Made by a program: the position numbers and the translations under genes. Below the pieces are notes generated by a model. It had not been told where the DNA came from, made no database searches, and worked only from the letters and a program-made list of their open reading frames with translations. A DNA stretch of 64,000 nt from an uncultured Planctomycetia bacterium. GTDB taxonomy: Bacteria; Omnitrophota; Gorgyraeia; Pluralincolimonadales; Pluralincolimonadaceae. This document shows, piece after piece, positions 1 through 64,000 of the stretch; within the stretch, counting starts at the first letter, position 1, and each line of letters starts with the position of its first letter. The stretch is from positions 12,938-76,937 of the forward strand of contig CAZYUB010000010.1 in NCBI GenBank assembly GCA_964650515.1, given 5' to 3'.

Positions 1-530
1 ACCGGCTCGAAATCCTTCAGGAACGTCGCGCAGCAGAGCGCCTTGCCGCAAGGGCCGAACCCTCCCAGGAGGCGCGCCTCGTCGCGCACGCCTATCTGCT
101 TGAGCTCTATCCTCGCCTTGAAAATACGTGCGAGGTCCTTGACGAGTTCCCTGAAATCTACGCGGCCGTCGGCGGTGAAATAAAATAGCAGCTTCGACCT
201 GTCGAACGAGTACTCCGCCTCGATCAGTTTCATCTTGAGGCCGTGCTCGAGTATCTTCTTCTGGCAGGTAGTGAACGCCTCCCTCGTCTTCTCGCGGTTC
301 TTCTTTATCTGGTCGAGGTCCGCGGCGGTGGCTATCCTGAGTACTTTGCGTACGGGCTCATCATCCGGCATCTTCGGTACCGACTCTATCCCGGAGAGAG
401 CTTCGCCGTAATCGAGCCCCCTGTCCGCCTCGACCACGACCGTATCGCCTATCTTCGGCTTCGTGTTACCGAGCTCGAAATACTGGGTCTTGCCGCCTTC
501 CCTTAGCCGTATCTGTATGACTTCAAACAA
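1..530 (-). CDS. PSP1 C-terminal domain protein (RicT/YaaT-like), 5' partial at window edge; probable TTG start at 530
   Basis: Minus-strand translation reads ...GNTKPKIGDTVVVEADRGLDYGEALSGIE...LFYFTADGRVDFRELVKDLARIFKARIELKQIGVRDEARLLGGFGPCGKALCC, which is PSP1-like. An AGGGGG RBS sits 6 nt upstream of TTG. The gene lies downstream of holB, as in many bacteria. Confidence 0.6.
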   Translation of the reverse strand, partial: MFEVIQIRLREGGKTQYFELGNTKPKIGDTVVVEADRGLDYGEALSGIESVPKMPDDEPVRKVLRIATAADLDQIKKNREKTREAFTTCQKKILEHGLKMKLIEAEYSFDRSKLLFYFTADGRVDFRELVKDLARIFKARIELKQIGVRDEARLLGGFGPCGKALCCATFLKDFEP

Positions 531-541
531 TTCAATCCCCC

Positions 542-1507
542 TTAGGTTATGTTAAGCCGCATGCAGGAGAGCGAGATCTTTACGTTGGAGTTCCTTTTTA
601 TCTCGTCCTGCGCAGCGGCGATCGTATCGAGTATGCCCTCGAGTTTTTCCGCCGTGAACCTTTCCGCGTCACGCGCGATGTCGGCCGCCCTGTCGAGGTT
701 GACAAGCAGGCCCTGGTCCCTTGAAAGCTTGAAGACCAGCAGGTCCCTGTAATAGACCGCCAGGGCGTTGAGCGCCCCGTTGACCTTCTCCCTCGGTTCG
801 CCGTAGAGCCACGTGTCCTCGTAGCCGGGCTGCTTCGGCGACAGGAAATCATCGACTATCCTGTCCCTTCCCGCCAGCAGTTCGCCTTCAAGGACTTCCA
901 CCGCCTTGCCGAGGCGCCCTTCCGAGAACCTCGAGACACATAACGCCCTCTTCTCGTCGAGGCCGTAGCGCTCGATGAGCTCCTTCATTATCGAGCGCTC
1001 ACCGAGCGGGTGGAACAATACTTTCTGGCAGCGCGACACTATCGTCGGCTGGAGCTTGAACATGTTCGACGCCAGCAGGACTATCACTGTGTCCTTCGGC
1101 GGCTCCTCGAGCGTCTTAAGCAGCGAATTCGCCGCTTCTTCGGTCATCCTGTCCGCGCCGTCGATGATGAATACCTTCGTCCTGCCCTCATACGGCTTCA
1201 GCGACATCGAGGCCTCCATCCTGCGGACCGGCTCGATGCCTATCTGCACCGACTTGCCTTCCGGCACCACCGCCACGACGTCGGGATGGATCCCGCCTTC
1301 TATCTTCCTGCACGATACGCATTCGCCGCACGGGTCGGCGCCTTCTTTTTCGCAGTTCAGCGCCTGCGCGAATATCCGTGCCAGGAGCGACTTGCCCGTG
1401 CCTTCGGGGCCGATGAAAAGGTAGGCATGCGCGAGGCGGCCGTCGCTTATAGACCTCTTGAGCAGGTCTACGGCGAGTTCCTGTCCTATTACGCTGTTAA
1501 ACGGCAT
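542..1507 (-). CDS. holB: DNA polymerase III subunit delta-prime
   Basis: AAA+ clamp-loader fold with GPEGTGKS Walker A, a CGECVSC zinc module and an SRC motif (TIVSRCQ). It overlaps tmk, the classic tmk-holB pairing. Confidence 0.85.
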   Translation of the reverse strand: MPFNSVIGQELAVDLLKRSISDGRLAHAYLFIGPEGTGKSLLARIFAQALNCEKEGADPCGECVSCRKIEGGIHPDVVAVVPEGKSVQIGIEPVRRMEASMSLKPYEGRTKVFIIDGADRMTEEAANSLLKTLEEPPKDTVIVLLASNMFKLQPTIVSRCQKVLFHPLGERSIMKELIERYGLDEKRALCVSRFSEGRLGKAVEVLEGELLAGRDRIVDDFLSPKQPGYEDTWLYGEPREKVNGALNALAVYYRDLLVFKLSRDQGLLVNLDRAADIARDAERFTAEKLEGILDTIAAAQDEIKRNSNVKISLSCMRLNIT

Positions 1508-2111
1508 CCTCCACCGCTTTCCTAACTCCCCGCTGTATTTGACTTATAGCGGAGTATGTAGTGTTTATGACTTTTATCCTGCGGGGTTCCTTCTTCGCGA
1601 GCTTCAGGTAGCCGTTCCTGACCCTCCTGTGGAAATCGAGGGATTTCCTTTCCATCCTGTCATGCGCGCCGCCGCGTTTCAGCCCGGCGCGGCTCTCGAC
1701 ATCGAGCAGAACGGTCAGGTCAGGTTTCAGGCCGCCAGTCGCGAGCTTGCGCAAAGATTCTATCACCCTGAGGTCCATCCCCGAGCCGTAACCCTGGTAG
1801 GCGACGGTCGCGTCGTGGAACCTGTCGCAGACGACGATGTATCCTTTTTTAAGCGCGGGCCTGATGACCTCGCTGACTATCTGCGCGCGCGCCGCCATGA
1901 AGAGCAGCAACTCGCATGCGCCGGCCATGCCCTTGTTCTTCCTGCTGAGCAGGACATTGCGTATCGACTCGGATATCTTCGTTCCTCCGGGCTCGCGCGT
2001 ATGCACGATACGGCGCCCCTTCCCGCGCAGGTAAGCGCAGAGCAGGCGCGAGTGCGTCGACTTCCCCGAACCCTCGGGTCCTTCGATTGTGATGAATTTC
2101 CCGTGCTGCAT
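1497..2111 (-). CDS. tmk: thymidylate kinase
   Basis: IEGPEGSGKST P-loop and DRF..A..AYQG motifs. 204 aa. Confidence 0.9.
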   Translation of the reverse strand: MQHGKFITIEGPEGSGKSTHSRLLCAYLRGKGRRIVHTREPGGTKISESIRNVLLSRKNKGMAGACELLLFMAARAQIVSEVIRPALKKGYIVVCDRFHDATVAYQGYGSGMDLRVIESLRKLATGGLKPDLTVLLDVESRAGLKRGGAHDRMERKSLDFHRRVRNGYLKLAKKEPRRIKVINTTYSAISQIQRGVRKAVEDAV

Positions 2112-2114
2112 CTG

Positions 2115-2999
2115 TTATCCCTTTACGCCGGTAAGCTTTATGGATTCCACGAAGTAACGCTGTGTGAAGATGAATATAATGACGATCGGGAGCATCGCCA
2201 TCACCGAGCCGGCCATAAGGTAGTGCCAGTCGGTGGAGTATTGCGTCTTGAACGATTCAAGCCCTATCGGCAGGGTCCTCATATGCATCGAGTTCGTGAC
2301 GAGCAGGGGCCACATGAAAGAGCCCCAGTTGCCCATGAACGTGAATACCGTAAGCGTCGCGAGGGCCGGTTTCGAAAGCGGCAGTATTATCGTCGTATAG
2401 ATGCGGAAGAACCCGCATCCGTCTATCTTAGCTGCGTCCTCGAGGTCCTTCGGCAGCGTCATGAAGAACTGCCTCAGCATGAACGTGCCGTATGCCGAGA
2501 ATATCGCGGGAATTATAAGCGCCTTGAAGGTATCCACCCACCCGAAAAGCCGCATAAGGACATAGACCGGTATCATGGTGACCGAGCCGGGTATCATCAT
2601 CGTCGCGAGGTACGCGAAGAAGAGCTTGTCCCTGCCCCTGAACTCGAGGCGCGAGAAGGCGTATGCCGCTAGCGAACTCGTGAATACCTGCCCCACCGTG
2701 ACCGCTACGCCGACAATTATCGAATTCATGTAGAATTTCGCGAACGGCACCACCTTGAATGCCGATACGTAATTGTCCCAGATGAACATCGTCGGGATGA
2801 ACATCTGTATCCAGTTCTTCGGGCGTATATATATCGCGTCGAGCGTCTTCAGCGAGGTCGTTATCATCCAGAGGAACGGCATTATCATCGAGAGCGCACC
2901 GATGGCAAGCACCGCATAAGCGAAGGCCTGCATCGCCTTCTCCCTCTGCGCCGCTTCGCTTAAGTGGGCCTTGTCCCCGTACCGCCTTCTGTTATCCAT
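2115..2999 (-). CDS. carbohydrate ABC transporter permease (MalG-like, CUT1)
   Basis: EAA loop ...LEDAAKIDGCGFFRIYTTIILPLSKPAL and six TM segments. The start was moved to the internal Met at 2999 (MDNRRRY...), which has an AAAGGG RBS, instead of the 3050 ORF start that overlaps the upstream permease. Confidence 0.75.
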   Translation of the reverse strand: MDNRRRYGDKAHLSEAAQREKAMQAFAYAVLAIGALSMIMPFLWMITTSLKTLDAIYIRPKNWIQMFIPTMFIWDNYVSAFKVVPFAKFYMNSIIVGVAVTVGQVFTSSLAAYAFSRLEFRGRDKLFFAYLATMMIPGSVTMIPVYVLMRLFGWVDTFKALIIPAIFSAYGTFMLRQFFMTLPKDLEDAAKIDGCGFFRIYTTIILPLSKPALATLTVFTFMGNWGSFMWPLLVTNSMHMRTLPIGLESFKTQYSTDWHYLMAGSVMAMLPIVIIFIFTQRYFVESIKLTGVKG

Positions 3000-3009
3000 C
3001 TGCCGCCCT

Positions 3010-3951
3010 TTAATAGTGGACCAGTTTCCCGCCGAATCTCCAGTTGACAAGCGAGACGACGAATATGACCATGAAGAGGAACCAAGCTATCGCCGCCGCG
3101 TAGCCGACGTTCTGCCATGTATAGAGGTTATTGAAGATATAATATTCTATAGTCGTGGTGGCGCCGCCGGGGCCGCCGCCCGTCATTATATACGCCTGCA
3201 TGAAACCGCCCTGGAAACCTCCGATGATGCTCATGATGGCTATGAAGAACGTCGTTGGGCTTATCTGCGGCCATGTGATCGCCCAGAACTTCTGCCACCC
3301 GTTCGCGCCGTCTATCTCGGCCGCCTCGTAGAAGTCCCTCGGTATGCCCTGCAGCGCGGCAAGGTAGAGTATCATGTTCATGCCGCCTATCGCTATCCAG
3401 AAATTCATCAGCATTAGCGCCGGCTTCGCCCATCCCGGCGAATTAAGCCACAGCGGGCCCTGTAAACTGAACCCGAGCATTTTCCCGCCCCAGTATATTA
3501 TGTTGTTCAGCATGCCGTATTCGGGATTGAATATCCAGAGCCAGAGTATCGATATCGCGACGCCGGGGCATATCGACGGCAGGAAGAATATCGTCCTGAA
3601 CATCGACTCGCCGCGGACCTTGCGGTTCAGCGCTATAGCAAGCCCTAGCGAGGCCATCATGCATACCGGTATCGAGAACATCAAAAAGACCGTGTTCCAG
3701 AGGTACTGCCAGAATTTCGGGTCGTTCGCGACTATATGGCCCTGGGTTGCGGCGTCCCTGTGGAAACCGAGAAGCTGGGAGAAATTCTCGAATCCGATGA
3801 ATTGAGGGGCGGTCAGGATGTCCCACTTGAAAAAACTAAGTACAAGGGAGATAAAGACCGGGATGAAAGTGAATACCATAAAACCAATAAGGTTCGGCGC
3901 GAGGAACCCGTACGCCGCTATGGTCTCTTTTGTCCTGGCTTTAATGCGCAT
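3010..3951 (-). CDS. carbohydrate ABC transporter permease (MalF-like, CUT1)
   Basis: EAA loop YEAAEIDGANGWQKFWAITWPQISP in a multi-TM permease. No cognate binding protein or ATPase is adjacent. Confidence 0.8.
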   Translation of the reverse strand: MRIKARTKETIAAYGFLAPNLIGFMVFTFIPVFISLVLSFFKWDILTAPQFIGFENFSQLLGFHRDAATQGHIVANDPKFWQYLWNTVFLMFSIPVCMMASLGLAIALNRKVRGESMFRTIFFLPSICPGVAISILWLWIFNPEYGMLNNIIYWGGKMLGFSLQGPLWLNSPGWAKPALMLMNFWIAIGGMNMILYLAALQGIPRDFYEAAEIDGANGWQKFWAITWPQISPTTFFIAIMSIIGGFQGGFMQAYIMTGGGPGGATTTIEYYIFNNLYTWQNVGYAAAIAWFLFMVIFVVSLVNWRFGGKLVHY

Positions 3952-5385
3952 TTAAACTTTCCTTCTCCAGTAGGTCTTATCTTTGTCGTCTTCGAGTATG
4001 ATGCCCTTCGCGCCGAGCTCTTTCCTTATCCTGTCCGCTTCGGCGAAATCCTTCCTCTTCTTCGCCTCTATGCGGGCGTCGACGAGCCCCTGTATCCCGG
4101 CGTCCGAAAGGCCGCTCGCGGCCGTCGTGAAGCTGAGCCCGAGCACCCCGCCAAGTTCCAGCAGGGTATTTTCGGTATATTTTAGCACAGAAATATCGCC
4201 ATTTCTATCAACAATTTTGTTCGCGGCGTTGACGAGGTCGAAGAGCGCGCCGAGCGCCGAAGGCGTATTGAAGTCCCCGTCCATCGCCTCGATGAACCTC
4301 TGCGAGGCGGCCTCAATGTCCTTGTCCTTCGCCGGCCGGATGCCGGGCATCCCGTCCGTTCTCCTGCGTATCTTGTCCAAAAGCACCACGAACCTCTCAT
4401 ACCCGCTCTTCGCCGCCTCCATCTTCTCCCATGTGAAATCGATCGGATGCGAGTAATGGGCCCCGAGGAAGAATATTTTAAGCACATCGGCCGGGTAGCG
4501 CTCGAGGACGCCCTTGATGGAGACGTAATTCCCGAGCGATTTGGACATCTTCTCGCCGTTTATCGTGAGCAGGCCGTTATGTATCCAGTAATTCGCGAAC
4601 GGCTTTCCCGTCGCGCATTCCGACTGCGCCACTTCGTTCTCGTGGTGCGGGAATATGAGGTCGCGCCCGCCGCCGTGGATATCGAAATTTTCGCCGAGGT
4701 ATTTCGTGGACATCGCGGAGCATTCTATATGCCAGCCCGGCCGGCCCTTGCCCCAAGGCGAATCCCACTCGGGCTCGTTCTCCTTCGCGGATTTCCATAA
4801 CGCGAAATCTAGCGAATCCCTCTTTTTTTCAAGTTTTCCGGGATGAGCATCTCCGAGCATCTGGTCCTTATCCTGGTGGGAAAGTTTCCCGTATGCGGAA
4901 TACTTCCTGACGTCAAAATATACGTCTCCGCCGGACTCGTAGGCATAGCCCTTTTCGATAAGGGCGGACACCATCCCTATTATCTCCTTTATATGCTCGG
5001 TCGCCTTCGGCTCGATATCGGCGCGCGCGATCCCGAGCGAGTCCATGTCGCCGTAAAAACTCTTCGTATAGCGCTCCGCGATCTCTTTCGAGGCGGTATT
5101 GAGGTCCTTGCCGAAGAGAGGTGACTTCCTGTCGGCGGCCTCATCGCGGGCCTTGTTGATTATCTTGTCGTCGACGTCGGTTATGTTCTTTATGAAGGTT
5201 ACCTTATAACCGCGGTAGGAGAGGTACCTCCTTATGAAATCGAAGATGAACGCGCTGCGCGCGTGCCCGAGATGGCACTCGTCATAGACGGTCACGCCGC
5301 AAACATACATGCGGGCTTCGCCTTCTTTTACGGGCTTGAACTCTTCGGCCTTCCTCGTGAGGGTATTATAAATAGAGATGGGCAT
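3952..5385 (-). CDS. cysS: cysteine--tRNA ligase
   Basis: HLGHARS (HIGH) and KMSKSLGN motifs of class I CysRS. 477 aa. Confidence 0.95.
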
Positions 5386-5386
5386 G

Positions 5387-6100
5387 CTATTTTCGAAGAT
5401 TCTGGTGGTGCTTCTTCAGTTCTCCCTCTATATGGTTTATCTCATCCTGAAGGCGGTCGAGCAGCTGCGCCAGCGGGTCGGGCAGGTTCGAATGGTCGAG
5501 CCGTATTCCCGGGATATCCTTGCCTTCCTTCTTCACGACCCTTCCGGGCACGCCGACTACCGTCGAATCCGCAGGGACATCCTTGATCACGACCGCGTTC
5601 GCGCCTACCATAACGCCATCGCCGACCTTTATGTTCCCGAGCACTTTCGCTCCCGCGCCGACCACTACGTTATTTCCGAGCGTCGGATGGCGCTTCCCTT
5701 TTTCCTTGCCGGTCCCGCCGAGCGTCACCCCCTGGAAGAGCGTGACGTTATCTCCGATGACCGATGTCTCGCCTATCACGACGCCCATCCCGTGGTCGAT
5801 AAAAAGGCCCTTTCCTATCGTCGCTCCCGGGTGTATCTCGATGCCGGTGGCGAACCTCCCGAACTGCGAGAGCATCCTCGGCAGCATCGGCACCTTCGCG
5901 GAATAGAGAGCGTGCGCTATCCGGTAATATATGATAGCGTGCAGGCCCGAATAAAGGAGTATTACCTCGAAACCGCTCTTCGCGGCCGGGTCGCGCTCGA
6001 ATATCGCGTTTATCTCGGTCCTGAACACCAGCGAGATCACGAGCATCTTGACGAGCGCGATTATAGCGAGCAAAAGCGCGATTATTATGAATATCTGCAT
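5387..6100 (-). CDS. cysE: serine O-acetyltransferase with an N-terminal hydrophobic extension
   Basis: Hexapeptide-repeat core with [33 protein letters not shown]. It sits next to cysS. A strong GAGGAGA RBS precedes the 6100 start, so the TM-like N-terminus ([17 protein letters not shown]) may be real. Confidence 0.8.
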
Positions 6101-6101
6101 T

Positions 6102-6578
6102 TTATCCTGTCTCCTCGACGGAAGCTATCGCGTAGGCCGCTATCGCCTCTCCGCGGCCGATGGCGCCCACGCCTTCCTGCGTCGTCGCCTTTACGTTCAC
6201 CCGGCCTTCTTCTATGCCGAGGACCGAGGCGATCGTCTTCCTCATCTTCGCCTTGAAAGGCACGATCTTAGGCTCTTCCATTATGAGTGTTGAATCGACA
6301 TTGACTATCCTGAATTTCTTTTTTGCGGCGAGTTCCGCGACCCTGTGCAGAAGTTCTAAGCTGCTTATCCCCTTGAACTGCGGGTCGTTGTTCGGGAAAT
6401 GGATGCCTATATCGTCCATTCCCATCGCCCCGAGTATCGCATCGCAGATGGCGTGCAGCAGCACGTCCGCGTCGGAGTAACCCTCGAGCCCTTTTATATA
6501 CGGTATCTCGACCCCGCCAAGGAAGAGCTTCCTTCCCTCGACGAGCCTGTGTATGTCGTAACCGAGCCCTGCCCTCAT
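6102..6578 (-). CDS. ispF: 2-C-methyl-D-erythritol 2,4-cyclodiphosphate synthase
   Basis: GYDIHRL...GHSDADV-type motifs ([18 protein letters not shown]). 158 aa. Confidence 0.9.
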
Positions 6579-7267
6579 TTCACACCTGCCAGTATTTTCG
6601 CGTGCTTCAGGTCTTCCGGCGTTGTTATCTTTATATTGTCCTGCGACCCGTCAACGACCTTAACCTTTACGCCTATGCGTTCGACAAGGACCGCGTCGTC
6701 CGTCGCCGCGTCTACGGGCGCGTCGGGCAGGAATGCCTTGTCGTAGGCCCTGAGCAGGATGTCCTTGCGAAACGCCTGCGGGGTCTGGACCTCAACGAGC
6801 GTCGCCCTGTCGAGCGTCGCCGCCACGAAATTCCCTTTCTCAACCTGTTTGACCGTCGGCTTCACCGGAAGCCCGGGTATCGCGGCGCCGAACGTATCTG
6901 CCGCGTCGACGACAGACGATATCAGCTTGTTGCTTACGAAAGGCCTGCAGCCGTCGTGGACTATCACGCACTCAGAATCCTCACTGACCGAGGCGAGGCC
7001 GCTCTTTACCGAATCCATGCGGCGTTTCCCTCCGGCGACTATATCCTTTATCTTCGTAAACTTGCCTTTCTTCGCGAGCAGGCGCGCCTTCGGAAGGTCC
7101 GCCTGGTGGACAACGATGATTATCTCGCTGATGATGCCGGAAGCTTCGAGCGCTTTCAGCGTATGCGCGAGTATGGGTTCCTTGCCCAGCGCAACAAAGG
7201 CCTTATGCGCCTTTGCCTTCATCCGCTCGCCTTTCCCGGCGGCGGCAACTATCGCGGCCACCTTCAT
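6575..7267 (-). CDS. ispD: 2-C-methyl-D-erythritol 4-phosphate cytidylyltransferase
   Basis: N-terminal AAGKGERM nucleotidyltransferase motif. 4-nt overlap with ispF. Confidence 0.85.
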   Translation of the reverse strand: MKVAAIVAAAGKGERMKAKAHKAFVALGKEPILAHTLKALEASGIISEIIIVVHQADLPKARLLAKKGKFTKIKDIVAGGKRRMDSVKSGLASVSEDSECVIVHDGCRPFVSNKLISSVVDAADTFGAAIPGLPVKPTVKQVEKGNFVAATLDRATLVEVQTPQAFRKDILLRAYDKAFLPDAPVDAATDDAVLVERIGVKVKVVDGSQDNIKITTPEDLKHAKILAGVK

Positions 7268-7278
7268 CTTTTTCTCTC

Positions 7279-8277
7279 CTATCTCTGCGCTTCTACCTTC
7301 GCGAATATCATCCTGCCCGCCGCGGTTTGCAATACCGACGTCACGAGCACCTTTGCCGTATGCCCTATGAGTTGTTTCGCGTTATCGATCACGACCATCG
7401 TGCCGTCATCGAGGTACGCGACCGCCTGGTTGTACTCCTTGCCTTCCTTGACGATCTTGACTTCCATGAGCTCGCCCGGTATAACGACCGGCTTAAGCGC
7501 GTTTGACAACTCGTTGATATTCAGGACCGTGACGCCCTGCAGCTCCGCGATCTTGTTCAGGTTGTAGTCGTTCGTGAAGACCTTCGCCGTAAGCATCTTC
7601 GCGAGCTTTATGAGTTTCGCGTCGACTTCCGTGATGTCCGGGAAATCGTCCTCGTGTATCTTGACCTCGACCGCCCCCGACTTGCGTATCTTGTTGAGCA
7701 TATCGAGCCCGCGCCTTCCGCGGTTCCGCTTTATCGGGTCCGCCGAATCGGCTATCTGCTGCAGCTCTTTCAGCACGAACCGGGGTATGATAAGTATGCC
7801 CTGTATGAACTTCGTATGGCAGATATCGGCTATCCTGCCGTCAATTATCACCGACGTGTCGAGCAGCGCTATCTCCTCGCGCTGGCCTTCCCTCTTAAGC
7901 TTGATATAAGGTATTATGATATTGAACTCGTCCTTGCCCCTGACCGCCATGACCATGCCGAGATACGCGAATATCAATATCAGCAGGCCGTTGAACTCAG
8001 CCCTGATGTCGTCTTCCATCGGTATCAGCTTGAATACGCCTATGATGAGCCAGGCGAACAGGATGCCGAAGACGATCCCGAAGACCGCGGACGAGAGCCC
8101 CTTGACCGATATCCTCTTCGTAGAATATTCCAGCAGTATGATGATACCGGCTATGACCACGCCTACACCCACGCCTATCGTCTGCGATAGGGCGCCTATC
8201 CGGAGGGTATCTCCGAGCTGGTAGCCCATCAACCCGCAGAGTAATACGAAAAAAGACCTTATAATAGTAAATGTCAT
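7279..8277 (-). CDS. yacL: PIN/TRAM domain membrane protein (YacL-like)
   Basis: N-terminal TM helices, a PIN core ([12 protein letters not shown]...), and a C-terminal TRAM-like beta domain. The position upstream of ispD-ispF matches Bacillus yacL. The start is set at 8277 (ATGA overlap with the mlaD stop, GGGGA RBS) rather than 8310. Confidence 0.65.
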
Positions 8278-8987
8278 TTCTGTCCCCTGGGTTTCTGGAG
8301 GAGTTTCCACGGATGCGCTTTCAGGTCCTTGACGAACGCATCCAATTCGTTATAAAGGCCGTCGTCCATGAACAATTTACCGACGGTGCCTTCCCCCGAC
8401 TTTACCTTATCCATCACGACGTTCGCGGAAGCCATGAACTTCCTTATGTCGAGCATCGTCGCCTTGAAAGCCGCCTGCGTCTCCGGGTCCCCGACGAGGG
8501 TGTTCAGGTGCTTTATCGTATCGCCGAGGCCGTTGGCTATCTCATAACCCTTCTGTGTCAGCTTCTCCATCGGGACCGATTCCCTGCCGGCTAACATCTC
8601 TCCGGGCCTGATGACCTCGCTGCCGGGGGTCCCCGGTATTATCTCGACGTATTTCTCCCCTATGAGGCCCAATGTGTTGATGAAGGCCTCCGCGTCCTTT
8701 TCGACCTTCGCTTTCTTATCGAGGAGTACATAGAGGTCGACCGCGGTCTTCTTGGCCTGCTCGTCCCTGACGATCTCGATGTTCTTGACCTCGCCGAGCT
8801 GCACGCCCGCGACCCTTACCGGAGCGGAGATCTCGATGCCGTTGGCGAAATCAAAACGGACCTTTATCGTGTACCTCTGCTGGGAGTATTTTATCTCCTG
8901 GGCCATGAATATCATGGATATTCCGATGGCTATGCCTATCGCCACGAAAATGCCGACCTTGAACTCGAGGTCCATCCTCCTCTTCAT
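8274..8987 (-). CDS. mlaD: MCE-family lipid transport protein MlaD
   Basis: N-terminal TM followed by an MCE domain ([32 protein letters not shown]). It lies downstream of mlaF and mlaE. Confidence 0.75.
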
Positions 8988-9009
8988 GCTCTCCTCCTGG
9001 AATATATTA

Positions 9010-9759
9010 TCATGAGTCCTCTGTTATCGGGCCCTTCGCGGCCCCGGTTATGAACTGTTTTACTATCGGGTTAGACGTGTTCTTTATCTGCTCGGGCGTG
9101 CCCGACTCGACTATCTTTCCCTTGTAAAGCATCGCGATCCTGTCGGCTATCTTGTACGCCGACGTCATGTCATGCGTCACCGCGATGGCCGTCGTCTTAA
9201 GTTTCGACTGCAGGCCCTTTATGAGGTCGTTGACCGCGTCCGCCATTATCGGGTCTACGCCGGTCGTCGGCTCATCATAGAGTATTATCTTCGGGTCCAT
9301 GCATATGGCGCGCGCGAGCCCGACGCGCTTGCGCATTCCTCCGGAGAGTTCCGAGGGCTTAAGCCCCTCTATCCCCTTGAGCCCCACGAGCTCGAGGCAT
9401 TCCGCTACGCGCCTGTCTATCGAGGCGTCGTCCATCTTCCTGTGCTCGAGCAGGTTGAACGCGACGTTATCCCTCACGCTCAGCGAGTCGAAGAGCGCGG
9501 CGCCCTGGAAGAGCATGCCGAACTTGAGCCTGAGCTCGTTGAGCTCCTTGCCGCCAAGGCGCGTGACGTCCTGCCCGTCAATAATGACCTGGCCGGAGTC
9601 GGGCTTCATGAGGCCGATTATATGCTTGAGCATGACGCTCTTGCCCGTCCCCGAACGCCCGATTATGACGATCGTCTCGCCGTCCCTGATCGTGAGGTTC
9701 ACGTTATCGAGGACGACGTTGTCGTCAAATGCCTTGCAAAGGTTTATAAGCTCTATCAT
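9010..9759 (-). CDS. mlaF: ABC transporter ATP-binding protein MlaF
   Basis: Walker A GRSGTGKS, signature LSGGMRKRV, Walker B ILYDEPT. Lies between mlaE and mlaD. Confidence 0.8.
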   Translation of the reverse strand: MIELINLCKAFDDNVVLDNVNLTIRDGETIVIIGRSGTGKSVMLKHIIGLMKPDSGQVIIDGQDVTRLGGKELNELRLKFGMLFQGAALFDSLSVRDNVAFNLLEHRKMDDASIDRRVAECLELVGLKGIEGLKPSELSGGMRKRVGLARAICMDPKIILYDEPTTGVDPIMADAVNDLIKGLQSKLKTTAIAVTHDMTSAYKIADRIAMLYKGKIVESGTPEQIKNTSNPIVKQFITGAAKGPITEDS

Positions 9760-9760
9760 G

Positions 9761-10546
9761 TCAGAATGAGAACCCGAAATAGAATAACGCCGTGAACAGG
9801 CAATCGGCCGCGATTATCAGAATGAATGATATGACGACCGCCTTTGTGGTGGCCGCGCCGACACCCTCGGCGCCGCCCTCGACCCTCATGCCTTCATAAC
9901 ACGCGACTATGCATATGACGACCGCGAAAGCGAACGACTTTATGAGGCCCGTGACTATATCTTTTACCTTCAGCGGGTTCCAGGTCATGTCCCAGTAGAG
10001 GTTGCTCAGGATGTTAAGCCGCCACACGCCTATCATATACCCGCCCAGTATGCCTACGATATCTCCGTAGATCGTAAGAAGCGGCAGCATGAAAAAGAGC
10101 GCTATAAACCTCGGCACCACGAGGTATTTGATCGGGTTCGTCGCGAGCGTCTCGAGCGCGTCTATCTGCTCGGTGACCTTCATCGTGCCGAGCTCTGCGG
10201 CTATCGACGCGCCGACCCTTCCCGCGACGACGAGCGCGGTAAGCACCGGCCCGAGTTCCCTCGTCAACGAGAGCGCGACAAGGCTCGCGATATAGAGCTT
10301 CGCCTCCATCTTCTGCATCTGGTACGCGCTCTGCAGCGCGAGCACCATGCCGGTGAAGAGGCATGTCAGGAACACTATCGGCAGGCTGTCTATGCCCACC
10401 TTGACCATCTGCTCCAGTACCGGCTTGCGTTTGAACGGCGGCATGAAAGTCCAGAAGACCGTCCTGACCGCAAGGACCGTGATGCCCCCGGCATAATGCA
10501 GGAAGCTTATGAACCTCTCGCCAAGCTGGGTGATCCAACCGTTCAT
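9761..10546 (-). CDS. mlaE: ABC transporter permease MlaE
   Basis: 261-aa multi-TM permease of the MlaE/YrbE/Ttg2B type, 1 nt upstream of mlaF. Confidence 0.8.
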   Translation of the reverse strand: MNGWITQLGERFISFLHYAGGITVLAVRTVFWTFMPPFKRKPVLEQMVKVGIDSLPIVFLTCLFTGMVLALQSAYQMQKMEAKLYIASLVALSLTRELGPVLTALVVAGRVGASIAAELGTMKVTEQIDALETLATNPIKYLVVPRFIALFFMLPLLTIYGDIVGILGGYMIGVWRLNILSNLYWDMTWNPLKVKDIVTGLIKSFAFAVVICIVACYEGMRVEGGAEGVGAATTKAVVISFILIIAADCLFTALFYFGFSF

Positions 10547-10550
10547 ATCT

Positions 10551-12344
10551 TCAGAACCTCACTTTATGCTCAACACCGACAAACTCGTCGTCTTCCTTCA
10601 TCCTGACCTTCAGGTTCGCCGGCGCGCCGAGCTTATACTCGAGCTCCATCTCGTCGGTGCCGGGCCTGTACTGCTCGTTCTGCGCCTCATACGTCTTGAA
10701 ATTTACCCTGAACTGCTCGCTGAGGTTAGCGCCCGTGACGTATTCATCCCCGATCGGCGTCTTCGTAACGGTCGCGCCCTCCCAGACCACCGATTGGCCT
10801 GACCTTATCTCTATATTGTTAAATACGCGCGGCGTCCCGATATCCGCCGTATTTATGCTCCCTTCCAGCGCCAATGCCTCACCATCAGTATAAACTTTTG
10901 AATCGATAAATTCAAGTTTTGATCCTCTTCCCCTGATGTTGACCTTCGCCGAGTTATAGCCGATGACGCTTATGTTCCCGTTGAAGAACTCGAGCTGGGC
11001 GTCTATGTCCGCATTCCTGCCGAGTTCGCCGCGTATATGAAGGTCGCCGGTGACCGTCCCCGAAAGCATGCCCTTATCGGTCATGAGGTCCGTGAGCCCT
11101 CCGAGCTGCGCTCCTTTGAACTTCATGTGGACGTCGAGGTCGTTCCGGCCCGCCAGCGAGACCGAGGCGTTCATTATCATGACATCGCCGTAGTTTACGC
11201 CTGACAGCTTCAGGCGGCCGTCCCTGATCTCGAACGCACCCCTGACTTCCCTGACAGGGTCGTAATTTATTATCGACCCGGACGTGCAGAAATCCCCGCT
11301 TACCGACACGGGGCCGCCGTCCGGCCCGTAACTCACTTTTCCGTTTATCGTGTAATTAGACATCAGGTCAAGGCCGAACGCCTTCAGGTGGTTCGCGTTG
11401 ACCTCGAGTGAGAAATCCGGCAGTTTCGAGAAGTCGCCCGATATCCCCAGCCTGCTGACCTCCCCCATGGCGGTCGCGTTTCCCTTGTCGTCCTCGGGGA
11501 AAAGGTCGAAATTAAAACCTTTGCCGGCCGTCTGCAGCAGGCCGTTAAGCATCGTATTCTGCCCAAACCTGAAATTGTTGAAAACGACCGCCCCTTCGGA
11601 CGTCTCGATATTCCCTGCGAAATTCGTGTTCAGCTTGTCGAGCGCGTCAAAGGACCCGTGCACGAATACCCTGTCCATCATGCCTTCGAGCTGCACCCTC
11701 AGCGTGTAGCCGCGACCCCTGATAGTGCCTTCGAGCATGGCGGCCGAACGGTCCACCGGGAACTTTATCCTGCCGCGTCCCGAGAATTGCTGGCCGAAAA
11801 TATCGGCGTTTACGCTGTTCGACTCTATGCCGCTCTCGCTGATCTTGAAATTCCCCGTGACCGCGGATATTACCCGCATCTTCCGGGGATTATAGAACGT
11901 CCCGTCCCGGACCGATATCACGGCCCCTTCCCAGGACTGCTCAAAGATCTTTGGTATGAGGTATTTTATGTCCTTATCCGGGAAGAACACCCCGGGGGAG
12001 ACCACGGTGATCCTGTCGAGCGAATCATACCTGCCGAGCGCGGCGTCCCAGAGCCGGTAATCGAGTTCTATCGCCTCGGCACAGAAAAAGAGTTCCCTTT
12101 GCGACTGAGTTTCCGCGGAAGCCGGCAAAAATACTTTTACGTCTTTCAGCACTATGCCGCGGAAGACCCCGCCTTCGAGCCCGCCTATCTCCCCTTCGAG
12201 CCCGATCTTGTCCCTGATCATTTCGAGCGCGGACGTCCTGAAACCCGAAAAGAACACCCTGCCGTGCAGGTCCAGGAACAAAAGGGCCGCAAGGATCAGC
12301 AATCCCGCGATGACAACGGCCGTATTCGGCCTGTGCCTCCTCAA
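10551..12344 (-). CDS. membrane-anchored beta-rich protein, possibly AsmA/TamB-like
   Basis: Single N-terminal TM helix followed by ~560 aa of Gly/Asn-rich beta-strand-like repeats. No named motif recognised; the call rests on architecture and the Mla neighbourhood. Confidence 0.35.
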   Translation of the reverse strand: MRRHRPNTAVVIAGLLILAALLFLDLHGRVFFSGFRTSALEMIRDKIGLEGEIGGLEGGVFRGIVLKDVKVFLPASAETQSQRELFFCAEAIELDYRLWDAALGRYDSLDRITVVSPGVFFPDKDIKYLIPKIFEQSWEGAVISVRDGTFYNPRKMRVISAVTGNFKISESGIESNSVNADIFGQQFSGRGRIKFPVDRSAAMLEGTIRGRGYTLRVQLEGMMDRVFVHGSFDALDKLNTNFAGNIETSEGAVVFNNFRFGQNTMLNGLLQTAGKGFNFDLFPEDDKGNATAMGEVSRLGISGDFSKLPDFSLEVNANHLKAFGLDLMSNYTINGKVSYGPDGGPVSVSGDFCTSGSIINYDPVREVRGAFEIRDGRLKLSGVNYGDVMIMNASVSLAGRNDLDVHMKFKGAQLGGLTDLMTDKGMLSGTVTGDLHIRGELGRNADIDAQLEFFNGNISVIGYNSAKVNIRGRGSKLEFIDSKVYTDGEALALEGSINTADIGTPRVFNNIEIRSGQSVVWEGATVTKTPIGDEYVTGANLSEQFRVNFKTYEAQNEQYRPGTDEMELEYKLGAPANLKVRMKEDDEFVGVEHKVRF

Positions 12345-12362
12345 ATCCTCTCCGTTCCGGCT

Positions 12363-14789
12363 TTATTCGAAGACCAGATGGTCGACTTTCGCGCTGACTT
12401 TTACGGCCCCGCCCTTCTTTATCCTTCCCGAGATGATCTCCTCGGCAAGAGGATCTTCGAGGAAGCGCTGTATCGTCCTCTTGATGGGCCGGGCGCCGTA
12501 TACCGGGTCAAAACCCTTTTCTATCAGTAGATCTGTCGCTCCCTTGTCCAGGTCGATGCTTATTTCGTGCTGTTCCTTCAGGCGGTCCCTTACCTCGGCG
12601 ACCTCAAGGTCGACTATCTTGTAAAGGTCCTCCTTGGTCAGCGGCCTGAAGACGATGATGTCGTCGACCCTGTTTATGAACTCGGGCTTGAACGTCTTCT
12701 TCACTTCGTCGAGAAGCTTCGTCTTCATCGTCTGGTATGTCATCTCTTCCTTGTCGGACTTGAAACCGAGAGACCCCTGCTTCCTGAAGGTCTCCGCGCC
12801 TATGTTCGAGGTCATAATCAGGACCGTGTTCTTGAAATCCACCCTGCGGCCGAACGAATCCGTAAGACGGCCTTCCTCTAACACCTGCAGCAGCACGTTG
12901 AATACGTCGGGATGCGCCTTCTCTATCTCGTCGAGGAGCACTACCGAATACGGGCGGCGGCGGACCTTCTCGGTCAGCTGCCCGCCTTCTTCATACCCGA
13001 CGTATCCCGGCGGCGCGCCTACGAGGCGTGAGACGTTGAACTTTTCCATATATTCCGACATGTCGATCTGTATTATAGCGTCCTCGTCGCCGAAGATCAG
13101 CTCTGCGAGCGCTTTCGCGAGCAGCGTCTTGCCGACGCCCGTCGGGCCGAGGAATACGAACGAGCCCGTAGGCCTCTTCGGGTCCTTCAGGCCGGCGCGC
13201 GAGCGCCTGACCGCGTTCGCTATGGCCCCTATCGCCTCGTCCTGGCCGACGACACGGTGGTGCAGCTGCTCTTCCATCTTCAGCAGCTTCTCGCTCTCCT
13301 TCTCCTCGAGCTTGACTATGGGTATGCCAGTCCATTTCGCGACGATCTCGGCGATCTCCTCGTCGGTAACGCGCGGGTACGCCTCCGCCTTCTGCTTCGT
13401 CCATTCCTTCCGGACCTTTTCGAGCTGGCCTTTCAGTTCCCTCTCCTGGTCGCGCAGGCCGGCGGCCTTCTCGAAATCCTGCCCTTTGACCGCGGCCTCC
13501 TTCTCTTTCCTGACGTGGTCCATCTGCTTCTCGACTTCTTTTATGTCGGGAGGCGTGGTCATCACGTTGAGGCGCGCGCGCGAACCTGCCTCGTCTATAA
13601 GGTCTATCGCCTTGTCCGGCAGGTACCTTCCCGAAATGTACTGGTCGGAAAGTTTCGCGGCCGCGATAAGCGATTCGTCGGTGAACTTGACCTTATGGTG
13701 CGCCTCGTACTTGTCGCGAAGGCCCTTCAATATCTCTATCGTCTCGTCGACGCTCGGCGGCTCGACCATTATCGTCTGGAACCTGCGTTCGAGCGCGGCG
13801 TCTTTCTCAATATGCTTCCTGTATTCGTCGAGCGTAGTGGCACCTATGCACTGTATTTCGCCGCGGGAGAGCGCGGGCTTGAGTATATTGGATGCGTCGA
13901 TGGCACCCTCAGCGCCTCCGGCCCCGACGAGAGTGTGGAGCTCGTCGATAAATATTATTATGTTCTCGGAACGCTTTATCTCGTCCATGACCGCCTTGAT
14001 GCGCTCCTCGAACTGGCCCCTGTATTTCGTGCCGGCGACCATAAGTGCCAAGTCGAGTATCACGACCCTCTTGTCGCGCAGTATCTCCGGGATGTCTCCT
14101 TTGATCACTTTTTGCGCGAGCCCTTCGACAATGGCGGTCTTGCCTACACCCGCCTCGCCGAGCAGCACGGGATTATTCTTCGTCCTGCGGGAGAGTATCT
14201 GTATCACGCGCTCTATTTCGTCCTTGCGCCCGATGACAGGGTCAAGCTTCCCTTCGCGCGCGAGCGAGGTGAGGTCGCGGCCGAACGCGTCCAGCGACGG
14301 CGTCTTCGTCTTCGCCTGCGCCTGCTGCTGCGTAAAGCCCGGGGTCGCGGAACCGAGAAGCGACATGACCTCCTGGCGGACCTTGTTCAGGTCGAGGCCG
14401 AGGTTCGTGAGCACCTGGCTCGCGACACCTTCTCCTTCGCGTATGAGGCCGAGAAGCAGGTGTTCGGTGCCTATATAATTATGGCCGAGGTTGCGCGCCT
14501 CGTCGGTAGCGAGCTCGATGACCTTCTTCGCCTTCGGCGTGAAAGGTATATCCCCCGATACGACGGTCGGCGGGCCGGGCTGGACTATCTTCTCGACCTC
14601 GAGGCGTATCGCCTCCAAACTAAGGCCGAGGTTCTGCAGGACCGCTGCCGCGACTCCCTCGCCCTCTTTTATGAGGCCGAGCAATACATGCTCGGTGCCT
14701 ATATAATCGTGGTTGAACCTCTTGGCTTCTTCCTTCGCGAGTATTATTACCTTCCTCGCCCTTTCGGTGAACCTCGAGAACATGTTCAT
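12363..14789 (-). CDS. clpC: ATP-dependent Clp protease ATP-binding subunit ClpC
   Basis: Two Clp_N repeats, two AAA+ modules (GEAGVGKT and GPTGVGKT), and a UVR-like linker. 808 aa. Confidence 0.9.
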   Translation of the reverse strand: MNMFSRFTERARKVIILAKEEAKRFNHDYIGTEHVLLGLIKEGEGVAAAVLQNLGLSLEAIRLEVEKIVQPGPPTVVSGDIPFTPKAKKVIELATDEARNLGHNYIGTEHLLLGLIREGEGVASQVLTNLGLDLNKVRQEVMSLLGSATPGFTQQQAQAKTKTPSLDAFGRDLTSLAREGKLDPVIGRKDEIERVIQILSRRTKNNPVLLGEAGVGKTAIVEGLAQKVIKGDIPEILRDKRVVILDLALMVAGTKYRGQFEERIKAVMDEIKRSENIIIFIDELHTLVGAGGAEGAIDASNILKPALSRGEIQCIGATTLDEYRKHIEKDAALERRFQTIMVEPPSVDETIEILKGLRDKYEAHHKVKFTDESLIAAAKLSDQYISGRYLPDKAIDLIDEAGSRARLNVMTTPPDIKEVEKQMDHVRKEKEAAVKGQDFEKAAGLRDQERELKGQLEKVRKEWTKQKAEAYPRVTDEEIAEIVAKWTGIPIVKLEEKESEKLLKMEEQLHHRVVGQDEAIGAIANAVRRSRAGLKDPKRPTGSFVFLGPTGVGKTLLAKALAELIFGDEDAIIQIDMSEYMEKFNVSRLVGAPPGYVGYEEGGQLTEKVRRRPYSVVLLDEIEKAHPDVFNVLLQVLEEGRLTDSFGRRVDFKNTVLIMTSNIGAETFRKQGSLGFKSDKEEMTYQTMKTKLLDEVKKTFKPEFINRVDDIIVFRPLTKEDLYKIVDLEVAEVRDRLKEQHEISIDLDKGATDLLIEKGFDPVYGARPIKRTIQRFLEDPLAEEIISGRIKKGGAVKVSAKVDHLVFE

Positions 14790-14804
14790 CGGGCCCCTGC
14801 CTCC

Positions 14805-15866
14805 TTAAGATTTATCGCGTAAATTGAATTTCTCGGAAATAAATTCCGCCCTGACGGCGTCCCTCTCCTCCGCTGACAACTGCTTTCCTTCTTTTTTCTG
14901 AAGGTGCGCGGGCTGTATCTGTATGAAAAGCCCGTTGAGCATGTCGCGGCCGGCGCCTTTTATGATGCCGAGGTCGGCGCCGAGCCTTATCGTAGAGAGG
15001 AAATTCAGCGCTTCCTCGGTGCTGATGAGCTTCGCGCTCTTGAGCTCCTCGAGCGAGCGCGTTATCCTGTCCTCGAGCAGCAGCCGCTGGTTCGCGTATA
15101 TTGCGGCGCGCGCCGCGTTCTCCTGCTCGATTATCTGTTTTATTATCCTGCCGAGGTTATCGACCATCTCTTCCTCGGAGTTCCCAAGCGTCACCTGGTT
15201 CGATACCTGGAAAAAATTCCCGTATGACTCGGTCCCCTCGCCGAAGAGCCCGCGCGTGGTCATGCCGAGCTTGCCTATCGCCTGGATTATCCTCCCTGCC
15301 TGCTTCGTCATCACGAGCGCGGGAAGGTGCACCATGCACGACGCGCGCAGCCCCGTACCTATGTTCGTCGGGCAGCAGGTCAGGTAACCGACCTCGGGGG
15401 AATACGCGAAATCAAGGAACTGTTCGAGCTCCCCGTCCATCCTGTCGGCGAGCTTCCATGTGTCCTGAAGGTTGAATCCCGACTGCAGGACCTGCACGCG
15501 CAGGTGGTCTTCCTCGTTTACCATGATGCTTATGACTTCGCGGTCGCTTATTAGGACCGCCTTATGCTCCGGCCGTAGCGCGTGCTCCCTGCTGACCAGG
15601 TGCCTCTCTATGAGCATCTGCTTTTCAAGGCTGTCGAGCTCGCCCATCCTGAGGAACAGCGCGTCCTTAAAAAAATCTATGCGCCCGTAAGCGGACTTGA
15701 AATCGGATATGACCGCTTCGAGCTGTTCCGCGTCCGCCCAGTGCGGGAACGGGTATTTTTTCAGGTTTCGCGCGAGGCGTATGCGCGAGGACATTACGAT
15801 ATCCGAGCTCGGCCCGGAGCCCTTGAGCCACTCCCCCGCGCCCGTCCAGAGTTCGCCTAAGGTCAT
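14805..15866 (-). CDS. mcsB: protein arginine kinase McsB
   Basis: ATP:guanido phosphotransferase fold (CPTNIGTGLRASCMVHLP). It lies between mcsA and clpC, as in Firmicutes. Confidence 0.85.
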   Translation of the reverse strand: MTLGELWTGAGEWLKGSGPSSDIVMSSRIRLARNLKKYPFPHWADAEQLEAVISDFKSAYGRIDFFKDALFLRMGELDSLEKQMLIERHLVSREHALRPEHKAVLISDREVISIMVNEEDHLRVQVLQSGFNLQDTWKLADRMDGELEQFLDFAYSPEVGYLTCCPTNIGTGLRASCMVHLPALVMTKQAGRIIQAIGKLGMTTRGLFGEGTESYGNFFQVSNQVTLGNSEEEMVDNLGRIIKQIIEQENAARAAIYANQRLLLEDRITRSLEELKSAKLISTEEALNFLSTIRLGADLGIIKGAGRDMLNGLFIQIQPAHLQKKEGKQLSAEERDAVRAEFISEKFNLRDKS

Positions 15867-16348
15867 TTCTTCTCACCGGGCTTATTCTCCAGGTCACGTA
15901 TCAGGTCGCGCAGCTTCGCCGCTTCCTCGAACTCTTCCCTGTCCACGGCAAGCTGCAGGCGCTGTTTCAGTGCCGATATTTCGGGCCTGTTATCCTGCCC
16001 GTCCGAACCCTTGGCTTTGGCGGATTTGCCCGTGTGCTTCGTCGAGCCGTGTATGCGTTTCAGCAGCGGGCGGAGGTTCTCCCTGAAAGCGAGATAGCAA
16101 TCGGCGCACCCGAACCTGCCTATCTTCTGGAATTCGTCGAACGTCATTCCGCACTTATCGCATTTCATCACGCCTGTCCCGGGCTCGCTCAATCCGGCCA
16201 GGAAATCGGCTATGCTGAAATGCTGCTCCATCTCGATGCCCTTCTTTTTCGCGCAGGCATCGCAGAGCTGGAGCTGCTTGACCTCATCGTTCACGATCTC
16301 GGTGAACTCGACTGTCGCTTCGTTCTTACCGCAGGCCTGGCAAAGCAT
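15863..16348 (-). CDS. mcsA: McsA-like activator of McsB (zinc-finger plus UVR domain)
   Basis: Four CxxC pairs and a C-terminal UVR motif (EFEEAAKLRDLIRDLE). 4-nt overlap with mcsB. Confidence 0.7.
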   Translation of the reverse strand: MLCQACGKNEATVEFTEIVNDEVKQLQLCDACAKKKGIEMEQHFSIADFLAGLSEPGTGVMKCDKCGMTFDEFQKIGRFGCADCYLAFRENLRPLLKRIHGSTKHTGKSAKAKGSDGQDNRPEISALKQRLQLAVDREEFEEAAKLRDLIRDLENKPGEKK

Positions 16349-17226
16349 CAGAACCTCACGCCGTCGACCTTCGTAAGTTTATGGAATTCGCTTATCAGCT
16401 TCAACGTCATCTTGCCGACCTTGCCGTCGCCGATCTTGCGCCTGTCCATCCTGACGACCGGGATTATCTCGGCAGCGGTCCCTGTAAGGAACATCTCGTC
16501 CGCGTTGAAGAGGTCGTACCTTGTAAGGACCTCCTCATGGATCGGGATCTCCTTCAGGTGCGCGATATCGATGACCGCGCCCCGCGTGATCCCGCGCAGC
16601 ACGCCGCTGTGTATGGGCGGCGTGAAAAGCGAACCGTTCTTGACGATGAAGATATTGTCACCGGTGCATTCCGCGACATAACCCTCGGAATTCAGCATGA
16701 CGGCTTCTTCGACTCCCGCGTTTATCGCCTCGACCTTGGCGAGTATATTATTAAGGTAGTTCAGCGATTTTATCTGCGGATTGACCGATTCATGTATGTT
16801 CCTCTGCGTCGAGATCGTCACGATCTCGAGGCCCTTATCGTAAAATTCCTGCGGATAGAGCTTGATCTTGTCGGTGATGATGATGACCGTAGGTTTCAGG
16901 CACTTCCTCGGGTCGAGCCCGAGGTCGCCTAGGCCGCGCGTGACGATCAGGCGTATATACGAGTCCTTCATCTCGTTCTCTTTAAGCGTCTTCTTGACCG
17001 CCTCGACCATCTCTTCCTTGGACATCGGGATATCGAGCATTATCGCGTGGGCGGACTGGTAGAGCCTGTCGATATGCTCCTTGCATTTGAATATGAGCCC
17101 GTCGTATGTGCGGATGCCTTCGAAGACGCCGTCGCCGTACAGCAGGCCGTGGTCGAAGACCGAGACCTTCGCGTCCTCTTTATGGTAGAATTTCCCGTCG
17201 ATGTAGATCTTCAGCGCCATGATCAT
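16348..17226 (-). CDS. ilvE: class IV aminotransferase (branched-chain amino acid aminotransferase)
   Basis: Fold type IV PLP enzyme with LYGDGVFEGIRTY and a MFLTGTAAE-type motif. 292 aa. Confidence 0.7.
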   Translation of the reverse strand: MIMALKIYIDGKFYHKEDAKVSVFDHGLLYGDGVFEGIRTYDGLIFKCKEHIDRLYQSAHAIMLDIPMSKEEMVEAVKKTLKENEMKDSYIRLIVTRGLGDLGLDPRKCLKPTVIIITDKIKLYPQEFYDKGLEIVTISTQRNIHESVNPQIKSLNYLNNILAKVEAINAGVEEAVMLNSEGYVAECTGDNIFIVKNGSLFTPPIHSGVLRGITRGAVIDIAHLKEIPIHEEVLTRYDLFNADEMFLTGTAAEIIPVVRMDRRKIGDGKVGKMTLKLISEFHKLTKVDGVRF

Positions 17227-17240
17227 TGTCTCCTTGATTA

Positions 17241-17912
17241 TTATACTATTACTCCGTCCTTTATGTGCACGACCCTGCGCGCCTTTTCGGCTATGCCGGC
17301 GTCGTGGGTCACTATTATCAGCGTCATTTTACGCCTTTTATTCAATTCCCACAACAACTCAATTATGTTCCTGCCCGTATCGGAATCGAGGTTGCCGGTC
17401 GGTTCGTCGCAGAGCAGGAGTTCCGGCTCGTTGGCCAGCGCGCGCGCTATCGCGACCCTCTGCTGTTCGCCCCCGGAGAGCTGCCCGGGCTTGTGGCGCA
17501 TGCGGTCGGCGAGCCCGACTGCGGCGATAAGCTCCTCGGCCGCGCCGCGCGCTTTACCGCGGGCTTTCCCCGCTATGAGCGCCGGCAGCATCACGTTCTC
17601 TACCGCGTCGAATTCCGGCAGCAGGTGGTAGAACTGGAATACGAAACCTATTTTTTCGTTCCTGATCTTCGCGCGCTCGCTGTCGGAAAGCGAAAATATC
17701 TCCCTGCCGCCGAACCTGACCTCCCCGGCCGTCGGCATATCGAGCCCGCCAAGAAGGTGCAGCAGCGTGCTCTTGCCGGCGCCCGAAGGCCCGAGCAACG
17801 CGAGGACCTCGCCTTTTCCGGCCTTAAGGTCGACGCCTTTCAGGACCTCGAGCTGCCTCGTCCCGTTGCGGTATACCTTGCGAAGGCCTTTTGCTTCTAT
17901 CATATCATTCAT
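17241..17912 (-). CDS. lolD: lipoprotein-releasing ABC transporter ATP-binding protein
   Basis: GPSGAGKSTLL Walker A and LSGGEQQRVAIARAL signature. It overlaps the lolC/E gene. Confidence 0.75.
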   Translation of the reverse strand: MNDMIEAKGLRKVYRNGTRQLEVLKGVDLKAGKGEVLALLGPSGAGKSTLLHLLGGLDMPTAGEVRFGGREIFSLSDSERAKIRNEKIGFVFQFYHLLPEFDAVENVMLPALIAGKARGKARGAAEELIAAVGLADRMRHKPGQLSGGEQQRVAIARALANEPELLLCDEPTGNLDSDTGRNIIELLWELNKRRKMTLIIVTHDAGIAEKARRVVHIKDGVIV

Positions 17913-19092
17913 ACCTCAAAGCGTCCACGGTATTGAGCCTCGAGGCCTGCCACGCCGGGTAGACACAGGCCAGCAGGCTTACCGCCAATGCCGCGATGAC
18001 TATCGCGGCCACATCTGCTGCCTGTATATCCACCGGGAACCTGTCTATATAATACGTGTCCTTCGGTAATTTTATGAACTGGTATTTCTCTAGCAGGTAG
18101 CCGAGGCCGAGGCCTCCGGCCACGCCGAGCGCGGTGCCTATGAGCCCTATAATGAAACCCTGAAGCGTGAATATTGCCATAACCGAAGCGTTCGTCGAAC
18201 CGATCGATTTCAGTATGCCGATATCCCTTGTCTTCTCCATGACCACCATTATCAGCGTGCTCGCTATGTTCAGGCATGCTACCGCAACTATCAGCGCGAG
18301 TATCCAGAACATCGTGACCTTCTCGAGCTTCAGCGCCGCGAACAAACTTTTGTTCAGGTCAATCCAGCTCTTGACGTAATAGGGGTACCTCAACTGCTTC
18401 TGTAATTCCGCCCGCAGGGATTGCGCCCTGAATGCGTCGCCTATGCGTATCCCGACGCCGCCTATTTTTTCGCCCGCGCCGAACAATTCCTGCGCGTCCT
18501 TAAGGCCGACGAACAGGAGCCCCGAATCATATTCATAATATCCGGAGTTGAAGATCCCCGCGACCCTGAAATCTTTATCGGTCCCCTCAACCGGAGAAAC
18601 GACCGATACGTTGTCGCCAACCTTCAGGCCGAACCTCGAGGCGAATTCGGAGCCGATGAGCATCCCGCCGTTGGAGGCGCCGAGGATCGAGCCGGACCTC
18701 ATGTAATCCCTGACCTTCGAGACCTTCGATTCCTCTTCGGGCACGATACCCCTGACTACGACCCCCTGCATGCTGCCGCCGGCTTTCGCGAACGCCTGCC
18801 CGTCCAGGAAAGGCGCCGCGGAAATTATCTCCGGGCTCGCGGCCTTTATCTTCGCGATGACGGCCGCCGTGTCATCGATGCCGCCTTCCTGCTCGACGAC
18901 GAGGTGAGAGTTCGCTCCGATGACCTTTTCGCGCAGCTCATTATCGAACCCGGACATGACCCCGATGACGACTATAAGCGCGCAGACCCCGACCCCGACC
19001 CCGAGCACGGATATGAGGCTTATGATGGATATGAATTTCTCTTTTCGCTTCGCGGTTATATACCTCGAGGCGATCAACAGTTCATAACGCAT
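17905..19092 (-). CDS. lolE: lipoprotein-releasing system permease LolC/E (FtsX-like)
   Basis: MacB/FtsX-type topology with a large periplasmic loop and four TM segments, 395 aa, paired with lolD. Confidence 0.75.
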   Translation of the reverse strand: MRYELLIASRYITAKRKEKFISIISLISVLGVGVGVCALIVVIGVMSGFDNELREKVIGANSHLVVEQEGGIDDTAAVIAKIKAASPEIISAAPFLDGQAFAKAGGSMQGVVVRGIVPEEESKVSKVRDYMRSGSILGASNGGMLIGSEFASRFGLKVGDNVSVVSPVEGTDKDFRVAGIFNSGYYEYDSGLLFVGLKDAQELFGAGEKIGGVGIRIGDAFRAQSLRAELQKQLRYPYYVKSWIDLNKSLFAALKLEKVTMFWILALIVAVACLNIASTLIMVVMEKTRDIGILKSIGSTNASVMAIFTLQGFIIGLIGTALGVAGGLGLGYLLEKYQFIKLPKDTYYIDRFPVDIQAADVAAIVIAALAVSLLACVYPAWQASRLNTVDALRYE

Positions 19093-19110
19093 ATTTCGAA
19101 GATATCTTGG

Positions 19111-20562
19111 TTACTGTTGTTCCGGTTTAAGCTGCGGGAAGAATATTACGTCCTTGATCGAATCGCAGCCCGCCAACAGCATCGCGAGCCTGTCTATTCC
19201 GATGCCGAGCCCGCCCGCCGGAGGCATGCCGTATTCGAGCGCGCGCACGAAATCATCGTCTATCGCCTTAGAGCCCGCGGCCGTCGCCTGCTCCTCGAAC
19301 CTTGCCTTCTGCTCTATCGGGTCGTTCAGCTCCGAATAGGCATTGGCGAGCTCCTGCCCGTTGATGAAAAGCTCGAACCTCTCGGTCAGTTCCGGCTCGC
19401 CCGGCTTCTTCTTCGACAAAGGGCAGAGCGCCGCCGGGTAATCTATTATGAAAGTCGGCTTCATGAGCTTCGGCTCGACCGTCTTTTCGAATATCTTGTT
19501 CGCGAACTCCTCGTCGATCTTCGCCTCCCTGATGTCGAGGCCCATATCCTTCGCGACCTTCTTGAGGTCTTTCTCCTTCTTGTAGTCGATGCCCGAATAT
19601 TTCAGTATCGCCTCGCGGAACGGTATCCTGTCCCACGGAGGCGTGAGGTCGACCGCCTCGCCCGCGTCAGCGCGCTTGACGATATAACCGCCGAAGAGAT
19701 GCTTCGCCGCGTCGGTTATCAATTCCTCGGTCAGGTTTATCATGTCCTCGCAATTGCCGTACGCCTGGTAGACCTCTATCATCGTGAACTCGGGATTATG
19801 CCGCGGTGATATCCCTTCGTTCCTGAAATTCCTGTTTATCTCGTAGACCCTCTCGAACCCGCCGACAAGCAGACGTTTCAGGTAGAGCTCTGGCGCTATC
19901 CTCATGAAGAGGTCGATGCCGAGCGCTTCGTGGTGCGTCTTGAACGGTTTCGCCGTGGCACCCCCGGGCATCGCCTGCATCATCGGCGTCTCGACTTCCA
20001 TGAACCCCTTCGCGTCGAGGAAAGACCTTATGCGCGCGATCATCTTTATGCGCAGCTCGAAGACCTTCTTGACATCGTCGTTTACTATGAGGTCGACATA
20101 CCTCTGGCGGTACCTTATCTCGATATCCTTGAGGCCGTGCCATTTTTCGGGAAGCGGCTTTATCGATTTCGAGAGCATCGTGAAATCTTCCGCGTGGACG
20201 GTCGGCTCGCCGGTCCTCGTCTTGAAGGCCTTGCCGTGTATCCCGACTACATCGCCTATATCGATATTCGCGAAAGCTATCCCAGCTTTCTCCGGGAGTT
20301 CGGCGGCCTTGATGTAATTCTGTATCTTTCCCGTGGAATCCTTGACGTCAATGAAGCATGACTTGCCGTGGGAACGGACGGCCATGACCCTGCCGGCGAT
20401 GGCGACCTTCAGCTCTTTTGCCGCGGCGTCATCGAAATTCTGCAATAACTCGTTGATATTTATGGACTTGGTGAATCTCCCACCGTAGGGATCGATGCCG
20501 GCAGCCCGTAAATTATCGAGTTTTATTAATCTTTGCTTGATAAGATCGTTTATTTCTTCCAA
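19111..20562 (-). CDS. lysS: lysine--tRNA ligase (class II)
   Basis: N-terminal OB anticodon-binding domain plus class II core motifs (ELxNAYSELNDP, GGLGIGIDRL). Confidence 0.95.
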   Translation of the reverse strand: MEEINDLIKQRLIKLDNLRAAGIDPYGGRFTKSININELLQNFDDAAAKELKVAIAGRVMAVRSHGKSCFIDVKDSTGKIQNYIKAAELPEKAGIAFANIDIGDVVGIHGKAFKTRTGEPTVHAEDFTMLSKSIKPLPEKWHGLKDIEIRYRQRYVDLIVNDDVKKVFELRIKMIARIRSFLDAKGFMEVETPMMQAMPGGATAKPFKTHHEALGIDLFMRIAPELYLKRLLVGGFERVYEINRNFRNEGISPRHNPEFTMIEVYQAYGNCEDMINLTEELITDAAKHLFGGYIVKRADAGEAVDLTPPWDRIPFREAILKYSGIDYKKEKDLKKVAKDMGLDIREAKIDEEFANKIFEKTVEPKLMKPTFIIDYPAALCPLSKKKPGEPELTERFELFINGQELANAYSELNDPIEQKARFEEQATAAGSKAIDDDFVRALEYGMPPAGGLGIGIDRLAMLLAGCDSIKDVIFFPQLKPEQQ

Positions 20563-22097
20563 TTTTTCCGCCTCAAATTGATATAATTATAGATTGAATA
20601 AAGGGTTAAGTCAAACAAAAAAACCCCGGCGCATACCCAGGCGAAGAGATCCCCGTACCTCATATACGGCGTACGGCTCCTTGCCGGTATTATATTGGCG
20701 GTAGCGAAACCGTCCGTGAATATCCTCTTTCCGGAGGTATCCTGCACGCTCTGGGTGATCCTGCCGTTGCGGTCTATGAAGCACGACTGCCCGGTATTCG
20801 CGGCCCTTACGACATTGAGCCGGTTCTCGACCGCGCGGAACACCGACGACTGCGTATGCTGGTAAGGCGCGCCCGTATCCATATACCACGCGTCATTCGT
20901 TATGACCACGAGGAACTCCGCGCCACGCCTCGCGAAGATCCTTGAGATCTCCGGGAAGACGTCCTCGAAGCATATCAGCACGGCGAATTTCACGCGGCCC
21001 CTCTTTTGCGTCGGTATCTCGAATATAGTATAATCCTTGCCAGGCGAATAATCCTCGCCCATGTCATAACGCTTCTTTATGAACGAGAGGTACGAATTGC
21101 CGAAAGGCACGTATTCCCCGAACGGAACGAGATGGACCTTGTCGTAGCGCTGGGCCATCTCGCCGGTGTTCGATACAAGCACCGCGCTGTTGTAATAGCG
21201 CACGCCCTCGGGCACCTTCTCCGTCTGGGTCCCGACGAGGATATAGGAACCCGTCTCTTTCGCAAGCGCCGCTATCCTGTCCCGCAGTTCTTTCTGTGTC
21301 TCGAGGAAACCCGGCACTGATGTCTCGGGCCATACGATGAGGTCGGGCTTCTCCTTCGCCGCCTCTCTCGTCAGCGCGATATACTTATCGAGTATGGCGC
21401 CGGCGAACCTCTCGTCCCATTTCTGCGATTGCGGGATATTACCCTGTATGACCGACACCTTCACCGGCTCGCCCGTATTCCGGATGTCCTGGACATAATA
21501 GCCGTATATCATTACCGCGATCATTATGATCACCAGCAGCGCGAGATACCTCGCTTCCGGCTTGTGCCCTTTTATCTTCTTCTTTATCTTCGACGATATT
21601 ATGACGTTCGTGAATACGACGAGGAACGAGACGCCGTACGCGCCGAAAGTGTCGGCTATCTGTATCATCGGCAGCGTCTCCCACTGCGTATGGCCCAGGA
21701 GCGCCCATCCGAAACCCGTAAAGATGTTGCTCCTGAGGAACTCTATCGCTACCCAGAGGCAGCCGACGAGCAGCGCGAACCTGAGGCGCGGCTTCGGGAA
21801 TTGCATCGACAGGATCTCAGCGCCGAGCGCGAATAACCCGAAGAATATCGCGAGATACAGCGTCAGGATGATTATTCCTATTATCGCGACATACCCGAGC
21901 CAGTAGAGCGTGCCGGCAAAGAAAAGCAGCCCCGTTATGTAGCCGGTAAAGAACGCCTGAAGCGGGCGCTCGCCGCGTATCGCTATCAGCATAGGAACGA
22001 GCGCGAACCACGCGATATACGACACGTTGAACGCCGGATAAGAGAGCGTAAGCAGTAACGCCGATAACAACGGCAGGTATACTAAGCGCCGCAGCAT
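20550..22097 (-). CDS. lnt: apolipoprotein N-acyltransferase
   Basis: N-terminal multi-TM domain plus a C-terminal CN-hydrolase domain (WPETSVP..., [11 protein letters not shown]). 515 aa. Confidence 0.8.
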
Positions 22098-24895
22098 TTT
22101 TTATATTTCTTTCCGCTCCCGCACGGGCAGGGGTCGTTCCTGCCGACCTTGGGAGCATCTCTTTCTATGGGCGCTTGCTTAGCGTCCAGGGGAGACGCCT
22201 CGGGCGGGGCCCCATGCCCGACCTCGGGTCTCTGCCCAGCCATAGGCTGGGCAATCCTCGAGGCGAGCGAGCCCATGTCGCGGTGTATCATCTGCTGCGG
22301 CACGGAGTCGAATACGCCTTTCGGTTTCTCCTGGCTGACGACCTGCACCCTGAATATCAGTTCGAGCGCGTCATCCTGGATGCTGTTCATCATCTGCTCG
22401 AACATCGCGAAACCCTCGTTCTTGTACTCTATGAGCGGGTCCACCTGCCCGTACGCGCGCAGGCCTATACCCTCTTTCAGGCCGTCCATCGCGTAGAGGT
22501 GTTCTTTCCATTTCGAATCTATCATGTCGAGCAGTATGGTCTTTTCTATGCGGCGCGCGACGTCGGCGCCGAGCACGAACTCCCTCTTCTCGTAATGCTT
22601 GTTTATTATCCCGAGAAGCGCCTCCCTCGCCTGTTCGCGCGAGCCCTTGAACAATTCATCGCGCCCCGCCGGCAACGCTATGCCGAGTTTCCCGCGGAAC
22701 CATTCGTCGAGGCCCTTAAAATCCCATTCGTCGGGATGCAGCTTCTCTTCCATGAAGCGGCCCATCGCGCCGTCGAGGCCGTTCTCCACCGCCGCGGCGA
22801 CGTATTCGCGCAGGTCCTTACCCTCGAGCACGGAGCGCCTTTCGGAGTAGATTACCTCCCTCTGCTTGTTCATTACGTTATCGTATTCGAGGAGCTGTTT
22901 CCTGATCTCAAAGTTGTGCGCTTCGACGCGCTTCTGTGCGGTCTCTATAGATTTCGAAACGATCGGGTGCTCTATCGGCTGGCCTTCTTCCATTCCGAGC
23001 TTTTCCATTATGAACTTTATCCTGTCGGAGCCGAATATCCTCATAAGGTCGTCCTCGAGCGAGAGGTAGAACCTCGACGAGCCCGGGTCTCCCTGGCGCC
23101 CGCAGCGGCCGCGAAGCTGGTTGTCTATGCGGCGCGCCTCATGGCGCTCTGTCCCGAGCACGTGCAGGCCGCCGAGCGAGACGACCTTGTTGTGCTCATC
23201 CTCGGCCTTCGACTTGAATTTCGAGAGCATCTCGATCTTTTCCTTAGGGTCTATGTCTTTCGGCTCTATGCCCTTCTGCCTGAAATAATCCAGCGCCATA
23301 TATTCGGGGTTGCCGCCGAGAAGGATGTCGGTGCCGCGGCCCGCCATATTCGTGGCGATCGTGACGGCCTGGTAGCGGCCCGCCTGCGCGATGATGCTCG
23401 CTTCCATCTCGTGGTATTTCGCGTTAAGTACCTGATGCGGTATGCCGCGGCGCTGCAGCATATGGCTCAGGCGCTCGGACTTTTCTATCGATATCGTGCC
23501 GACGAGCACCGGCTGGCCCTTCTTGTAAAGTTCCGTTATTTCGTTCGCGGCCGCCTCGAACTTCTCCTTCTCGGTCTTGTATATCGAATCGGCGAAATTC
23601 GTCCTGATCAGCGGCTTGTTCGTCGGGACGACGACCACGTCGAGCTTGTATATCTGGCTGAACTCGTTCGCCTCGGTCGCGGCGGTGCCGGTCATGCCGG
23701 CGAGCTTGTCGAACATCCTGAAATAATTCTGGAACGTGATGGTAGCGAGCGTCTGGTTCTCGCGCTCTATCTTAACGCCCTCTTTCGCCTCGACCGCCTG
23801 GTGGAGGCCGTCTGACCACCTGCGTCCCGGCATCAGGCGGCCCGTGAACTCGTCGACTATTATTACCTCGCCGTCCTTAATGACATATTCGACGTCGAGC
23901 TTGTAAAGCTCCTTCGCTAACAGCGCCTTCTCGACGCAGTGCCTCTCCTCTGCGAACTCCATCGAATGCATGTCCTTGATGCCCCACGCCTTGACGACCT
24001 TCGCTTCGCCCTGCTCGGTCAAATAGACCGCGTGGCTCTTTTCGTCGACAATAAAATCGCCGGTCTCCTCTTTCGTCTCCTGGTCCTTCACTCCCCTCTG
24101 CAGGCCCCTGACGATATCGGCGGCCCTGTAATACTTCTCGGTGGATTCTTCGGCCGGCCCGGATATGATAAGCGGCGTCCTCGCCTCGTCGACGAGTATC
24201 GAGTCGACTTCGTCGACGACGGAATAATGCAGGTTGCGCTGGACCATGTCCTCGAGCCGGTACTTCATGTTATCGCGCAGGTAATCGAAACCGAATTCGT
24301 TGTTCGTGCCGTATGTTATGTCGCTGCGGTAAGCGGCCTGGCGGTCCCTGTCGTTCATGTCGTGCTGTATCATCCCGACGGTCAGGCCGAGGAACTCGAA
24401 TATCGGGCCCATCCAGTACCTGTCGCGTTTCGCGAGGTAATCGTTGACCGTGACAATGTGCACGCCGAGGCCCGTGAGCGCGTTCAGGTAAGCCGGCAGT
24501 GTCGCGACGAGCGTCTTTCCTTCGCCGGTCGTCATCTCAGCGATCTTGCCCTCGTGCAGCACCATGCCGCCTATAAGCTGCACGTCGAAATGGCGCATGC
24601 CCGTCGTCCTCTTGCTCGCCTCGCGCACGACAGCGAACGCCTCGGGCAGTATCTCCTCGAGGGCTTCCGTCTCGAGCTTGCGCCTCTCGTCCTTGCCCAT
24701 CGAGGCGAGGTCCTGGCCCTTGAACTTATCCTTGAGCCGCGCGCGGTATTCGTCCGTCTTAGCGCGCAGCTGGTCGTCCGATAATTTGGAGACCTTCTCT
24801 TCGAAGGAGTTGACCAGCGCGACCTTCGGCCTCAGCCGCTTGATCTCCCTGTCGTTATGAGTGCCTATCACCGCCGAAAAAATATTACCGATCAT
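22082..24895 (-). CDS. secA: preprotein translocase subunit SecA
   Basis: DEAD-motor motifs ([27 protein letters not shown]) and the C-terminal zinc-binding tail [14 protein letters not shown]. 937 aa. Confidence 0.97.
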
Positions 24896-24909
24896 TACGG
24901 AGCCATCCT

Positions 24910-26032
24910 CTAGGGGCGCGAAGCGTCCCTGTTATTTTTACCTGCTGACCATTTTACGTATGCTTCTATCAGTCCATCAAGTTCGCCGTCGAGCACCTGG
25001 TTCGCTTTTCCGGTCTCGAATTCCGTCCTGTGGTCCTTGACCATCATATACGGGTGCAGCACGTAAGAGCGTATCTGGCTGCCCCACTCTATCTTCTGCT
25101 TCTCCGAATACATCGACTTGAGCTTCTCTTCCTGCTCCTGCTGCCTCCTCTCGAAGAGCCGCGCCTTGAGGACCTTCATCGCCGAATGCTTGTTCTTCAG
25201 CTGGGAGCGCTCGTTCTGGCACTGCACGACGAGACCCGTCGGGATATGCGTTATCCTGACGGCGGAGTCGGTCGTGTTGACTCCCTGGCCTCCCGGCCCC
25301 GACGCGCGGTAGACGTCAATGCGCAGCTCTTTCTCGTCGACCTGTATGTCTATGTCGTCCTCGACCTCGGGGATCACATCCACCGACGCAAAAGACGTGT
25401 GGCGCCTCTTGTTCGAATCGAACGGCGATATCCTGACGAGCCGGTGGACGCCGCGCTCGGACTTTAGGTAGCCGAACGCGTAATCTCCCCTCACGAGCAT
25501 CGTGACGTTCTTGACGCCCGCTTCTTCGCCCGCGAGATAATCGAGGACTTCCACCTTATAGCCCCTGTTCTGCGCGTAGCGGACATACATGCGGAAGAGC
25601 ATCGCGGCCCAGTCGCACGACTCGGTGCCGCCGGCGCCCGCATTTATCGAAAGTATCGCCGCGGACTTGTCGTGCTCACCCGAGAATAAAGCGGTGAATT
25701 CTATGCCTGCTATCTTCTTCGCGAGGTTTTCGAGGTCGCTCAAAAGCTGGGATACCGAGGCGCTGTCGGACGGCTCCGTTATGCCCGCGAGACCGGCGAG
25801 GTCATCAAGCTCCCCGGCGGATGCCTCCCACGGCTCAAGCTTCGCCTTAAGAGATTTCATCTCCTGGATGGTCTTGTTGGCCTTCTGCTGGTCGTCCCAG
25901 AAACCCGGGGCGGCCATCCGCTCTTCGTATTCCTTTATCTTCTTCCCGGCGGTATCGAGGTCAAAGATACCTCCGCAGGTTGGCGAGCGTGGTTTTGGCT
26001 TCTTCTATCTTCTTTTTCAGGTCTTCTAACAT
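24910..26032 (-). CDS. prfB: peptide chain release factor 2, containing the programmed +1 ribosomal frameshift
   Basis: ORF1 (26032..25964, [23 protein letters not shown]) ends in CTT TGA C at 25966..25960. A GGAGG SD-like element sits 3 nt upstream. A +1 shift joins ORF1 to the 24910..25962 frame (GGQ motif SGPGGQGVN present). Confidence 0.95.
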
Positions 26033-26058
26033 GGGAAAATTATACCAATTCGGGGGGC

Positions 26059-26529
26059 TTAAAACAAGGACAATAAATCGCCTTTTCCGGCTTTGACCGT
26101 CGCGCCGGGGGCTATGCCGTTCTTAGCGAACCAGCCGCGGTTGGCCTCGAGCGCGAAGCGGATTTGGCGGGATGCCGACATTACCGGCGTTTCGTCCATC
26201 GGCTCCATATCGCGGATCTCGAGGATGACACCCGCGCTGTCTATGAATGCGATCGACAGCGGTATGCGCGTGTCTTTCATATACATCATCATCTGCTGCG
26301 GTTCCCTGTAAAGGAAGAGCATCCCCTCGTCTTCCCCGAGTTCCCGGCGGTGCATGAGGCCCGCCTCCCTCTGCTCCTGTGTTACGGCAAGCTCGGCTTT
26401 CATGGCCTTGGGGCCGACCTGCAGCACGGTTATCGGGAGCCCGGCGGGGAATACTTCGCATGGCAGGAGCATTGCGGAGGAGGCAAGAAATATAATGACT
26501 GCGACACGGATGTTATACATATTGATCAC
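26059..26529 (-). CDS. DUF192-family secreted protein
   Basis: Signal peptide plus a ~120-aa domain resembling DUF192/COG1430 (LYREPQQMMMYMKDTRIPLSIAFID...). Confidence 0.45.
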   Translation of the reverse strand: MINMYNIRVAVIIFLASSAMLLPCEVFPAGLPITVLQVGPKAMKAELAVTQEQREAGLMHRRELGEDEGMLFLYREPQQMMMYMKDTRIPLSIAFIDSAGVILEIRDMEPMDETPVMSASRQIRFALEANRGWFAKNGIAPGATVKAGKGDLLSLF

Positions 26530-26535
26530 AGCCCG

Positions 26536-27030
26536 CTACCCCAGAACCTGCGGATTGAGTTGCCACACCGAATAGTTTAGCACGGAGGCGAAGCTGACCC
26601 AAACCAGGTACGGGATAAGCAACACGCCTGCCAACGGCCTGATACGCCAGAACACAATAAGCGTTGCAACGATAAGCACCCAAAGCAGGACGATGTTCGC
26701 GAAAGACAAAACACCTGAGTGCCAATAGAAGAACGGCCAACTCCAGAACGCATTAACTGCAAGTTGCACTAAAAACAGTGTAAGGGCTGTACGCGAGGCC
26801 CGAAATCCTCCGATACGCCAGACCAGCCACGCCGAAATACCTATGAGCGCGTACAGGATTGTCCACACAGGACCGAACAGGCCGGATGGCGGCGCCCACT
26901 CCGGGCGCACTAGCCGCGTATAAAACGGGCCGGCTTGTATAGTAGCAGCGCTGCCAATGGCAGCGGCAAAGTAACATACCGCAAGCCAGGTGACCAATCC
27001 GATAATCTGCCGGCCCTTAGGCAAAGCCAT
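26536..27030 (-). CDS. tspO: TspO/MBR tryptophan-rich sensory protein
   Basis: Five TM helices, Trp-rich (WPFFYW, WAPPSGLFGPVWTILY), the characteristic TspO/MBR pattern. Confidence 0.75.
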   Translation of the reverse strand: MALPKGRQIIGLVTWLAVCYFAAAIGSAATIQAGPFYTRLVRPEWAPPSGLFGPVWTILYALIGISAWLVWRIGGFRASRTALTLFLVQLAVNAFWSWPFFYWHSGVLSFANIVLLWVLIVATLIVFWRIRPLAGVLLIPYLVWVSFASVLNYSVWQLNPQVLG

Positions 27031-27033
27031 AAT

Positions 27034-27468
27034 TCACTCCAACTCCTGCCCGAGATACACCGACGAGCGCGGGGCGTGGTATCCCAGCATCACGAGGGCA
27101 ACCCCGGCGAAATAAAGCATATCCCTGATGAAATAACCGTTGAAGCGCAGGACGAGCCCGAATATCGCTATCCCCTCCGACAGCGCCCACGCGGCAATAA
27201 ACACTGTCATCGTCCTTTTGATCTCCTCGGGGCTTCCGGGTTTAAGTTTCCCTTTCCTGAGCAGGTCCGTCAGCGCGTACTTCCTCAAGGCGACCGAAAT
27301 AGCGGCCATCACTGCGGATTCGACGGCGAAGATAGCCATTAAAGGTTTTGGCGCCGCCCCTACAAGGGGTGTGTAATCAACCTTGACCGTATACGCGATA
27401 AATAAATACACGAATATGCTCAAGACAAACGACGCCCATATCACCCAAAGCATAAAGCCGCGGTTCAT
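27034..27468 (-). CDS. hypothetical 4-TM membrane protein
   Basis: 144 aa with four predicted TM helices and no recognisable motif. Tightly packed between the response regulator and tspO. Confidence 0.4.
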   Translation of the reverse strand: MNRGFMLWVIWASFVLSIFVYLFIAYTVKVDYTPLVGAAPKPLMAIFAVESAVMAAISVALRKYALTDLLRKGKLKPGSPEEIKRTMTVFIAAWALSEGIAIFGLVLRFNGYFIRDMLYFAGVALVMLGYHAPRSSVYLGQELE

Positions 27469-27845
27469 TCCTTCTCCTTATACGAGAGCGCCTTGTGTAT
27501 CTCATGCTTGACCTGCTCGAGGTCGAACGGCTTTGTGAGGTAGCCGATCACGCCGAGGTTATACGCCTTCTTTATATCGGTATATCCGCCAAGCGCGGAG
27601 ATGATGACTATCGGTATGGCCTGCGTGACGGGGTCCCTGTTCAGCATCTGGCAGACCTCGAACCCGCCGACATCCGGCATCATCAGGTCGAGCAGTATCA
27701 GGTCGGGCGCGAAGAGCCGGACCTTCTCTACCACGTTCTTCGCGTCCTTGAACGCCTCGACCTGGAACTCGCCGCCGGTTTCCAAACTCTTCTTCAGGAA
27801 GAACGCGAAATCCGCCTCGTCGTCGATAATCAGGATCTTATTCAT
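27465..27845 (-). CDS. single-domain response regulator (CheY-like receiver)
   Basis: ILIIDDE...LILLDLMMP with phospho-acceptor Asp context and a conserved K (YLTKPF). 126 aa, no output domain. Confidence 0.8.
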   Translation of the reverse strand: MNKILIIDDEADFAFFLKKSLETGGEFQVEAFKDAKNVVEKVRLFAPDLILLDLMMPDVGGFEVCQMLNRDPVTQAIPIVIISALGGYTDIKKAYNLGVIGYLTKPFDLEQVKHEIHKALSYKEKE

Positions 27846-27855
27846 CTTGCCTCCG

Positions 27856-28533
27856 TCATTTCTTCGCCTGTTCTACAAGCTTACGGACTTCCTCTATCGA
27901 GGAAGTCGAGCCGCCTACCTGCTTACCTTTCCTGTCAAACACCCGTATGTTAGGTACGGACTGTATGCCGTATTTCACGCAGACAGGTGTCCCCCAGTTG
28001 ACAATATCTATCTTCCTGAGCACGACGTCGGGGTCCGATTTCGCGAGTTCCTCCAATTTCGGCGCTATCGCCTTGCAGGGCCCGCACCATTCTGCGTAGA
28101 AATCAACGATGTTGACCTTGCCGGGCTCAAGCAGCAGCGCAAGGTCAACGTCAGCGCCTCCTTTTGAGACGACGGCCATATCGGCTATCAGCTTGATATC
28201 CTCGACGCTCTGCATGAATATCCTCTGCTCTGGGCCCGAATCACACCTGAATACAAGCACGCCGTGCGAAAGATAAGCGGGTGTGCAGGACAGCTGTTTA
28301 TTGCCTTTGAGGCGGATATTCGCCTTCTTGATGGCGGAAAACTCGAGCTTGTCCACCTGCGTCATTTTATATTTCTTTTCGGCGCCTTCTGTCGCGGCGA
28401 ATGTGACCGAATTCTTGTCGATCGCGACTACGTTGCCGTCTATTTTCTTATTGCCGAGGAGCGTCAGTGTATCCGCCCGCGCGGGGGACGGCAACAGCAA
28501 AATAAACGAAATGACGCACAGGATCTTGTTCAT
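27856..28533 (-). CDS. secreted thioredoxin-like protein
   Basis: Signal peptide (MNKILCVISFILLLPSPARA) and a C-terminal thioredoxin fold with WCGPC. The start is the internal Met at 28533, which has an AGGAAGGGAG RBS; the 28791 ORF start adds an Arg-rich spurious leader. Confidence 0.7.
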   Translation of the reverse strand: MNKILCVISFILLLPSPARADTLTLLGNKKIDGNVVAIDKNSVTFAATEGAEKKYKMTQVDKLEFSAIKKANIRLKGNKQLSCTPAYLSHGVLVFRCDSGPEQRIFMQSVEDIKLIADMAVVSKGGADVDLALLLEPGKVNIVDFYAEWCGPCKAIAPKLEELAKSDPDVVLRKIDIVNWGTPVCVKYGIQSVPNIRVFDRKGKQVGGSTSSIEEVRKLVEQAKK

Positions 28534-28847
28534 ATGCTCCCTTCCTTTTCGAGTGATAATAACAGCCTCTTCAGGGGGATGCCGTAAGCGTAACCGCCGA
28601 TATCGCCGCCGGAGGCGACGATGCGGTGGCAGGGGATTATGAGAGGCCACGGGTTGCGGTGGAGCGCCTGCGCGACGGCGCGTGTCGCCTTTGGATTGCC
28701 TATCTTCCCGGCGACCCACGCGTATGTGCGCGTCTCGCCGGAGGGTATCTTCATTATGCATTCGTAGACGCTTATCTCGAACGCGGTGCACCCGTCAAAC
28801 AGGGCGGACTTTTTTGCGGACTGTGCCTTTCCTTTTTTTTGTTTCAC
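28530..28847 (-). CDS. ogt: methylated-DNA--protein-cysteine methyltransferase DNA-binding/active-site domain (Ogt/MGMT, C-domain only)
   Basis: PCHRIV active-site motif within NPKATRAVAQALHRNPWPLIIPCHRIVASGGDIGGY. GTG start at 28847, immediately after an A8 tract, overlapping the uvrC-like 3' end in the +1 frame. Confidence 0.75.
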   Translation of the reverse strand: MKQKKGKAQSAKKSALFDGCTAFEISVYECIMKIPSGETRTYAWVAGKIGNPKATRAVAQALHRNPWPLIIPCHRIVASGGDIGGYAYGIPLKRLLLSLEKEGSI

Positions 28848-30084
28848 CTACAAGCGCCTTTCGCCTTAATATGTGGTGGTACCTTATCGCGAACCTGTGC
28901 GATTCGTCGCGGACCCGCTGGATAAGCTGCAGCGCTTTCGATGAAGGCGGCAGCGCTATCGGCAGGGCCTTATCCAAAGTATATATGTGCTCAAACACTT
29001 TTGCAAGCCCTATCATGGGGATCTTCTCCAAACCGAGCGCTTTCGTCTCGACAGCGGCCGAAGAGAGGTGCCCGCGCCCGCCGTCGATCAGTATGAGGTC
29101 CGGCAGGGCATCGCTGCGCTTCAGCACTCCGCTGTAACGCCGGCGGACTATCTCGCGCATCATGGCGTAGTCGTCCTGCCCTTCCACTTCTTTTATCCTG
29201 AACATCCTGTAATTCGATTTGTCCGGGCGGCCGTCTTTGAATGATACCATCGAGCCGCAGGCGTTCTCGCCCTTGATATTCGAGATGTCGAACGCCTCGA
29301 TGCGCCGCGGCAGCGATTGCATGCCGAGGACCTCGGCCAGTTCGGAAAGGCCCTGCGCGCCGGACGCGGCCCCCGCCCTCTTATGGACAGCGGTGCTGAG
29401 CGCCTCTATCTGGTTGCGAATCTCCGCCGCTTCCTCGAACCGCTTTTCGGCGGAGTATTCTTTCATCTTAGCGGTCAGCCGCCTGATCAGCTCGCTTTTC
29501 TTCCCCTCGATGAAGAGTATCACTTCTTTTATCCTGCCGGCGTAATCCTCTTTCGATATCTTTCCCTCGCACGGCGCGGAGCAGAGCCCGAGGTCGTCGT
29601 AGACGCACGCCCTTTTGGGTGATTTGGAACACGTGCGGAACATGAATATCCGGCGTATCGCCTTGACCGCCTCATGCAAAAGTGTCGCGTCGGTATACGG
29701 CCCGAAATATATCGAGCCGTCGCTCTTTTTGCCGCGTGCGACCATGACGCGCGGGAAGTCGTCGGACATGGTTATCTTGATGAGCGGGTAGGTCTTGCTG
29801 TCACGGAGTTCGACGTTGTATTTCGGCTGGTATTCCTTGATAAGGTTTGATTCGTAGAGCAGCGCCTCGGCTTCCGTCGCTGTCGTCACATGGTCTATAT
29901 CGCGTATCTTTTCTACAAGCGCCTCTATCCTCGGCCCGTGGTCCTTCGAGCGCCGGAAATACGAGCGGACCCTGTCGCGCAGCGAGGACGCCTTGCCGAC
30001 GTAAAGGACCTTCCCGTCGCCGTCCTTGAAGATATAAACACCTGGCCGTAACGGGAGGCCGCTTACCTTCTCCTTGAGATCCAT
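28795..30084 (-). CDS. uvrC: excinuclease ABC subunit C homolog lacking the C-terminal (HhH)2 domain
   Basis: GIY-YIG (GVYIFKDGDGKVLYVGKA), UVR (KRFEEAAEIRNQIEAL) and RNaseH-like endonuclease (IEAFDISNIKGE...DESHRFAI) domains. The ORF stops at ...RFAIRYHHILRRKALVGETKKRKGTVRKKVRPV, exactly where the HhH module begins in canonical UvrC. Confidence 0.8.
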   Translation of the reverse strand: MDLKEKVSGLPLRPGVYIFKDGDGKVLYVGKASSLRDRVRSYFRRSKDHGPRIEALVEKIRDIDHVTTATEAEALLYESNLIKEYQPKYNVELRDSKTYPLIKITMSDDFPRVMVARGKKSDGSIYFGPYTDATLLHEAVKAIRRIFMFRTCSKSPKRACVYDDLGLCSAPCEGKISKEDYAGRIKEVILFIEGKKSELIRRLTAKMKEYSAEKRFEEAAEIRNQIEALSTAVHKRAGAASGAQGLSELAEVLGMQSLPRRIEAFDISNIKGENACGSMVSFKDGRPDKSNYRMFRIKEVEGQDDYAMMREIVRRRYSGVLKRSDALPDLILIDGGRGHLSSAAVETKALGLEKIPMIGLAKVFEHIYTLDKALPIALPPSSKALQLIQRVRDESHRFAIRYHHILRRKALVGETKKRKGTVRKKVRPV

Positions 30085-31610
30085 CTTACCGCACCCTTGA
30101 ATTCTTCGACCTTCAGGACGACGCAGGCGGCAAGGAACACCGCGATGCCGGCGGCGACCATCACCGCTACCTTCGCGACCGGGCGCATCATCATATTCGC
30201 GTCAAGCAGGAGTAATACGGCCGCCATGGCCGCTGAGGCCGCCAATACGCGCAGGAACGAATCTATTACCGGCCCCGCGCCGAGATGCCCTATCTTCTTC
30301 CCGAGCATTGAGACAAGCATGAAGAAGTTCGCGATGCTAGCGAGGGATGTGGCCAGAGCGAGGCCCCCGACCTTCAGCGGGAACATCAACGCGACATTCA
30401 ATACGATATTTATCACTAGCGCGGCGGCCGCGGCCTTTACCGGCGTCTTCGTGTCCTTAAGCGAGTAGAACGCCGATACGAGTATCTTGACCCCCGCGTA
30501 AGCGAAAAGCCCTATTGAATAGAACAGCAGCGCGTCCGCGGTTATCCGCGTCGAGTAGCTGTCGAACGAGCCCCTCTCGAAGAGCGCGCGGACAATCGGG
30601 TTGGCTAGCACTATCAGCCCGACGGACGAGGGCACCGTTATGAAGAAGACCGAGCGCAGCGAGAACGAGAGCGTCTGCTTGAACTTCTCTATGTCCTCCT
30701 TCGCGGCGTGTTCCGACATCGTCGGCAGCATCGCCTGCGAGAAAGCGGTCCCGAATATCGCGAGCGGCAGCATCCATAACCTGTTCGAATAATATATGGC
30801 GGCGATCGCCCCCTCGCCGACTATCGACGAGAGCGAAGCGAGTATCGTATTGACGAAGACATTCACCTGGTAGATGCTGGCGCCAATCACGCGCGGGACG
30901 AGCAGCCGTCCGACTTCCGCGGCGCCCGGATGCCTGAACCTGTCGAGCCGGGGGAACGCGAGCCCCCTCGAAGCGAGCTGCGGCACCTGGACCGACAGCT
31001 GCAGCACCCCTCCGGCGAGCACGCCCAACGCGAGGCCCATGACGGGCACCTGCATCACAGGGCAAAGCCATAACGCGGCCGCTATGAAGACGATGTTCCA
31101 GAGCGGCTGGCTGAACGCCGACGCCCCGAATAGTTTGAGCGAGTTCAGGATGCCGGTCGTATAGGCGGTAAGCCCGACAAGGAATATATAAGGGAACATC
31201 CAGCGTGTCAGCTCGACTGTGATGCGGAACTTCTCGGGGTCCTTGACGAAGCCGGGCGCTATCAGCGCGACTATCGCCGGGGTAAAAGCCATGCCGAGCG
31301 CCGTTACCGCGGCAAGGACTACTATCATCACGTTGAGCAGGGCCTGAGCGAGCCCCCAGAACTCCTCCTTGGTCTTCTTGACGGCATAAGAGCTCAAAAC
31401 CGGCACGAAGGCGGCGTTGGCGGCTCCCTCGCCTACGAGGTCGCGGAGCATGTTCGGTATCCTGAAAGCGACGACGAACGCCTGCAGCGGCACCGAGGTG
31501 CCGAATACGGCTGCTATGATTATGTCCCGGACGAAGCCGAGGATACGGCTCGCCGATATGCCGAGGCCGATGATCCCGGCCGATTTTGCCAGCGATTTAT
31601 GAGTTGACAT
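30063..31610 (-). CDS. murJ: lipid II flippase MurJ
   Basis: MviN/MurJ N-terminus (AGIIGLGISASRILGFVRDIIIAAVFGTS) and ~14 TM segments. 515 aa. Confidence 0.85.
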   Translation of the reverse strand: MSTHKSLAKSAGIIGLGISASRILGFVRDIIIAAVFGTSVPLQAFVVAFRIPNMLRDLVGEGAANAAFVPVLSSYAVKKTKEEFWGLAQALLNVMIVVLAAVTALGMAFTPAIVALIAPGFVKDPEKFRITVELTRWMFPYIFLVGLTAYTTGILNSLKLFGASAFSQPLWNIVFIAAALWLCPVMQVPVMGLALGVLAGGVLQLSVQVPQLASRGLAFPRLDRFRHPGAAEVGRLLVPRVIGASIYQVNVFVNTILASLSSIVGEGAIAAIYYSNRLWMLPLAIFGTAFSQAMLPTMSEHAAKEDIEKFKQTLSFSLRSVFFITVPSSVGLIVLANPIVRALFERGSFDSYSTRITADALLFYSIGLFAYAGVKILVSAFYSLKDTKTPVKAAAAALVINIVLNVALMFPLKVGGLALATSLASIANFFMLVSMLGKKIGHLGAGPVIDSFLRVLAASAAMAAVLLLLDANMMMRPVAKVAVMVAAGIAVFLAACVVLKVEEFKGAVRWISRRR

Positions 31611-31632
31611 TTTATGCCTTATATGGTATTTT
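31604..31632 (+). promoter_or_regulatory. putative sigma70 promoter of rpsT (TTGACA-17-TATTTT)
   Basis: TTGACA at 31604-31609 and TATTTT at 31627-31632, with a GGAG RBS at 31653-31656 before the TTG start. Confidence 0.45.
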
Positions 31633-31664
31633 TACATAACCGTAACTTGAAAGGAGAAACACAG

Positions 31665-31928
31665 TTGCCAAATCTACCAAATGCCGCAAAAAGAATACGC
31701 CAGGACAAGAAAAGGCGCGAAAGAAACGACAAAATAGAGTCCGAAATAAAGAACCTCGCGAAGAAGTTCATGATGGCGCTTACCGCCAAGAAGAACGACG
31801 ATGCGAAGAAACTCGGACTTTCTCTCGTATCGAAGCTCGACAGGGCCCGCTCCAAGGGCATCGTCCACAGGAACACCGTGTCGCGCAAGAGAGCCCGCAT
31901 CCTATCCAAGATCGCTAAGATCAGATAG
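31665..31928 (+). CDS. rpsT: 30S ribosomal protein S20
   Basis: Lys/Arg-rich ~87-aa protein (AAKRIRQDKKRRERN...). Probable TTG start at 31665, 9 nt after an AAGGAG RBS. The ATG at 31614 would add an unlikely 17-aa leader. Divergent from holA as in many bacteria. Confidence 0.8.
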   Translation: MPNLPNAAKRIRQDKKRRERNDKIESEIKNLAKKFMMALTAKKNDDAKKLGLSLVSKLDRARSKGIVHRNTVSRKRARILSKIAKIR

Positions 31929-32792
31929 CCGTACCACAAGAGATTCCAGGATAACTTTCTTATCGAGGTCCCTTGTCTTCACGTCGCGGTCTGCCTTCGA
32001 AAGGAGAGCGAAGCATTCTTTTAGCCATTCCGTCGCGCGGGGGGACCGCCCCGCATGCCTGGCCTTGCGCTTCAGCGCCGCTCCGATAGCGCCGATTACG
32101 CTCTCCGGCTTCGTGGAATCCCTTAACAGGCCCGATAACAGCAACAGCGTGCGTGCCTTATTGCCGGCGCACATCGCGTCGGTCATCTCGAAAACGCTCT
32201 CCTCGAGCGACCTTCCGACGAGATTTTCGACGTCCTTCTTATCTATAACCTTCCTGTCTCCTGTATAATTCGCAAGTTTTTCCACGGCCATACGTACATA
32301 CCCGACATCGTTTCCTATCTTTCCGGTCAGCAGGCCTATGGAGTCCTCGCCTATCTGTTTTCCGTAAAGCGACGCCCTCTCGCTTATATAACGCCTGAGG
32401 TCCGCACCCTCAGGGCTTGAGAAATTCTTCACTTTGGCATATCGGGAGAGCTCCGACAGGAATGGGTCGTCCGCGGCTTCTTTAGGGCTCATATCCGCGG
32501 TAATGACGAGGACCGTGCTCTCGAACCCGTTTTTCACGTATTCCGCGACAGGCCCCTTGGCTTCCTTCGGGAGCCGGTCGGCATTTTTTATGATAACGAA
32601 GCGCTTGGGGCTAAGGAAAGGCTGGGTATTGACCGCGTCCTGGAATCCCTGCGGATCGAACTGGTCTGAGTAGAATACGGAAGAATTAAGGTCGGCGTCG
32701 CCGCCGGAGAGGGCCTGTTTCTTGAGTTCTTCGAGGGCTTCCCCTTTAAGTGCGTTCTCTCTTCCTAGGAAAAGATATACTAAACCGGGCAT
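31902..32792 (-). CDS. holA: DNA polymerase III subunit delta
   Basis: ~300-aa protein with delta-subunit N-terminus (VYLFLGRENALKGEALEEL). Position follows lptE and faces rpsT, the conserved leuS-lptE-holA order. Confidence 0.7.
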   Translation of the reverse strand: MPGLVYLFLGRENALKGEALEELKKQALSGGDADLNSSVFYSDQFDPQGFQDAVNTQPFLSPKRFVIIKNADRLPKEAKGPVAEYVKNGFESTVLVITADMSPKEAADDPFLSELSRYAKVKNFSSPEGADLRRYISERASLYGKQIGEDSIGLLTGKIGNDVGYVRMAVEKLANYTGDRKVIDKKDVENLVGRSLEESVFEMTDAMCAGNKARTLLLLSGLLRDSTKPESVIGAIGAALKRKARHAGRSPRATEWLKECFALLSKADRDVKTRDLDKKVILESLVVRLSDLSDLG

Positions 32793-32801
32793 CTGAAGGC
32801 C

Positions 32802-33356
32802 CTACCAATCCTCAACGGTCCTTTCAACGATCCTGTCCGCCAGGTCTTCTACCGCCTCGTTTATCGCAGTATCTTCCGACTTGGCCTTCGGCCCGGTCAG
32901 CGCGTATTCCTGGAAACCGACGAATCCGTTCTCGGTCCAGGCCGTCTTGGCATTGGCCACGTCCTCAAGCGACAAATTCACTATGATATTGGCCCTGTAT
33001 TCCTCGACGTTCTCGCTGCGCTGGTCGTACCTCAGGGGCTGCTTGTCGTAATTTATCAAAGCGCCCGTTAGTATGAGGTCCGCCTGGTCCTCGTCCGAGA
33101 CCACCTTAAGGTAGCCGTCCACCATGAACCTGTTGATCACAGCGTTCGTGACCTTGACCTCCATGCCCGGGCGGTAGAGCCGGTAGGGATTCTTGTCGGA
33201 AAGGTCGGAGCTGATGTTCAGGTCGACTTTGTTCTCGAACGGCTTGACATATATCTTGGTCGCTTTGCTGTACGCGAGAGAGCGCGTCGAATAACCGCAT
33301 CCGGCCACGGATGCCGCGAGGATAAGCGCCGTTAACACCAGGGATATCTTCTTCAT
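32802..33356 (-). CDS. lptE: LPS-assembly lipoprotein LptE-like
   Basis: Lipoprotein signal peptide with lipobox (AASVAGC). 184 aa. Position immediately upstream of holA, as in E. coli leuS-lptE-holA. Confidence 0.55.
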   Translation of the reverse strand: MKKISLVLTALILAASVAGCGYSTRSLAYSKATKIYVKPFENKVDLNISSDLSDKNPYRLYRPGMEVKVTNAVINRFMVDGYLKVVSDEDQADLILTGALINYDKQPLRYDQRSENVEEYRANIIVNLSLEDVANAKTAWTENGFVGFQEYALTGPKAKSEDTAINEAVEDLADRIVERTVEDW

Positions 33357-34309
33357 TTTTTCTTCTTCTTTTCTATTATGTCGAGCCGTTCCTGCGCCTT
33401 CTTGGCGGTAACCGTATCGGGCAAGGTATCGACGATGCTCTTATAGTATACCTCTGCCGCCTTGTACTGCCCCTGGCGCCAGTAGAAATCCGCGATATTA
33501 TAATCGCTCTGCGCCTTCTTCTCCCTCAGCGACTGGCGCATCTTGTCGGCCTCGCCGGTCAGGTTCGATTCCGGGTGGCGCTTCGAAAAATCCTCTATCT
33601 CCTGGAGGGCCGAATCCGTCTCTGACTGGTCATAACTCGGTTTCAGCGACGCCTGCGAAGCGCATAGCCCCACCTGGAAGTTCGCCTCCTCCGCGAGCTC
33701 GCTCTCGGGATGTTCATCGACGAGTTTCTGGAAAGTCAGGCGCGCCTGCTGGAAATCGCCGGCTTTCTTGTAACACTCGCCCATCTTATACAACGCCTGG
33801 TCCGAGAACTTACCGTATGGCGCGTTATCGATGACCTTCTGGTACATTTCTATCGCCCTGTATACCGACGGGAAGGTCGGTATGCCCCAGAGCCGGACCT
33901 TCTCGCCTAGGTAAAATTTGTTCGCGATCTCATACTGCAGCTCCATCATCTCGTCGAGCCGCTTCGAAAAAGGGTATGTCTCTATTGCTTTCTGGTAGGC
34001 GTTGAAGGCCTGCTCGTATTCCTCGAGGCCCTCGTAGGACTTGCCGGCGAAATACTGCCCTTCGGCCGAGAGTTCCGCCTGCGGGTAATAACGCACGAGC
34101 TTCTGGAATTCGTCCGCGGCTTTCTTGAAATCCTTCGAATCGTAGAATTTCATCGCCCAGTCGAACTGTTCCTGCGGCGTGTCTTTCACGGCCCACTTCG
34201 GGTTTATCCAGGTGCCCGTCTGCGGGGTCCATATCCAATAAGCGCCGGCGTATTGCAGAGGCAACAGCGCGGCGACCGCGGTTAATATGATAAAAAAATA
34301 TCTTCTCAT
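33353..34309 (-). CDS. tetratricopeptide-repeat protein (BamD/YfiO-like)
   Basis: Signal peptide followed by multiple TPR-like repeats (YYKKAGDFQQARLTFQKL..., AKKAQERLDIIEKKKKK). No lipobox Cys. Confidence 0.45.
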   Translation of the reverse strand: MRRYFFIILTAVAALLPLQYAGAYWIWTPQTGTWINPKWAVKDTPQEQFDWAMKFYDSKDFKKAADEFQKLVRYYPQAELSAEGQYFAGKSYEGLEEYEQAFNAYQKAIETYPFSKRLDEMMELQYEIANKFYLGEKVRLWGIPTFPSVYRAIEMYQKVIDNAPYGKFSDQALYKMGECYKKAGDFQQARLTFQKLVDEHPESELAEEANFQVGLCASQASLKPSYDQSETDSALQEIEDFSKRHPESNLTGEADKMRQSLREKKAQSDYNIADFYWRQGQYKAAEVYYKSIVDTLPDTVTAKKAQERLDIIEKKKKK

Positions 34310-34339
34310 AGACGTTTCGCCTTCCGGGTTATAGCGGGT

Positions 34340-34702
34340 TTATTGCTTGAGGACGGACCTTTCGACAAAATCACATATGCTGCGCTTGTCTTCATCGGGC
34401 ATATCGACAAATTCGACCCCGACTTCATACTGCTCTCCGTAAGGGCGTTTGCGGACCCATGCCACTTTCGAGACCACCCTGACGGGTTTCGGGACGGATG
34501 GCACCGCTATATCGAGGACTAGCCTCGTAAATACGGAGATGAACTCATTTACGAGCATCCTTATGCCGCCCGTGGAAATATCCCTGGAGATGGCGCTTAT
34601 GACGGAACCGCTGGCCTGGCGTATTCCCCTGTACTGGACCGACATGGCCGTGTTGATCCGCTCGAACTGCCTTCTTTCAGGGAAATCTGACTTAGATTGC
34701 AT
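34340..34702 (-). CDS. PilZ domain protein (putative c-di-GMP receptor)
   Basis: RxxxR (RRQFERI) and D/NxSxGG (DISTGGIRM) PilZ motifs. The start is the internal Met at 34702 with an AGGGGG RBS, avoiding overlap with comEC. Confidence 0.6.
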   Translation of the reverse strand: MQSKSDFPERRQFERINTAMSVQYRGIRQASGSVISAISRDISTGGIRMLVNEFISVFTRLVLDIAVPSVPKPVRVVSKVAWVRKRPYGEQYEVGVEFVDMPDEDKRSICDFVERSVLKQ

Positions 34703-34751
34703 AGAGCGCCCCCTAATCATAAATGATTTTATACCCCGGAAGCACCTTTTG

Positions 34752-37124
34752 TCAACGTGAAATTTTACGGCTACTTTTGAAATTATCCACAATAAGTCCC
34801 TTGCCGTCCGTCGACGCGAACACCGCCCCGTCCTCGTTCGTCCTGTATGCCTTTATGCCCTTGGAACGCATCAGCTCCTGCATCTTTTCCGACGCAGCAC
34901 GCTCCCTTTGGGCCCTGCCCTGCGAGATGACGGCGTATTCCGGCTTTGCGGCCTCGATGGACGCTTCCGCCTCTTCGCTGAGCTTCTGCCCGTGGTGCGG
35001 AAGCATCATCAGGCCGGACCTTGCGGCATCCGGATACTCGAGGAATACCTCCGATATCAAGCCGCTGCCGATATCCCCGCAAAAAAGGAGCCTGCGGCCC
35101 CCGAATCTCATGCCGAGCGCGACGGACTTATCATTTGCGGATACCGTTTTGTCGGGCACCCGTCCGGCGCAAGGGTTAAGGCAGGTGATATCCACGCCTG
35201 CTATGCCGGTTATCGAATCTCCCCGCTTTAATGCATGGCGCGGTATGCGTCGCGCAAAGACGATCCTGTCGAAAGACCTGTACAGCGACGTTCCGGAGCC
35301 GGCGCCGCTCTCGAATATGTTCCTAACCGCGATGCCTTCAAGAACGGCAGACAGGCCTCCGACGTGGTCGGCATCAGGGTGGGTCAGCACTACCGCGTCG
35401 AGCACCTGCACGCCTTTGCTCCTGAGGAATGGCAGCACGACACTCCTGCCGGCATCCCAGTCCTCCCCTCCGCCCGAACCGCCATCTATCAGCATATTGC
35501 CGACGCCGGGAAATTCCACAAATACGGAATCACCGTGGCCCACGTCGAGGAATGTGGCGCGCAGCTCTTTACCCGCGGGCGCGAGCGCGTTCGCCCAAAT
35601 GACGATATTCGCCGTTACGAGCGCCGCGGCGATGATCTTAGCGCCCCTGATCCTGATCTTCTCCCTCCGGGTATAAGCGAGAATAAAAAGATAATACGCG
35701 ATAATTATATAGGCAGGCGGCGCGGGCAGGTAGAAATGGCCCAACGGGGCCTTCGCGAGCAGGCCGTTCGCGTGGAAAAGCGCTTCGCACAGGAACCATA
35801 CGGATGCCGCGAATACATTCCCGACAGCGGGTAGCAAAAAGCCGAAGACAACGAACGGGATGGCAGCCGCGGTTATCGCGAATGAAAGCGGCACCGCGAT
35901 AAGGTTCGAGACGATAGCGACCGGCGTAACTATATTGAAATACGCCAGTATTAGCGGCGCGACTCCCACCCATGCGGCAAGCGATACGGCGCAACCCTGT
36001 ACTACGAAATTCCGCGATTTTATCTTCGGCATGAAATACAGCAGCGATGCCACGGACAAAAACGACAGCTGGAACCCTATATCGAATAACGCGGCGGGAT
36101 CGCAGCCGAGTATTATCACCGCGGCGAGCCCGAGGGAGTTCCATAGCGAAGCGTCCCTTCCGATAAGCAGGCCGGCAAGTATCGCTACGGACATGACAGT
36201 AGCCCTGATCACGGACGGCGTCCCGCCCGTAAGCACCGCGTAAAATATGAGCAGGACTATCGAGGCGCAATAACCCGCTTTCTTCGGTACCCTGAGCATC
36301 CCGAACACCAGCAGCATAAGGAAGGCAATGAGCCCGACGTTAAGCCCGCTTATCGCAAGCAAGTGAACGGTCCCGGTTTTCATGAAATCATCATTGAGCC
36401 CGTCGCCCAGCCCCCGCCTCAGCCCCAGCAGGATCGCGATAAGGAAATCCCCTGAGTCCCCGTCGGGAAGGTTAGCGGATATGAGTTCGCTGATCCTTGC
36501 CCTTGCCCTGTAGGCATAACTGGTTATAGGGTTCTTTTTGCCCGCCCCGGCGGCGATCTCCATATCCCTCGCGTTCGCCGACAACGACGAGAATACGCGG
36601 TGCCTCTCGAGGTATTTCGCGTAATCGAATTCTCCGGGATTGCCCGGCCCCCGGGGTTTCGACAGTTTACCGCGCAGGGACACGATGTCCCCGTAAGAGA
36701 CCCTCTTCTTCGGGCTGCCGGTGACGGAGGCCTTTACTTTACCCGAGACGCGGGCATATATCCCGCCGCGCCGCAATCCATGCGCCTCAAGGATAAAATC
36801 CGTCCTGGGTTCGCCGTAATAAGTCCTCGTTACCGAAGGGTCGTCCGCCACGGTCCCCTCGATAAGGACCTCCTCGGGATGGGAAGGGGTGAATTCACTT
36901 ATATGGCCGGAGGGCAGGATCTGGTTGGCCCCGAAGAGCATGCATCCTATAAAGAAGAACGCCGTGGAAAGCGCCGTAAACGACACCCTGGCCCTCTTAA
37001 TGAGGGCGGCTGATATCGCGAGAAAGAATGCGGCAAGCCCCGCGGAAAATAGTGCGGGGACCCGGATAATGCTTGCTATCCAGATCCCCGCAGACAGGTA
37101 AACCGCTATCCAGGTTAAAGGCAT
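34752..37124 (-). CDS. comEC: DNA internalization competence protein ComEC/Rec2
   Basis: N-terminal TMs, a competence domain, and a C-terminal metallo-beta-lactamase domain (LDVGHGDSVFVEFPG...HPDADHVGG). 790 aa. Confidence 0.85.
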   Translation of the reverse strand: MPLTWIAVYLSAGIWIASIIRVPALFSAGLAAFFLAISAALIKRARVSFTALSTAFFFIGCMLFGANQILPSGHISEFTPSHPEEVLIEGTVADDPSVTRTYYGEPRTDFILEAHGLRRGGIYARVSGKVKASVTGSPKKRVSYGDIVSLRGKLSKPRGPGNPGEFDYAKYLERHRVFSSLSANARDMEIAAGAGKKNPITSYAYRARARISELISANLPDGDSGDFLIAILLGLRRGLGDGLNDDFMKTGTVHLLAISGLNVGLIAFLMLLVFGMLRVPKKAGYCASIVLLIFYAVLTGGTPSVIRATVMSVAILAGLLIGRDASLWNSLGLAAVIILGCDPAALFDIGFQLSFLSVASLLYFMPKIKSRNFVVQGCAVSLAAWVGVAPLILAYFNIVTPVAIVSNLIAVPLSFAITAAAIPFVVFGFLLPAVGNVFAASVWFLCEALFHANGLLAKAPLGHFYLPAPPAYIIIAYYLFILAYTRREKIRIRGAKIIAAALVTANIVIWANALAPAGKELRATFLDVGHGDSVFVEFPGVGNMLIDGGSGGGEDWDAGRSVVLPFLRSKGVQVLDAVVLTHPDADHVGGLSAVLEGIAVRNIFESGAGSGTSLYRSFDRIVFARRIPRHALKRGDSITGIAGVDITCLNPCAGRVPDKTVSANDKSVALGMRFGGRRLLFCGDIGSGLISEVFLEYPDAARSGLMMLPHHGQKLSEEAEASIEAAKPEYAVISQGRAQRERAASEKMQELMRSKGIKAYRTNEDGAVFASTDGKGLIVDNFKSSRKISR

Positions 37125-37130
37125 TCCGGC

Positions 37131-38060
37131 TTACTTTGCCGGGGCTGCCTCGGCCTTAGGCGCAGGCGGCATCAAAAGGTCCTTGTGTATGATGACCTTG
37201 TTCTTGTCTTTCAGGTCCTTGAGTATCTGCTCGAAACGCTCTTTCTGCTTGTCGGCCAACAGCATCTGCTTGAGCTGGTCCTTGACGTCGTCGAAAGAGA
37301 GCAGTTTCTCCGGCTGCTTTTCCGTGACCTTGATGATATGGTATCCGAACTGCGACTTGACGACCCCGCTGACCTGCCCCGCCTGAAGCGCGAAAGCGGC
37401 GTTCTCGAACTCCGGGACCGTCTGCCCCTTGCCGATAAGGCCCAACTCCCCGCCCTTCTCTTTGCTCGGGCAAGTCGACTTCTCCTTGGCTAAAGCCGCG
37501 AAATCGGCGCCGCCGTTGATCTTCGCGAGCAGGTCGTTCGCATCGGCTTCGGTCTCGACCAATATATGCGAGACCTTTATCTTCTCGGATTCCTTGAACT
37601 TGTCCTTGTTCGCCTCGTAATATTTCTTTGCGTCCTCATCGCTGACGACGACCTTATCCTCTATCTCCCTGCGCAGGAACTCCTTGATTATTATCTCTTT
37701 CCTGGCTTCCTCTATCTGCTTCTGCACCGCGGCGTCCTTGTCGAGGTTCAGTTTCGACGCCTCGTTATACAGCAGTTTCTGGTTTATCACGCTCTCCGCG
37801 AACATGTCCTTGTGCGCTTCCGCCATCGGCTGGTACTGTTCGGGGATCTCTTTTATCATCGAGTTTATCTCTTCTATGGTTATCTTCTCGCTGCCTATCT
37901 CTATGACCACCGTGCCGGCTTTTGCCCCGGAAACCCCCGCCGGCTGCGGCTTTCCGGCCTCGGGCGCGGCCGTCTCCGGCTTCGGGGAAGCGCAGCATCC
38001 TGTTAATACAGCCGCGGCGAAAACCGCCAAGATCACGGCAAAATACCTTGTCCTATGCAT
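37131..38060 (-). CDS. PpiC-type peptidyl-prolyl cis-trans isomerase lipoprotein (PrsA/SurA-like foldase)
   Basis: Lipoprotein signal (LTGCCAS). Parvulin domain (VSHILVETEADANDLLAKINGGADFAALAKEKSTCPSKEKGGELG...FGYHIIKV). Confidence 0.75.
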   Translation of the reverse strand: MHRTRYFAVILAVFAAAVLTGCCASPKPETAAPEAGKPQPAGVSGAKAGTVVIEIGSEKITIEEINSMIKEIPEQYQPMAEAHKDMFAESVINQKLLYNEASKLNLDKDAAVQKQIEEARKEIIIKEFLRREIEDKVVVSDEDAKKYYEANKDKFKESEKIKVSHILVETEADANDLLAKINGGADFAALAKEKSTCPSKEKGGELGLIGKGQTVPEFENAAFALQAGQVSGVVKSQFGYHIIKVTEKQPEKLLSFDDVKDQLKQMLLADKQKERFEQILKDLKDKNKVIIHKDLLMPPAPKAEAAPAK

Positions 38061-38132
38061 CTTGTTGCTCCTTTCGTGTTGTTTTATTTTTTGGTCTTAC
38101 GGCAGGGATTGAGTTTACCACAGAACCCACCG

Positions 38133-38486
38133 CTATTCAAGGACGATAAGGTCCTTTATCTTCCCGTATGTCTTCGGCCCGATGCCTTCTACCTTCATAA
38201 TATCTTCCTTGAGCAGGTACAGCCCCTTAGCGTCGCGATAGCTTACTATCTTCTCCGCCGTCTTCGGCCCTATATCCGGCAACGAGGCGATCGTCGCGGC
38301 ATCGTCGGTGTTAATATTTACGCGCACGGCCGCAGGGATCGCGGAACATCCGGCGGCCTTTCCGGCGATCACTTTTAGTTCCGGGCGGGCGATATATGTC
38401 CTGTACACGATGACCGCGAGGCCCAATACGGCGAGCGCCCCAAGGGCGATAAGGACTTTCTTCTCCTGCGCAGTCAGGTCAAGCAA
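38133..38486 (-). CDS. comEA: ComEA-like helix-hairpin-helix DNA-binding protein
   Basis: N-terminal TM plus tandem HhH (VNINTDDAATIASLPDIGPKTAEKIVSYR...VEGIGPKTYGKIKD). 117 aa. Confidence 0.75.
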   Translation of the reverse strand: MLDLTAQEKKVLIALGALAVLGLAVIVYRTYIARPELKVIAGKAAGCSAIPAAVRVNINTDDAATIASLPDIGPKTAEKIVSYRDAKGLYLLKEDIMKVEGIGPKTYGKIKDLIVLE

Positions 38487-40875
38487 CTATGCTAACGAGC
38501 CTCTTCGGTACGACGACGATGTTCTTAACGGGCTTGCCCTCGAGCCATTGCTTCACCTTTTCGTCCGACAGGGCCAGCTCTTTGAGTTTTTCGTCGCTGA
38601 TGTCGTTGGGGACTTCCACCTTAGAACGGACCTTCCCGTTCACCTGTATTACTATCGTGATATTCTCGTCGACGAGCATCTTCGGGTCGAACTTCGGCCA
38701 GCCGGCCTTTAAGACGCTCTCCCTGTTACCGAGCGACCGCCATATCTCCTCGCAGAAATGCGGGGCTATCGGCGAGAGCATCAGAACGAGCGACGAATAT
38801 ACTTCCTTGTCCGCGCCGGACTGGTAGATAGCGTTGACGAGCTCCATCATCGCGGCGATAGCCGTGTTGAACTTGAACTCGCCTATATCATCCGTGACCT
38901 TCTTTATCGTCCTGTGCGTGAGGCGCACGAGCGACGGGTCGGCCTTCCCCTTAAGGTTCTCCTGTATGCGCCATACTCGCGTGAGGAACCTGAAAGCGCC
39001 CTCCGTTCCGCGCTCCTCCCACTCGAGTTCGGTCTCGGGCGGCGCCGCGAAAAGTATGAAGAGGCGCATCGTATCCGCACCGTATTTCGCGATTATCTCG
39101 TCGGGGTCTACGATATTCCCGCGCGATTTCGACATAACCTCGCCGTCCTTGAGCACCATGCCCTGCGTGAGGAGCTTTTGGAACGGCTCCCCGAAATCCA
39201 GCATGCCGATATCTTTCAGGAATTTCGTGAAGAACCTCGAATATAAAAGGTGCAGGACGGCGTGTTCGATACCTCCGATATACTGGTCGACCGGCATCCA
39301 GTATTTCACGTCGCCTTTCTCAAAAGCCGATGCGCTTGAATGGGGCGAGCAGAACCTCAGGAAATACCACGACGAATCTATGAACGTCGCCATCGTGTCC
39401 GTCTCGCGCTTCGCCGCGCCGCCGCACTTCGGGCACTTCGTTTCCGTAAAATCCTTTACCTGCGAAAGCGGGCTCCCGCCTTTGCCCGTGAATTCCACGT
39501 TCTTCGGCAGCACGACCGGCAGGTCCTTCTCGGGGACCGGCACTACGCCGCATTTCGCGCAATATATGACGGGTATAGGCGTCCCCCAATAACGCTGGCG
39601 CGATATAAGCCAGTCGCGCAGTCGCCAGTTGACCGTGCGCTTGCCGATGCCCGTCTTCTCCATCCACTCGGCGATCTTTTTCTTGCCTTCCGCGTTCGTA
39701 AGGCCGTCGAACTGCGCCGAATTCACCTGGACGCCATCTTCCTCATAGGCCTCGGCCATCTTATCCGGAGAGAGCTCTGTGTTTTTCGGCTGTATCACAA
39801 CGCGCATCGGAAGATTATGCTCTTTCGCGAAGAGAAAATCGCGCTGGTCGTGCGTCGGGACGGCCATTATGGCTCCCGTGCCGTATTCCATCAGCACATA
39901 ATCGGCCACCCATATCTGGACCGCCTCGTTATTTACGGGGTTTATCGCGTATGCGCCCGTAAATATGCCCTCTTTCTTCACGTCCGCCGCGACGCGGACG
40001 ACCTTGCTCTCTTTCGATACCTTATCTATGAATTGCAGGGCCTGTTTCTCCTGCGGCTTTCCCTTAATGAGCCCTTTGACAAGAGGATGCTCCGGCGCGA
40101 GCACTACGTATGTGCAGCCGAATATCGTGTCCTGGCGGGTGGTGAATACCGGCAGGGCCTCGCCCGACCCCTTGATCTTGAAAAATATCTCGACGCCTTC
40201 GCTCTTGCCTATCCAGTTCTTCTGCATCGTGATGACCCGCTCCGGCCAGTCCCTGAGCCCCGTGAGGTCGTCAAGCAGCCTTTCCTTATAAGCGGTTATC
40301 TTTATGAACCACTGGTCGAGCTCCTTCTGGTGGACCAAATTCTTGCAGCGCCAGCATTTCCCGTCGATGACCTCCTCGTTCGCGAGGGTCGTCTCGCAAT
40401 CGGGGCACCAGTTGACCACGGACGCCTTCTTATACGCGAGCCCCTTCTCCATCATCTTCAGGAATATCCACTGGTTCCAGCGGTAGTAATCGGGAAGGCA
40501 GGTCGAGACCTCGCGGTCCCAGTCGTAGGATAGGCCCATCTTCTTCAGCTGTTTGCGCATGTTGTCGATACAGCTTAAGGTCCAGGCCTCGGGGTGGCTC
40601 TTGTTCTTGATGGCGGCGTTCTCGGCCGGCTGGCCGAACGCGTCGTAGCCCATCGGGTGCAGCACGTTGTATCCCTGCATGATCTTCACGCGCGCGGCGA
40701 CATCGCCGATCGTGTAATTGCGGACATGGCCCATATGGATGCGGCCGGAAGGGTACGGGAACATCTCGAGCAGGTAATACTTCTTCTTCGACGGATCGGT
40801 CCTGGCCCGGAAGATCCCGCTCCTCTCCCATTCCCCCTGCCACTTCTCTTCTATCTGCTTAAAATCGTAATTCAA
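38479..40875 (-). CDS. leuS: leucine--tRNA ligase
   Basis: HMGH (PYPSGRIHMGHVRN) and KMSKS (VMSKSRGN) motifs with CP1 editing domain. The start is set at the TTG at 40875, which overlaps the nfo stop (TTGA) and has a GAGG SD. The ATG at 41031 would add a 52-aa non-homologous leader overlapping nfo. Confidence 0.93.
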   Translation of the reverse strand: MNYDFKQIEEKWQGEWERSGIFRARTDPSKKKYYLLEMFPYPSGRIHMGHVRNYTIGDVAARVKIMQGYNVLHPMGYDAFGQPAENAAIKNKSHPEAWTLSCIDNMRKQLKKMGLSYDWDREVSTCLPDYYRWNQWIFLKMMEKGLAYKKASVVNWCPDCETTLANEEVIDGKCWRCKNLVHQKELDQWFIKITAYKERLLDDLTGLRDWPERVITMQKNWIGKSEGVEIFFKIKGSGEALPVFTTRQDTIFGCTYVVLAPEHPLVKGLIKGKPQEKQALQFIDKVSKESKVVRVAADVKKEGIFTGAYAINPVNNEAVQIWVADYVLMEYGTGAIMAVPTHDQRDFLFAKEHNLPMRVVIQPKNTELSPDKMAEAYEEDGVQVNSAQFDGLTNAEGKKKIAEWMEKTGIGKRTVNWRLRDWLISRQRYWGTPIPVIYCAKCGVVPVPEKDLPVVLPKNVEFTGKGGSPLSQVKDFTETKCPKCGGAAKRETDTMATFIDSSWYFLRFCSPHSSASAFEKGDVKYWMPVDQYIGGIEHAVLHLLYSRFFTKFLKDIGMLDFGEPFQKLLTQGMVLKDGEVMSKSRGNIVDPDEIIAKYGADTMRLFILFAAPPETELEWEERGTEGAFRFLTRVWRIQENLKGKADPSLVRLTHRTIKKVTDDIGEFKFNTAIAAMMELVNAIYQSGADKEVYSSLVLMLSPIAPHFCEEIWRSLGNRESVLKAGWPKFDPKMLVDENITIVIQVNGKVRSKVEVPNDISDEKLKELALSDEKVKQWLEGKPVKNIVVVPKRLVSIVA

Positions 40876-41714
40876 TCCTTCCTCATCTTCCTGACGGCCG
40901 CGAGGTTCGCCTTGTCGGATTTCTCGGTCTCCTTCGGCGTCTCGAGTATGAACGCGCAATCCCTGAACTCCGGGCGGTTGACGATGCGTTTCATGCCCTC
41001 CGCTCCGATCCTGCCCTTGCCGATATGCCAATGCCTGTCGTTGTGCGAACCGAATTCGCTCATAGAATCGTTGAAATGTATTACCTTTATCTTATCAAGC
41101 CCTACGGTAGAATCAATATATTTAAGGAGCTTTTCCAGTCCTTCTTTCGTCTTGTCGTCATGGCCCGCCTCGAACGTATGCGCGGTATCAAGGCAGACGC
41201 CGACCTTACCTGCGTCTTTCACGTTTCCGATTATCTCTTCTATGTCCTCGAATTTTGAGCCGATCGAGTCCCCTCCGCCGGCGGTATTCTCGAGCAGTAT
41301 CGTCAGCTCCGGCTTGGCTCTGGATATCGCTTCGTTGAGCCCCTTCGAGAACCGGGCTATGCCGTAATCGCGGCCCTTCTCTTTCGGGCTGCCGAGGTGC
41401 GTCACGAAATAATCCGCGCCTATCATGTCGGCGCGCTTTATATCTTCTATATACGCGTCGACCGACTTGCGCCACAGTTTATCGTCGGGCGAGCACATGT
41501 TTATCAGGTACGGGATATGGACTACTACAGGCGAGATGCCCTTTGCCTTGCGGCGCCTTCGAAACTCCTCGGCATCCGCCGGGTCAAGCTCTAGCGCTTC
41601 CCACCCGCGCGGGTTGCGGCTGAAGATCTGGAACGTATTGCAGCCGAGCGCCGCGGCCCTGTCGACCGCCTCGTAGATATGCCCGGCTATGGATACATGG
41701 ACGCCGAGTTTCAT
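40872..41714 (-). CDS. nfo: deoxyribonuclease IV (endonuclease IV)
   Basis: Xylose-isomerase-like TIM barrel with Zn-ligand motifs (HIPYLINMCS, YFVTHLGS, ILLENTAGGG, VCLDTAHTFEAGHD). 280 aa. Confidence 0.9.
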   Translation of the reverse strand: MKLGVHVSIAGHIYEAVDRAAALGCNTFQIFSRNPRGWEALELDPADAEEFRRRRKAKGISPVVVHIPYLINMCSPDDKLWRKSVDAYIEDIKRADMIGADYFVTHLGSPKEKGRDYGIARFSKGLNEAISRAKPELTILLENTAGGGDSIGSKFEDIEEIIGNVKDAGKVGVCLDTAHTFEAGHDDKTKEGLEKLLKYIDSTVGLDKIKVIHFNDSMSEFGSHNDRHWHIGKGRIGAEGMKRIVNRPEFRDCAFILETPKETEKSDKANLAAVRKMRKD

Positions 41715-41732
41715 AGGCCTCCCGGAAAGAAA

Positions 41733-41808
41733 TGGTGGAGCTGAGGGGGATCGAACCCCTTACCTCCTGCATGCCATGCAGGCGCTCTCCCAGGTGAGCT
41801 ACAGCCCC
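41733..41808 (-). tRNA. tRNA-Ala (anticodon GGC)
   Basis: Hand-folded cloverleaf: 7-bp acceptor stem with G3:U70 (alanine identity), anticodon loop AUGGCAU, T-arm GGGGTTCGATCCCC, encoded CCA. 76 nt. Confidence 0.9.
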
Positions 41809-41854
41809 ACATTATCGGTCATTTTGTGTATACTATGGTTGACCGATAATGTGG
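41807..41854. repeat. perfect 15-bp inverted repeat (CCACATTATCGGTCA / TGACCGATAATGTGG) with 18-bp spacer, abutting the tRNA-Ala 5' end
   Basis: Read directly from sequence. Arms are at 41807-41821 and 41840-41854. The right arm carries a GATAAT -10-like hexamer in the tRNA's transcriptional orientation. Confidence 0.6.
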
Positions 41855-41966
41855 GATGGTCCGCTGCATCTTAAAGCGGGGACCTACCCCACGTAGCAAT
41901 ATCATCGGTCAAACAGGATTTAAATGATACCACTTCCGGGCCCCGCCGTCAACCGTCCAGTTGTCA

Positions 41967-41995
41967 TTGACAATGCCCCCCTCTGATGGTATATT
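41967..41995 (+). promoter_or_regulatory. near-consensus sigma70 promoter for the nfeD-stomatin operon (TTGACA-17-TATATT)
   Basis: TTGACA at 41967-41972, 17-bp spacer, TATATT at 41990-41995. A TAAGGAGG RBS then precedes the ATG at 42038. Confidence 0.6.
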
Positions 41996-42037
41996 TTACC
42001 AGAGTCATCTCCGTGGCATATAACTAAGGAGGTTCGC

Positions 42038-42649
42038 ATGCTTGAAGGGCTATTGAACGGATTGCGAGACCCGAATATCGTATATCTGCTGCTCGTGATC
42101 GGCTTTTACGGGATAATATTCGAGATAGCGACGCCCGGCGTGTCCGTAGGCGGCATCATAGGCGTAGCGGGGCTTATCCTTGCCTTCGTTGGCATGAATT
42201 CGCTGCCGGTTAATTATACTGGCCTGATCCTGATGCTGCTGAGCTTCATCTTCTTTGTGCTGGAGGTCAAGACCCCGACCCACGGGATATTGTCGGTCTG
42301 CGGCATACTCGCGCTGACTATCGGCTCGCTTATACTGTTCAAGGCGGACCCGCAGTTCACGAGTTTATCTAAAGCGTTGATAGCAGCGATAGTAATAAGC
42401 ACTACCGCCCTAATGGTATTCGTCCTGCCGCTTATAATCAAAGCTCAGGTACGGAGGGCGTCATCCGGCATGGAGAGCCTGACCGACGCAACGGGCGAAG
42501 CCAAGACGGACCTTGTACCTAAGGGTATCGTACATGTAAAGGGCGAGGAATGGTACGCCGAATCGCTCGAGGGGACGATCAAGGCGGGGGAAAAAATAAA
42601 GATAAAATCGGTTGACGGACTGGTTGTCAAAGTAGAGAAAGTGAGGTAA
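42038..42649 (+). CDS. nfeD: NfeD-family membrane protein (stomatin operon partner)
   Basis: Three or four TM helices followed by a C-terminal OB-fold/beta domain (GIVHVKGEEWYAES...GEKIKIKSVDGLVVKVEKV). Directly upstream of an SPFH protein. Confidence 0.7.
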   Translation: MLEGLLNGLRDPNIVYLLLVIGFYGIIFEIATPGVSVGGIIGVAGLILAFVGMNSLPVNYTGLILMLLSFIFFVLEVKTPTHGILSVCGILALTIGSLILFKADPQFTSLSKALIAAIVISTTALMVFVLPLIIKAQVRRASSGMESLTDATGEAKTDLVPKGIVHVKGEEWYAESLEGTIKAGEKIKIKSVDGLVVKVEKVR

Positions 42650-42652
42650 CAG

Positions 42653-43516
42653 ATGGCTATTACGGGTTTTGTATTTTTCTTTATCCTTATAGTAGGCCTT
42701 ATAATCCTGTCGAACTCGATAAAGATCGTCAGGGAATACAAGCGCCTCGTCGTCTTCCGCCTCGGCCGTTCGATAGGACAGCGCGGCCCCGGCATCGTCT
42801 TCCTGATACCGATAATAGACCAGGCGATAAGCGTCGACCTGCGCGAGCTCTTCCTCGAGATACCGCAACAGACCTGTATCACGAAGGATAACGCTCCGAT
42901 ATCCATCGACTTCCTTATCTACTGGAAAGTCATAGACCCTGACCTCAGTGTCATAAAGGTCGGCAATTTTGCCGCAGCGTCGCAGGGCATCGCGACGACT
43001 ACACTGAGGGCTGTCGTCGGCGATATCGCGCTCGATGAGGTCCTTTCGAAACGCGAACAGATAAACCAGATACTGCGCCAAAAACTCGATGAGGTCACCG
43101 AACGCTGGGGCGTCAAAGTAACGACCGTCGAGATCCGCGAGATCATGCCGCCCAAGGACGTATCCGACGCGATGATCAAACAGATGTCCGCCGAAAGGAC
43201 CCGCCGCGCCGTGATCATTGAGGCTGAGGGCACGAAGGCCGCGGCGATAACCGTAGCCGAAGGCCAGAAACAGTCGGAGATACTTAAAGCCGAGGGCGAC
43301 AGGCAGGCTGCTATCTTGAGGGCTGAAGGTTTCGCGCTCGCTTTGGACAAGATATTCTCGGTCGCGAAGGGTGTCGACTCGAAAACATTATCCCTCCAGT
43401 ACCTCGAAACACTGAAGGCGTTGGGCCAGAGCCCCGCTACGAAGTATATCTTCCCGATGGAGTTCATGAACCTGCTTGAGCCGTTCGTGAAGAATACTAA
43501 AGATGCGATGAAATAA
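42653..43516 (+). CDS. SPFH/band-7 (stomatin-like) protein
   Basis: N-terminal TM, an SPFH domain (IKIVREYKRLVVFRLGR...DLRE), and a C-terminal coiled coil with AEG repeats. Confidence 0.85.
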   Translation: MAITGFVFFFILIVGLIILSNSIKIVREYKRLVVFRLGRSIGQRGPGIVFLIPIIDQAISVDLRELFLEIPQQTCITKDNAPISIDFLIYWKVIDPDLSVIKVGNFAAASQGIATTTLRAVVGDIALDEVLSKREQINQILRQKLDEVTERWGVKVTTVEIREIMPPKDVSDAMIKQMSAERTRRAVIIEAEGTKAAAITVAEGQKQSEILKAEGDRQAAILRAEGFALALDKIFSVAKGVDSKTLSLQYLETLKALGQSPATKYIFPMEFMNLLEPFVKNTKDAMK

Positions 43517-43522
43517 GCTATT

Positions 43523-43609
43523 GCCGGGGTGTTGGAACTGGCATACAAGTCAGTCTCAAAAACTGATGTCCGTAAGGGCATGAGGGTTCAACTCCCTCCC
43601 CCGGCACCA
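43523..43609 (+). tRNA. tRNA-Leu (anticodon CAA), long-variable-arm class
   Basis: Hand-folded: 7-bp GC-rich acceptor stem (GCCGGGG/CCCCGGC), anticodon loop CUCAAAA, 15-nt variable stem-loop, T-arm GAGGGTTCAACTCCCTC, encoded CCA. 87 nt. Confidence 0.88.
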
Positions 43610-43725
43610 TAATTCCCCGCTAATGGATGTTATGGAATATCCCGTGTTCAGCCGGTGAGGATTTCAAGGAAATCCGACCGGCGCTTTGGACGCGGGATAT
43701 ATTTTGCCCTGTGCTTATAACAGCG

Positions 43726-43765
43726 GAGTGTCCCCTTTTTACACGTCCCTAAGTGACACGTCCCC
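43726..43765 (+). repeat. triple tandem ~10-bp direct repeat (GAGTGTCCCC / tACACGTCCC / GACACGTCCCC; 14-15 bp period), copy A
   Basis: Read from sequence. It ends 3 nt before the APC permease stop codon. An inverted second copy lies at 50052..50091. Confidence 0.6.
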
Positions 43766-43768
43766 TAT

Positions 43769-45760
43769 TTAAACTCTTATCGGAAGTATCACCACCGGTA
43801 TCCCCTCGTGGTAGAACTTGCGCTGCATCGAGAATACGGTGTAGTTGTGGAGCAACCTGGTGAGGAACGTCTCTTTAGGGAAGACGATCTGGCCGCCGAA
43901 GAATACGGCCTGCGGGTATTTCTCCGTTATCCGGGGAGCGAGCGCGGAGGTCTCCTCGACCACATCCGTGCCTATGGAAAACATGCCTTCAGCGTGATAG
44001 CCGTGTTTTTCGACGAAATCCACATACCTGTCTATCTCGCCTTTCGCGTGCGCTTCCAGCTTCTCGAGTTCCTCTGCGCCCTTGAAATTACCGGCATCGA
44101 TTATGGCTACCTGCACAAACACGAAATTCTTGAACGAATCCCCGAACAGCCTGAATACGTTAAACAGCGTGTGCAGCCCCATCCCGTTGAACCCGTTTAC
44201 GAGCAGCACGGCCGTCTTCGCCTCGGGATCGAACTCGCCCTTCTCCTTCTTAGTTATGCCGGGGATGTTCTCGGAGCTCGAATAGCCCGCCGCCATGACA
44301 AGGTTATCTAGCCTCTTAAGCAGTTTGGCGGTATTCTCATAATGGCGCTTTATTCCCAGGACTATCAGGACAAGCGTGCCCGTTACGAACAAGGTTACCC
44401 ATCCTCCCTCGTTGAACTTAATGACCGTTACCGAAACGAGGATAAAAGCGGTCATTATCAGCCCCACGCCGTTGACCGCCATCTTCCTGCGCCAATGGTC
44501 GAGCCTCTTGCGGTTCTTCCACCAGTAACGGACCATGCCCAGCTGTGACAGAAGGAATGTGATGAACACATTAATACTGTAGAGGACCACGAGCAGAGCG
44601 ACGGAGCCGCGCGTCGCGAGCATCATTACAAGGGCCGCCACGCCCATTATAAGGACCCCGTTCTGAGTAACGAAACGGTCGCTCAGTGTGGCAAACCTGC
44701 TCGGCACCCAGCGGTCTATGGCCATGTTCGCGAGTATCCTCGGGCCTCCGACAAAACCTGTCTGAGCCGCGACAAAAAGCAGCACCGCCTCGGATACCAG
44801 CGTTATGAGCACGAAAGGATAACCCCAGGTCGCGCCCCAGGGTTCCGTTATCCGCTCAAGAAGGATGGCGTTGAACGTCTTGCCTTCCTGGAACTGCACC
44901 CTGAAAAGGACATACGCAAGCATGAGGCCAAGCACGGTTATCGCCAGGGAGATGGCCATATAATTCATAGTGCGCTTGGCCGTCTGGACCCTCGGCTCGC
45001 GAAGCATAGGCAGCGAATTGCTGACGGCTTCGATACCCGTATACGTGCCGGCGCCCATGCTGTAGGCGCGCATTACCATGATTATCATGCCCACTGTCCC
45101 GAGTGAGGCGGATGTGGTGTAAAGGTCGGCCTTTGTGGCCGACACCACGTCGGGCAGGTTCATGGCATGCGTCACTATGGCGTAAATTATGACGATAGCA
45201 TGCGTGACCACGAACGTAATGAATATGGGCATTAGGACCATGACCGATTCCTTGACGCCCCTGAGATTTAACATTATAAGGATGATGACCACCATCGAGG
45301 CAAAAAACAGCTTATACGGGAGCCATTCCGCCGGCAGGAAGCTGAAGACGGCGTCCGCCCCGGCGGCAATCGATACCGTGATAGTCAGAGCGTAGTCGAT
45401 CAGCAACGCGCTTCCGGATACCATGCCCACGGTCGGGGAGAGCAGCTTGCTCGCCACAAGATAGCCGCCTCCTCCGGACGGGAACACCTCTATAAGCTGC
45501 GAATAGCTGGAACTTATTATGAAGATGGTTATGGCGGTCGCGAGGGCAACAAAGATGCCTAGGTACATGTGGCCCTGCAACGCTACAAAGGCCTCCTGGG
45601 GGCCGTAGCACGAGGACGACAACCCGTCCGCGCCTATTCCCACCCACGCGAAGAACGCTATGAGCGATATCTTATGAAAAAGTTTTTTGTCGTGCGGGTC
45701 ATGCGCGCCGCCGATCACTATATTTTTAAGCTTCTTGCCTATGCCCGATCCTGATGCCAT
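43769..45760 (-). CDS. APC-family amino acid/polyamine permease with a C-terminal cytoplasmic alpha/beta (Usp-like) extension
   Basis: ~12 TM APC core (GSALLIDYALTITVSIAAGADAVF...) plus a ~200-aa soluble C-terminal domain. 663 aa. Confidence 0.75.
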   Translation of the reverse strand: MASGSGIGKKLKNIVIGGAHDPHDKKLFHKISLIAFFAWVGIGADGLSSSCYGPQEAFVALQGHMYLGIFVALATAITIFIISSSYSQLIEVFPSGGGGYLVASKLLSPTVGMVSGSALLIDYALTITVSIAAGADAVFSFLPAEWLPYKLFFASMVVIILIMLNLRGVKESVMVLMPIFITFVVTHAIVIIYAIVTHAMNLPDVVSATKADLYTTSASLGTVGMIIMVMRAYSMGAGTYTGIEAVSNSLPMLREPRVQTAKRTMNYMAISLAITVLGLMLAYVLFRVQFQEGKTFNAILLERITEPWGATWGYPFVLITLVSEAVLLFVAAQTGFVGGPRILANMAIDRWVPSRFATLSDRFVTQNGVLIMGVAALVMMLATRGSVALLVVLYSINVFITFLLSQLGMVRYWWKNRKRLDHWRRKMAVNGVGLIMTAFILVSVTVIKFNEGGWVTLFVTGTLVLIVLGIKRHYENTAKLLKRLDNLVMAAGYSSSENIPGITKKEKGEFDPEAKTAVLLVNGFNGMGLHTLFNVFRLFGDSFKNFVFVQVAIIDAGNFKGAEELEKLEAHAKGEIDRYVDFVEKHGYHAEGMFSIGTDVVEETSALAPRITEKYPQAVFFGGQIVFPKETFLTRLLHNYTVFSMQRKFYHEGIPVVILPIRV

Positions 45761-45763
45761 GCG

Positions 45764-46987
45764 TTAAGCCCTCACTGACCTGATATCATACCACATGTAG
45801 GCGAATATAGGAACGGCAAGAAGCTCGATGCCTATCGTTACCCCGATCAAGACCGGCAGCGAGACGTCGTAAAGCACGCCCATAAGCGCGGCGCCGATGA
45901 ACATAGCCACACCGTAGACCGTATTAAAGATGCCGTAGCCCGTCCCCCTCTTCTTCATCGGGGTAAGGTCCGCGATAGCCGATTTCATTATCGTCTCGTG
46001 TATGCCCATGACAACGCCCCAGAGCAGGACACTGACCGCTACGAGGCCAATATTAGCCGAGAAAGCGAACAGCGGTATCGCCGCCGAAAGGACGGGAATG
46101 GCTGCAAGGGTCAACAGGCCGGCTTTCTCGTTCCTGCTCCTGTGTTTCATGACATCGTAGGCCTTGCCTATCACAAGAGCGGCGATGCCGTCGACCGCCA
46201 TCGCAATAGCGTAGAAAAGCGGTATCTGCGCGTCGGTAAGCACGCCCTTCGCCTTAAAATGGTAACCGAGCAGGGCGAAATTCACGAAACCCACCGTCGC
46301 GACGAGAGTAAACGCCGTGTATATCCAAAAGACCTTTGATAACTTATCCGGTTCCGGCGGTTTATTGAGCGCGGCTTCCAGTTTCTCGGGATCCGGCACG
46401 CGCAGGTACGCGAAGAATACGCACGCCATCACGAGCAGGAACGGCACCCAGAAGAGCCTGTAGCCCGCCTGGTATTTCGCGATATCGCTCTGGGTATTGC
46501 CGACCATCATAAAAAGCGCCATGAATATCAAAGGGCCCGTCAACGCGCCGAGCTGGTCCATGAACTCCGACAGCCCGAAGCCGAAACCCGTCCCGACCTG
46601 TTTTGACGCCTGCGATACGATCGTGTCGCGCGCGGGAGCCCTGAGGGCCTTGCCGAGCCGCTCGAGGACTATGAAGAGCGCGGCTACCTGCCAAACCCCC
46701 GTCAGCGACAGCATAGGGACGGTCGCGAGCATGCCGTAACCGATGAACGTGAAGAGCCAGTATGCCCTGGTCTTGTCGGCGAAATAACCCGACAGCAGGC
46801 GTATAGCGTAACCGATAAATTCCCCGAGCCCGGCGATAAAACCGACCGTCGCGGCGCTGACGCCGAGCGTCTTCAGGTACGGGCCGTTAACGCTGCGCGC
46901 GCCCTCGTAAACGATATCCCCGAACAAACTCACGAGCCCGAAGAGGATAATAAGGTTCATCGCGGCTTTTTTATTATTGTCTTTCAT
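45764..46987 (-). CDS. MFS transporter
   Basis: 12-TM major-facilitator topology, 407 aa, with the basic loop motif between TM2 and TM3. Confidence 0.75.
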   Translation of the reverse strand: MKDNNKKAAMNLIILFGLVSLFGDIVYEGARSVNGPYLKTLGVSAATVGFIAGLGEFIGYAIRLLSGYFADKTRAYWLFTFIGYGMLATVPMLSLTGVWQVAALFIVLERLGKALRAPARDTIVSQASKQVGTGFGFGLSEFMDQLGALTGPLIFMALFMMVGNTQSDIAKYQAGYRLFWVPFLLVMACVFFAYLRVPDPEKLEAALNKPPEPDKLSKVFWIYTAFTLVATVGFVNFALLGYHFKAKGVLTDAQIPLFYAIAMAVDGIAALVIGKAYDVMKHRSRNEKAGLLTLAAIPVLSAAIPLFAFSANIGLVAVSVLLWGVVMGIHETIMKSAIADLTPMKKRGTGYGIFNTVYGVAMFIGAALMGVLYDVSLPVLIGVTIGIELLAVPIFAYMWYDIRSVRA

Positions 46988-47292
46988 GCGATCAGCTCGA
47001 ACGCCTTCGTGACTTCCATCCCCACGGCAATCCCGAGATCCGCGGCCTTCTTGTTCACCTTCGATATCTTCCTGTTAGGGAAACGGTCGAGCGTGCCGAT
47101 CGGGTTATCCGGCGTACTCTCGACCATCGCCGCGGCCGCATTGAACCTGTCTATCGCCTCGAGGTCGAAGACGCCGCAGACGAGGAAACCCTTCTTTCCT
47201 GTCACCATCAGTATGCTGAACCCCGGCCATTTTACCTGGACCCCTTCCACAAGCCCGTTCTTCGTCTCGTATGACCTGGTTATCGTTTCCAT
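46984..47292 (-). CDS. small conserved hypothetical protein (possibly DUF1805-like)
   Basis: 102 aa, soluble. 4-nt overlap with the MFS gene and 13-nt overlap with the anti-sigma gene imply co-translation. Family not recognised with confidence. Confidence 0.4.
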   Translation of the reverse strand: METITRSYETKNGLVEGVQVKWPGFSILMVTGKKGFLVCGVFDLEAIDRFNAAAAMVESTPDNPIGTLDRFPNRKISKVNKKAADLGIAVGMEVTKAFELIA

Positions 47293-47759
47293 CTTGACGA
47301 TGCCTCCTTCTCCTGCTCATGGCGGTGTTTCGCGTCCATCGATATTATCAATGTCCGTATACCCTCGCTCTCCGATACCCATTTGAGCCCGAGTATAAGC
47401 GTCGCCACAAGGAATTGCGCGAAATATTTAGGCGCGGTGAACGACAGCGTGAACGCTATTACCGTGGCGGCAAGCCAGATATAACTCTGCATCCTCTTCT
47501 TCCCCGTATCCATCTTCGCAAGGCCTTTCGCTTTTTCTTTTAATTTTGCCGGCGTATCCGCGAGGGCGCCTTCGGCGAGCATGCTTTCGGCCGTATGCGC
47601 CGCCCTTATATTCTCAAGGCATGATGCGCAGGCCGAAGCGTGCTCTTCAAGGCGGTCCTTCTCCCACGGGGTCATCGCGCCGCCTACATACCTGGCCAGC
47701 ACCGCCTCGTCGGGGCACGTTATCTTTGTTTCGCGGAGGTTGCCTATGCTCTTTTCCAT
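47280..47759 (-). CDS. putative zinc-finger (zf-HC2-like) membrane anti-sigma factor
   Basis: N-terminal H-x3-C-x2-C motif (EEHASACASCLE) and one TM helix. It lies immediately downstream of the ECF sigma factor. Confidence 0.55.
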   Translation of the reverse strand: MEKSIGNLRETKITCPDEAVLARYVGGAMTPWEKDRLEEHASACASCLENIRAAHTAESMLAEGALADTPAKLKEKAKGLAKMDTGKKRMQSYIWLAATVIAFTLSFTAPKYFAQFLVATLILGLKWVSESEGIRTLIISMDAKHRHEQEKEASSRWKR

Positions 47760-47760
47760 A

Positions 47761-48384
47761 TTATAGTAGACGTTTCTTTTCGAGTTTTTCTTTCAGGTTT
47801 TTTTTCGCCCGCGCGACAATCGTGGAGACCGTGTTCACCGGGAGCCCAAGGGCCGCAGATATCTGCGCGTGCTTCATCCCGTGCAGCAGGCTCATCCCGG
47901 CGGCCATCCTCTCTTTCGGGCTGAGCCCTTCTATCGCCGAAACCAGTTCCGCGCGGGCCTCATTCAGTTGCGCCTGCCTGTCCGGGCCGGCCGCGGCGGA
48001 AGGCAGGACATCCTCGAGCGTCCTGCCGTCGTCTTCTTTGTATATCTGCTCATATAATGATACGGATGACGGGGGGCTTTGCCTCCTCGCCCTCCTGAAA
48101 TGCTCTATAGCCGCGTTGCCCGCGACCATCGCGAGCCACCCCGCGACCTTTCCGGGCTCCCTGAGCTGGCTTAACTTGCCGCCGGCCCATAAAGCGACAA
48201 AGACATCCTGGTGGATGTCGTTGATGTCTTCCTCGCTATGTTCGTATCCGTAACGCCTGAGCCGGTCGCGTATAGCCCAATAGACCACCTTCGAATACCT
48301 TTCGACGAACGCGTCCCACGATCTCCTGTCCTTCCTTATGCAGCCGAGCACCAGTTCTTCGGGATTTTCGTTCGGGTCCATCAC
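47761..48384 (-). CDS. RNA polymerase sigma factor, ECF subfamily
   Basis: Sigma-70 region 2 (DINDIHQDVFVALW) and region 4 HTH (ERMAAGMSLLHGMKHAQISAALGLPVNTVSTIVARAKKNLKE). 207 aa. Confidence 0.85.
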   Translation of the reverse strand: MMDPNENPEELVLGCIRKDRRSWDAFVERYSKVVYWAIRDRLRRYGYEHSEEDINDIHQDVFVALWAGGKLSQLREPGKVAGWLAMVAGNAAIEHFRRARRQSPPSSVSLYEQIYKEDDGRTLEDVLPSAAAGPDRQAQLNEARAELVSAIEGLSPKERMAAGMSLLHGMKHAQISAALGLPVNTVSTIVARAKKNLKEKLEKKRLL

Positions 48385-48995
48385 TCTTTAGGCATTATCT
48401 TTTCTTCGAAAGCATTGGCCGTTACCGGCATCGTATCCCTGAATATCTTAAGCAGGGCCTTCGCGTATTCGCGTATCTCCGGCTGCGCCCCCTTATCGAG
48501 GCGCAGTTTCAGGAAGTTCATCAGGGAACGCGCGTTGACTGTCCAGTAATAAAGGGTGTATATCGAGAGCGGCAGCACGCCGCGCGCCTGCTCGCGTTTT
48601 ATCCCGGACGATACCATCGACTCGTAGGCGTCGAAAGCGCCGTTAACGGCCTTCTTATATTTAAGAAGTTCCTCGCCCGACAGGCCTTCGGGCGTGTAGA
48701 AATCCCTCTTAGCCAGGCAATAACGCAGCGACATCTCGTTATACGTACCGATGCGGTGGCGTATCCACTGGCGCGCGACGAATATCGGGCATTTGACGTC
48801 GAAACGGAAATAGGCGTGCTCGAAAGGCGTGCCGTGGTCTTTTATTATCAGGTGGCGGACCAGCTTAGCATCGGCATCCGCACCTTGCGGCTCGCTCATG
48901 TAGCAGCGGCGCGCGCTTTCTATGACGGCCTTGTCCCCGCCCATCGAATCGATGAGCGCGACGTAGCCGTTATCGAGGACTTTTATCTGCTGCAT
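48381..48995 (-). CDS. thyX: flavin-dependent thymidylate synthase ThyX
   Basis: ThyX signature RHRxxxxxS (RQWIRHRIGTYNEMSLRY) and NGYVALID N-terminus. 204 aa. Confidence 0.9.
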   Translation of the reverse strand: MQQIKVLDNGYVALIDSMGGDKAVIESARRCYMSEPQGADADAKLVRHLIIKDHGTPFEHAYFRFDVKCPIFVARQWIRHRIGTYNEMSLRYCLAKRDFYTPEGLSGEELLKYKKAVNGAFDAYESMVSSGIKREQARGVLPLSIYTLYYWTVNARSLMNFLKLRLDKGAQPEIREYAKALLKIFRDTMPVTANAFEEKIMPKE

Positions 48996-49131
48996 CTTTC
49001 TTGGCTTTTTCTTTCTTCTCGTAGCATTCGGGGCAGTTATACATCGGCTTCGCCAGCGTCCTGTCGTAGCCGGGAGCCACGACCACCCTCTTCACTTCAG
49101 GGACTTCACGTCCGCAGGTATCGCATTTCAT
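48970..49131 (-). CDS. small zinc-ribbon protein (C-x2-C ... C-x2-C), 53 aa, not in the supplied ORF track
   Basis: MKCDTCGREVPEVKRVVVAPGYDRTLAKPMYNCPECYEKKEKAKKDAADKSPR. A GGAGG RBS lies 8 nt upstream of the ATG at 49131. The 3' end overlaps the thyX start by 26 nt. Confidence 0.45.
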   Translation of the reverse strand: MKCDTCGREVPEVKRVVVAPGYDRTLAKPMYNCPECYEKKEKAKKDAADKSPR

Positions 49132-49184
49132 TTGTTGTCCTCCGGTTTGATGATTCTATCAATATGCGGCGCTTTTTTCAACCG

Positions 49185-50012
49185 CTATTTCGGGCGGCGC
49201 GCGGCAAAAACCAGGAATACCGCGATCACGATAAGCCCTATTATGACTATCATGACCGACGAGAACGACAATGCCAGAGCCGGGGCGGGCCCCGCGAAGA
49301 CCGCTATGCCCCATTCGCTCGGGTCTGCATAAACATTCTTCGTCCCGTGCCAGGTGAACTGCAGCTCCCTCTTGTGCGTATCGCCGTCGTCCACCGAGAT
49401 GTCAAAATCTATCTTCCTTCCGGCCTCGGGCTTGAACCCGCCGAGGGCCTTGAAGGGTATCTTCGACTCGATTATGTAGCCCTTATCCCACCTGATCGAA
49501 GCGACCTCTATGCCGCCTTCGTAGTCGTCCCGTCGCCAGACCCACTCCCCCGCCTTTATATCCTTTTCATTTCCGGGGGTTATGCCTATCTGGTAATCCT
49601 GTTTCACGAAGAACATCCTCTTCGGGTCCGCGGTTTCGTCGAGTCCGAGCATTATCTCTAACGCGTCGCCGTCCCAGATGTCCGGGCCTTCCTTGCTGTT
49701 GTCGAAAGGCACGTCATCGGTCACCTTCGCCGCCACATACAGAGCGTCGTCATCCCATAACAGGTAGATGTCCGCGCTGAGGTCGTCCTTGCCCGACCAT
49801 ACGTTATACATTAGTATTTCGTAGGTTTGCTTGTCCATCCTTATGGCATAACCGGGATATTTGCTTAGGTCGCAATCGACTTTGACCGGTTTTGTTGCCT
49901 TATGGATGCGGACTTCGGGTTTCGGCACGGGCTTATCCTGCGCCTGGCACTGCTGGAGGGAAAAGAAAAACAGGAAAAGGGCTGCCGCCGTGAGCTTAAA
50001 TAGCTTTTTCAT
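49185..50012 (-). CDS. secreted CBM9-like (DOMON-type carbohydrate-binding) protein with C-terminal TM/basic anchor
   Basis: Signal peptide. Domain with LSADIYLLWDDDALYVAAKVTDD...IWDGDALEIMLGLDE, paralogous to the C-terminus of the GH26 protein. C-terminal TM plus RRPK tail. Confidence 0.5.
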   Translation of the reverse strand: MKKLFKLTAAALFLFFFSLQQCQAQDKPVPKPEVRIHKATKPVKVDCDLSKYPGYAIRMDKQTYEILMYNVWSGKDDLSADIYLLWDDDALYVAAKVTDDVPFDNSKEGPDIWDGDALEIMLGLDETADPKRMFFVKQDYQIGITPGNEKDIKAGEWVWRRDDYEGGIEVASIRWDKGYIIESKIPFKALGGFKPEAGRKIDFDISVDDGDTHKRELQFTWHGTKNVYADPSEWGIAVFAGPAPALALSFSSVMIVIIGLIVIAVFLVFAARRPK

Positions 50013-50030
50013 CTGGACCTCCAGGATTTC

Positions 50031-52373
50031 TTATATTCTATCAGAAATCCTGGGACGTGTCCAATGGGGACGTGTCACTTGGGGACAGGTCTTACCGTTA
50101 ATGAACACCTTCCCTTTCGTCACTTTGATATCATACTGCTTGCCACGGAAGGAGCGCTTCATCGTGAACCCGTCCCATGAGGAGGGAAGGCGCGGATCTA
50201 CCGTCAGCCCGTCGAGCGTAGCGCGCACGCCGAGTATCCAGTCGGTAAAGGCGCGGAACATCCACGCGGACGTCCCGGTAAGCCATGAATGGCTCCCGCG
50301 GCCGAATTGCGGGTGGTCGGGGCCGAAGAGGAACTGGCTGTAGACATACGGCTCGACCCTGTAGGTCTCCGCGCCGGCTTTCTTCGCGGCGACGGCCGGA
50401 AGCAGCTTGCGGTAATAGCCGAACGCCCTGTCCGCGCGGCCGAGCATCGCCTCGGCGATCACCGCCCAGGTATTCGCGTGGCAGAATATCGCGCCGTTCT
50501 CCTTTATGCCCGCCGGATAGTTGATCAGCGAGCCGATATCGTCCGGGCCGCTCGTATAGGAAGGCCAGCATATCCTGATGCCGAGGTCCGTATCGAGGTA
50601 TTTCCTGACGGCGTCCATGCATTTGATGCCGCGCGCGCGGCCAGCGACACCGCTCAATACCGCCCAGCTCTGCGTGTTTATATGTATCTTCCCCTCCTCG
50701 CATTCCTTCGAGCCGACGGGCCGCCCGTCGTCGGTAAAAGCCCGTATATACCATTCGCCGTCCCAGGCGGTATAGTTTATCCGCTGCTTCATTTCGTCGT
50801 ATATCTTCGTGAAGTTCTTCGCGTCCCTGGTCTTCTCCATCTTCGCAGCCAGTTCGGCCATCTGCCTCGCGGTATAGCAAAGGAACATCGCGACCCATAC
50901 CGATTCGCCCCTGCCTTTCCTGTCGATGTCGTTGAGGCAGTCGTTCCAGTCCGCGTAGAACATCCTCGGCAGGCCGTGCGGCCCGCAGTTCGCGAGCGTA
51001 TAATTTACCGCCCGGACCATATGCTCGTAGATCGTCCCGCAGGACCCCTCGATATACGGGGCCTTATCCTCAAGCACGGAGTAATCGCCTGTCTCGCAGA
51101 TATACGAGTATACGGCCGGGATCATCCAGAGGTGGTCATCGGAATATTTCTTCGGTTCGCCGGTGCCTACCGTCGGGTAGAAGAGGTGGTACGCGTGCCC
51201 GTCCTCGTACATGTTCTTCGCGAGCAGTTTTATCTTATCCTTCACCTGCGGCGCTATCGCGTGGACGACGCCGAGCGTGTCCTGGCTCGTGTCCCTGAAG
51301 CCGATGCCGCGGCCGGTGCCCGTGTTATACATTAGCGACGCGTAACGCGACCAGTCGAACGTAGTCCTCGACTGGTACTGGTTCCATATATTTATGTTCG
51401 CATTGACCGCGGGGTCCGGCGTCTCGATTATCAGCTTCGACGTATACTCCTCCCAGTATTTTTTGACGCGCTCGAGCTCATGAGCTACATGGCTTTCGTC
51501 CGAGTACTTCCGCAATATCCTGTCCGGTGTCAGCTTGTTCTCATACGCGTCGACGCCGAGGACGACCGTTACCTCCTTCCGCTCCCCGGGCTTGAGCTCG
51601 AGGCGCACCGAGAGCGCGCCTATCACGTTCCCGCCGATGACCTTTGAACATTTATGCCTGCCGGATTTCACCGCTTCCGGGTTTGTCTCGCTGCGGTACT
51701 TGCCGATGAAAGCTTCCCTCTCGCAATCGTAACCCCGGACTGCCCGGTTGGTGACGGCGAAGAACACCCTGGAAAAGTTACGCTTAAAATATCCCTTTTT
51801 CTTGTTGTAAAAAGAATAGTATATAGCCTTGTCGCGGCTGTCGTATTCGGCCATGGAGAAATAGTGGAGGTTCGGATGGAACATGAACTCCTCAGACGCG
51901 TCGAAGAGCGCGAACTCAACGTACGGCGTGGCCGTTATGGAGCGTTTCTCCTTTCCGGAATTCGTTATTACGGCGGACCACACTTCGATGTTGTCATCCA
52001 ACGGCACGAAATAAGTGACCTCGCTGGTTATTTTTTTGCTCTCGGAGGATATCTTCGTGTATCCGAGGCCGTGCCTGCACTCCCACGCGTCCGGCGCCTT
52101 GCAGACGGGCTGCCAGCCGGCGGACCAGTATTCCCCCGTCTCCGCGTCCCTGAGGTATACGTACCTGCCGGGCCTGTCGAGAGGCACGTTATTGTACCTG
52201 TACCTCGTTATGCGCTGGTACTTGGGGTCCTCAAAGAAACTGTAACCGCCCCCGGTCTGCGATATCAGCGCCGCGTACTTGCCGTTGCAGAGGTAATTTA
52301 TCCACGGCGTCGGCGTATCGAACCTGTTTATTATGAACTCCTTCCTGTCCCTCGAGAACCCGCCGTAATCCAT
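50031..52373 (-). CDS. GH94-family glycoside phosphorylase (cellobiose/cellodextrin phosphorylase-like)
   Basis: N-terminus (FDTPTPWINYLCNGKYAALISQTGGGYSFFEDPKYQRITRYRYNNVP) closely resembles cellobiose phosphorylase as I recall it. 780 aa. The C-terminal ~22 aa are encoded by the repeat element. Confidence 0.78.
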   Translation of the reverse strand: MDYGGFSRDRKEFIINRFDTPTPWINYLCNGKYAALISQTGGGYSFFEDPKYQRITRYRYNNVPLDRPGRYVYLRDAETGEYWSAGWQPVCKAPDAWECRHGLGYTKISSESKKITSEVTYFVPLDDNIEVWSAVITNSGKEKRSITATPYVEFALFDASEEFMFHPNLHYFSMAEYDSRDKAIYYSFYNKKKGYFKRNFSRVFFAVTNRAVRGYDCEREAFIGKYRSETNPEAVKSGRHKCSKVIGGNVIGALSVRLELKPGERKEVTVVLGVDAYENKLTPDRILRKYSDESHVAHELERVKKYWEEYTSKLIIETPDPAVNANINIWNQYQSRTTFDWSRYASLMYNTGTGRGIGFRDTSQDTLGVVHAIAPQVKDKIKLLAKNMYEDGHAYHLFYPTVGTGEPKKYSDDHLWMIPAVYSYICETGDYSVLEDKAPYIEGSCGTIYEHMVRAVNYTLANCGPHGLPRMFYADWNDCLNDIDRKGRGESVWVAMFLCYTARQMAELAAKMEKTRDAKNFTKIYDEMKQRINYTAWDGEWYIRAFTDDGRPVGSKECEEGKIHINTQSWAVLSGVAGRARGIKCMDAVRKYLDTDLGIRICWPSYTSGPDDIGSLINYPAGIKENGAIFCHANTWAVIAEAMLGRADRAFGYYRKLLPAVAAKKAGAETYRVEPYVYSQFLFGPDHPQFGRGSHSWLTGTSAWMFRAFTDWILGVRATLDGLTVDPRLPSSWDGFTMKRSFRGKQYDIKVTKGKVFINGKTCPQVTRPHWTRPRISDRI
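50052..50091 (-). repeat. triple tandem ~10-bp direct repeat (GACCTGTCCCC / GACACGTCCCC / GACACGTCCC; 15-bp period), copy B, inverted relative to copy A
   Basis: Read from sequence on the minus strand. It lies within the last ~20 codons of the GH94 ORF and is followed by an AGGATTTCT-N12-AGAAATCCT hairpin and the CBM9 gene RBS. Confidence 0.6.
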
Positions 52374-52385
52374 TTAGGTGCCTTT

Positions 52386-52412
52386 CATATATACTGGTTG
52401 TATACCATATTA
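52386..52412. promoter_or_regulatory. conserved motif copy S2 (TATATACTGGTTGTATACCATAT), 15-37 nt upstream of the GH94 start
   Basis: Shares TATAC(T/A)GG-N2-GTATACCA with the copies at 55954..55975 and 59646..59674. Candidate operator for the adjacent AraR-like regulator. Confidence 0.5.
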
Positions 52413-52429
52413 ATCAAAAAAAATAACCG

Positions 52430-53569
52430 TTATTTCGGCTTAGCGCTCGATTCCCTTACGACGAGATCGACAGGTATCACCTCTTTCGTCGCGATATTTA
52501 TGCGCCCTTCTATCCTGTCTATGAGCTTCTTAAGCGCTATCGAGCCCATCTCTTCCTTCGGCACGTTAACGGTGGTAAGCGGCGGTGTGGAGAGCGCGGC
52601 CCATTCTATGTTGTCGAAGCCGACGATCGATATGTCGCGCGGTATCGAAAGGCCGCTCTTGTCGCGTATTGCCTTCATCGCGCCCATCGCCGCCTCGTCG
52701 TTTATCGCGAAGACCGCGGTCGGAAGAGGGCTCTTCTTCAATATCTTCTCCATCGCCTTATACCCTTCCTCGACCATGTAGTAGGCCTCTATGACGAGGC
52801 CGTCGTCGTATTTGATACCGGCCTCTTGGAGGGCTTCTTTATAGCCCTCGAGCCTGCCTATCGACGCGGGCTGGTCCTGAAGCGGCGCGCGTATCATCGC
52901 TATGCGTTTGTGGCCGAGGTCCGTAAGGTGCTTCACGGCCAGGTATCCGCCGAGACGGTTGTCGGGTATGACAGAATCAATCGCGGGCTTCGAGATCTCG
53001 TTATCGACGAGGACGAGCGGGAACTTCTTGTCGTAGAGGCTCAGGACCGTCGTACGGTCGAGCCCCCCGATGACGATGATACCGTCGACGTTGTTCTCCA
53101 TCGCCCATCTCGCGATATCGCGCTCATCCTTTACCGATGTCACGAAATTGAACGAGAGCGTGCAGCCCATCCTCAGGGCTTCCTTCTGCATCGTCGAGAA
53201 TATGCCGACGTAGTAAGGGCTTAATATGGGCGATTGCGAGGTCGGGTTAAGGCGCCTCAGTATGCACGCGATGTTCTTGCGCCTCGACTGGCGCTTCATC
53301 GACGAAAAGGCATGGGCTTTCTGCAGCCCTTCCGCGTCCGAGACGAACGTCCCGGTGCCGGGTACGGAATACAGAAAGCCCTCCCTTATCAATTGCGCGA
53401 TGCCGCGCCTTAATGTGATGCGGTTGATCCCATGCTCCTTGCTCAGGATGCGTTCCGAAGGGATAGGTTCCCCGGGCTTGAACTGGCCGGCCTGGACCTG
53501 CTTGCGCAGTATATCGGCGAATTGCTGGTAGAAGAACTTTCCGCTCGACTTGTCCACCTTCGGGCTCAC
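52430..53569 (-). CDS. AraR-like transcriptional regulator (GntR-type wHTH plus LacI/PBP-like sugar-binding domain)
   Basis: N-terminal GntR HTH (PIPSERILSKEHGINRITLRRGIAQLIREGFL). C-terminal periplasmic-binding-protein fold typical of LacI/GalR effector domains. 379 aa. Confidence 0.7.
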   Translation of the reverse strand: MSPKVDKSSGKFFYQQFADILRKQVQAGQFKPGEPIPSERILSKEHGINRITLRRGIAQLIREGFLYSVPGTGTFVSDAEGLQKAHAFSSMKRQSRRKNIACILRRLNPTSQSPILSPYYVGIFSTMQKEALRMGCTLSFNFVTSVKDERDIARWAMENNVDGIIVIGGLDRTTVLSLYDKKFPLVLVDNEISKPAIDSVIPDNRLGGYLAVKHLTDLGHKRIAMIRAPLQDQPASIGRLEGYKEALQEAGIKYDDGLVIEAYYMVEEGYKAMEKILKKSPLPTAVFAINDEAAMGAMKAIRDKSGLSIPRDISIVGFDNIEWAALSTPPLTTVNVPKEEMGSIALKKLIDRIEGRINIATKEVIPVDLVVRESSAKPK

Positions 53570-53581
53570 GGGATCCTCCTG

Positions 53582-54205
53582 TTATTTGATATCGACGACC
53601 TTAAGCTCGTCGATGTGTATCGTGACGGATTTCTTGCCCTTGTTATATGCCGGGCCGACCGCGAACTTGATCTCTTTAAGCTCGGCCGGGTTGAAATCTA
53701 TGCCGGTAACCATCTTGCTGTTGTTCGCGTCCCAATACTGCCCCTTCTTGGGATAGGCGGTGAACGGTATGACCACCTTCTGCCACTCCTTGGTAGTCCT
53801 GACGAAGTTCGGGGTAGCCATTACGCCTATCTCCGTCTTGTTGCCGTCGCTGTCGTCCGCGTCTATGAGTATGACCTCGAAGTTCTCCCCGCCTTCCGCG
53901 CCTTTCACCCAGAACTCTATGCCGGGTTTCTTATACTGCGTAAGGTCCGCGAGCGGATAATGCCCCACCGCCGCGCCGGACCACTGCGTGCAGTCAAGCG
54001 TCGCCGTAAGGCAGGCGTCTCCCGACTTTGCGCCGGACTTGTTGATCTCGAACTCCGTGCCTCCTCCGTATACGTATTTATACTGGCCGTTCGATTCGTC
54101 TATCACGTCGATGTAATAATCTACCGTTTCGGCCTGCGCAAGCCTCGCTGCGCCTACAAGCGCCAAACCGCACAAGAACATTACCGCAAACACCCTCTTT
54201 CCCAT
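53582..54205 (-). CDS. secreted beta-sandwich protein, putative carbohydrate-binding module (paralog of 58964..59608 and 63723..64000)
   Basis: Signal peptide from the internal Met at 54205, which abuts the GH26 stop. ~180-aa domain ending ...KSVTIHIDELKVVDIK, matching the ends of the two paralogs. Confidence 0.45.
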   Translation of the reverse strand: MGKRVFAVMFLCGLALVGAARLAQAETVDYYIDVIDESNGQYKYVYGGGTEFEINKSGAKSGDACLTATLDCTQWSGAAVGHYPLADLTQYKKPGIEFWVKGAEGGENFEVILIDADDSDGNKTEIGVMATPNFVRTTKEWQKVVIPFTAYPKKGQYWDANNSKMVTGIDFNPAELKEIKFAVGPAYNKGKKSVTIHIDELKVVDIK

Positions 54206-54207
54206 CT

Positions 54208-55941
54208 TTACTGCCCCCTTTCTTTGAATACGACAAAGCCCCACTGGCAAGGTTCCTCATAAAATCTCTCGTCCCCCGAGAGGACCATCTGAGTGTGCCT
54301 GTCCTTTGTGTCCGAATCGTTCAATGCCACGTTGAAGCTGACCTTCATGCCGGGCGACGGTACAAAGTCCTGCGAGAACGACTTCCACGGCACCACCGCC
54401 TCGACAATATACCCGCCGGCTGCGCCCTGCGCACCCTCCGGCTTATATACCGCCGACTGCACTCCTTCGACCCTGTTCTTCAACTGCCATGACCATCTCT
54501 GCGGGATAACTTCCTTCCTGTTGCCGGTGCTGAAACCGATCTGGTAATCCGCCGCATCGAAAGCCATCCTGTCGGGGTCGGCTTCAGGGTCGAGGCTGAA
54601 CGCTATCTCGAAACTGTCGCCGTTCCATATCGCGTCGCCGCGCTTATCGTTGATGAAGGGCTTGTCGTCCTTTACCTTTGCCGCGACATAAAGGTTCGCC
54701 TCGTCCCACATCAGGTATACTTCCGCGCTTATATCGTCGGGGCCTTTCCAGATATCCTGGCCCATGATCACGTTCCTCTTGTCGCTTATCACGACCGGCA
54801 CAACATCCGCCCATTCGGAGAGGTCGCCGTCCGCCGTGACGGGTGCGGCTGCCTTCATAATCTCGATCACCGGCCTTGCGTATTCCGCCTGCGGGGCCGG
54901 CCTGAGTTCCGCCGTGACGCCTTCCGGAAGCTTGAACCCTTTCAGCAGTTTGGAAAAATACACGGGATCGCTCTTGAAATACGGGTCGGATACCGCTTCC
55001 GAGAACGCCTTGAGTATATCATTTTTCCCGTGAAGCCGCCAGTCGCATTCCTTCTTTATATTAAACCACACGATCGCTTTTACGCGCGGGAATTTTTGCC
55101 TGAGCGCAACAAAGGCGTCTTTTATCCATTGTATCTTGTCGCCGCCGGCGTCGCCCGAGGCGAATTCGCCTATCATTATCGGCTTACCTGGATATTTTTC
55201 CGTCAGTTGCTTATAACGTTTCGCGAATACCTTCTCGAACGGGTTCCAGCGGCTCCACTTCTCGGCCGTGCCCCAGTTATAACCGTCTATAGATACCCAG
55301 TCGACGTAGTTGTCTCCCGGGTAGTAATTGCTGTAGGTGTTCCACTGGGTCCACGGCACCTCGGTATCCATGACGCACCAGACCCATATCGCGTTATCGG
55401 CGCCGACCTCTTTAAAGAGGTCGTATACGTGGCGCCACGCCTTAATGTACTTCTTCGGGTCCTTATCGTTCTGGGCGCCGGACCACGGGTACCAGTTGCC
55501 GTCCATCTCGTGGCCCATACGAAGGAAATACGAGGTCCCGAGCCTCTTTCCGCGCTTCGCGAACGTCCTTATATATTCGTCATACTGCCCGTTGATTATG
55601 TTGTCGAGGTAGATTATGTCCTTGCCGTCCTTCTTTATCCAGGGCTCCCATGTTACGTGGGGTATGGCGCCGTAATCGACGATCGCCTGGCAGTCCTCCA
55701 GCGGGAAGATCTTCTGCCAATCGATGTAGAACATCACGGAGCCGGACTTCTTGTTTGCGGCGGCGTCGAAACGGTTTATCGGCGCGATGCGTATGGGGGT
55801 GTTCTCCATGAATATGCCCCACAGGCAGCCTTCGGGGATGTCCTGCGCCGCGGGGTCCGCTGCCGCGCAATCCGCCCTTCCGCAGGAGGCGAAAAGCGCG
55901 ATGGACAGGAATAACGGTATCATGGCCGGTATCAATCTCAT
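54208..55941 (-). CDS. GH26-family glycoside hydrolase (beta-mannanase-like) lipoprotein with C-terminal CBM9-like domain
   Basis: Lipobox LFASC. GH26 acid/base motif FLRMGHEMDGNWYPW and nucleophile region IMIGEFAS. C-terminal ~190 aa are homologous to the CBM9-like protein at 49185. Confidence 0.72.
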   Translation of the reverse strand: MRLIPAMIPLFLSIALFASCGRADCAAADPAAQDIPEGCLWGIFMENTPIRIAPINRFDAAANKKSGSVMFYIDWQKIFPLEDCQAIVDYGAIPHVTWEPWIKKDGKDIIYLDNIINGQYDEYIRTFAKRGKRLGTSYFLRMGHEMDGNWYPWSGAQNDKDPKKYIKAWRHVYDLFKEVGADNAIWVWCVMDTEVPWTQWNTYSNYYPGDNYVDWVSIDGYNWGTAEKWSRWNPFEKVFAKRYKQLTEKYPGKPIMIGEFASGDAGGDKIQWIKDAFVALRQKFPRVKAIVWFNIKKECDWRLHGKNDILKAFSEAVSDPYFKSDPVYFSKLLKGFKLPEGVTAELRPAPQAEYARPVIEIMKAAAPVTADGDLSEWADVVPVVISDKRNVIMGQDIWKGPDDISAEVYLMWDEANLYVAAKVKDDKPFINDKRGDAIWNGDSFEIAFSLDPEADPDRMAFDAADYQIGFSTGNRKEVIPQRWSWQLKNRVEGVQSAVYKPEGAQGAAGGYIVEAVVPWKSFSQDFVPSPGMKVSFNVALNDSDTKDRHTQMVLSGDERFYEEPCQWGFVVFKERGQ

Positions 55942-55953
55942 TGGTTTGCCTTT

Positions 55954-55975
55954 CTATACAGGTAGTATACCACAT
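55954..55975. promoter_or_regulatory. conserved motif copy S3 (CTATACAGGTAGTATACCACAT), 13-35 nt upstream of the GH26 start
   Basis: Same TATACWGG-N2-GTATACCA core. Followed by AAAGGCA-N5-ATG, as at S2. Confidence 0.5.
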
Positions 55976-55996
55976 CATTCGTAAATTGCAAATATT

Positions 55997-56701
55997 TTAC
56001 ATCGCCCTGCCGGCGCGCAGGGAAGCGGTATATGCTCCGCATCTCTTATATCCGGCCCAGGCCTTGCCGCTTACCTTCGGGTCGGGGTCTATCTCCGAGA
56101 CGATAAGATAGCACATCATGGCCGCCTGCCCGTATTCCGCACGGTCGGGCCCGTCGCAGGCCTTCGAAAGGCCCTCGTAGTACTTCGCCGCCTCGAGATA
56201 ATTCCTTGATGCCTGTTTCTTCTCGTCGCCTGTCTTCGAACGCAGGCCCGCAATTATACCTTCCGCGCTGCCGCCCGGCTCGATGCCCGGCAGCCTCAGC
56301 TGGCCCGCCAGGCCGCCGTTGCACAGCGCAATGCCCTTTTCTGCCAGCGTCTCCATGCCTTCCGGAGGGCTGTATCCCTCCGCTTCCGCGCCTGCCCGCG
56401 CCCGGCAGGCGATGCCTTCACTGGCGCACCCTTTTACGACCTCAAAACATCCCCTTGCGAGGATGAAGTACCTGCTCTTCTTCAACGGTATATCATGCTC
56501 TTTCGCGCGCTTCATGAGCTTCTCCGCGAGGTCCAGGTATGCCCTGCAGCATGACTCGCGCTCCTGCCTGTCCTCGATGCGGCTTATCCTGCCTACCGCG
56601 ATCTTCACGTCGGAATCGCAGTTCGGCATGAATATGCCATCATCGGCCGCGCAGGCCCCGAAACTTAACATTGCCGCAAACGCTAATACGAGGCTCTTCA
56701 T
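55997..56701 (-). CDS. secreted cysteine-rich hypothetical protein
   Basis: Signal peptide (MKSLVLAFAAMLSFGACA) and 14 Cys in the mature part. Start at the internal Met at 56701 (GAGGAG RBS), directly after the GspK-like gene. Confidence 0.4.
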   Translation of the reverse strand: MKSLVLAFAAMLSFGACAADDGIFMPNCDSDVKIAVGRISRIEDRQERESCCRAYLDLAEKLMKRAKEHDIPLKKSRYFILARGCFEVVKGCASEGIACRARAGAEAEGYSPPEGMETLAEKGIALCNGGLAGQLRLPGIEPGGSAEGIIAGLRSKTGDEKKQASRNYLEAAKYYEGLSKACDGPDRAEYGQAAMMCYLIVSEIDPDPKVSGKAWAGYKRCGAYTASLRAGRAM

Positions 56702-56712
56702 CCGGCATCTCC

Positions 56713-58860
56713 TCATTGCCAGTAGACAATCTGCGCCCTTGGCATGAACGAGACGGTAACATCCTCAAGGACCGCGGTCTCGCTATACCAGGGTTTTGTC
56801 GCCGCCAGCGCGTTATCGTTGGAAACGAAATTCGCCCTGTACTGTATCGAGGACGCCGCTGGCGAGGTGATCCCGCCGCCGGCCCCCGGTGCCTGCCACG
56901 TATTGCCGCCGTCAACGCTTGTGAGCAAGTCAACCCTTTCCGAGGACGCATTTGCCGTGGACGGGACGGTTACGGTCCCCGCGATCGAACCCCAGGCCAC
57001 GACGGCGCCGGTGCCGTTCGGGGCCGACACATAATAGCCGTCCTGCGGTATTATCCTGACATTGTCGAAAGCCGGCAGGTGGTATTCCCCGTATAACCTC
57101 ACAAGCCCGGCCGCGTTCGTACCGCCCCCGTTGATATTCGAGAAAGTATAATTGCCTTCCTGTATCCTGCCCGAGGAAGCATTGTAATAAGCCCAATATA
57201 CCCTGTTCTGGCATACCACGCGCAGCGTCTTGCGCAGGACATAGGGTTCCGAATAATTGGCCCACGAAGGGCTCGCCCACATATGCAGCATCCCCGTATG
57301 GGGCAAAGGCCCCGGGTCCACGCCGTACGCGACGCCCTGCTGCATGTCCTCGATGTAATAGCTGGCGTCCCCGGCGCTCGTCCTCTTGAAGACGATCCTG
57401 CCCACGTCGTTCTGGAACCTGAAAGCGTACGATGCCGGGTTTGTTATGGGATACTCGTAGTCGATCGGCTCCATAGCGTCCCACCAAAACCTCATGCGCA
57501 TGTCATAGGTCCTTATCTTGTCGTCTATGTATACCTGCGCGCTATGGTTAGCCCACATCCATCTCGGGGAGGCCTCAAGGCCGAGGTCGCAGGTCGGCCA
57601 TAATTTCGTATTATCGGAGGTTTCCGTGTCGTACTGCCCGATGACCGTCGTGTTCCATATCCCGTCCCTCGGGTTCCATTCGTTATTCGTCCAGTCGGTC
57701 TGCTGTCCGACATTGCCGTCTATATTCTCGGTGAAATTGTCCCAGAACCCCGCCTTTATCGAGTTCTTTATTACGTCGTAATCCGCGGCGGCGGCCCCGT
57801 TCCAGTCCTGGTCGGACCTTACCGGGCAGCTGTCCATGAAATTCACCCGGACCATCTCCCCGTTCGACATATCCCCTTCCCCCGCTCCGGAGGCCCAGTT
57901 GTCATTGCGCCATACCAGGGCGAACTGGCCCTTTGTCGTCTCGTTCCATATATCGAAAATTTTTATTACCGCATGGGCCTGCCTTGACGCAACGGCGATC
58001 CCCGCGATATTTCTCACGGTCCCCGACGACGTCATTTCATAATAACCGCCGGAATTGAAGCAGAACTCCGTCGAATAGGCCGCCGGCTTCGTCCTGTTCG
58101 GGTTCGCGCCGTCCTTTACTTCCCTGCTCTCCGCAGGGTTCAGCCCGATATAATTGTCAATGAACGCGTCGAACTGCTGCCAGCCGGTGAACGGCCGCGC
58201 GGCGATGATCGCCTGCGCAAGGCCCTGCGACTTCGCGTCGCTGTTTACGAGGCTGCGGAGCACCGCCCGCAGGACGGGTTCCGAAGCCGTGTTGATATTG
58301 ACCGGCGCCCTTTCCTCCGTCGTGGTATCGTCAGGCAGGAAAGTATTCCGGTCCTTATAACCGTATAATGTGACATATTCCTTTATCGAGTCGTATTTGG
58401 CGGCGCTTATGCCCGCCCTGATCTTTATCTCTTCCTTTGTGGTGTACGGGGCGTTATCCGCGACAGCCTGGCACTCTATGGAAGTCAGCGGGTTGCCCAG
58501 GGCCGTGTTAAGGTTTTGCATCATCTGGCCGATCCTGCTGTTTTCGGTATTGTTCACGTTTATCTGCCTCGCGCAATCTATCACCGTGACCGTATAGCCG
58601 CCTTCAGAATAACCGGAATACCATGCCTCCGAAGACGTATCGAAAGCGGTATTCGCGGCCCCCTCCGGGCCGTTTTTGAGCTCGGCTATGGCCCTGGCGA
58701 TCCCGGCTTCCGCGAGGTATCTCGCCTTTAAGCCCCTTGAGTAGCTCACGGCCTCCTTGCCGGCCAAAAGCATGTTCACGGCAAAGGTCGTGCCTATGAG
58801 CGCCATCAGCGATAACACGCCCACCACGAGTATCAGAGCCACGCCTTTTTTTCCGCGCAT
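56713..58860 (-). CDS. giant GspK-like (type II secretion minor pseudopilin K family) protein
   Basis: N-terminus (RGKKGVALILVVGVLSLMALIGTTFAVNMLLAGKEAVSYSRGLKARYLAEAGIARAIAEL) and a PVNINTASEPVLRAV helix-hairpin element typical of GspK, followed by a ~500-aa extra domain. Start at the internal Met at 58860. Confidence 0.55.
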   Translation of the reverse strand: MRGKKGVALILVVGVLSLMALIGTTFAVNMLLAGKEAVSYSRGLKARYLAEAGIARAIAELKNGPEGAANTAFDTSSEAWYSGYSEGGYTVTVIDCARQINVNNTENSRIGQMMQNLNTALGNPLTSIECQAVADNAPYTTKEEIKIRAGISAAKYDSIKEYVTLYGYKDRNTFLPDDTTTEERAPVNINTASEPVLRAVLRSLVNSDAKSQGLAQAIIAARPFTGWQQFDAFIDNYIGLNPAESREVKDGANPNRTKPAAYSTEFCFNSGGYYEMTSSGTVRNIAGIAVASRQAHAVIKIFDIWNETTKGQFALVWRNDNWASGAGEGDMSNGEMVRVNFMDSCPVRSDQDWNGAAAADYDVIKNSIKAGFWDNFTENIDGNVGQQTDWTNNEWNPRDGIWNTTVIGQYDTETSDNTKLWPTCDLGLEASPRWMWANHSAQVYIDDKIRTYDMRMRFWWDAMEPIDYEYPITNPASYAFRFQNDVGRIVFKRTSAGDASYYIEDMQQGVAYGVDPGPLPHTGMLHMWASPSWANYSEPYVLRKTLRVVCQNRVYWAYYNASSGRIQEGNYTFSNINGGGTNAAGLVRLYGEYHLPAFDNVRIIPQDGYYVSAPNGTGAVVAWGSIAGTVTVPSTANASSERVDLLTSVDGGNTWQAPGAGGGITSPAASSIQYRANFVSNDNALAATKPWYSETAVLEDVTVSFMPRAQIVYWQ

Positions 58861-58963
58861 CTTATCCCCGCCTGTAAATAGTTTAGGGAGGCCTGAGAGT
58901 TGGGGGACTGCATTACTATCAGGCCTCCCCAAACGAACTGGGTTGTCTATACTTAGAAGCGGA

Positions 58964-59608
58964 TCACTTCTTCCTTCTGGAGGCCGCTAACATCCCGACC
59001 AAACCCGAGCCGAGAAGCAGCAAGCTTGCCGGTTCCGGTACCGCCTGGATGTCATCGACGCCGAAGTCTACGCTGCCTCCGGGTGCGGTGCCGCCGCATG
59101 CCACGACCAGGTTGATCTGCTTTAGGTCGCCGGTCCATACGTCATCGCCGGTCCCCGCGTTCTGGTCGACAAAGTTCGCGAAAGGCAGCGATATCGTCTT
59201 CCAGCCCGTCCAATCGATGGGCGTGTAGGTCGGAGAGCCGTAATAGCCGCCCGCGAATACATCGCCGTCGTTCTCGTACAGCTCATACTTGATCGTGCCG
59301 TAGCTGCCGTCTCCCTTCACGCTGACGACCAGGTCTGACAGGCCCGACCAGTTCTGCGGTTTGTAATTTCCCCATCCGCCCAAATACCAGTTGCCGTTCA
59401 CATCGGTGCCGTTAAGCCTGAGGTAATTACCGCTGGGCCCTCCCGCAACCGTGGCCTCCGAAAGCTCTCCCGTATCCTGGAATCCGTAAGAACCGGAAGG
59501 CAGGGCCGGAGGAGTCGAGGTCTCAAAATCCTCCCAGGTTGCAGCCGAAACGCCTGATGCGAACAGGAGGGACACAGCCAAAACAACTAAAATAGAGAAT
59601 CTCTTCAT
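58964..59608 (-). CDS. PEP-CTERM sorting-domain protein with CBM-like beta-sandwich domain
   Basis: Signal peptide. C-terminal VPEPASLLLLGSGLVGMLAASRRKK (PEP motif, TM, basic tail) is the exosortase recognition tail. Confidence 0.7.
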   Translation of the reverse strand: MKRFSILVVLAVSLLFASGVSAATWEDFETSTPPALPSGSYGFQDTGELSEATVAGGPSGNYLRLNGTDVNGNWYLGGWGNYKPQNWSGLSDLVVSVKGDGSYGTIKYELYENDGDVFAGGYYGSPTYTPIDWTGWKTISLPFANFVDQNAGTGDDVWTGDLKQINLVVACGGTAPGGSVDFGVDDIQAVPEPASLLLLGSGLVGMLAASRRKK

Positions 59609-59645
59609 TATTCTTTTTCACCCCCTTCCCGTCACCATCTCCCCA

Positions 59646-59674
59646 TATATATACTGGACGTATACCAGTATATT
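59646..59674. promoter_or_regulatory. conserved motif copy S1 (TATATATACTGGACGTATACCAGTATAT) upstream of the PEP-CTERM/GspK-like operon
   Basis: Same core as S2 and S3. Lies in the 130-bp gap between the PEP-CTERM gene start and the M48 gene stop. Confidence 0.5.
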
Positions 59675-59738
59675 ATATATCGGGCATAAGTCAAGGGTAA
59701 ATATTTGTTAATTTTGGGTGCGTATTACGGCGGGTACT

Positions 59739-60521
59739 TTACCACTTGTTATCGAGAGGCTTGTTGATCCACTCCCTGAAGGTCTTCCTCCCCTCGATCG
59801 CGCTTTCTATCTTGCCCATCCTCTCGCCTACGTAAGGGTGGGTTTTGAAGTAGGAATACGGCCTTATGTCGTTCTTCTTCTCCCTCTTCATCGTCTCCAT
59901 GAAGGTCAGCACCCCGTGCGGGTCATACCCCGCTTCCCTCGTATAGAGGACGGCGCGCTTGTCCGCCTCGAACTCGTCCTCGCGGGAATACGACGCCATA
60001 AGGGAGGTTATCGCGAGGTCGGTAGCCCTAGCGGCGTTGCCCCCCTGCGTCGCCGCGACAAGTATCATCGCTATGCTGGCCACTGAGCTCTGCTGGAGCT
60101 TCTTCATATGGTGCCGCGCGGCTATGTGCCCGATCTCATGCGCCAGTACGCCGGCGAGCTCGTCGTCGTTCTTGCAGACATCGATGAGGCCCGAGAATAC
60201 ATAGACCCATCCGCCCGGCAGCGATACGGCGTTGATATCGTCGACCGCGAGCACTTTGAAATGGTATATTAGCTCCTTGCGGTCGCAGTACTTCACGAGC
60301 CTTTGGCCTATCAGCTCCACCCTCTCCTGGGCGTGTTTGTCGGGATCGAGCTTATATACGGCCTCGACCTTCTTTGCGATCGAATCGCCCATCTCCATCT
60401 CCTTTTCAGGGGAGACGATGATGTTCTCGTCCTTCCCGGTAACCATGTTATATTCTGCCGGGCAGTCCGCCGCAACGGATAAGAAGCATATTATCGCCGC
60501 AAAACACGCTATCTTCGCCAT
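59739..60521 (-). CDS. M48-family zinc metallopeptidase (BepA/YcaL-like), secreted
   Basis: Signal peptide. HEIGHIAARH (HExxH) with a downstream Glu ligand region (EDEFEADKRAV). 260 aa. Confidence 0.75.
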   Translation of the reverse strand: MAKIACFAAIICFLSVAADCPAEYNMVTGKDENIIVSPEKEMEMGDSIAKKVEAVYKLDPDKHAQERVELIGQRLVKYCDRKELIYHFKVLAVDDINAVSLPGGWVYVFSGLIDVCKNDDELAGVLAHEIGHIAARHHMKKLQQSSVASIAMILVAATQGGNAARATDLAITSLMASYSREDEFEADKRAVLYTREAGYDPHGVLTFMETMKREKKNDIRPYSYFKTHPYVGERMGKIESAIEGRKTFREWINKPLDNKW

Positions 60522-60538
60522 GCGGATAAATTATCATA

Positions 60539-60567
60539 TTGAAAAATGGAAGTAAAGCACTTATAAT
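60539..60567 (+). promoter_or_regulatory. sigma70-like promoter TTGAAA-17-TATAAT, 6 nt upstream of the ATG at 60574 (near-leaderless)
   Basis: TTGAAA at 60539-60544 and TATAAT at 60562-60567. No SD between the -10 element and the start codon. Confidence 0.55.
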
Positions 60568-60573
60568 AGCCCT

Positions 60574-61050
60574 ATGAATAAGACGATCTGCCTCGCGCTC
60601 GCTGTGGCCTCGCTAGCCTGCTGCCTCCATGGCTGTTCGCAACAGCAACATAAGAAGGAAGCCATAGCGACGATCGGCAGCTACTCCCTATACAGGGACG
60701 ATTTCATGTCCGAGCTTGCGTTATACCCTCCGGAATACCTCCAAAAGGTCACAAAAGAACAGATCCTCGACGGGATAATACAGAAGAAGGTGCTGCTTCT
60801 GGAGGCCCAGCGCCGCGGGCTCGACAGGGACCCCCAGTTCATGAAGATGGTCGAACGCTTCTGGGAACAGAGCCTGCTGCGTTCGCTGCTGGATACAAGG
60901 TCCGAAGAGATACTCTCTGAGATACCGGAAACGGACAAGGACCGGAACATAAAGGCCGGCGAAGCGCTGAGGTCGTGGATAGAGGAGCTCGAGAAGAAGA
61001 CCCCCGTTGAGATCAACGCCGATGCCCTGGAGAAGATAACCATAAAATGA
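60574..61050 (+). CDS. lipoprotein with SurA-N-like chaperone domain
   Basis: Lipobox LACCLHGCS. ~130-aa helical domain (KKVLLLEAQRRGLDRDPQFMKMVERFWEQSLL). Confidence 0.45.
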   Translation: MNKTICLALAVASLACCLHGCSQQQHKKEAIATIGSYSLYRDDFMSELALYPPEYLQKVTKEQILDGIIQKKVLLLEAQRRGLDRDPQFMKMVERFWEQSLLRSLLDTRSEEILSEIPETDKDRNIKAGEALRSWIEELEKKTPVEINADALEKITIK

Positions 61051-62222
61051 AGACGACCGGCAGCCAGAACCGCAGACGCAACTACTTCATTAAAAAAGGT
61101 TTCCAGGCAAGCTTCATCGTGAAATTCTGCCTTCTGCTCATACTGGCATGCCTCATAATGTCGTTCGTATCCTACCTTTTCATGGGAAATACGTCCACGG
61201 CGAGCTTCGAGAACCTCCGCTTTACCGTCAAGAGTACATCCGATTTCATGATGCCGATACTTATATCCAGCGGAATAACGGCCGTGGTCCTCGTCAGCAT
61301 AGCCACGATAGTCATAGTCCTCTTCATATCCCACAGGATAGCGGGGCCGCTCTTCCGTCTCGAGAAATCACTGGAAGAGCTGGGAGAGGGCGACCTGACC
61401 GTGGATGTCCACCTGAGGCAGGCGGACGAGATCAAGGCGCTCGCCGACACCCTAAACAAGACGATGAAGAACCTGAAGGAGCCGATAGCGGCGTCTAAAG
61501 CGAAGGCGGAAGAGCTCGAGGCCGAGGTCGCCTCCCTGAGGGAGATGCTCAGGAAAAAGGGCCTTTCCGACAACGATATAGAAAAGGCCGTCGGGCCGGC
61601 GGAAAACAAGGTCCGGCAGATAAAGCGCGGCCTCTCTTTCTTTAAGATATGCTCGATATTGGCGTTCGCCGTTATGTTGGCATGCGCTTCGGTCAGCGCC
61701 GCGCATGCGAGCATCACTGCCGAAGGGACATTCACGGACGGCAGCGACTGGACGGCGATCGACAGTATCTTTTGCACGATCTTTTTCAAGCATGACGTGG
61801 ACATCAGGAAGGTCAACAACAGGATCGACACATATAAGATAGATTTCGGCCTTACCGAAAAACCCTCCCGCGCCTCGAATGATACCGAAGGGGAGATCGC
61901 CTATAAGTTCGACCTTATATTCTTCAAGGTCCAGGAGATCCTCGACATGAGGCCAAAGGGCCTGCACCTGAACGTCCGGATATATAAGGGGCAGGATGAC
62001 CTCGACAGGATATATATGGAGATCTTCGACCAGAATAATAATTTTATCGCATATTACATCTTCAAGCTTAATTCGCTCTTCATGAGCGAGGAGAAGATAT
62101 CGGCCAACGTGATGGCCCACGAGATAGCCCACTGCATCGTCGACCATTATTTCTCGGTGATCCCTCCCACAAAGGTCGCCGAAATGATCGCGCAATACGC
62201 CGACGCACATCTAAGAGAATAA
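61047..62222 (+). CDS. membrane protein: two TMs, HAMP domain, coiled coil, third TM, and a C-terminal domain with HExxH motif
   Basis: HAMP (RIAGPLFRLEKSLEELGEGDLTVDV...), an internal hydrophobic segment (ICSILAFAVMLACASVSAAHA), and a C-terminal AHEIAHCIVDH. 4-nt overlap with the upstream lipoprotein gene. Confidence 0.5.
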   Translation: MKTTGSQNRRRNYFIKKGFQASFIVKFCLLLILACLIMSFVSYLFMGNTSTASFENLRFTVKSTSDFMMPILISSGITAVVLVSIATIVIVLFISHRIAGPLFRLEKSLEELGEGDLTVDVHLRQADEIKALADTLNKTMKNLKEPIAASKAKAEELEAEVASLREMLRKKGLSDNDIEKAVGPAENKVRQIKRGLSFFKICSILAFAVMLACASVSAAHASITAEGTFTDGSDWTAIDSIFCTIFFKHDVDIRKVNNRIDTYKIDFGLTEKPSRASNDTEGEIAYKFDLIFFKVQEILDMRPKGLHLNVRIYKGQDDLDRIYMEIFDQNNNFIAYYIFKLNSLFMSEEKISANVMAHEIAHCIVDHYFSVIPPTKVAEMIAQYADAHLRE

Positions 62223-62245
62223 GGATTGACGGAGCCATGCACAAA

Positions 62246-62282
62246 GGGGACACCCTGCTTTATGCAGGATGTCCCCTTTTTT
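62246..62282 (+). terminator. rho-independent terminator (GGGGACACCCTGC-TTTA-GCAGGATGTCCCC plus T6)
   Basis: 13-bp stem with one mismatch, 4-nt loop, and a T-run at 62277-62282, 24 nt after the stop of the 61047..62222 gene. Confidence 0.6.
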
Positions 62283-62323
62283 ATCATCTTCGAGGGTGTC
62301 CCCCCGGAGGATGGCTCCAGTTA

Positions 62324-63712
62324 CTAGTTGGGTTTCTTGCCTACCCTCGGAGGCTCTACTACATCGCAGCCCTTCGCCCATAATTCCTTGAGGGCGTAGT
62401 ATGCCTTCTTCGGGATCCTCTTATTGACACCGTTCTCCTTCTCGAGGCTCATGCCGACTATGCCGTACCACTCCTCGTTCATGTTCATGTGGCCTTCGAC
62501 CTCGATGTCGAAATAGTAGGCGCCGTTAGTCCAGCCGGCTGTCTCATCCTGGACATACCAGCTCGCGGGGTTCGCGGCATCATGCTTCCACCACTCGTCG
62601 TTCCATTCGAATATGCACCCGCCGAGCACTGTGCCCTTGCCGGTCTTGCCGCAGGTGTTCCTGAGAATCTCCTTCCACTGCGATATAAGGAACTTAACCT
62701 GTATATCCTCATCCTCTTTTTTGGTCAGCGCGTTATACCTGTCGCAGCCGAACTCAGTAAGGACTATCGGCTTGCCGAACCTCTTGTTCGCCTGCTCCCA
62801 TGTGTTGCCGAAGCTCATGCCCCTGTAGGATATGAGCCCGAGTATGTCTATATCGGGAGTCACCGTGCTGGCAACATCGAGGAAAAAGACCTCGCCGTTG
62901 CCCATCGCAACCGGATGGTTCGGGTCAATCTTCTTGATCTCCTTCGCAATGTCGTTAACGAAGCTGTAATACAGTTTCGCTTTCGCGTTCGCCCTCTCCT
63001 TCGGGTCTTCTATGCTGTCGAGCTCGTCGGAACCCCACGGGGCGATCTGGTCGTCGAAACTGTAATTATTCTCGTTGCCGAGAAGCCAGAAGAGTATCCC
63101 GGGCTCGTCCTTGTAGGCCTTAACGATACTGAGGACCTCGTCCTTCACCTGCTGCCTGTAGCCCTCATCGGCGTAGTTAGGCGGCGGTATGTCATAGATG
63201 CCGAGGTTATGGCCCATTATAGTGCGGATGCCGAACTTGCTGTAGAGGTCGGAAAGGACCTGTTTCGTCTCCTGTTGGCTCTCTCCCGGCTGGTAGAAAC
63301 GCACCGTATTTATCGAGGCGTCCTTCATCAGCTGCCCGTCCACAAGCCACGGCTTGGTCGGGTCGCCCCACCAGTTATAGGTATAATCCTGCCCCGGAGG
63401 GACCGGCTGGTAGCAGACGCCCATTACCACATAGGTCTCGCCGTTTACGACAAGACGGAAATGGCCGTTGGGCATCTTCTCGACGAACGTCTTCTTGCCC
63501 TTTGCCGTGGGTTTTGAGGACATCTTGCTGAAGAGGAAACATCCGCCTATCATGAATGACATCAACAACGCCAGCAACAATAACAGGTAAAACCCTTTCT
63601 TGCCATCCTTGCGCTTGTGGTGATGCGCATGCGCGGTGTGGTGGCCATGGTGATGCGCCCCCTGCCCCGCGTGGTGCTCGTGATGCTCGTAGCGTAAGTT
63701 ATGTTGATCCAT
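62324..63712 (-). CDS. clan GH-A TIM-barrel glycoside hydrolase with N-terminal His-rich cytoplasmic tail and signal-anchor
   Basis: N-terminus HEHHAGQGAHHHGHHTAHAHHH, then one TM. Catalytic-like motifs LLGNENNY (acid/base NE) and VLTEFGCD (nucleophile TE). Family not assignable by eye. Confidence 0.6.
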   Translation of the reverse strand: MDQHNLRYEHHEHHAGQGAHHHGHHTAHAHHHKRKDGKKGFYLLLLLALLMSFMIGGCFLFSKMSSKPTAKGKKTFVEKMPNGHFRLVVNGETYVVMGVCYQPVPPGQDYTYNWWGDPTKPWLVDGQLMKDASINTVRFYQPGESQQETKQVLSDLYSKFGIRTIMGHNLGIYDIPPPNYADEGYRQQVKDEVLSIVKAYKDEPGILFWLLGNENNYSFDDQIAPWGSDELDSIEDPKERANAKAKLYYSFVNDIAKEIKKIDPNHPVAMGNGEVFFLDVASTVTPDIDILGLISYRGMSFGNTWEQANKRFGKPIVLTEFGCDRYNALTKKEDEDIQVKFLISQWKEILRNTCGKTGKGTVLGGCIFEWNDEWWKHDAANPASWYVQDETAGWTNGAYYFDIEVEGHMNMNEEWYGIVGMSLEKENGVNKRIPKKAYYALKELWAKGCDVVEPPRVGKKPN

Positions 63713-63722
63713 TTTTTATTCT

Positions 63723-64000
63723 TTACTCGTAATAGATATCGTCAAAATAAATCGTGAAACCGTCCGGGTTATCCGCAGCGCTCGCTGCCCAACAGAACCC
63801 GCCCGAAATATAGGTCAGGTCTTTGCCCGTAAGGTCGATGACATATTCCTTCCACTCCGGCGTGAGCGTCAGCGGCCCGATAGAAGCAGTATCGGTATCC
63901 GCGTACTCCCCGGTAATGCCTCCTGTCTTTACCTCGGCAAGTACTTCGCCGCCCTTGCCGCCCCTGGCCCAGAAGACCAGTTTCTTGGCACCTGTCAGGT
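63723..64000 (-). CDS. C-terminal part of a protein carrying the same CBM-like beta-sandwich domain, 5' partial at window edge
   Basis: ...GKDLTYISGGFCWAASAADNPDGFTIYFDDIYYE* aligns with the C-termini of 53582..54205 and 58964..59608. Its stop is 10 nt upstream of the His-rich GH start. Confidence 0.4.
   Translation of the reverse strand, partial: LTGAKKLVFWARGGKGGEVLAEVKTGGITGEYADTDTASIGPLTLTPEWKEYVIDLTGKDLTYISGGFCWAASAADNPDGFTIYFDDIYYE

Follow-up and report, generated by a model that had tools for sequence, protein, structure and literature searches.

A minimal UvrC without the HhH module and its overlapping alkyltransferase gene in an Omnitrophota genome

Introduction

Does the uvrC locus of this Omnitrophota genome encode one DNA repair protein or two? 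In the stretch of DNA analysed here, which is 64,000 nucleotides long and is referred to as the window, a uvrC reading frame stops where a C-terminal (HhH)2 module would begin. The frame of an O6-alkylguanine-DNA alkyltransferase (AGT, or MGMT) starts within its 3' end, and a run of eight A residues lies in the overlap. An earlier sequence-only reading proposed that the loss of one A would join the two frames, that a fused protein might be made by slippage or frameshifting or be hidden by a sequencing error, and that the alkyltransferase might otherwise replace the HhH module in trans. That reading is partly supported by the present analysis, and its observation of the sequence itself is confirmed. 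All features described below lie on the minus strand.

Domain composition of the UvrC protein

The uvrC gene (28795..30084, TGA stop codon at 28795-28797) encodes 429 aa and was identified from the ORF list, Pfam, TIGR00194, and alignments to canonical UvrC and PDB 3c65/2nrt. The protein scores 429.6 bits against the TIGR00194 uvrC model, above the equivalog threshold (cut-off 285.45), and comprises a GIY-YIG domain, a Cys-rich/4-helix region with the UVR motif, and an RNase H-like endonuclease. The GIY-YIG domain, the 3'-incision nuclease, spans aa 14-90 (29815..30045; PF01541, E=1.2e-8) and matches PDB 1yd6/1ycz; its catalytic residues Y17, Y28, R38, E78 and N90 are invariant in protein alignment A1. 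The UVR motif, which is the UvrB-binding helix pair, is located at aa 198-230 (29395..29493; PF02151, E=1.4e-10). The RNase H-like 5'-incision endonuclease domain (UvrC_RNaseH_dom) occupies aa 251-400 (28885..29334; PF08459, E=2.2e-53). This region aligns to PDB 3c65 (residues 5-171) and 2nrt, and its triad D266, D334 and H396 is likewise invariant in alignment A1.

Two domains of canonical UvrC are missing. The Pfam scan gave no HhH match in the window UvrC, and only 20 residues follow the RNase H domain, as against approximately 55-60 in relatives and canonical UvrC. In their place stands a Lys/Arg-rich tail (ALVGETKKRKGTVRKKVRPV; 28798..28857), which falls at the (HhH)2 position in an anchored comparison with HhH-bearing sister loci. 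The claim that this UvrC lacks HhH and ends where HhH should start is therefore borne out by Pfam, by relatives and by solved structures, since its C-terminus coincides with the HhH start point in relatives and in the solved UvrC C-terminal halves. The Pfam check gave the predicted set of domains for the gene pair, i.e. GIY-YIG, UVR, UvrC_RNaseH_dom and DNA_binding_1, with HhH absent. The central RNase H1 domain is also absent from the window UvrC, leaving a gap of about 135 residues between the UVR and RNase H domains relative to five canonical UvrC sequences; this gap is common to all Omnitrophota UvrC aligned. In the D. radiodurans protein, residues 243-366 form this central, inactive RNase H1 platform domain (PMC10085695).

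Judged from its sequence, the uvrC product is a minimal UvrC with a complete set of predicted catalytic residues. Engineered D. radiodurans UvrC-delta(HhH)2 retains UvrB binding and 3' incision and is partly impaired in 5' incision (PMC10085695). Both incisions could, in keeping with that protein, be made by the window UvrC without HhH, and the basic tail may aid it. The window UvrC is expected to be functional without both RNase H1 and HhH. Such a minimal UvrC would indicate which domains are truly needed for dual incision. The UvrC of this phylum is stripped down throughout: the "highly conserved" RNase H1 platform is gone, and (HhH)2 is often gone too.

The alkyltransferase gene and its start

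The downstream gene (28530..28847) encodes a single-domain O6-alkylguanine-DNA alkyltransferase of 105 aa with the C-terminal AGT domain only (PF01035, TIGR00589). The DNA_binding_1/MGMT match covers aa 23-101 (PF01035, E=1.1e-29), the PCHR motif containing the acceptor Cys is encoded at 28623-28634, and the protein aligns to residues 74-155 of M. tuberculosis OGT, PCHR included. Pfam gave no match to the N-terminal Methyltransf_1N domain (PF02870), and just 22 residues precede DNA_binding_1; that domain is not strictly needed in AGTs (PMC10779285). Because PCHR is kept, the protein is presumptively a true alkyltransferase. Identity as an ATL protein was ruled out by the same motif, in which the acceptor Cys is not replaced; PDB Atl1 matches weakly (E=9e-7).

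The start codon is GTG (28845..28847), as the sequence-only reading had placed it, in the +1 frame and with a 53-nt overlap (28795..28847) with uvrC in frame 0; the ORF coordinates agree on each point. A +1-frame TAG stop (28848-28850) lies directly 5' of the GTG. Eleven clade genomes retain the GTG, and L012 carries an ATG one codon later. The position of the GTG is homologous to that of the ATG in HhH-bearing sisters ("G GTG AA" versus "A ATG AA"). A Shine-Dalgarno-like GAAAGG (28857..28862), whose 3' end is 9 nt upstream of the GTG, is kept in all clade members, and AAAGG or AAGG is found at about equal spacing before several other window genes. A GTG with a modest Shine-Dalgarno sequence is a weak start. 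The last ~17 uvrC codons are dual-coding with the alkyltransferase N-terminus.

Close packing extends to both neighbours. The 5' neighbour murJ (30063..31610; Pfam MurJ, E=6e-119) overlaps the uvrC start by 22 nt, and both overlap and synteny are also seen in L081 and L084-L087. On the other side, the ATG of a gene for a thioredoxin-domain protein with a hydrophobic, signal-peptide-like N-terminus (27856..28533; Pfam Thioredoxin) overlaps the alkyltransferase TGA as ATGA. The locus is very probably a tight murJ-uvrC-mgmt-thioredoxin operon in which uvrC and the alkyltransferase gene are separately translated and translationally coupled. Translation would begin at the GTG within the 3' end of uvrC and yield a free 105-aa suicide alkyltransferase. 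In annotation, two genes should be kept at the window locus, and neither a fusion nor a recoding event should be entered.

Conservation of the split and its origin

Homologues of the window UvrC from NCBI, JGI, ENA and Logan form 38 protein clusters (68-99% identity, 422-447 aa), all of them without HhH or MGMT domains. A uvrC gene without HhH, followed by an MGMT frame in +1, occurs in 12 species-representative genomes, so that the same gene pair which the sequence-only reading suggested looking for is indeed found, with MGMT as the conserved partner at the locus. A single UvrC-AGT frame is absent from the window, from all 12 of these clade genomes and from 8/8 close assemblies. A rival reading is that an error in sequencing or assembling the homopolymer, or a frameshift that has recently made a pseudogene, conceals a true fusion gene. 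Homopolymers are error-prone, and deletion of a single base restores the fusion; however, the identical A8 and the split are present in 8 independent assemblies from different studies and samples, A7 is present in none, and the split persists with differing junctions across the 12 species-level genomes and the 38 clusters. As two overlapping genes were, moreover, already present in HhH-bearing ancestors, the chance that an error hides a fusion is practically nil.

Relatives that retain an HhH-bearing UvrC at this locus provide a view of the earlier state. At seven such loci MGMT overlaps uvrC in +1 as it does in the window, by about 44-53 nt and with an ATG start. In L014, L016, L090, L092, L097 and L111, uvrC has HhH and stops in the window's anchored column, and the MGMT ATG lies within the G[IL][ND]E[KR] codons of the second HhH hairpin. 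The motif AAAAAAGTyC is common to the window tail and these sister loci. By this comparison of sequences, the overlap of uvrC and the alkyltransferase gene is older than the loss of HhH. Because HhH-bearing sisters share the +1 overlap and the stop position, the window clade arose by in-frame deletion, in which ~40 codons and with them most of (HhH)2 were removed from uvrC. The last ~17 uvrC codons survived because they already overlapped the alkyltransferase start in the +1 frame, and this part of the 20-aa tail is what is left of the final HhH hairpin/helix. Where exactly the deletion began and ended is judged from a short, low-complexity alignment. A MAFFT alignment of junction DNA was ambiguous, pairing VGETKKRK with GIGPKRK of the first hairpin, and was set aside in favour of anchoring by the alkyltransferase frame. 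In other HhH-less lineages the two genes are joined via TAAATG, ATGA, GTGA or gaps, and all three relative frames are used.

The A8 run and the recoding hypothesis

The A8 run (28833..28840, T8 on the plus strand) lies in Lys codons within the overlap, is read in the uvrC frame as ACA AAA AAA AGG, and is seen in the 8 close assemblies. The predicted effect of losing one A is reproduced in silico: A7 gives one uninterrupted UvrC-alkyltransferase frame of 517 aa with the junction peptide ...GETKKGKAQSAK..., and A10 gives an uninterrupted fusion too (517/518 aa for A7/A10). Fusing the frames requires a +1 shift, the loss of one nucleotide or the gain of two. A -1 shift, equivalent to A9, leads to a 437-aa protein ending ...KKKERHSPQKSPPCLTGAPRSR, without an AGT/MGMT domain. 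The window has three A8 runs against 1.53 expected, and at least three were obtained in 23 of 100 shuffles; the run is thus not beyond chance.

Programmed recoding, by which transcriptional slippage on A8 or a +1 shift at AAA-AGG would regularly make the fusion, is consistent with the uninterrupted frames at A7 and A10, with the stability of A8 across the 8 closest-relative assemblies, and with fused orthologues, which show that such a product would be viable. The distribution of the run argues against it. A8 is limited to relatives at least 91% identical; in L001, at 92% identity, the run is broken to A5 (junction ACA AGA AAA AGG, L001 form AAGAAAAA), and further out in the clade it is missing, while the split persists. 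The junction of L003 and L004 reads ACG AAA AGG GAA, and other clade members differ again. The test of A-run conservation thus went against the run, and transcriptional slippage as a conserved mechanism was rejected, since A8 is missing where the frame change would be equally needed. A8 is also below the usual slippage length, efficient slippage being mostly reported for runs of at least nine.

Ribosomal frameshifting fares no better. The earlier comparison with a dnaX-type slippery heptamer was right in that A AAA AAA is present in the 0 frame, but the -1 frame that it would open ends in a dead-end tail without MGMT and the site is not conserved among relatives; a dnaX-like -1 frameshift was rejected as leading into the wrong frame, which is without AGT. 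A +1 frameshift of the prfB/Ty1 type at AAA-AGG was rejected as well, because the site varies among relatives and AGG, which makes up 40% of Arg codons (23.8 per 1000), is the most used of them, so that a hungry-codon pause is not expected. No stimulatory RNA structure was found at the junction (folding z=+0.94), and an Rfam search there gave no match. The overlap and its +1 frame are, besides, older than the HhH loss and were accompanied by an ATG start, the start codon has been kept, and frames 0 and +2 are found in other lineages. Programmed recoding is therefore very improbable, and the proposal of programmed slippage or frameshifting is not upheld.

The A8 run is genuine and belongs to the Lys codons of a dual-coding stretch; as a recoding signal it is not conserved. 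A8 runs can cause low-level RNA-polymerase slippage in some bacteria, and for this reason a small fraction of fused protein may arise through incidental slippage in the window species and its closest relatives.

True fusions and a possible functional link

The suggested search for fusions of MGMT to a UvrC without HhH was successful elsewhere in the phylum. True in-frame fusions with a short linker are encoded at the syntenic murJ-uvrC locus in other Omnitrophota (proteins P0044, P0048-P0052, P0058 and P0102). In P0044, MGMT is joined directly past the first HhH hairpin. Across the junction and the alkyltransferase part, P0048-P0052 are 70-83% identical to P0048, and their PCHR is intact. The fusions fall at no fewer than three places on a rough NJ tree and probably have several origins. 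UvrC-alkyltransferase fusion is rare. An exhaustive representative search gave one (partial) representative spanning both halves, with members hidden by the 50% clustering. The homologue search with a junction profile gave mostly MGMT proteins of ~100 aa, with three partial fusions among the matches listed; known full-length fusions were missing from those matches, which makes this search unfit for counting. A published description of a UvrC-AGT fusion was not found, and it is missing from the fusions covered in one review (PMC10779285).

Two explanations can be offered for the company of a minimal UvrC and an alkyltransferase. The first is that the alkyltransferase domain of Omnitrophota took over the DNA-binding or lesion-targeting role of (HhH)2, in trans in the window and in cis in the fusions. 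A role of this kind in place of HhH had been raised from the sequence, and it is reasonable given the short-linker fusions at the syntenic locus, their at least three positions on the tree, and P0044, which carries MGMT right behind its first HhH hairpin. MGMT is adjacent or fused at 49 of 59 HhH-less uvrC loci and at 13 of 27 HhH-bearing loci (odds ratio 5.3, Fisher P=0.0015), although this statistic ignores phylogeny and the window clade alone contributes 14 loci. Direct binding to UvrA and UvrC is known for ATL proteins (PMC10779285). The replacement is nevertheless unproven and, on balance, rather unlikely: 10 HhH-less loci have no MGMT beside uvrC, the next gene being prfB, ychF or M23-like, MGMT adjoins uvrC in the 13 HhH-bearing loci, and D. 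radiodurans UvrC remains active when HhH is removed (PMC10085695). A strict rule that HhH-less uvrC always adjoins MGMT was rejected because of the 10 exceptions.

The second explanation is streamlining only, in which HhH, like RNase H1, was dispensable and was lost in a reduced-genome phylum with the alkyltransferase as a mere operon neighbour; fusions and long overlaps would then be by-products of very tight packing. This fits the absence of ~135 aa of RNase H1 from all Omnitrophota UvrC examined, the routine overlaps in the window (murJ/uvrC 22 nt, mgmt/thioredoxin ATGA), and exceptions to the association of HhH loss with MGMT in both directions. In L002 and L172 the alkyltransferase frame continues into the thioredoxin-domain gene, which is implausible as a functional fusion. 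Streamlining alone accounts less well for the retention of a fusion with intact PCHR across the diverged clade P0048-P0052, for fusions that probably arose more than once, and for the positive association itself. It is a credible account that falls somewhat short of being probable.

In line with the true fusions at the same locus, the co-expressed alkyltransferase may be a DNA-binding partner of UvrC. The wider proposal, that in Omnitrophota it is an accessory or replacement module for DNA binding and lesion targeting by minimal UvrC, non-covalent in the window clade and covalent in the fusions, is tentative and on the whole doubtful. If it were true, a single machine would physically unite direct reversal with nucleotide excision, as a bacterial counterpart, with a catalytic Cys, of the hand-off from ATL to nucleotide excision repair (NER). 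Under functional replacement of HhH, too, the direct reversal of O6-alkylguanine would be linked to excision, e.g. for bulky O6 adducts or for an alkyltransferase stuck on DNA. Natural fusions serve as "Rosetta-stone" evidence that the alkyltransferase fold and bacterial NER engage in cross-talk, as has been proposed, and each is a ready-made single polypeptide for biochemical tests. In Omnitrophota the minimal UvrC usually has an alkyltransferase next to it and sometimes fused to it.

Comparison with known systems

The window UvrC shares the GIY-YIG domain, Cys-rich region, UVR helices and RNase H-like DDH nuclease with canonical UvrC (TIGR00194; T. maritima, B. stearothermophilus and D. radiodurans structures). 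It is ~190 aa shorter, lacks the central RNase H1 domain, and carries the 20-aa basic tail instead of (HhH)2. The C-terminal HhH is missing in D. radiodurans UvrC-delta(HhH)2 as well; however, that protein is a laboratory truncation, whereas the loss in the window is natural and fixed in the clade, and an alkyltransferase gene overlaps the shortened uvrC. With the -1 and +1 frameshifts of dnaX and prfB and the A-run slippage of Thermus dnaX and IS elements, the junction has in common an A-rich heptamer or homopolymer where the frames meet. It differs in that the frame is wrong for -1 and that a rare or stop codon, a stimulator and conservation are lacking. The locus resembles the translationally coupled overlapping genes of compact operons in that the downstream start and Shine-Dalgarno sequence lie inside the uvrC 3' end and the pair overlaps its neighbours by 22 nt and 4 nt. 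It differs in the length of its out-of-frame overlap, 53 nt, in which both frames are low-complexity and Lys/Arg-rich.

The alkyltransferase resembles single-domain "MGMT family proteins" and the C-terminal domain of Ogt, Ada-C and human MGMT in its PF01035 fold with PCHR. Unlike Ogt, Ada-C and human MGMT, it is without the N-terminal Methyltransf_1N domain, and its N-terminus is extended by a Lys-rich stretch that is encoded in the same DNA as the uvrC tail. ATL proteins (Atl1, E. coli YbaZ) are also small proteins of the AGT fold with a link to UvrA/UvrC, and direct ATL-UvrC binding has been reported (PMC10779285), but the acceptor Cys is missing in ATLs (PWHR) and present in the window protein (PCHR). 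The AGT-EndoV and ATL-EndoV fusions of archaea, Ada, and C. elegans AGT-2 (all covered in PMC10779285) are precedents in which an AGT C-terminal domain works fused to a repair nuclease or DNA-binding module; in the relatives of the window the partner is instead UvrC, the dual nuclease of NER.

The uvrC-alkyltransferase gene pair

The uvrC ORF (28795..30084, minus strand) encodes 429 aa with the Pfam domains GIY-YIG (aa 14-90), UVR (198-230) and UvrC_RNaseH_dom (251-400), and matches TIGR00194 (uvrC) in NCBIfam at 429.6 bits against a cut-off of 285; the Pfam scan found no helix-hairpin-helix (HhH) domain in it. The alkyltransferase ORF (28530..28847, minus strand, GTG start at 28845-28847) encodes 105 aa, is assigned to the ogt superfamily by NCBIfam and carries DNA_binding_1, the O6-alkylguanine alkyltransferase (AGT) C-terminal domain, at aa 23-101. 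It lies in the +1 frame relative to uvrC and shares 53 nt with it, and an A8 run (28833-28840) reads ACA AAA AAA AGG in the uvrC frame. The ORF list, Pfam and NCBIfam agree with the sequence-only reading on the ORFs, frame and overlap, and on the four domains present and the absence of HhH.

Catalytic motifs are intact in both ORFs, and both nuclease active sites are retained in UvrC by alignment and structure matches. The C-terminal domain of M. tuberculosis OGT aligns over its full length with the alkyltransferase, PCHR included. The UvrC tail is Lys/Arg-rich (net charge +8 over 16 residues). The GTG is preceded at 9 nt by GAAAGG, and similar AAAGG/AAGG motifs occur at about the same spacing at several clear window genes.

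The gene order BamD-LptE-holA-rpsT-murJ-uvrC is conserved in the window and in the related loci L081, L084-L087 and L168. Across distant Omnitrophota the murJ/uvrC overlap measures about 19-22 nt, with exactly 22 nt in the window (30063-30084), L081, L084, L085, L087 and L168. Only two Rfam gathering-threshold matches occur in the window, both tRNA genes (41736-41808, minus; 43523-43606, plus).

Against sequencing error and recoding at the overlap

Removal of one A in silico gives a single 517-aa UvrC-alkyltransferase ORF, exactly as first proposed. With one A added, as a -1 ribosomal slip would read it, the product stops at 437 aa and contains no alkyltransferase, so the suggested dnaX analogy leads into the wrong frame. 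The A8 run by itself is nothing unusual: the window holds three (1.53 expected), a number reached in 23 of 100 shuffles. The other two are at 47798-47805 and 52416-52423, the latter between ORFs 50031..52373 and 52430..53569.

A homopolymer error hiding a fusion gene is rejected, because the A8 run and the split reading recur in eight independent assemblies (the window, L002, L100, the three Logan runs L168-L170, and the two JGI metagenomes L171 and L172), none with A7, and an HhH-less uvrC with a +1-frame alkyltransferase is kept in 12 species-representative Omnitrophota genomes (L001-L012). Programmed recoding is likewise rejected. The A run is not conserved: L001, with a 92% identical UvrC, reads ACA AGA AAA AGG, L003 and L004 read ACG AAA AGG GAA AAA, and L005-L012 differ again, yet all twelve retain the split and the +1 frame. 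The window's Arg is encoded most often by AGG (40% of Arg codons; 23.8 per 1000), and therefore no hungry-codon pause is expected at AAA-AGG. RNA folding at the junction is no better than in shuffles (z=+0.94), and no Rfam family matched there. The alkyltransferase start is GTG in eleven genomes; in L012 it is lost, with an ATG one codon downstream. Start codon, Shine-Dalgarno-like motif and overlap are all conserved, and recoding signals are absent. The idea of a frameshift-made or hidden fusion at the window locus finds no support; the two genes form an ordinary translationally coupled overlap, though one of unusual length.

Fusion proteins in relatives

Homologues retrieved with the hypothetical fusion protein as query place the organism of the window in the Omnitrophota. 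Of these, 38 clusters (68-99% identity, all 422-447 aa) have neither HhH nor an alkyltransferase domain, whereas HhH is present in clusters of 462-497 aa at about 50-67% identity. Eight further clusters (P0044, P0048-P0052, P0058, P0102) cover 97-99% of the query at 45-51% identity. These proteins of 499-538 aa combine GIY-YIG, UvrC_RNaseH and DNA_binding_1, with UVR in six of the eight, and align as in-frame fusions of HhH-less UvrC to alkyltransferase with PCHR intact; in P0044 just the first HhH hairpin is left ahead of the alkyltransferase. P0048 is named simply methyltransferase by NCBI. The fusion genes occupy the locus equivalent to the window's pair, as in L081 on a 1.43-Mb Omnitrophota chromosome, where BamD-like, LptE, holA, rpsT, murJ and uvrC::mgmt follow the window order. 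The wider UvrC-MGMT link guessed from sequence takes the form of true fusions in other Omnitrophota. When 1.84 billion representatives were searched exhaustively with profiles, a single (partial) one spanned both halves; the fusion is rare and has been seen in Omnitrophota only.

Other variants occur at this tightly packed locus. Among close relatives, two independent assemblies (L002, 5238-6209; L172, downstream of 1585) show an alkyltransferase ORF that has lost its stop and continues into the thioredoxin-domain gene (...LEKALCIVLFLLLLPSFADAD...), which is another fusion created there. In the 93%-identical relative L171 (2752-3132) the thioredoxin-domain gene is absent altogether, and a response-regulator gene directly follows the alkyltransferase with an ATGA overlap. 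The L014 alkyltransferase ORF (about 5600-5700) has a masked stretch (XXXX) and then a duplicated C-terminal segment, probably an assembly or masking artefact. Further atypical alkyltransferase proteins came up in the searches as well: P0241 (666 aa) and P0124 (249 aa) each have two tandem DNA_binding_1 domains, and P0339 (437 aa) has a C-terminal alkyltransferase domain after 340 aa without domain assignment.

Adjacency of uvrC and the alkyltransferase

Loci, 80 of them contributed by a metagenome scan, were annotated with purpose-built HMMs for HhH tails and short alkyltransferases. Among Omnitrophota-like loci with sufficient downstream sequence, the alkyltransferase is adjacent or fused in 49 with HhH-less uvrC (not adjacent in 10) and in 13 with HhH-bearing uvrC (not adjacent in 14), an odds ratio of 5.3 (Fisher P=0.0015) that ignores kinship, 14 loci coming from the window's clade alone. 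The ten exceptions are real, with prfB, ychF, an M23-like gene or pilT directly after uvrC. In other HhH-less lineages the junctions are ordinary gene boundaries (TAAATG, ATGA, GTGA, short gaps) with the alkyltransferase in frame 0, +1 or +2, which again favours separate translation.

Outside Omnitrophota, uvrC-ogt adjacency is sporadic in a biased sample, one search pattern being derived from the alkyltransferase; HhH-bearing uvrC precedes a two-domain ogt in L024, L036, L041, L066 and L072 (Zixibacteria, Ignavibacteria and Syntrophales MAGs). In L070 and L071 (Deferrimicrobiaceae / 'delta proteobacterium' MAGs) a UvrC of normal length (~550 aa; gene end at 5626) stops 16 aa past DEAHRFA, with neither HhH nor a nearby alkyltransferase; HhH loss thus extends beyond Omnitrophota.

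Origin of the overlap

Junctions of seven HhH-bearing loci were compared, with the frame of the alkyltransferase as anchor. Six of them (L014, L016, L090, L092, L097, L111) have the uvrC stop exactly in the column where the window's clade has it, reading T-TGA-C or A-TAA-C over alkyltransferase [FY][DN]G, and the alkyltransferase ATG lies within the second-hairpin codons G[IL][ND]E[KR], as 'A ATG AA'. The window counterpart, 'G GTG AA' in ...LVGET..., is three codons further from the anchor. An AAAAAAGTyC-like stretch before the stop is common to L014, L016, L097 and the window. The shared stop column and the ATG inside the hairpin indicate that the 44-53-nt +1 overlap with its independent start predates HhH loss. 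The window's clade arose when about 40 codons were deleted in frame, a loss that took out most of (HhH)2 but spared the dual-coding end.

In agreement with this, a rough NJ tree built from 116 UvrC cores shows HhH-less P0001-P0038 as monophyletic and sister to HhH-bearing P0039-P0045, whose members carry an overlapping alkyltransferase gene. Fusions occupy at least three positions on the tree, and HhH is lost at several. P0051 retains the Met at which the alkyltransferase formerly started (…GKR-M-TPFQRRVY), and a coupled pair can therefore turn into a fusion through stop-codon loss.

Proposed working of the pair

Ribosomes would initiate at the GTG inside the uvrC 3' end, yielding a free 105-aa alkyltransferase. 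The AGT N-terminal domain, absent from this protein, is not strictly required (PMC10779285). The UvrC of D. radiodurans without (HhH)2 bound UvrB and incised on both sides, the 5' cut being weaker (PMC10085695), and the HhH-less window UvrC is therefore plausibly functional. Its Lys/Arg-rich tail may contribute non-specific DNA affinity. The alkyltransferase may make up for the missing HhH. The fusions, the association with HhH-less uvrC and the reported ATL-UvrC binding (PMC10779285) speak for this; the HhH-less loci without an adjacent alkyltransferase and the general streamlining of UvrC in Omnitrophota speak against it.

Comparison with known systems

The window UvrC scores above the family threshold but lacks two features of canonical UvrC, RNase H1 and (HhH)2. 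All Omnitrophota UvrC aligned, including P0048, P0054 and P0073, are about 135 residues short at the UVR-RNase H linker (29335-29379 in the window). The gap corresponds to the central inactive 'RNase H1' platform domain, called highly conserved in the D. radiodurans study (PMC10085695). Judged by the aligned sequences, a minimal UvrC of 410-470 aa is phylum-wide in Omnitrophota. The small window protein is an AGT and not an alkyltransferase-like (ATL) protein. Known fusion partners of AGT include EndoV, Ada-N and a histone-like domain (PMC10779285). Neither a UvrC-AGT fusion nor the UvrC of Omnitrophota came up in the searchable literature. The evolutionary link between UvrC and the alkyltransferase guessed in the sequence-only reading is real and apparently undescribed.

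Follow-up and report, generated by a model that had tools for sequence, protein, structure and literature searches.

A predicted locus for beta-glucan utilisation in an Omnitrophota bacterium, with its own orphan GspK-like pseudopilin gene and PEP-CTERM carbohydrate-binding partner

The window analyzed here, a stretch of 64,000 nucleotides from an Omnitrophota assembly (GCA_964650515.1, contig CAZYUB010000010.1, positions 12,938 to 76,937), ends in a cluster of genes for glycoside-active enzymes, sugar-binding proteins and a large pseudopilin-like protein (Table 1). Every gene listed in a first-pass annotation of this DNA was recovered at its place among the open reading frames and Pfam matches, and two genes absent from it, those for the regulator and the SurA_N-like lipoprotein, were added. 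The CBM9 gene is the last of the cluster, with housekeeping genes (ThyX, ECF sigma) lying downstream of it. At the other end the locus extends beyond the window edge, as seen by comparison with a 97% identical locus (L012), whose genes include four CBM-like paralogs in tandem, one more clan GH-A enzyme of 663 aa and a further CBM9 fragment. The fragment at the window edge is identical to the C-terminus of L012:4527-5138 and is part of a secreted CBM-like protein of ~200 aa, the last of the four tandem paralogs.

Table 1. Genes and features at the end of the window, in window coordinates
Feature	Position	Strand	Basis and remarks
CBM9 protein	49185-50012	-	Pfam CBM9_1 2.4e-26; secreted, C-terminal TM segment, RRPK tail
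GH94 phosphorylase	50031-52373	-	Pfam 2.6e-140; predicted cytoplasmic
GntR-HTH/LacI-type regulator	52430-53569	-	Pfam GntR 1.5e-13, Peripla_BP_3 8.6e-40
Secreted CBM30/CBM11-like protein	53582-54205	-	Pfam CBM30 1.5e-11, CBM_11 4.1e-7
GH26 + CBM9 putative lipoprotein	54208-55941	-	Pfam GH26 2.8e-11 (partial), CBM9 2.9e-20
Cys-rich putative lipoprotein, 239 aa (+1 partner)	55997-56716	-	
GspK-like protein, 715 aa	56713-58860	-	Pfam T2SSK 34.5 bits, cutoff 24.2
CBM11-like protein with PEP-CTERM	58964-59608	-	Pfam CBM_11 5.9e-9; secreted; first gene of operon
Candidate promoter + palindrome	59652-59694	-	Sequence scan
M48 peptidase	59739-60521	-	Pfam 9e-32
Small SurA_N-like lipoprotein	60574-61050	+	Weak SurA_N_3 match (Pfam)
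HAMP membrane protein	61047-62222	+	Pfam HAMP 1.9e-9; HEIAH motif (HExxH) in C-terminal domain
His-rich clan GH-A glycoside hydrolase	62324-63712	-	N-terminal TM anchor; distantly GH158-like
CBM-like protein, C-terminal fragment	63729-64000	-	Translation; window edge cuts gene

The eight minus-strand genes from 59608 to 49185 are separated by short gaps and would form an operon, within which the start of the +1 partner overlaps the stop codon of the GspK-like gene by 4 bp. Transcription probably starts at the candidate promoter (TTGACT, 16 nt, TATACT / TATAAT region), which is to be read against a promoter scan that overall found 14 sites for 10.1 expected, i.e. not above chance. A perfect palindrome overlaps it (TACTGG-N7-CCAGTA, 59652-59670), and an identical copy stands at this position in at least five relatives (L001, L012-L016). 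The regulator, which joins a winged HTH of the GntR type to a sugar-binding domain of the LacI/PBP type, is conserved within the core of the distant loci L002-L006 and is also found in L028; this internally encoded sugar sensor probably controls the operon, with the palindrome as its candidate operator.

In a PDB comparison the GH26 catalytic domain (aa 48-318) matched CtLic26A from C. thermocellum endoglucanase H (2bv9) with an E-value of 2.9e-52, as against only ~1e-4 for mannanases, and equivalents of both catalytic glutamates, Glu109 and Glu222, are conserved; judged by its sequence, it is a GH26 domain of the lichenase type. The CBM9 module C-terminal to it matches that of Xyn10A (1i82, 2.4e-7). 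The GH94 protein is similar to CtCBP (3e-182), retains the catalytic Asp of the ADWND motif, and finds in the PDB only beta-glucoside and chitobiose phosphorylases and one beta-1,2-glucan synthase. It is assigned to the cellobiose/chitobiose-phosphorylase clade, and its specificity positions are non-canonical: relative to CuCBP it has Ser for E649 (compare E649C, PMC7896129) and Ala for N667, and its catalytic loop, which closes the pocket in cellobiose phosphorylases (PMC5667895), is ~15 residues shorter. These three positions, the only ones from which specificity is read, make a strictly cellobiose-specific enzyme improbable. The His-rich hydrolase (462 aa) belongs to a large Omnitrophota family, whose profile matched GH158 (9oro, 1.9e-11), 6pal (6e-8) and GH2 (2e-5) in the PDB.

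The earlier reading of the cluster as a glycan-utilisation locus is borne out by the domain identities and by the conserved synteny described below, but the beta-mannan or glucomannan substrate that it proposed, with a GH26 mannanase releasing oligosaccharides for phosphorolysis by GH94, is very unlikely. GH26 is best known for its mannanases, Pfam gives the family only, and in some sources distant homologs of the 462-aa hydrolase carry the name 'endo-1,4-beta-mannosidase'. Against this stand the lichenase type of the GH26 domain and the range of the GH94 matches, to which can be added that mannoside phosphorylases are GH130 enzymes (Pfam PF04041 description). Moreover, the closest sister genome (MAG JBAZJG01), which carries a 97%-identical version of this locus, has a separate locus dedicated to mannan, with GH113, GH130 and Mann_GBD-PEP-CTERM proteins. 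The substrate is most likely a beta-glucan rather than mannan, a reading that the CBM11/30-like binding modules and the GH158-like enzyme also favour, and a mixed-linkage or beta-1,3/1,4 glucan would be the most likely kind.

Chance does not account for the grouping of these genes: the cluster is colinear in the relatives L001 and L012-L016 (81-97% identity), and L002-L004 and L006 retain the core at 35-37% identity although their flanks are unrelated. This core, whose order is kept down to 35% identity, consists of the PEP-CTERM-CBM gene, the GspK-like gene, the small +1 lipoprotein, the regulator, a CBM protein and the GH26-CBM9 protein. The membership of the PEP-CTERM protein and the oversized pseudopilin in the locus, proposed in the first-pass annotation, is supported: in L001-L004 and L012-L016 the gene immediately upstream of the GspK-like one is an ortholog of the former. 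The M48 gene, present in L001 and L012-L016 and absent from L002-L006, and the divergent pair encoding the SurA_N-like and HAMP/HExxH proteins (60574..62222, plus strand) are retained only in close relatives and are therefore probably peripheral. L012 and L013 share the RRPK tail of the terminal CBM9 protein.

The three small beta-sandwich proteins are homologous, as had been proposed, with profile-profile probabilities of 93-98% and E-values of 3e-7 to 4e-15; by hhalign the CBM30/CBM11-like protein matches its PEP-CTERM paralog with 98% probability, and the edge fragment matches the CBM30-like family with 97%. The C-terminal sorting signal of the PEP-CTERM protein, VPEPASLLLLGSGLVGMLAASRRKK, exceeds the cutoffs of both Pfam (29.9 bits against 20.7) and TIGR02595 (25.7 against 16). 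Across 65 loci all 28 distinct PEP-CTERM tails lie within two genes of an orphan GspK-like gene, a count in which the adjacencies are not independent events since the loci are partly orthologous. No report of a link between PEP-CTERM and GspK-like proteins was found in the literature searched.

The GspK-like protein combines an N-terminal GspK fold (aa 1-315) with a lineage-specific middle region (~320-600) and a conserved C-terminal beta-sandwich (~600-715). An AF2 model of the N-terminal domain (pLDDT > 90) matches XcpX (9a1f_T) with an E-value of 8e-10 and a TM-score of 0.67, and the N-terminus, KKG/VALILVVG with the start codon picked by comparison with the orthologs P0001 and P0003, lacks Glu5, as in GspK. 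The protein scores 46 bits against the NCBIfam GspK equivalog, under its 130-bit cutoff. Neither GspG/H/I/J genes nor a prepilin peptidase gene occur in the 64-kb window, and no prepilin genes lie near the GspK-like gene, unlike in the canonical operons of L005, L007 and L057. Such operons in relatives encode E, F, G, H, I, J, a large K, a PilM-like protein and a secretin, and one includes a true PilT; the gene at this locus is an orphan paralog of their large GspK. The +1 partner has no Pfam or NCBIfam match, and jackhmmer ties it to the gene following GspK-like genes in L002, L017, L036, L038, L042 and L044.

An orphan GspK-like gene with its downstream +1 protein is found in no fewer than six kinds of glycan locus, among them loci with GH113/GH130, GH94, GH116, six-hairpin-GH and GH2, usually with a LacI-type regulator, and a PEP-CTERM partner is present in five of the six; the pairing seen here occurs in further glycan loci of the phylum as well. 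The binding module was identified in four kinds and matches the enzymes of the locus in all four, with CBM11/30 paired with GH26/GH94, and Mann_GBD paired with GH113/GH130 and occurring in the GH116 locus. No paper describing glycan loci that each have their own orphan GspK-like gene and PEP-CTERM partner was found in the literature. Some large GspK-like paralogs (L011) do occur in non-CAZyme contexts, as would be expected if the gene and its partner were selfish or drifting duplicates landing in sugar loci with no shared function. This we regard as highly improbable, given the translational coupling of the GspK-like gene to its +1 partner, the core order preserved while flanks differ, and the recurrence of the cassette with matching binding modules. 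The proximity of an orphan GspK-like protein to a surface-anchored binding protein instead points to pilus-linked handling of polysaccharides.

These observations suggest a model, to which we would give about an even chance, of a beta-glucan locus in which the GspK-like paralog serves as an induced, substrate-specific filament tip acting with an anchored CBM. Outside the cell, the PEP-CTERM-anchored CBM11-like protein, the free CBM11/30-like proteins and the CBM9 modules would hold the polysaccharide, while cutting would fall to GH26-CBM9, as a lipoprotein, and possibly to the GH158-like membrane enzyme; inside, GH94 with its opened acceptor site would phosphorolyse the products. On induction the GspK-like paralog may take the tip position of a filament built by the genome's single canonical T2SS/type-IV-pilus-like machinery, whose genes would lie elsewhere, with its variable middle domain as a substrate-specific head cooperating with the anchored CBM in glycan capture. 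The middle region (AF2 pLDDT < 50 in two runs) gave no significant structural or profile match, which counts against a glycan-binding head. Being free of detectable lectin or CBM similarity, it could instead belong to a cargo-specific secretion adaptor, i.e. the tip of a periplasmic T2SS pseudopilus recognizing the exoproteins of the locus (GH26-CBM9, the CBM proteins) for export through the secretin, so that each glycan locus would bring its own secretion specificity factor and not a tip that binds glycan. The GspK fold, the canonical operons with GspE/F/G/H/I/J and secretin, and the several secreted proteins encoded by every orphan-GspK-like locus agree with such an adaptor. We consider it rather unlikely, as a large extra head (673-1000 aa) is present even on the canonical K of this machinery, the PilT retraction ATPase encoded in one or more of the canonical operons would be more usual in a surface pilus, PEP-CTERM proteins and lipoproteins use their own sorting routes, and the middle domain of several GspK-like paralogs is a LamG-type jelly roll (PF13385), which is a frequent fold among sugar-binding domains.

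Omnitrophota are considered nanobacteria that depend on a host or prey on other cells, and it is conceivable that the GspK-like tip acts with the hydrolases and the lectin-like PEP-CTERM proteins to bind and breach the surface glycans of another cell instead of harvesting free polysaccharide. In a preprint, giant genes of Omnitrophota are reported to be flanked by T2SS/T4P genes and by glycoside hydrolases, which are read there as cell-wall attack (10.64898/2026.06.07.730766), and this locus, in contrast to the mannan loci, has no transporter gene, which also counts against the preferred model. Yet an attachment module appears distinctly unlikely: the sugar-sensing LacI-type regulator and the cytoplasmic phosphorylase indicate catabolism of imported oligosaccharides, SBP/ABC importers, ROK kinase and GH130 are encoded in sister loci, and modules of the lichenase and CBM11 types typically go with the use of beta-glucans from plants or algae.

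The enzymatic part of the system resembles endoglucanase H of C. thermocellum (CelH, Lic26A-Cel5E-CBM11), the best match of the GH26 domain and also the bearer of the founding CBM11. Both have a lichenase-type GH26 with the catalytic Glu pair and CBM11-type modules, but here the modules sit on different proteins, the GH26 domain has CBM9 as its fusion partner, and neither a dockerin nor a cellulosome is present. Likewise, GH94 shares full-length similarity, domain order and the ADWND Asp with the cellobiose phosphorylases of C. thermocellum, Cellvibrio gilvus and Cellulomonas uda, and departs from them at the two substituted positions and in the shortened loop. As in the PULs of Bacteroidota, there is one locus per glycan, with regulator, surface binders, endo-enzymes and catabolic enzymes, flagged by a recurrent marker gene pair. 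In place of SusC/SusD the markers are the PEP-CTERM-anchored CBM protein and the GspK-like pseudopilin, no TonB-dependent transporter or SusD is present, and import, where present, is by ABC systems; that Omnitrophota lack Sus-type architecture is also noted in a preprint (10.64898/2026.06.07.730766).

The PEP-CTERM tail has the tripartite signal of exosortase substrates (VPEP, hydrophobic helix, Arg/Lys cluster), but differs from the known sorting system in that such tails lie, throughout the 65 loci examined, next to a GspK-like paralog, and no exosortase was seen in the window or in any other sequence examined. Like GspK/XcpX of the GspK-I-J tip, the first 315 aa of the GspK-like protein have a hydrophobic alpha1 helix following a Gly, no Glu5, and an alpha-domain insertion with the T2SSK motif, and their predicted fold superposes on XcpX. 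The protein is nonetheless twice as large, with ~400 extra residues in its variable middle and C-terminal beta-sandwich, falls under the NCBIfam cutoff, and is encoded apart from gspG-J within a glycan locus, with several paralogs per genome. A parallel may be offered by PilC/PilB of Streptococcus sanguinis, in which a pilin carries a grafted lectin or adhesin module and is proposed to be part of a glycan-binding tip complex (PMC9934059, PMC8179133); PilC (7oa7) is among the weak fold matches of the GspK-like model. Those proteins are host-adhesion pilins encoded in a Gram-positive pilus operon, whereas here the subunit is of the GspK type and has been duplicated into catabolic loci under sugar regulators.

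The glycan locus comprises 13 genes from 49185 to the window end, as delineated by codon-usage-scored gene calling and an ORF listing. A check of this inventory against Pfam, NCBIfam and the PDB bore out nearly every item of the first-pass annotation. A near-identical copy (97%) sits on contig JBAZJG010000006.1 of a sister MAG (locus L012), and past the point corresponding to the window edge it carries four tandem CBM-like paralogs, the window-edge ORF being the last of these, together with a second clan GH-A enzyme (663 aa) and another CBM9 fragment. In the HAMP protein of the locus the coiled coil is followed by a second hydrophobic segment and then by a ~170-aa HEIAH domain without a Pfam match; this protein could be a membrane-tethered metalloprotease-like sensor. 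No transporter is encoded in the glycan locus of the window, and an Rfam scan of the whole window recovered only two tRNAs, both outside the locus. The remainder of the window is made up of housekeeping genes, and no secretion system, pilin or exosortase is encoded anywhere in the 64 kb. Directly downstream of the glycan locus, past thyX, lie genes for an ECF sigma factor and a zf-HC2 anti-sigma factor. Elsewhere in the window, consecutive genes encode a ClpC-like AAA+ protein (808 aa), a McsB-like ATP:guanido phosphotransferase (353 aa) and a UVR-domain McsA-like protein (161 aa), a series that gives this Omnitrophota genome an arginine-kinase/ClpC quality-control module of the Firmicutes type; an ORF with no Pfam family is found between the Mla transporter genes and clpC.

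Features of the glycan locus and of other parts of the window
Feature	Coordinates	Strand	Remarks
ORF, 597 aa	10551-12344	-	
ClpC-like, McsB-like and McsA-like genes	12363-16348	-	
ECF sigma factor and zf-HC2 anti-sigma factor	47280-48384	-	
CBM9 protein with C-terminal TM/RRPK tail	49185-50012	-	
GH94	50031-52373	-	
Regulator, GntR HTH fused to LacI-type sugar-binding domain	52430-53569		Missing from the first-pass inventory
Secreted CBM30/CBM11-like protein	53582-54205		
GH26 + CBM9	54208-55941		
Cys-rich protein	55997-56716	-	Without family match
GspK-like protein, 715 aa	56713-58860	-	
CBM11-like protein with PEP-CTERM tail	58964-59608		Tail above both curated cutoffs
Candidate operator TACTGG-N7-CCAGTA	59652-59670		
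M48 peptidase			In glycan locus
HAMP protein with HEIAH motif	61047-62222	+	
His-rich TM-anchored clan GH-A enzyme, 462 aa	62324-63712	-	
CBM-like fragment			Window edge

In PDB comparisons the GH26 domain retrieves CtLic26A, the lichenase module of Clostridium thermocellum endoglucanase H (2bv9), with an E-value of 2.9e-52 and 181 bits, whereas GH26 mannanases and the xylanase AlXyn26A match it at just 24-35 bits (1e-4 to 1e-8). Both catalytic glutamates are kept relative to 2bv9, in the motifs HE(M/A)(D/N)G at Glu109 and (G/A)EFAS at Glu222, and by sequence similarity the window enzyme is nearer to a characterised beta-1,3-1,4-glucanase than to mannanases or xylanases. The GH94 protein (Pfam, 2.6e-140 and 5.4e-79) is most like cellobiose phosphorylases (3e-182 in the PDB comparison) and retains the catalytic aspartate, with its ADWND aligning to W488-N489-D490 of the Cellulomonas uda cellobiose phosphorylase, CuCBP. 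It departs from cellobiose phosphorylases at the +1 site: the equivalent of Glu649 is Ser, that of Asn667 is Ala, and the catalytic loop, which in these phosphorylases folds over the pocket (PMC5667895), is ~15 residues shorter, all these differences being kept in the orthologs. As the E649C mutation allows CuCBP to use anomerically substituted glucosides as acceptors (PMC7896129), we infer from these replacements and the shortened loop that the window enzyme has an opened +1/+2 site, into which cellobiosyl-beta-1,3-glucose and similar products of lichenase would fit. The lineage has two GH94 paralog groups, one including the window gene and the other a gene in a further locus of the sister MAG (L028:15367-17724). 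The loop is shortened in both, and the positions equivalent to CuCBP E649/N667 are Ser/Ala in one and Asp/Pro in the other, which suggests two non-cellobiose specificities.

As for the binding modules, Pfam detects CBM30 (45 bits) and CBM_11 (30.7 bits, cutoff 27) in a 222-aa CBM30/CBM11-like protein and CBM_11 (36.7 bits, cutoff 27) in the PEP-CTERM CBM protein; the CBM-like paralogs of the window-edge type are linked to CBM11/CBM30 by hhalign only. The three small beta-sandwich proteins are homologous, as was noticed in the first-pass annotation, with 93-98% probability in profile-profile comparison. The family profile of the 462-aa clan GH-A enzyme has GH158 as its best match in the PDB (1.9e-11), ahead of GH2, over short stretches of ~70-80 residues, and its NE and E motifs are invariant across the family alignment (A4). 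This family is very large (1967 matches at E<=1e-5, the named ones mostly from Omnitrophota and many at ~50% identity) and has no curated family assignment; the His-rich N-terminus is a feature of the window lineage only.

These similarities of the GH26, GH94 and CBM11/CBM30 modules leave the original reading of the locus as a mannan or glucomannan system without support, as does the presence in the sister MAG of a separate mannan locus (L035) with two GH113 enzymes, GH130, Mann_GBD proteins, an ABC importer, LacI and GH2. They instead support beta-glucan as the predicted target of the window locus. A GH26 domain alone does not mean a mannanase, and a tempting mis-annotation is thus corrected here.

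The co-occurrence of these genes in related MAGs, a matter that the first-pass annotation had raised, is evident in relatives whose GspK-like protein is 35-37% identical to that of the window. They keep the core order PEP-CTERM-CBM11, GspK-like, small protein, GntR/LacI regulator, CBM30, GH26-CBM9 and CBM30, and the distant relatives with this core have unrelated flanks and are without the GH94, M48 and HAMP genes. In the window the intra-operon gaps are 2-56 bp, and there is a 4-bp overlap between the stop of the GspK-like gene and the start of the following one. A -35/-10 pair precedes the PEP-CTERM CBM gene, and its -10 region is overlapped by a perfect palindrome, TACTGG-N7-CCAGTA. The palindrome occurs once in the window, and is found in exact form at the same spot in L001 and L012-L016 (given as five relatives); in the distant loci L002 and L006 tandem CCAGTA/CCAGAA half-sites take its place. 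A general promoter and terminator scan was not above shuffled expectation, and this single site is retained as a candidate operator because it is backed by conservation across genomes.

The GspK-like protein begins with a short basic leader ending in Gly, followed by a hydrophobic alpha1 helix without Glu5 (MRGKKG, then VALILVVGVLSLMALIGTTFAV), as read directly from the sequence; this is the GspK signature, with the Gly nearly invariant in the alignment of the family (A2). It scores 34.5 bits with Pfam T2SSK, above the 24.2 cutoff, and 46 bits with the NCBIfam T2SS_GspK equivalog, below the cutoff of 130. In AF2 models residues 1-315 have pLDDT >90 and residues 600-715 ~88. Foldseek matches the modelled N-domain to XcpX, the T2SS GspK of P. 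aeruginosa (9a1f_T, E 8e-10, TMt 0.67), and to 6utu_C (1.8e-7), and this predicted domain has the GspK fold, namely a pilin fold with an alpha-helical insertion domain. The middle region (~320-600) has pLDDT <50 in two AF2 runs (the full length with 37 sequences and the C-terminal 386 aa with 26) and no significant structural or profile match, with nothing below E 0.02 in a Foldseek search with the C-terminal model; hence we claim no fold for it. Pfam detects LamG-type jelly rolls in several GspK-like paralogs, and a LamG identity was considered for the window-type middle domain and rejected, since hhalign relates only the last strand to the LamG-type paralogs. Residues 320-715 were compared exhaustively with 1.8 billion representatives, which yielded 93 relatives, nearly all of them GspK-like proteins of 650-1000 aa, with the middle region common to only about a dozen; in a word-index homolog search the C-terminal 400 aa retrieved one fragment only. 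The relatives of the GspK-like protein all come from Candidatus Omnitrophota MAGs, and the large GspK proteins of this phylum, which differ in the middle, all have the N-domain and C-terminal beta-sandwich in common, along with a few motifs.

The window has no prepilin-motif genes, and its GspK-like gene is not placed after gspH-I-J. Canonical operons are found in relatives, with GspE/PilB-like ATPases, GspF, G, H, I, J, a large K, PilM-like and PilO/Amuc_1100-like proteins and a secretin, and the paralogs in L005, L007 and L057 (the last from the sister MAG) have H/I/J directly upstream and are canonical in this sense. The L005 operon (L005:2121-6678), from another Omnitrophota MAG, encodes a true PilT/PilU ATPase (442 bits, cutoff 319) flanked by two GspE/PilB-like ATPases whose N-domains are of the c-di-GMP-binding MshE type. 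L007 encodes an MshL-like secretin, and there is also an Amuc_1100-family protein. Some canonical operons (L021, L030, L039, L046, L057) have two or three consecutive giant GspK-like genes (~960-1040 aa), each trailed by one or two genes of the kind found directly downstream of the GspK-like gene (termed +1), so the K/+1 pair is duplicated as one unit.

A crude neighbour test over the 65 fetched loci sorts the large GspK-like genes into 18 canonical copies with prepilin-motif genes upstream, 25 orphans flanked by PEP-CTERM proteins, one with both features and 31 with neither, several of the last being second or third copies in canonical operons or cut by contig ends. With a strict tail filter, adopted here as a looser regex gave false positives such as GH130, all 28 distinct PEP-CTERM tails (VPEPAS..LGSGL..) lie no more than two genes from an orphan GspK-like gene; as the loci are partly orthologous, neither set of counts represents independent events. 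The tail in the window has the PEP motif, TM helix and basic cluster (PF07589, 29.9 vs 20.7; TIGR02595, 25.7 vs 16), and no exosortase (EpsH/Xrt) was found in any fetched locus either. It might be that these tails are processed along with the pseudopilin system, in place of a classical exosortase. The CBM9 protein at 49185 ends in a TM segment and a basic tail without a PEP motif (GPAPALALSFSSVMIVIIGLIVIAVFLVFAARRPK), kept in L012 and L013, which may serve simply as a tail anchor or may be a sorting signal of a kind not yet recognised.

The cassette of an orphan GspK-like gene, a +1 secreted protein and usually a PEP-CTERM protein recurs in at least six kinds of glycan locus: those with GH26/GH94 (window, L012), GH113/GH130/GH2 and Mann_GBD-PEP-CTERM partners (L009, L035), GH94 with a CBM11/30-PEP-CTERM partner and GntR/LacI regulator (L028), GH116 with Mann_GBD partners and an ABC importer (L010), an F5/8C-six-hairpin GH with LacI (L044), and GH2 (L017, L020), where the PEP-CTERM partner is not confirmed. 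For the first four kinds a binding module could be identified in the anchored partner, and it corresponds to the enzymes of the locus; no binding domain is recognisable in the partner from L044. Three cassette loci (L012, L028, L035) and one canonical operon (L057) occur in the sister MAG alone. The +1 proteins are treated as two families sharing at most a short N-terminal mini-domain, since their jackhmmer linkage as a single family, which we rejected, is partly driven by that mini-domain, present also in a DUF481 protein. This ~40-aa beta mini-domain (e.g. TVTLNNGRSLEGEILEE...) is common to many +1 proteins (L009, L057, L002, L038), and the DUF481 outer-membrane protein with it is encoded at L002:17423-18409.

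The best-supported reading is of a sugar-regulated beta-glucan locus in which the orphan GspK paralog would replace or join the tip of a canonical T2SS/T4P-like filament, the locus-specific GspK head on the filament of the phylum working with the PEP-CTERM-anchored CBM protein. The main rival explanation accepts the same GspK head and would have it select the exoproteins of the locus for secretion. A role in host attachment is less likely, given the regulator and phosphorylase of the locus and the importers in sister loci. Returning to the tip-subunit reading, a broader and rather doubtful extension is that polysaccharide use in Omnitrophota is built on one type-IV-filament machine with interchangeable, locus-supplied tips, the filament fishing for polymer and handing it to surface enzymes. 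Each glycan locus would then be switched on by its own sugar sensor and would supply a GspK-type tip whose head is specific to the substrate, together with a small lipoprotein partner and a matching PEP-CTERM-anchored binding protein, with the filament machine being retractile in at least some lineages. If so, the PEP-CTERM/GspK-like pair would be a PUL marker for Omnitrophota, as SusC/D is for Bacteroidota.

Omnitrophota are widespread and almost entirely uncultivated, and their carbon acquisition is poorly understood. A recognisable cassette of an orphan GspK-like gene, partner lipoprotein, PEP-CTERM binding protein and adjoining LacI-type regulator would allow their polysaccharide loci to be found in metagenomes and sorted by substrate. 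With it, the tip subunits of type IV filaments would also gain a catabolic role, switchable by substrate, and PEP-CTERM sorting would be tied to filament machinery, a link that we found described in no paper. Searches of the literature on Omnitrophota for pseudopilins, PEP-CTERM proteins or exosortases likewise gave no relevant description, and no paper describing PEP-CTERM/GspK-like cassettes was found.

In Ruminococcus albus and Caldicellulosiruptor, type IV pili have been implicated in adhesion to cellulose, and pilus-assisted glycan binding thus has precedent. The window locus has a PUL-like logic but is without SusC/D; the first-pass annotation had set it apart from Sus-type PULs, and neither the window nor the related loci contain a TonB-dependent receptor or SusD. 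A 2026 preprint reports that giant genes of Omnitrophota have T2SS/T4P and GH genes in their vicinity, and that Sus architecture is absent (10.64898/2026.06.07.730766). The window protein resembles GspK in its fold but differs from it in operon context and falls below the strict equivalog score. In its proposed working it would be a modular minor pilin analogous to PilC of S. sanguinis, with its lectin module at a tip complex (PMC9934059). What appears to be new is a paralogous tip subunit for each locus, paired with a PEP-CTERM binding protein.

Follow-up and report, generated by a model that had tools for sequence, protein, structure and literature searches.

The window, that is, the whole 64-kb stretch of DNA from an uncultured Omnitrophota bacterium that was analysed, carries a minus-strand locus coding for carbohydrate-binding proteins, glycan-active enzymes and a regulator, in which three near-identical intergenic sites, S1, S2 and S3, precede three transcription units (Table 1). 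Pfam searches agree with the genes named in the initial annotation: GH94, GntR with Peripla_BP, CBM30/11, GH26 with CBM9, T2SSK-like, and CBM11 with PEP-CTERM. S1 heads the operon coding for the CBM11/PEP-CTERM, GspK-like and secreted Cys-rich proteins, and S3 heads the GH26/CBM9, CBM30 and regulator genes. S2 is placed in the 56-nt gap between the regulator gene and the GH94 start codon. A terminator-like hairpin divides the S3 operon from the GH94 unit, and the CBM9 gene that follows GH94 may be part of the latter. The start codons downstream of the sites are all on the minus strand, 13–41 nt from the motif core. The regulator is the only one found between 49185 and 59608, as proposed initially for the locus as a whole; an ECF sigma/anti-sigma pair adjoins the locus just downstream, at 47280–48384.

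Table 1. Coordinates of the sites, genes and expression signals of the locus (window numbering).
Feature	Position	Strand	Remarks
Exact TATACWGGNNGTATACCA matches	52390-52407, 55955-55972, 59650-59667	(-)	
S1	59650..59672 (full 23-bp form); 59650-59667 (18-bp core)	(-)	PWM 29.4 bits; core 41 nt from CBM11/PEP-CTERM ATG (59608)
S2	52390..52407	(-)	TGGTATACAACCAGTATA; PWM 28.2 bits; core 16 nt from GH94 ATG (52373)
S3	55955..55972	(-)	TGGTATACTACCTGTATA; PWM 23.9 bits; core 13 nt from GH26 ATG (55941)
CBM9 protein	49185-50012	(-)	Pfam; after GH94
GH94 cellobiose-phosphorylase-like	50031-52373	(-)	Pfam; S2 upstream
Terminator-like hairpin + T-run	52425..52440	(-)	end of regulator gene; T-run kept in orthologues
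Regulator, 379 aa	52430..53569	(-)	GntR-type winged helix + LacI/PurR-type domain
CBM30/CBM11 protein	53582-54250	(-)	Pfam; second gene of S3 operon
GH26 (lichenase-type) + CBM9 lipoprotein	54208-55941	(-)	Pfam; first gene of S3 operon
S3-operon promoter-like site	55964..55991	(-)	TTGCAA-16 nt-TATACT, TG upstream (extended -10)
S1 operon, whole	55997..59608	(-)	
Secreted Cys-rich protein, 239 aa	55997-56716	(-)	S1 operon
GspK/T2SSK-like protein, 739 aa	56713-58932	(-)	Pfam T2SSK-like; S1 operon
CBM11/PEP-CTERM protein	58964-59608	(-)	Pfam; S1 operon
S1-operon promoter, sigma-70-like	59667..59694	(-)	TTGACT-16 nt-TATACT

A pattern search with TATACWGGNNGTATACCA returned three exact matches in the window, all in one orientation, which agrees with the earlier report of near-identical elements before three minus-strand starts. 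The coordinates first given for the three elements are also correct, except that the end of S1 had been set one base too far (the 28-mer occupies 59646–59673). Allowing up to 3 mismatches added no further copy in the 64 kb, and none lies inside a gene or at a non-promoter position. Shuffled sequences predict 0.23 copies in the window against the 3 observed, a test that is circular, since S1–S3 themselves supplied the pattern. In an unbiased direct-repeat search of 49000–61000, S1–S3 form the largest family (D1). Neither the window annotation nor the repeat search revealed a transposase or terminal-repeat features near the sites.

On the minus strand S1 reads TATAC-TGG-TATAC-GT-CCAGTATA, with three TATAC-type units. 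Each of the sites features two YRGTATA-type units on the same strand, 11 bp apart (TGGTATAC, NN, CCWGTATA), GGTATA being followed 11 bp on by (A/T)GTATA. The common architecture is [TATAC]-YRG-TAKAC-NN-CCRGTATA. Every copy contains GTATAC and agrees with the GntR-family operator signature (N)x-GT-N(0-15)-AC-(N)x (PMC1950556), which is a loose, non-discriminating criterion; the units also fit GTMTA, the usual half-site for winged helices of the GntR family. A pure palindrome (TATAC-N5-GTATA, TGGT-N5-ACCA, with 9-bp arms at S1) was considered and is the less probable reading, strong symmetry being confined to S1. What persists across clades is a set of same-strand RGTAT units in fixed orientation relative to the gene; depending on the clade, an array comprises two to four units of the RGTATA type at a spacing of about 11 bp, and L084 has a palindrome-like variant upstream of the regulator. 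For these two reasons, symmetry at S1 only and persistence of same-strand units, the tandem reading of the putative operators is preferred. The palindromic GTATAC core first taken as the signal gives way to an asymmetric, orientation-fixed RGTATA-type array, 23 bp long at S1.

The proposal that the sites overlap promoters is supported at S1 and S3. The predicted -10 box of the S1 operon abuts the site core, so that S1 spans about -7 to +11; its -35 hexamer TTGACT is kept in L087, L089, L090 and L081. At S3 the -10 hexamer falls within the first unit of the site. The promoter scan gave no convincing -35/-10 pair at S2. Sigma-54 or ECF promoters were dismissed on sequence alone, the conserved blocks being only 2 nt apart; the GG/GC spacing is moreover unlike -24/-12 of sigma-54 promoters and an enhancer-binding protein is absent nearby. 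The AAAGGCA-N5-ATG arrangement pointed out earlier does follow S2 and S3. Orthologues keep only GAAAGG there, and AAAGGCA is for this reason assigned as a predicted Shine-Dalgarno element outside the motif rather than as part of it.

The regulator is composed of a winged helix (residues 14–76; PF00392 at 1.5e-13), preceded by only about 13 residues, a variable linker, and a periplasmic-binding-protein fold (about residues 117–376; Peripla_BP_3 at 8.6e-40, Peripla_BP_1 at 8.4e-29). In the PDB, NagR/YvoA (3e-14) comes ahead of AraR (7e-10) for the N-terminal domain, and PurR/RbsR (5e-39) ahead of AraR (3tb6; 2e-19) for the C-terminal one. Across the regulator clade the residues of the recognition helix and wing (INRITLRRG ... 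PGTGTFV) are kept; homologues are annotated as Candidatus Omnitrophota. By these matches the protein is built from the same domains as AraR without being its orthologue; the initial designation "AraR-like" holds for the architecture and fails for orthology and for the site, which does not correspond to the ara box. A search of the literature on Omnitrophota and on cellulolytic regulons found no prior description of the regulator or of the motif.

The GH94 protein matches cellobiose phosphorylase at 3e-182, and the GH26 domain matches Clostridium thermocellum endoglucanase H (Lic26A) at 3e-52 versus about 1e-4 for mannanases. Because the enzymes are a cellobiose phosphorylase and a lichenase-type GH26, the substrate of the locus, as judged from these families, is beta-glucan, with a cello-oligosaccharide as the probable inducer. 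On the same matches mannan is rejected as the substrate, and the mannan-derived effectors proposed at first, such as mannobiose, are unlikely. No ara genes are present.

Footprint alignments show that S1–S3 are invariant, apart from one change of S3 in L090, in loci whose regulator is 92–98% identical, while the flanks diverge. S3 is unchanged in L087, L088 and L089, and five loci whose regulator is 92–99% identical share the S2 block ATGGTATACAACCAGTATATATGAAAGGCA without change. Related sites head the same kinds of operon, including that of the regulator, in loci with regulators at 73–74%, 57–59%, 44–45% and 41% identity. L081 (74%) has a single site, nearly identical to S1, which heads a long operon with the regulator and GH94, and no site before GH94 itself. 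L154 (73%) has three sites, one of them nearly identical to S2. The orthologous counterpart of S1 in L154, L084 and L148, identically placed, is TATACCAGTAGACTACCAGAATA; L084 and L148 (regulator 57–58% identical) carry GTATACCAGTAGACTACCAGAA twice. Units of the ATACCAGTA type occur twice, 10–11 bp apart, in L150 and L155 (44–45%), and 3–4 tandem TGGTATA units at 10–11 bp are found in L152 and L001 (41%; Omnitrophota and Auribacterota). In these last two loci the three sites precede a pilin or surface-protein operon, an operon for endoglucanase and CBM proteins, and either GH94 or the regulator. The gene set of the S1 operon accompanies the regulator in L084, L148 and L152 as well. L156, which has GH94 and only a 39% identical paralogue of the regulator, has no site at all.

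A scan of the genome collection with the regulator alignment yielded 80 loci, of which 78 code for unrelated LacI regulators because the back-translated patterns corresponded to the generic LacI domain; the comparison gained only L001 and L002, and the unrelated loci served as a 2-Mb negative control. In about 207 kb of clade loci the phased pair RGTAT-N6-RGTAT was counted 18 times, where dinucleotide shuffles would give 0.92. A separate count over 2.06 Mb of loci for unrelated LacI regulators gave 5. Matches to the PWM above 20 bits are found only at operon heads in the clade loci, and the 2.06 Mb of controls contain only 3 matches of at least 18 bits. Footprints and recurrence down to 41% identity thus support the initial proposal of a candidate operator shared by a small sugar regulon under the local regulator.

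The closest known systems define what is usual and what is particular in this arrangement. Bacillus subtilis AraR likewise joins an N-terminal GntR winged helix to a C-terminal GalR/LacI-type sugar-binding domain (PMC1950556, PMC4494728). It, too, is a local repressor of operons for glycan use and has sites at several promoters, its own among them; its operators are in phase on one DNA face and carry the GT...AC signature. It differs in its domain affinities, as described above, in its targets (arabinose, arabinan or xylose genes with L-arabinose as effector, versus beta-glucan genes), and in its ara box, a 16-bp palindrome ATTTGTACGTACAAAT (PMC1950556), whereas the units in the window are tandem and asymmetric. 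The ara box core TTGTACGTACAA has no match at up to 2 mismatches in the whole window. Escherichia coli NanR is a GntR-type repressor that reads TGGTATAW repeats, requires two or more close repeats and is cooperative (PMC8012715, PMC4494728). The candidate regulator resembles it by having direct repeats of nearly the same hexamer (GGTATA) at short fixed spacing over a promoter, and relatives of the locus carry 3–4 perfect TGGTATA repeats like the NanR (GGTATA)3 operator. The systems diverge in the second unit (AGTATA or TGTATA in the window, GGTATA in NanR) and in the repeat period, which is 9 and 8 bp in the nanA operator, read directly, and 10–11 bp in the clade. [quoted passage not shown]

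Other GntR-family members share parts of this pattern. Comparative genomics predicts TGGTATT direct repeats for NagQ of the HutC subfamily (PMC4494728), a sugar-catabolism regulator whose predicted TGGTAT(T/A) repeats are like those of the window and which differs by its UTRA-type effector domain and N-acetylglucosamine regulon. Among solved structures, B. subtilis NagR/YvoA comes closest to the DNA-binding domain. The HutC-subfamily consensus NyGTMTAKACNy (PMC4494728) has the GTMTA half-site in common with the window units. That consensus is a compact palindrome, GTMTAKAC, versus half-sites placed head-to-tail about one helical turn apart; the 8-mer is absent from S1–S3, which have GTATACGT, GTATACAA and GTATACTA there, only the GTMTA half being present. 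The winged helices of B. subtilis GabR (MocR subfamily) read two ATACCA direct repeats via flexible linkers (PMC4756830), ATACCA being the reverse complement of TGGTAT; GabR is set apart by a 29-bp bridge between the repeats, the need for DNA bending, an aminotransferase-fold domain and an activator-repressor switch. The reading of direct repeats by winged helices has thus precedent in NanR (TGGTATAW), NagQ (TGGTATT) and GabR (ATACCA) (PMC4494728, PMC8012715, PMC4756830), and the sites of the window, as sequences, resemble the operators of NanR and NagQ and not the palindrome of the AraR type.

S1–S3 are very probably operators through which the local GntR-wHTH/LacI-type regulator represses three sugar operons. 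Binding by the regulator, repression, stoichiometry and effector are features that we infer from what is directly observed: the sites, their conservation, their promoter-relative positions, the fact that they are found together with regulators of this clade, and the families of the enzymes. Without inducer, the regulator, dimeric or of higher order, would sit on one face of the DNA and keep RNA polymerase from the three promoters, a step proposed because the sites extend over the -10 box and the start of transcription at promoters of the sigma-70 type. The repressed units would be the surface glycan-binding operon (CBM11/PEP-CTERM, GspK-like), the operon of the GH26 lichenase-type endoglucanase, CBM30 and regulator, and the GH94 cellobiose phosphorylase. 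Since S3 heads the operon that contains the regulator, negative autoregulation is implied. A beta-gluco-oligosaccharide, most simply cellobiose, would bind the LacI-type domain and release the repressor. The motif scan of the source genome covered 64 kb, and outside this window the regulon may be larger or a second, distant regulator may exist.

Other explanations of the sites have to be weighed against operators of the local regulator. They could be operators of another transcription factor encoded elsewhere, for example a global carbon regulator, the local protein binding something else. Linkage within the 64 kb examined is an indirect way to assign a motif to a regulator, and this is the alternative that we rank highest, albeit as an unlikely one, since the motif travels with the regulator clade across two phyla and rearranged gene orders. 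Some of the sites also immediately precede the regulator gene or the operon that contains it, their unit is a known GntR-wHTH half-site (GTMTA/TGGTAT; PMC4494728), and L156, with its GH94 and distant paralogue, is devoid of the motif. Next in rank, and improbable, is that the motif is a promoter element only, consisting of extended -10-like boxes (TGnTATAnT) that occur in duplicate in strong sigma-70 promoters common to these operons, with no dedicated regulator binding. The repeat unit is indeed the local extended -10 consensus TGGTATAAT, so that part of the site conservation may be promoter-derived and not operator-derived. The first unit, TGGTATAC(T), fits the extended -10 form and at S3 coincides with the predicted -10 box; in the 41% clades the first TGGTATAT is at the correct distance from TTGACA, and TGGTATAAT heads unrelated genes in L155. 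However, S1 and the sites of L150, L155, L084 and L154 have a separate upstream -10 (TATACT, TATAAT or TATATT) followed by the units, the second unit and the CC dinucleotide are invariant despite having no promoter role, the motif is absent from all other promoters in the window, and phased pairs are far rarer in the 2 Mb of control loci.

The sites could also act in RNA, their inverted repeat forming a 5'-UTR hairpin or riboswitch-like attenuator: at S1, ATATACTGG and CCAGTATAT can form a 9-bp-stem hairpin of -12.2 kcal/mol (z = -1.8). This is very improbable, as S2 and S3 have no advantage in folding over shuffled sequences (z = +0.3 and +1.1), Rfam models give no match near the sites at E<=1, the direct repeats of relatives have no hairpin potential and the predicted -10 boxes place a large part of each site upstream of or at the transcription start. 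Chance similarity, or the remnant of a small mobile repeat without regulatory role, would suit short, AT-rich copies in AT-rich intergenic DNA. The footprint alignments effectively refute it, the sites being strictly kept at orthologous positions while the flanks drift. The excess over shuffles and the absence of intragenic or non-promoter copies, transposase and terminal repeats also count against this least probable of the explanations.

The preferred assignment of S1–S3 to the local regulator describes, in kind, a standard sugar repressor with its operator, an ordinary regulatory switch. A wider reading, which we advance tentatively and consider less likely than not, is that an undescribed GntR-wHTH/LacI-fold clade of Omnitrophota and Auribacterota reads head-to-tail TGGTATA arrays, one helical turn apart, and switches on a whole inducible glucan kit. 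Because the TGGTATA unit is the local extended -10 box, such a repressor would compete with sigma-70 base for base. If this is true, the kit would be an inducible system for capture and degradation of cellulose or mixed-linkage glucan, including the pseudopilin/GspK-like and PEP-CTERM carbohydrate-binding surface apparatus. It would further imply that lineages mostly described as ultra-small or dependent on a host have a saccharolytic way of life that responds to the substrate.

To our knowledge there is essentially no experimental genetics in Omnitrophota and Auribacterota. The sites provide for these uncultured bacteria a concrete candidate cis-regulatory code and a predicted regulon of surface glycan binders, endoglucanase and cellobiose phosphorylase. 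They also offer a compact test case of a GntR winged helix with a LacI-type sensor that would read tandem half-sites, where AraR reads inverted ones. The shared control would tie the conserved, uncharacterised GspK-like, PEP-CTERM and CBM surface proteins to the use of beta-glucan.

Three near-identical sites, S1, S2 and S3, precede the operons headed by the CBM11/PEP-CTERM, GH94 and GH26 genes, respectively, and were read in the sequence at the positions proposed in the initial annotation. The degenerate 18-mer TATACWGGNNGTATACCA matches all three exactly and in one orientation; no further copy with up to three mismatches is present in the 64-kb window. Its shuffle expectation is 0.23, a contrast inflated by the pattern having been built from these sites. 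An unbiased direct-repeat search of positions 49000–61000 returned S1, S2 and S3 as the largest family. They end 41 nt (S1), 16 nt (S2) and 13 nt (S3) before the start codon. The AAAGGCA-N5-ATG arrangement described behind S2 and S3 exists, with conservation in orthologues limited to GAAAGG, which identifies the element as a ribosome-binding site. Two more phased RGTAT-N6-RGTAT pairs (minus strand, 35049 and 39284) lie inside coding regions and do not match the full motif; they probably occur by chance (~0.1 expected for the whole window). A weak position weight matrix (PWM) match of 16.2 bits within the GH26 coding region is likely fortuitous because control loci yield 11 of that strength per 2.06 Mb.

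Sites and genes of the locus and surface operons of relatives (site positions are those of the 18-mer match)
Feature	Locus	Position	Strand	Sequence or basis
S1	window	59650–59667	minus	TGGTATACGTCCAGTATA
S2	window	52390–52407	minus	TGGTATACAACCAGTATA
S3	window	55955–55972	minus	TGGTATACTACCTGTATA
Weak PWM match	window	54978–55000	minus	GGAAGCGGTATCCGACCCGTATT
GH94	window	50031–52373	minus	Pfam
Hairpin and eight-T run past regulator stop	window	52408–52440		
Regulator, 379 aa, GntR winged helix and LacI-type periplasmic-binding-protein fold	window	52430–53569	minus	Pfam
CBM30/CBM11 protein	window	53582–54250	minus	Pfam
GH26 and CBM9	window	54208–55941	minus	Pfam
Secreted Cys-rich protein	window	55997–56716	minus	
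GspK/T2SSK-like protein	window	56713–58932	minus	Pfam
CBM11/PEP-CTERM protein	window	58964–59608	minus	Pfam
Surface operon	window	55997–59608		
Surface operon	L152	5815–9879		
Surface operon	L084	6066–9915		
Surface operon	L148	6155–9993		
Surface operon	L001	4586–6126		

Relatives (L-numbered loci) were gathered by graded regulator identity to the window protein, from 92–99% down to 39%; the nearest homologues of the window regulator are annotated as Candidatus Omnitrophota. In L087–L091 (92–99%) a site is found at each S1, S2 or S3 position present on the respective contig. The copies are identical save one S3 base in L090 amid varying intergenic bases, the other conserved blocks being the S1 -35 box TTGACT and the ribosome-binding sites. 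L081 (74%) has a lone site, TGGTATACATCCAGTATA, ahead of one long operon coding for CBM11/PEP-CTERM, CBM30, a 911-aa protein, CBM30, the regulator and GH94. In L154 (73%), whose regulator has the same recognition helix as the window protein, three units are headed by TATACCAGTAGACTACCAGAATA, TAGTCTGGTATAATACCCATTTA and TATACAGGTATACAACCAGTATA, the last nearly S2. L084 and L148 (57–58%) carry GTATACCAGTAGACTACCAGAA ahead of the CBM11 and CBM30-GH26 operons. The L084 regulator (57%) is preceded at ~9958–9985 by a near-perfect palindrome, ACCAGT-TATAT-ACTGGT, while two other L084 promoters are tandem; the same protein may accept inverted plus direct arrangements. In L082 (59%) the regulator is preceded by three GGTAT units at 11-bp spacing, and ATACC(A/G)GTA pairs spaced by 10–11 bp follow good -10 boxes in L150 and L155 (44–45%). 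At 41%, L152/L002 (Omnitrophota) and L001 (Auribacterota) have three sites per locus, each of 3–4 tandem TGGTATA at 10–11 bp, heading the pseudopilin/surface-protein, CBM/GH9 and GH94 or regulator operons. The 39% paralogue locus L156 has GH94 and lacks the motif. Across ~207 kb of clade loci there are 18 RGTAT-N6-RGTAT pairs, where dinucleotide shuffles predict 0.92; a separate count, on slightly different loci, found 17 in 188 kb and 5 in the 2.06 Mb of loci with unrelated LacI regulators. PWM scores above 20 bits are confined to operon heads of clade loci, the seeds of this ten-site matrix matching by construction, and only 3 matches of at least 18 bits occur in 2 Mb of control.

Aligned in sense orientation, all sites with a regulator of at least 44% identity read [TATAC]-YRG-TAKAC-NN-CCRGTATA. 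The complete 23 bp are seen at S1, TATAC-TGG-TATAC-GT-CCAGTATA (59672 down to 59650), and also yield 9-bp inverted arms; the first TATAC is missing from S2 and S3. Common to every clade are same-strand YRGTAT(A) units 10–11 bp apart, always gene-oriented and starting at or just past the -10 box. Comparative genomics supports the operator reading of the initial annotation, with the architecture corrected from a palindromic core to a tandem, asymmetric array. At S3 a predicted extended -10 box (TG-n-TATACT, with TTGCAA 16 nt upstream) sits inside unit 1. A predicted TTGACT-16-TATACT abuts the S1 core, so that S1 would span roughly -7 to +11. The promoter scan gave no strong -35/-10 pair at S2; ahead of it, where the regulator gene ends, lie a conserved hairpin resembling a terminator and a T-run. 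The T-run is found in all close orthologues and the stem sequence varies; this is probably an intrinsic terminator making GH94 a separate S2-controlled unit.

S1–S3 are very probably operators of the adjacent regulator. Chance similarity is excluded by the footprints conserved across relatives. That the sites are a promoter element without a dedicated regulator draws on L155, where TGGTATAAT extended -10 boxes lie ahead of operator-less genes at 257, 2254 and 4820; the operator unit therefore coincides with an apparent local extended -10 consensus. This explanation is weakened by the separate -10 boxes that S1 and the sites of several clades have upstream, by the invariance of the second unit, which has no promoter role, and by the motif occurring at no other promoter in the window. 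Reading by an unlinked regulator encoded elsewhere is quite improbable, since the motif accompanies regulators of this clade in both phyla and despite rearranged gene order. Rfam has no match and S2 and S3 fold no better than shuffles, which makes an RNA element unlikely.

The regulator shares its domain architecture with the AraR subfamily (PMC4494728, PMC1950556), and to that extent the "AraR-like" label holds. It does not extend to orthology: the winged helix (wHTH) is nearer NagR/YvoA (3e-14) than AraR (7e-10), the sensor is nearer PurR/RbsR (5e-39) than AraR (2e-19), the ara box core ATTTGTACGTACAAAT is absent from the window and the locus has no arabinose genes. The window repeat unit is the same as one half, GTMTA, of the HutC-type consensus and as the direct-repeat operator units of NanR (TGGTATAW), NagQ (TGGTATT) and GabR (ATACCA) (PMC4494728). 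Three NanR dimers bind cooperatively to a (GGTATA)3 operator (PMC8012715). In the E. coli K-12 genome this operator, CTGGTATAACAGGTATAAAGGTATATCG, has periods of 9 and 8 bp versus 10–11 bp for window-type sites; NanR also differs in its sensor domain and in a long N-terminal extension, which is absent from the window regulator. Our literature search found no paper on this regulator clade or motif.

The sites cover the -10 box and start site, so the regulator would repress by promoter occlusion. Its own operon bears a site in the window (S3), L081, L154, L152, L001 and L082, suggesting negative autoregulation. The wHTH-sensor linker (~25–40 residues) is poorly conserved and varies in length, compatible with two wHTH domains on tandem units of one DNA face, where either one dimer would span two units or each unit would take a dimer in the NanR manner. 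The LacI-type sensor suggests a small sugar inducer; given the enzymes of the locus, the simplest candidate is cellobiose or a related beta-gluco-oligosaccharide.

GH94 matches solved cellobiose phosphorylases (3e-182). The GH26 domain is closest to that of Clostridium thermocellum endoglucanase H (3e-52), which we take to be the Lic26A beta-1,3-1,4-glucanase (lichenase); mannanases score only ~1e-4. With GH9 cellulases in place of GH26 in relatives, these matches argue for a beta-glucan or cellodextrin locus and against the mannan first suggested. L148 (14434–17553) and L150 (1–4157) have an extra protein of GH162 type, a beta-1,2-glucanase family, or a large gene resembling glucan synthases adjoining the regulon, which hints at a substrate range differing among lineages. 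None of the three operons headed by the motif encodes a sugar transporter. Farther out, past thyX and an ECF sigma/anti-sigma pair (47280–48384), are genes for an MFS transporter (45764–46987) and an amino-acid-permease-like protein; the motif is absent at all of these (43769–48995).

A conserved surface operon stands beside the regulator in every clade, coding for a GspK/T2SSK-like protein (740–820 aa), a secreted unknown protein (~240–290 aa, Cys-rich in the window) and CBM11/PEP-CTERM; Auribacterota have a type-IV-pilin-like N_methyl/DUF1559 protein instead. This operon suggests a regulated pseudopilin-linked glycan-binding apparatus. The system is an uncharacterised member of a well-known type, that of local sugar repressors and the operators they bind. 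Three features are candidates for novelty: half-sites in tandem read by an AraR-type scaffold, a repeat unit that is the same as the extended -10 box, and regulation of a glycan-binding apparatus of pseudopilin and PEP-CTERM proteins.
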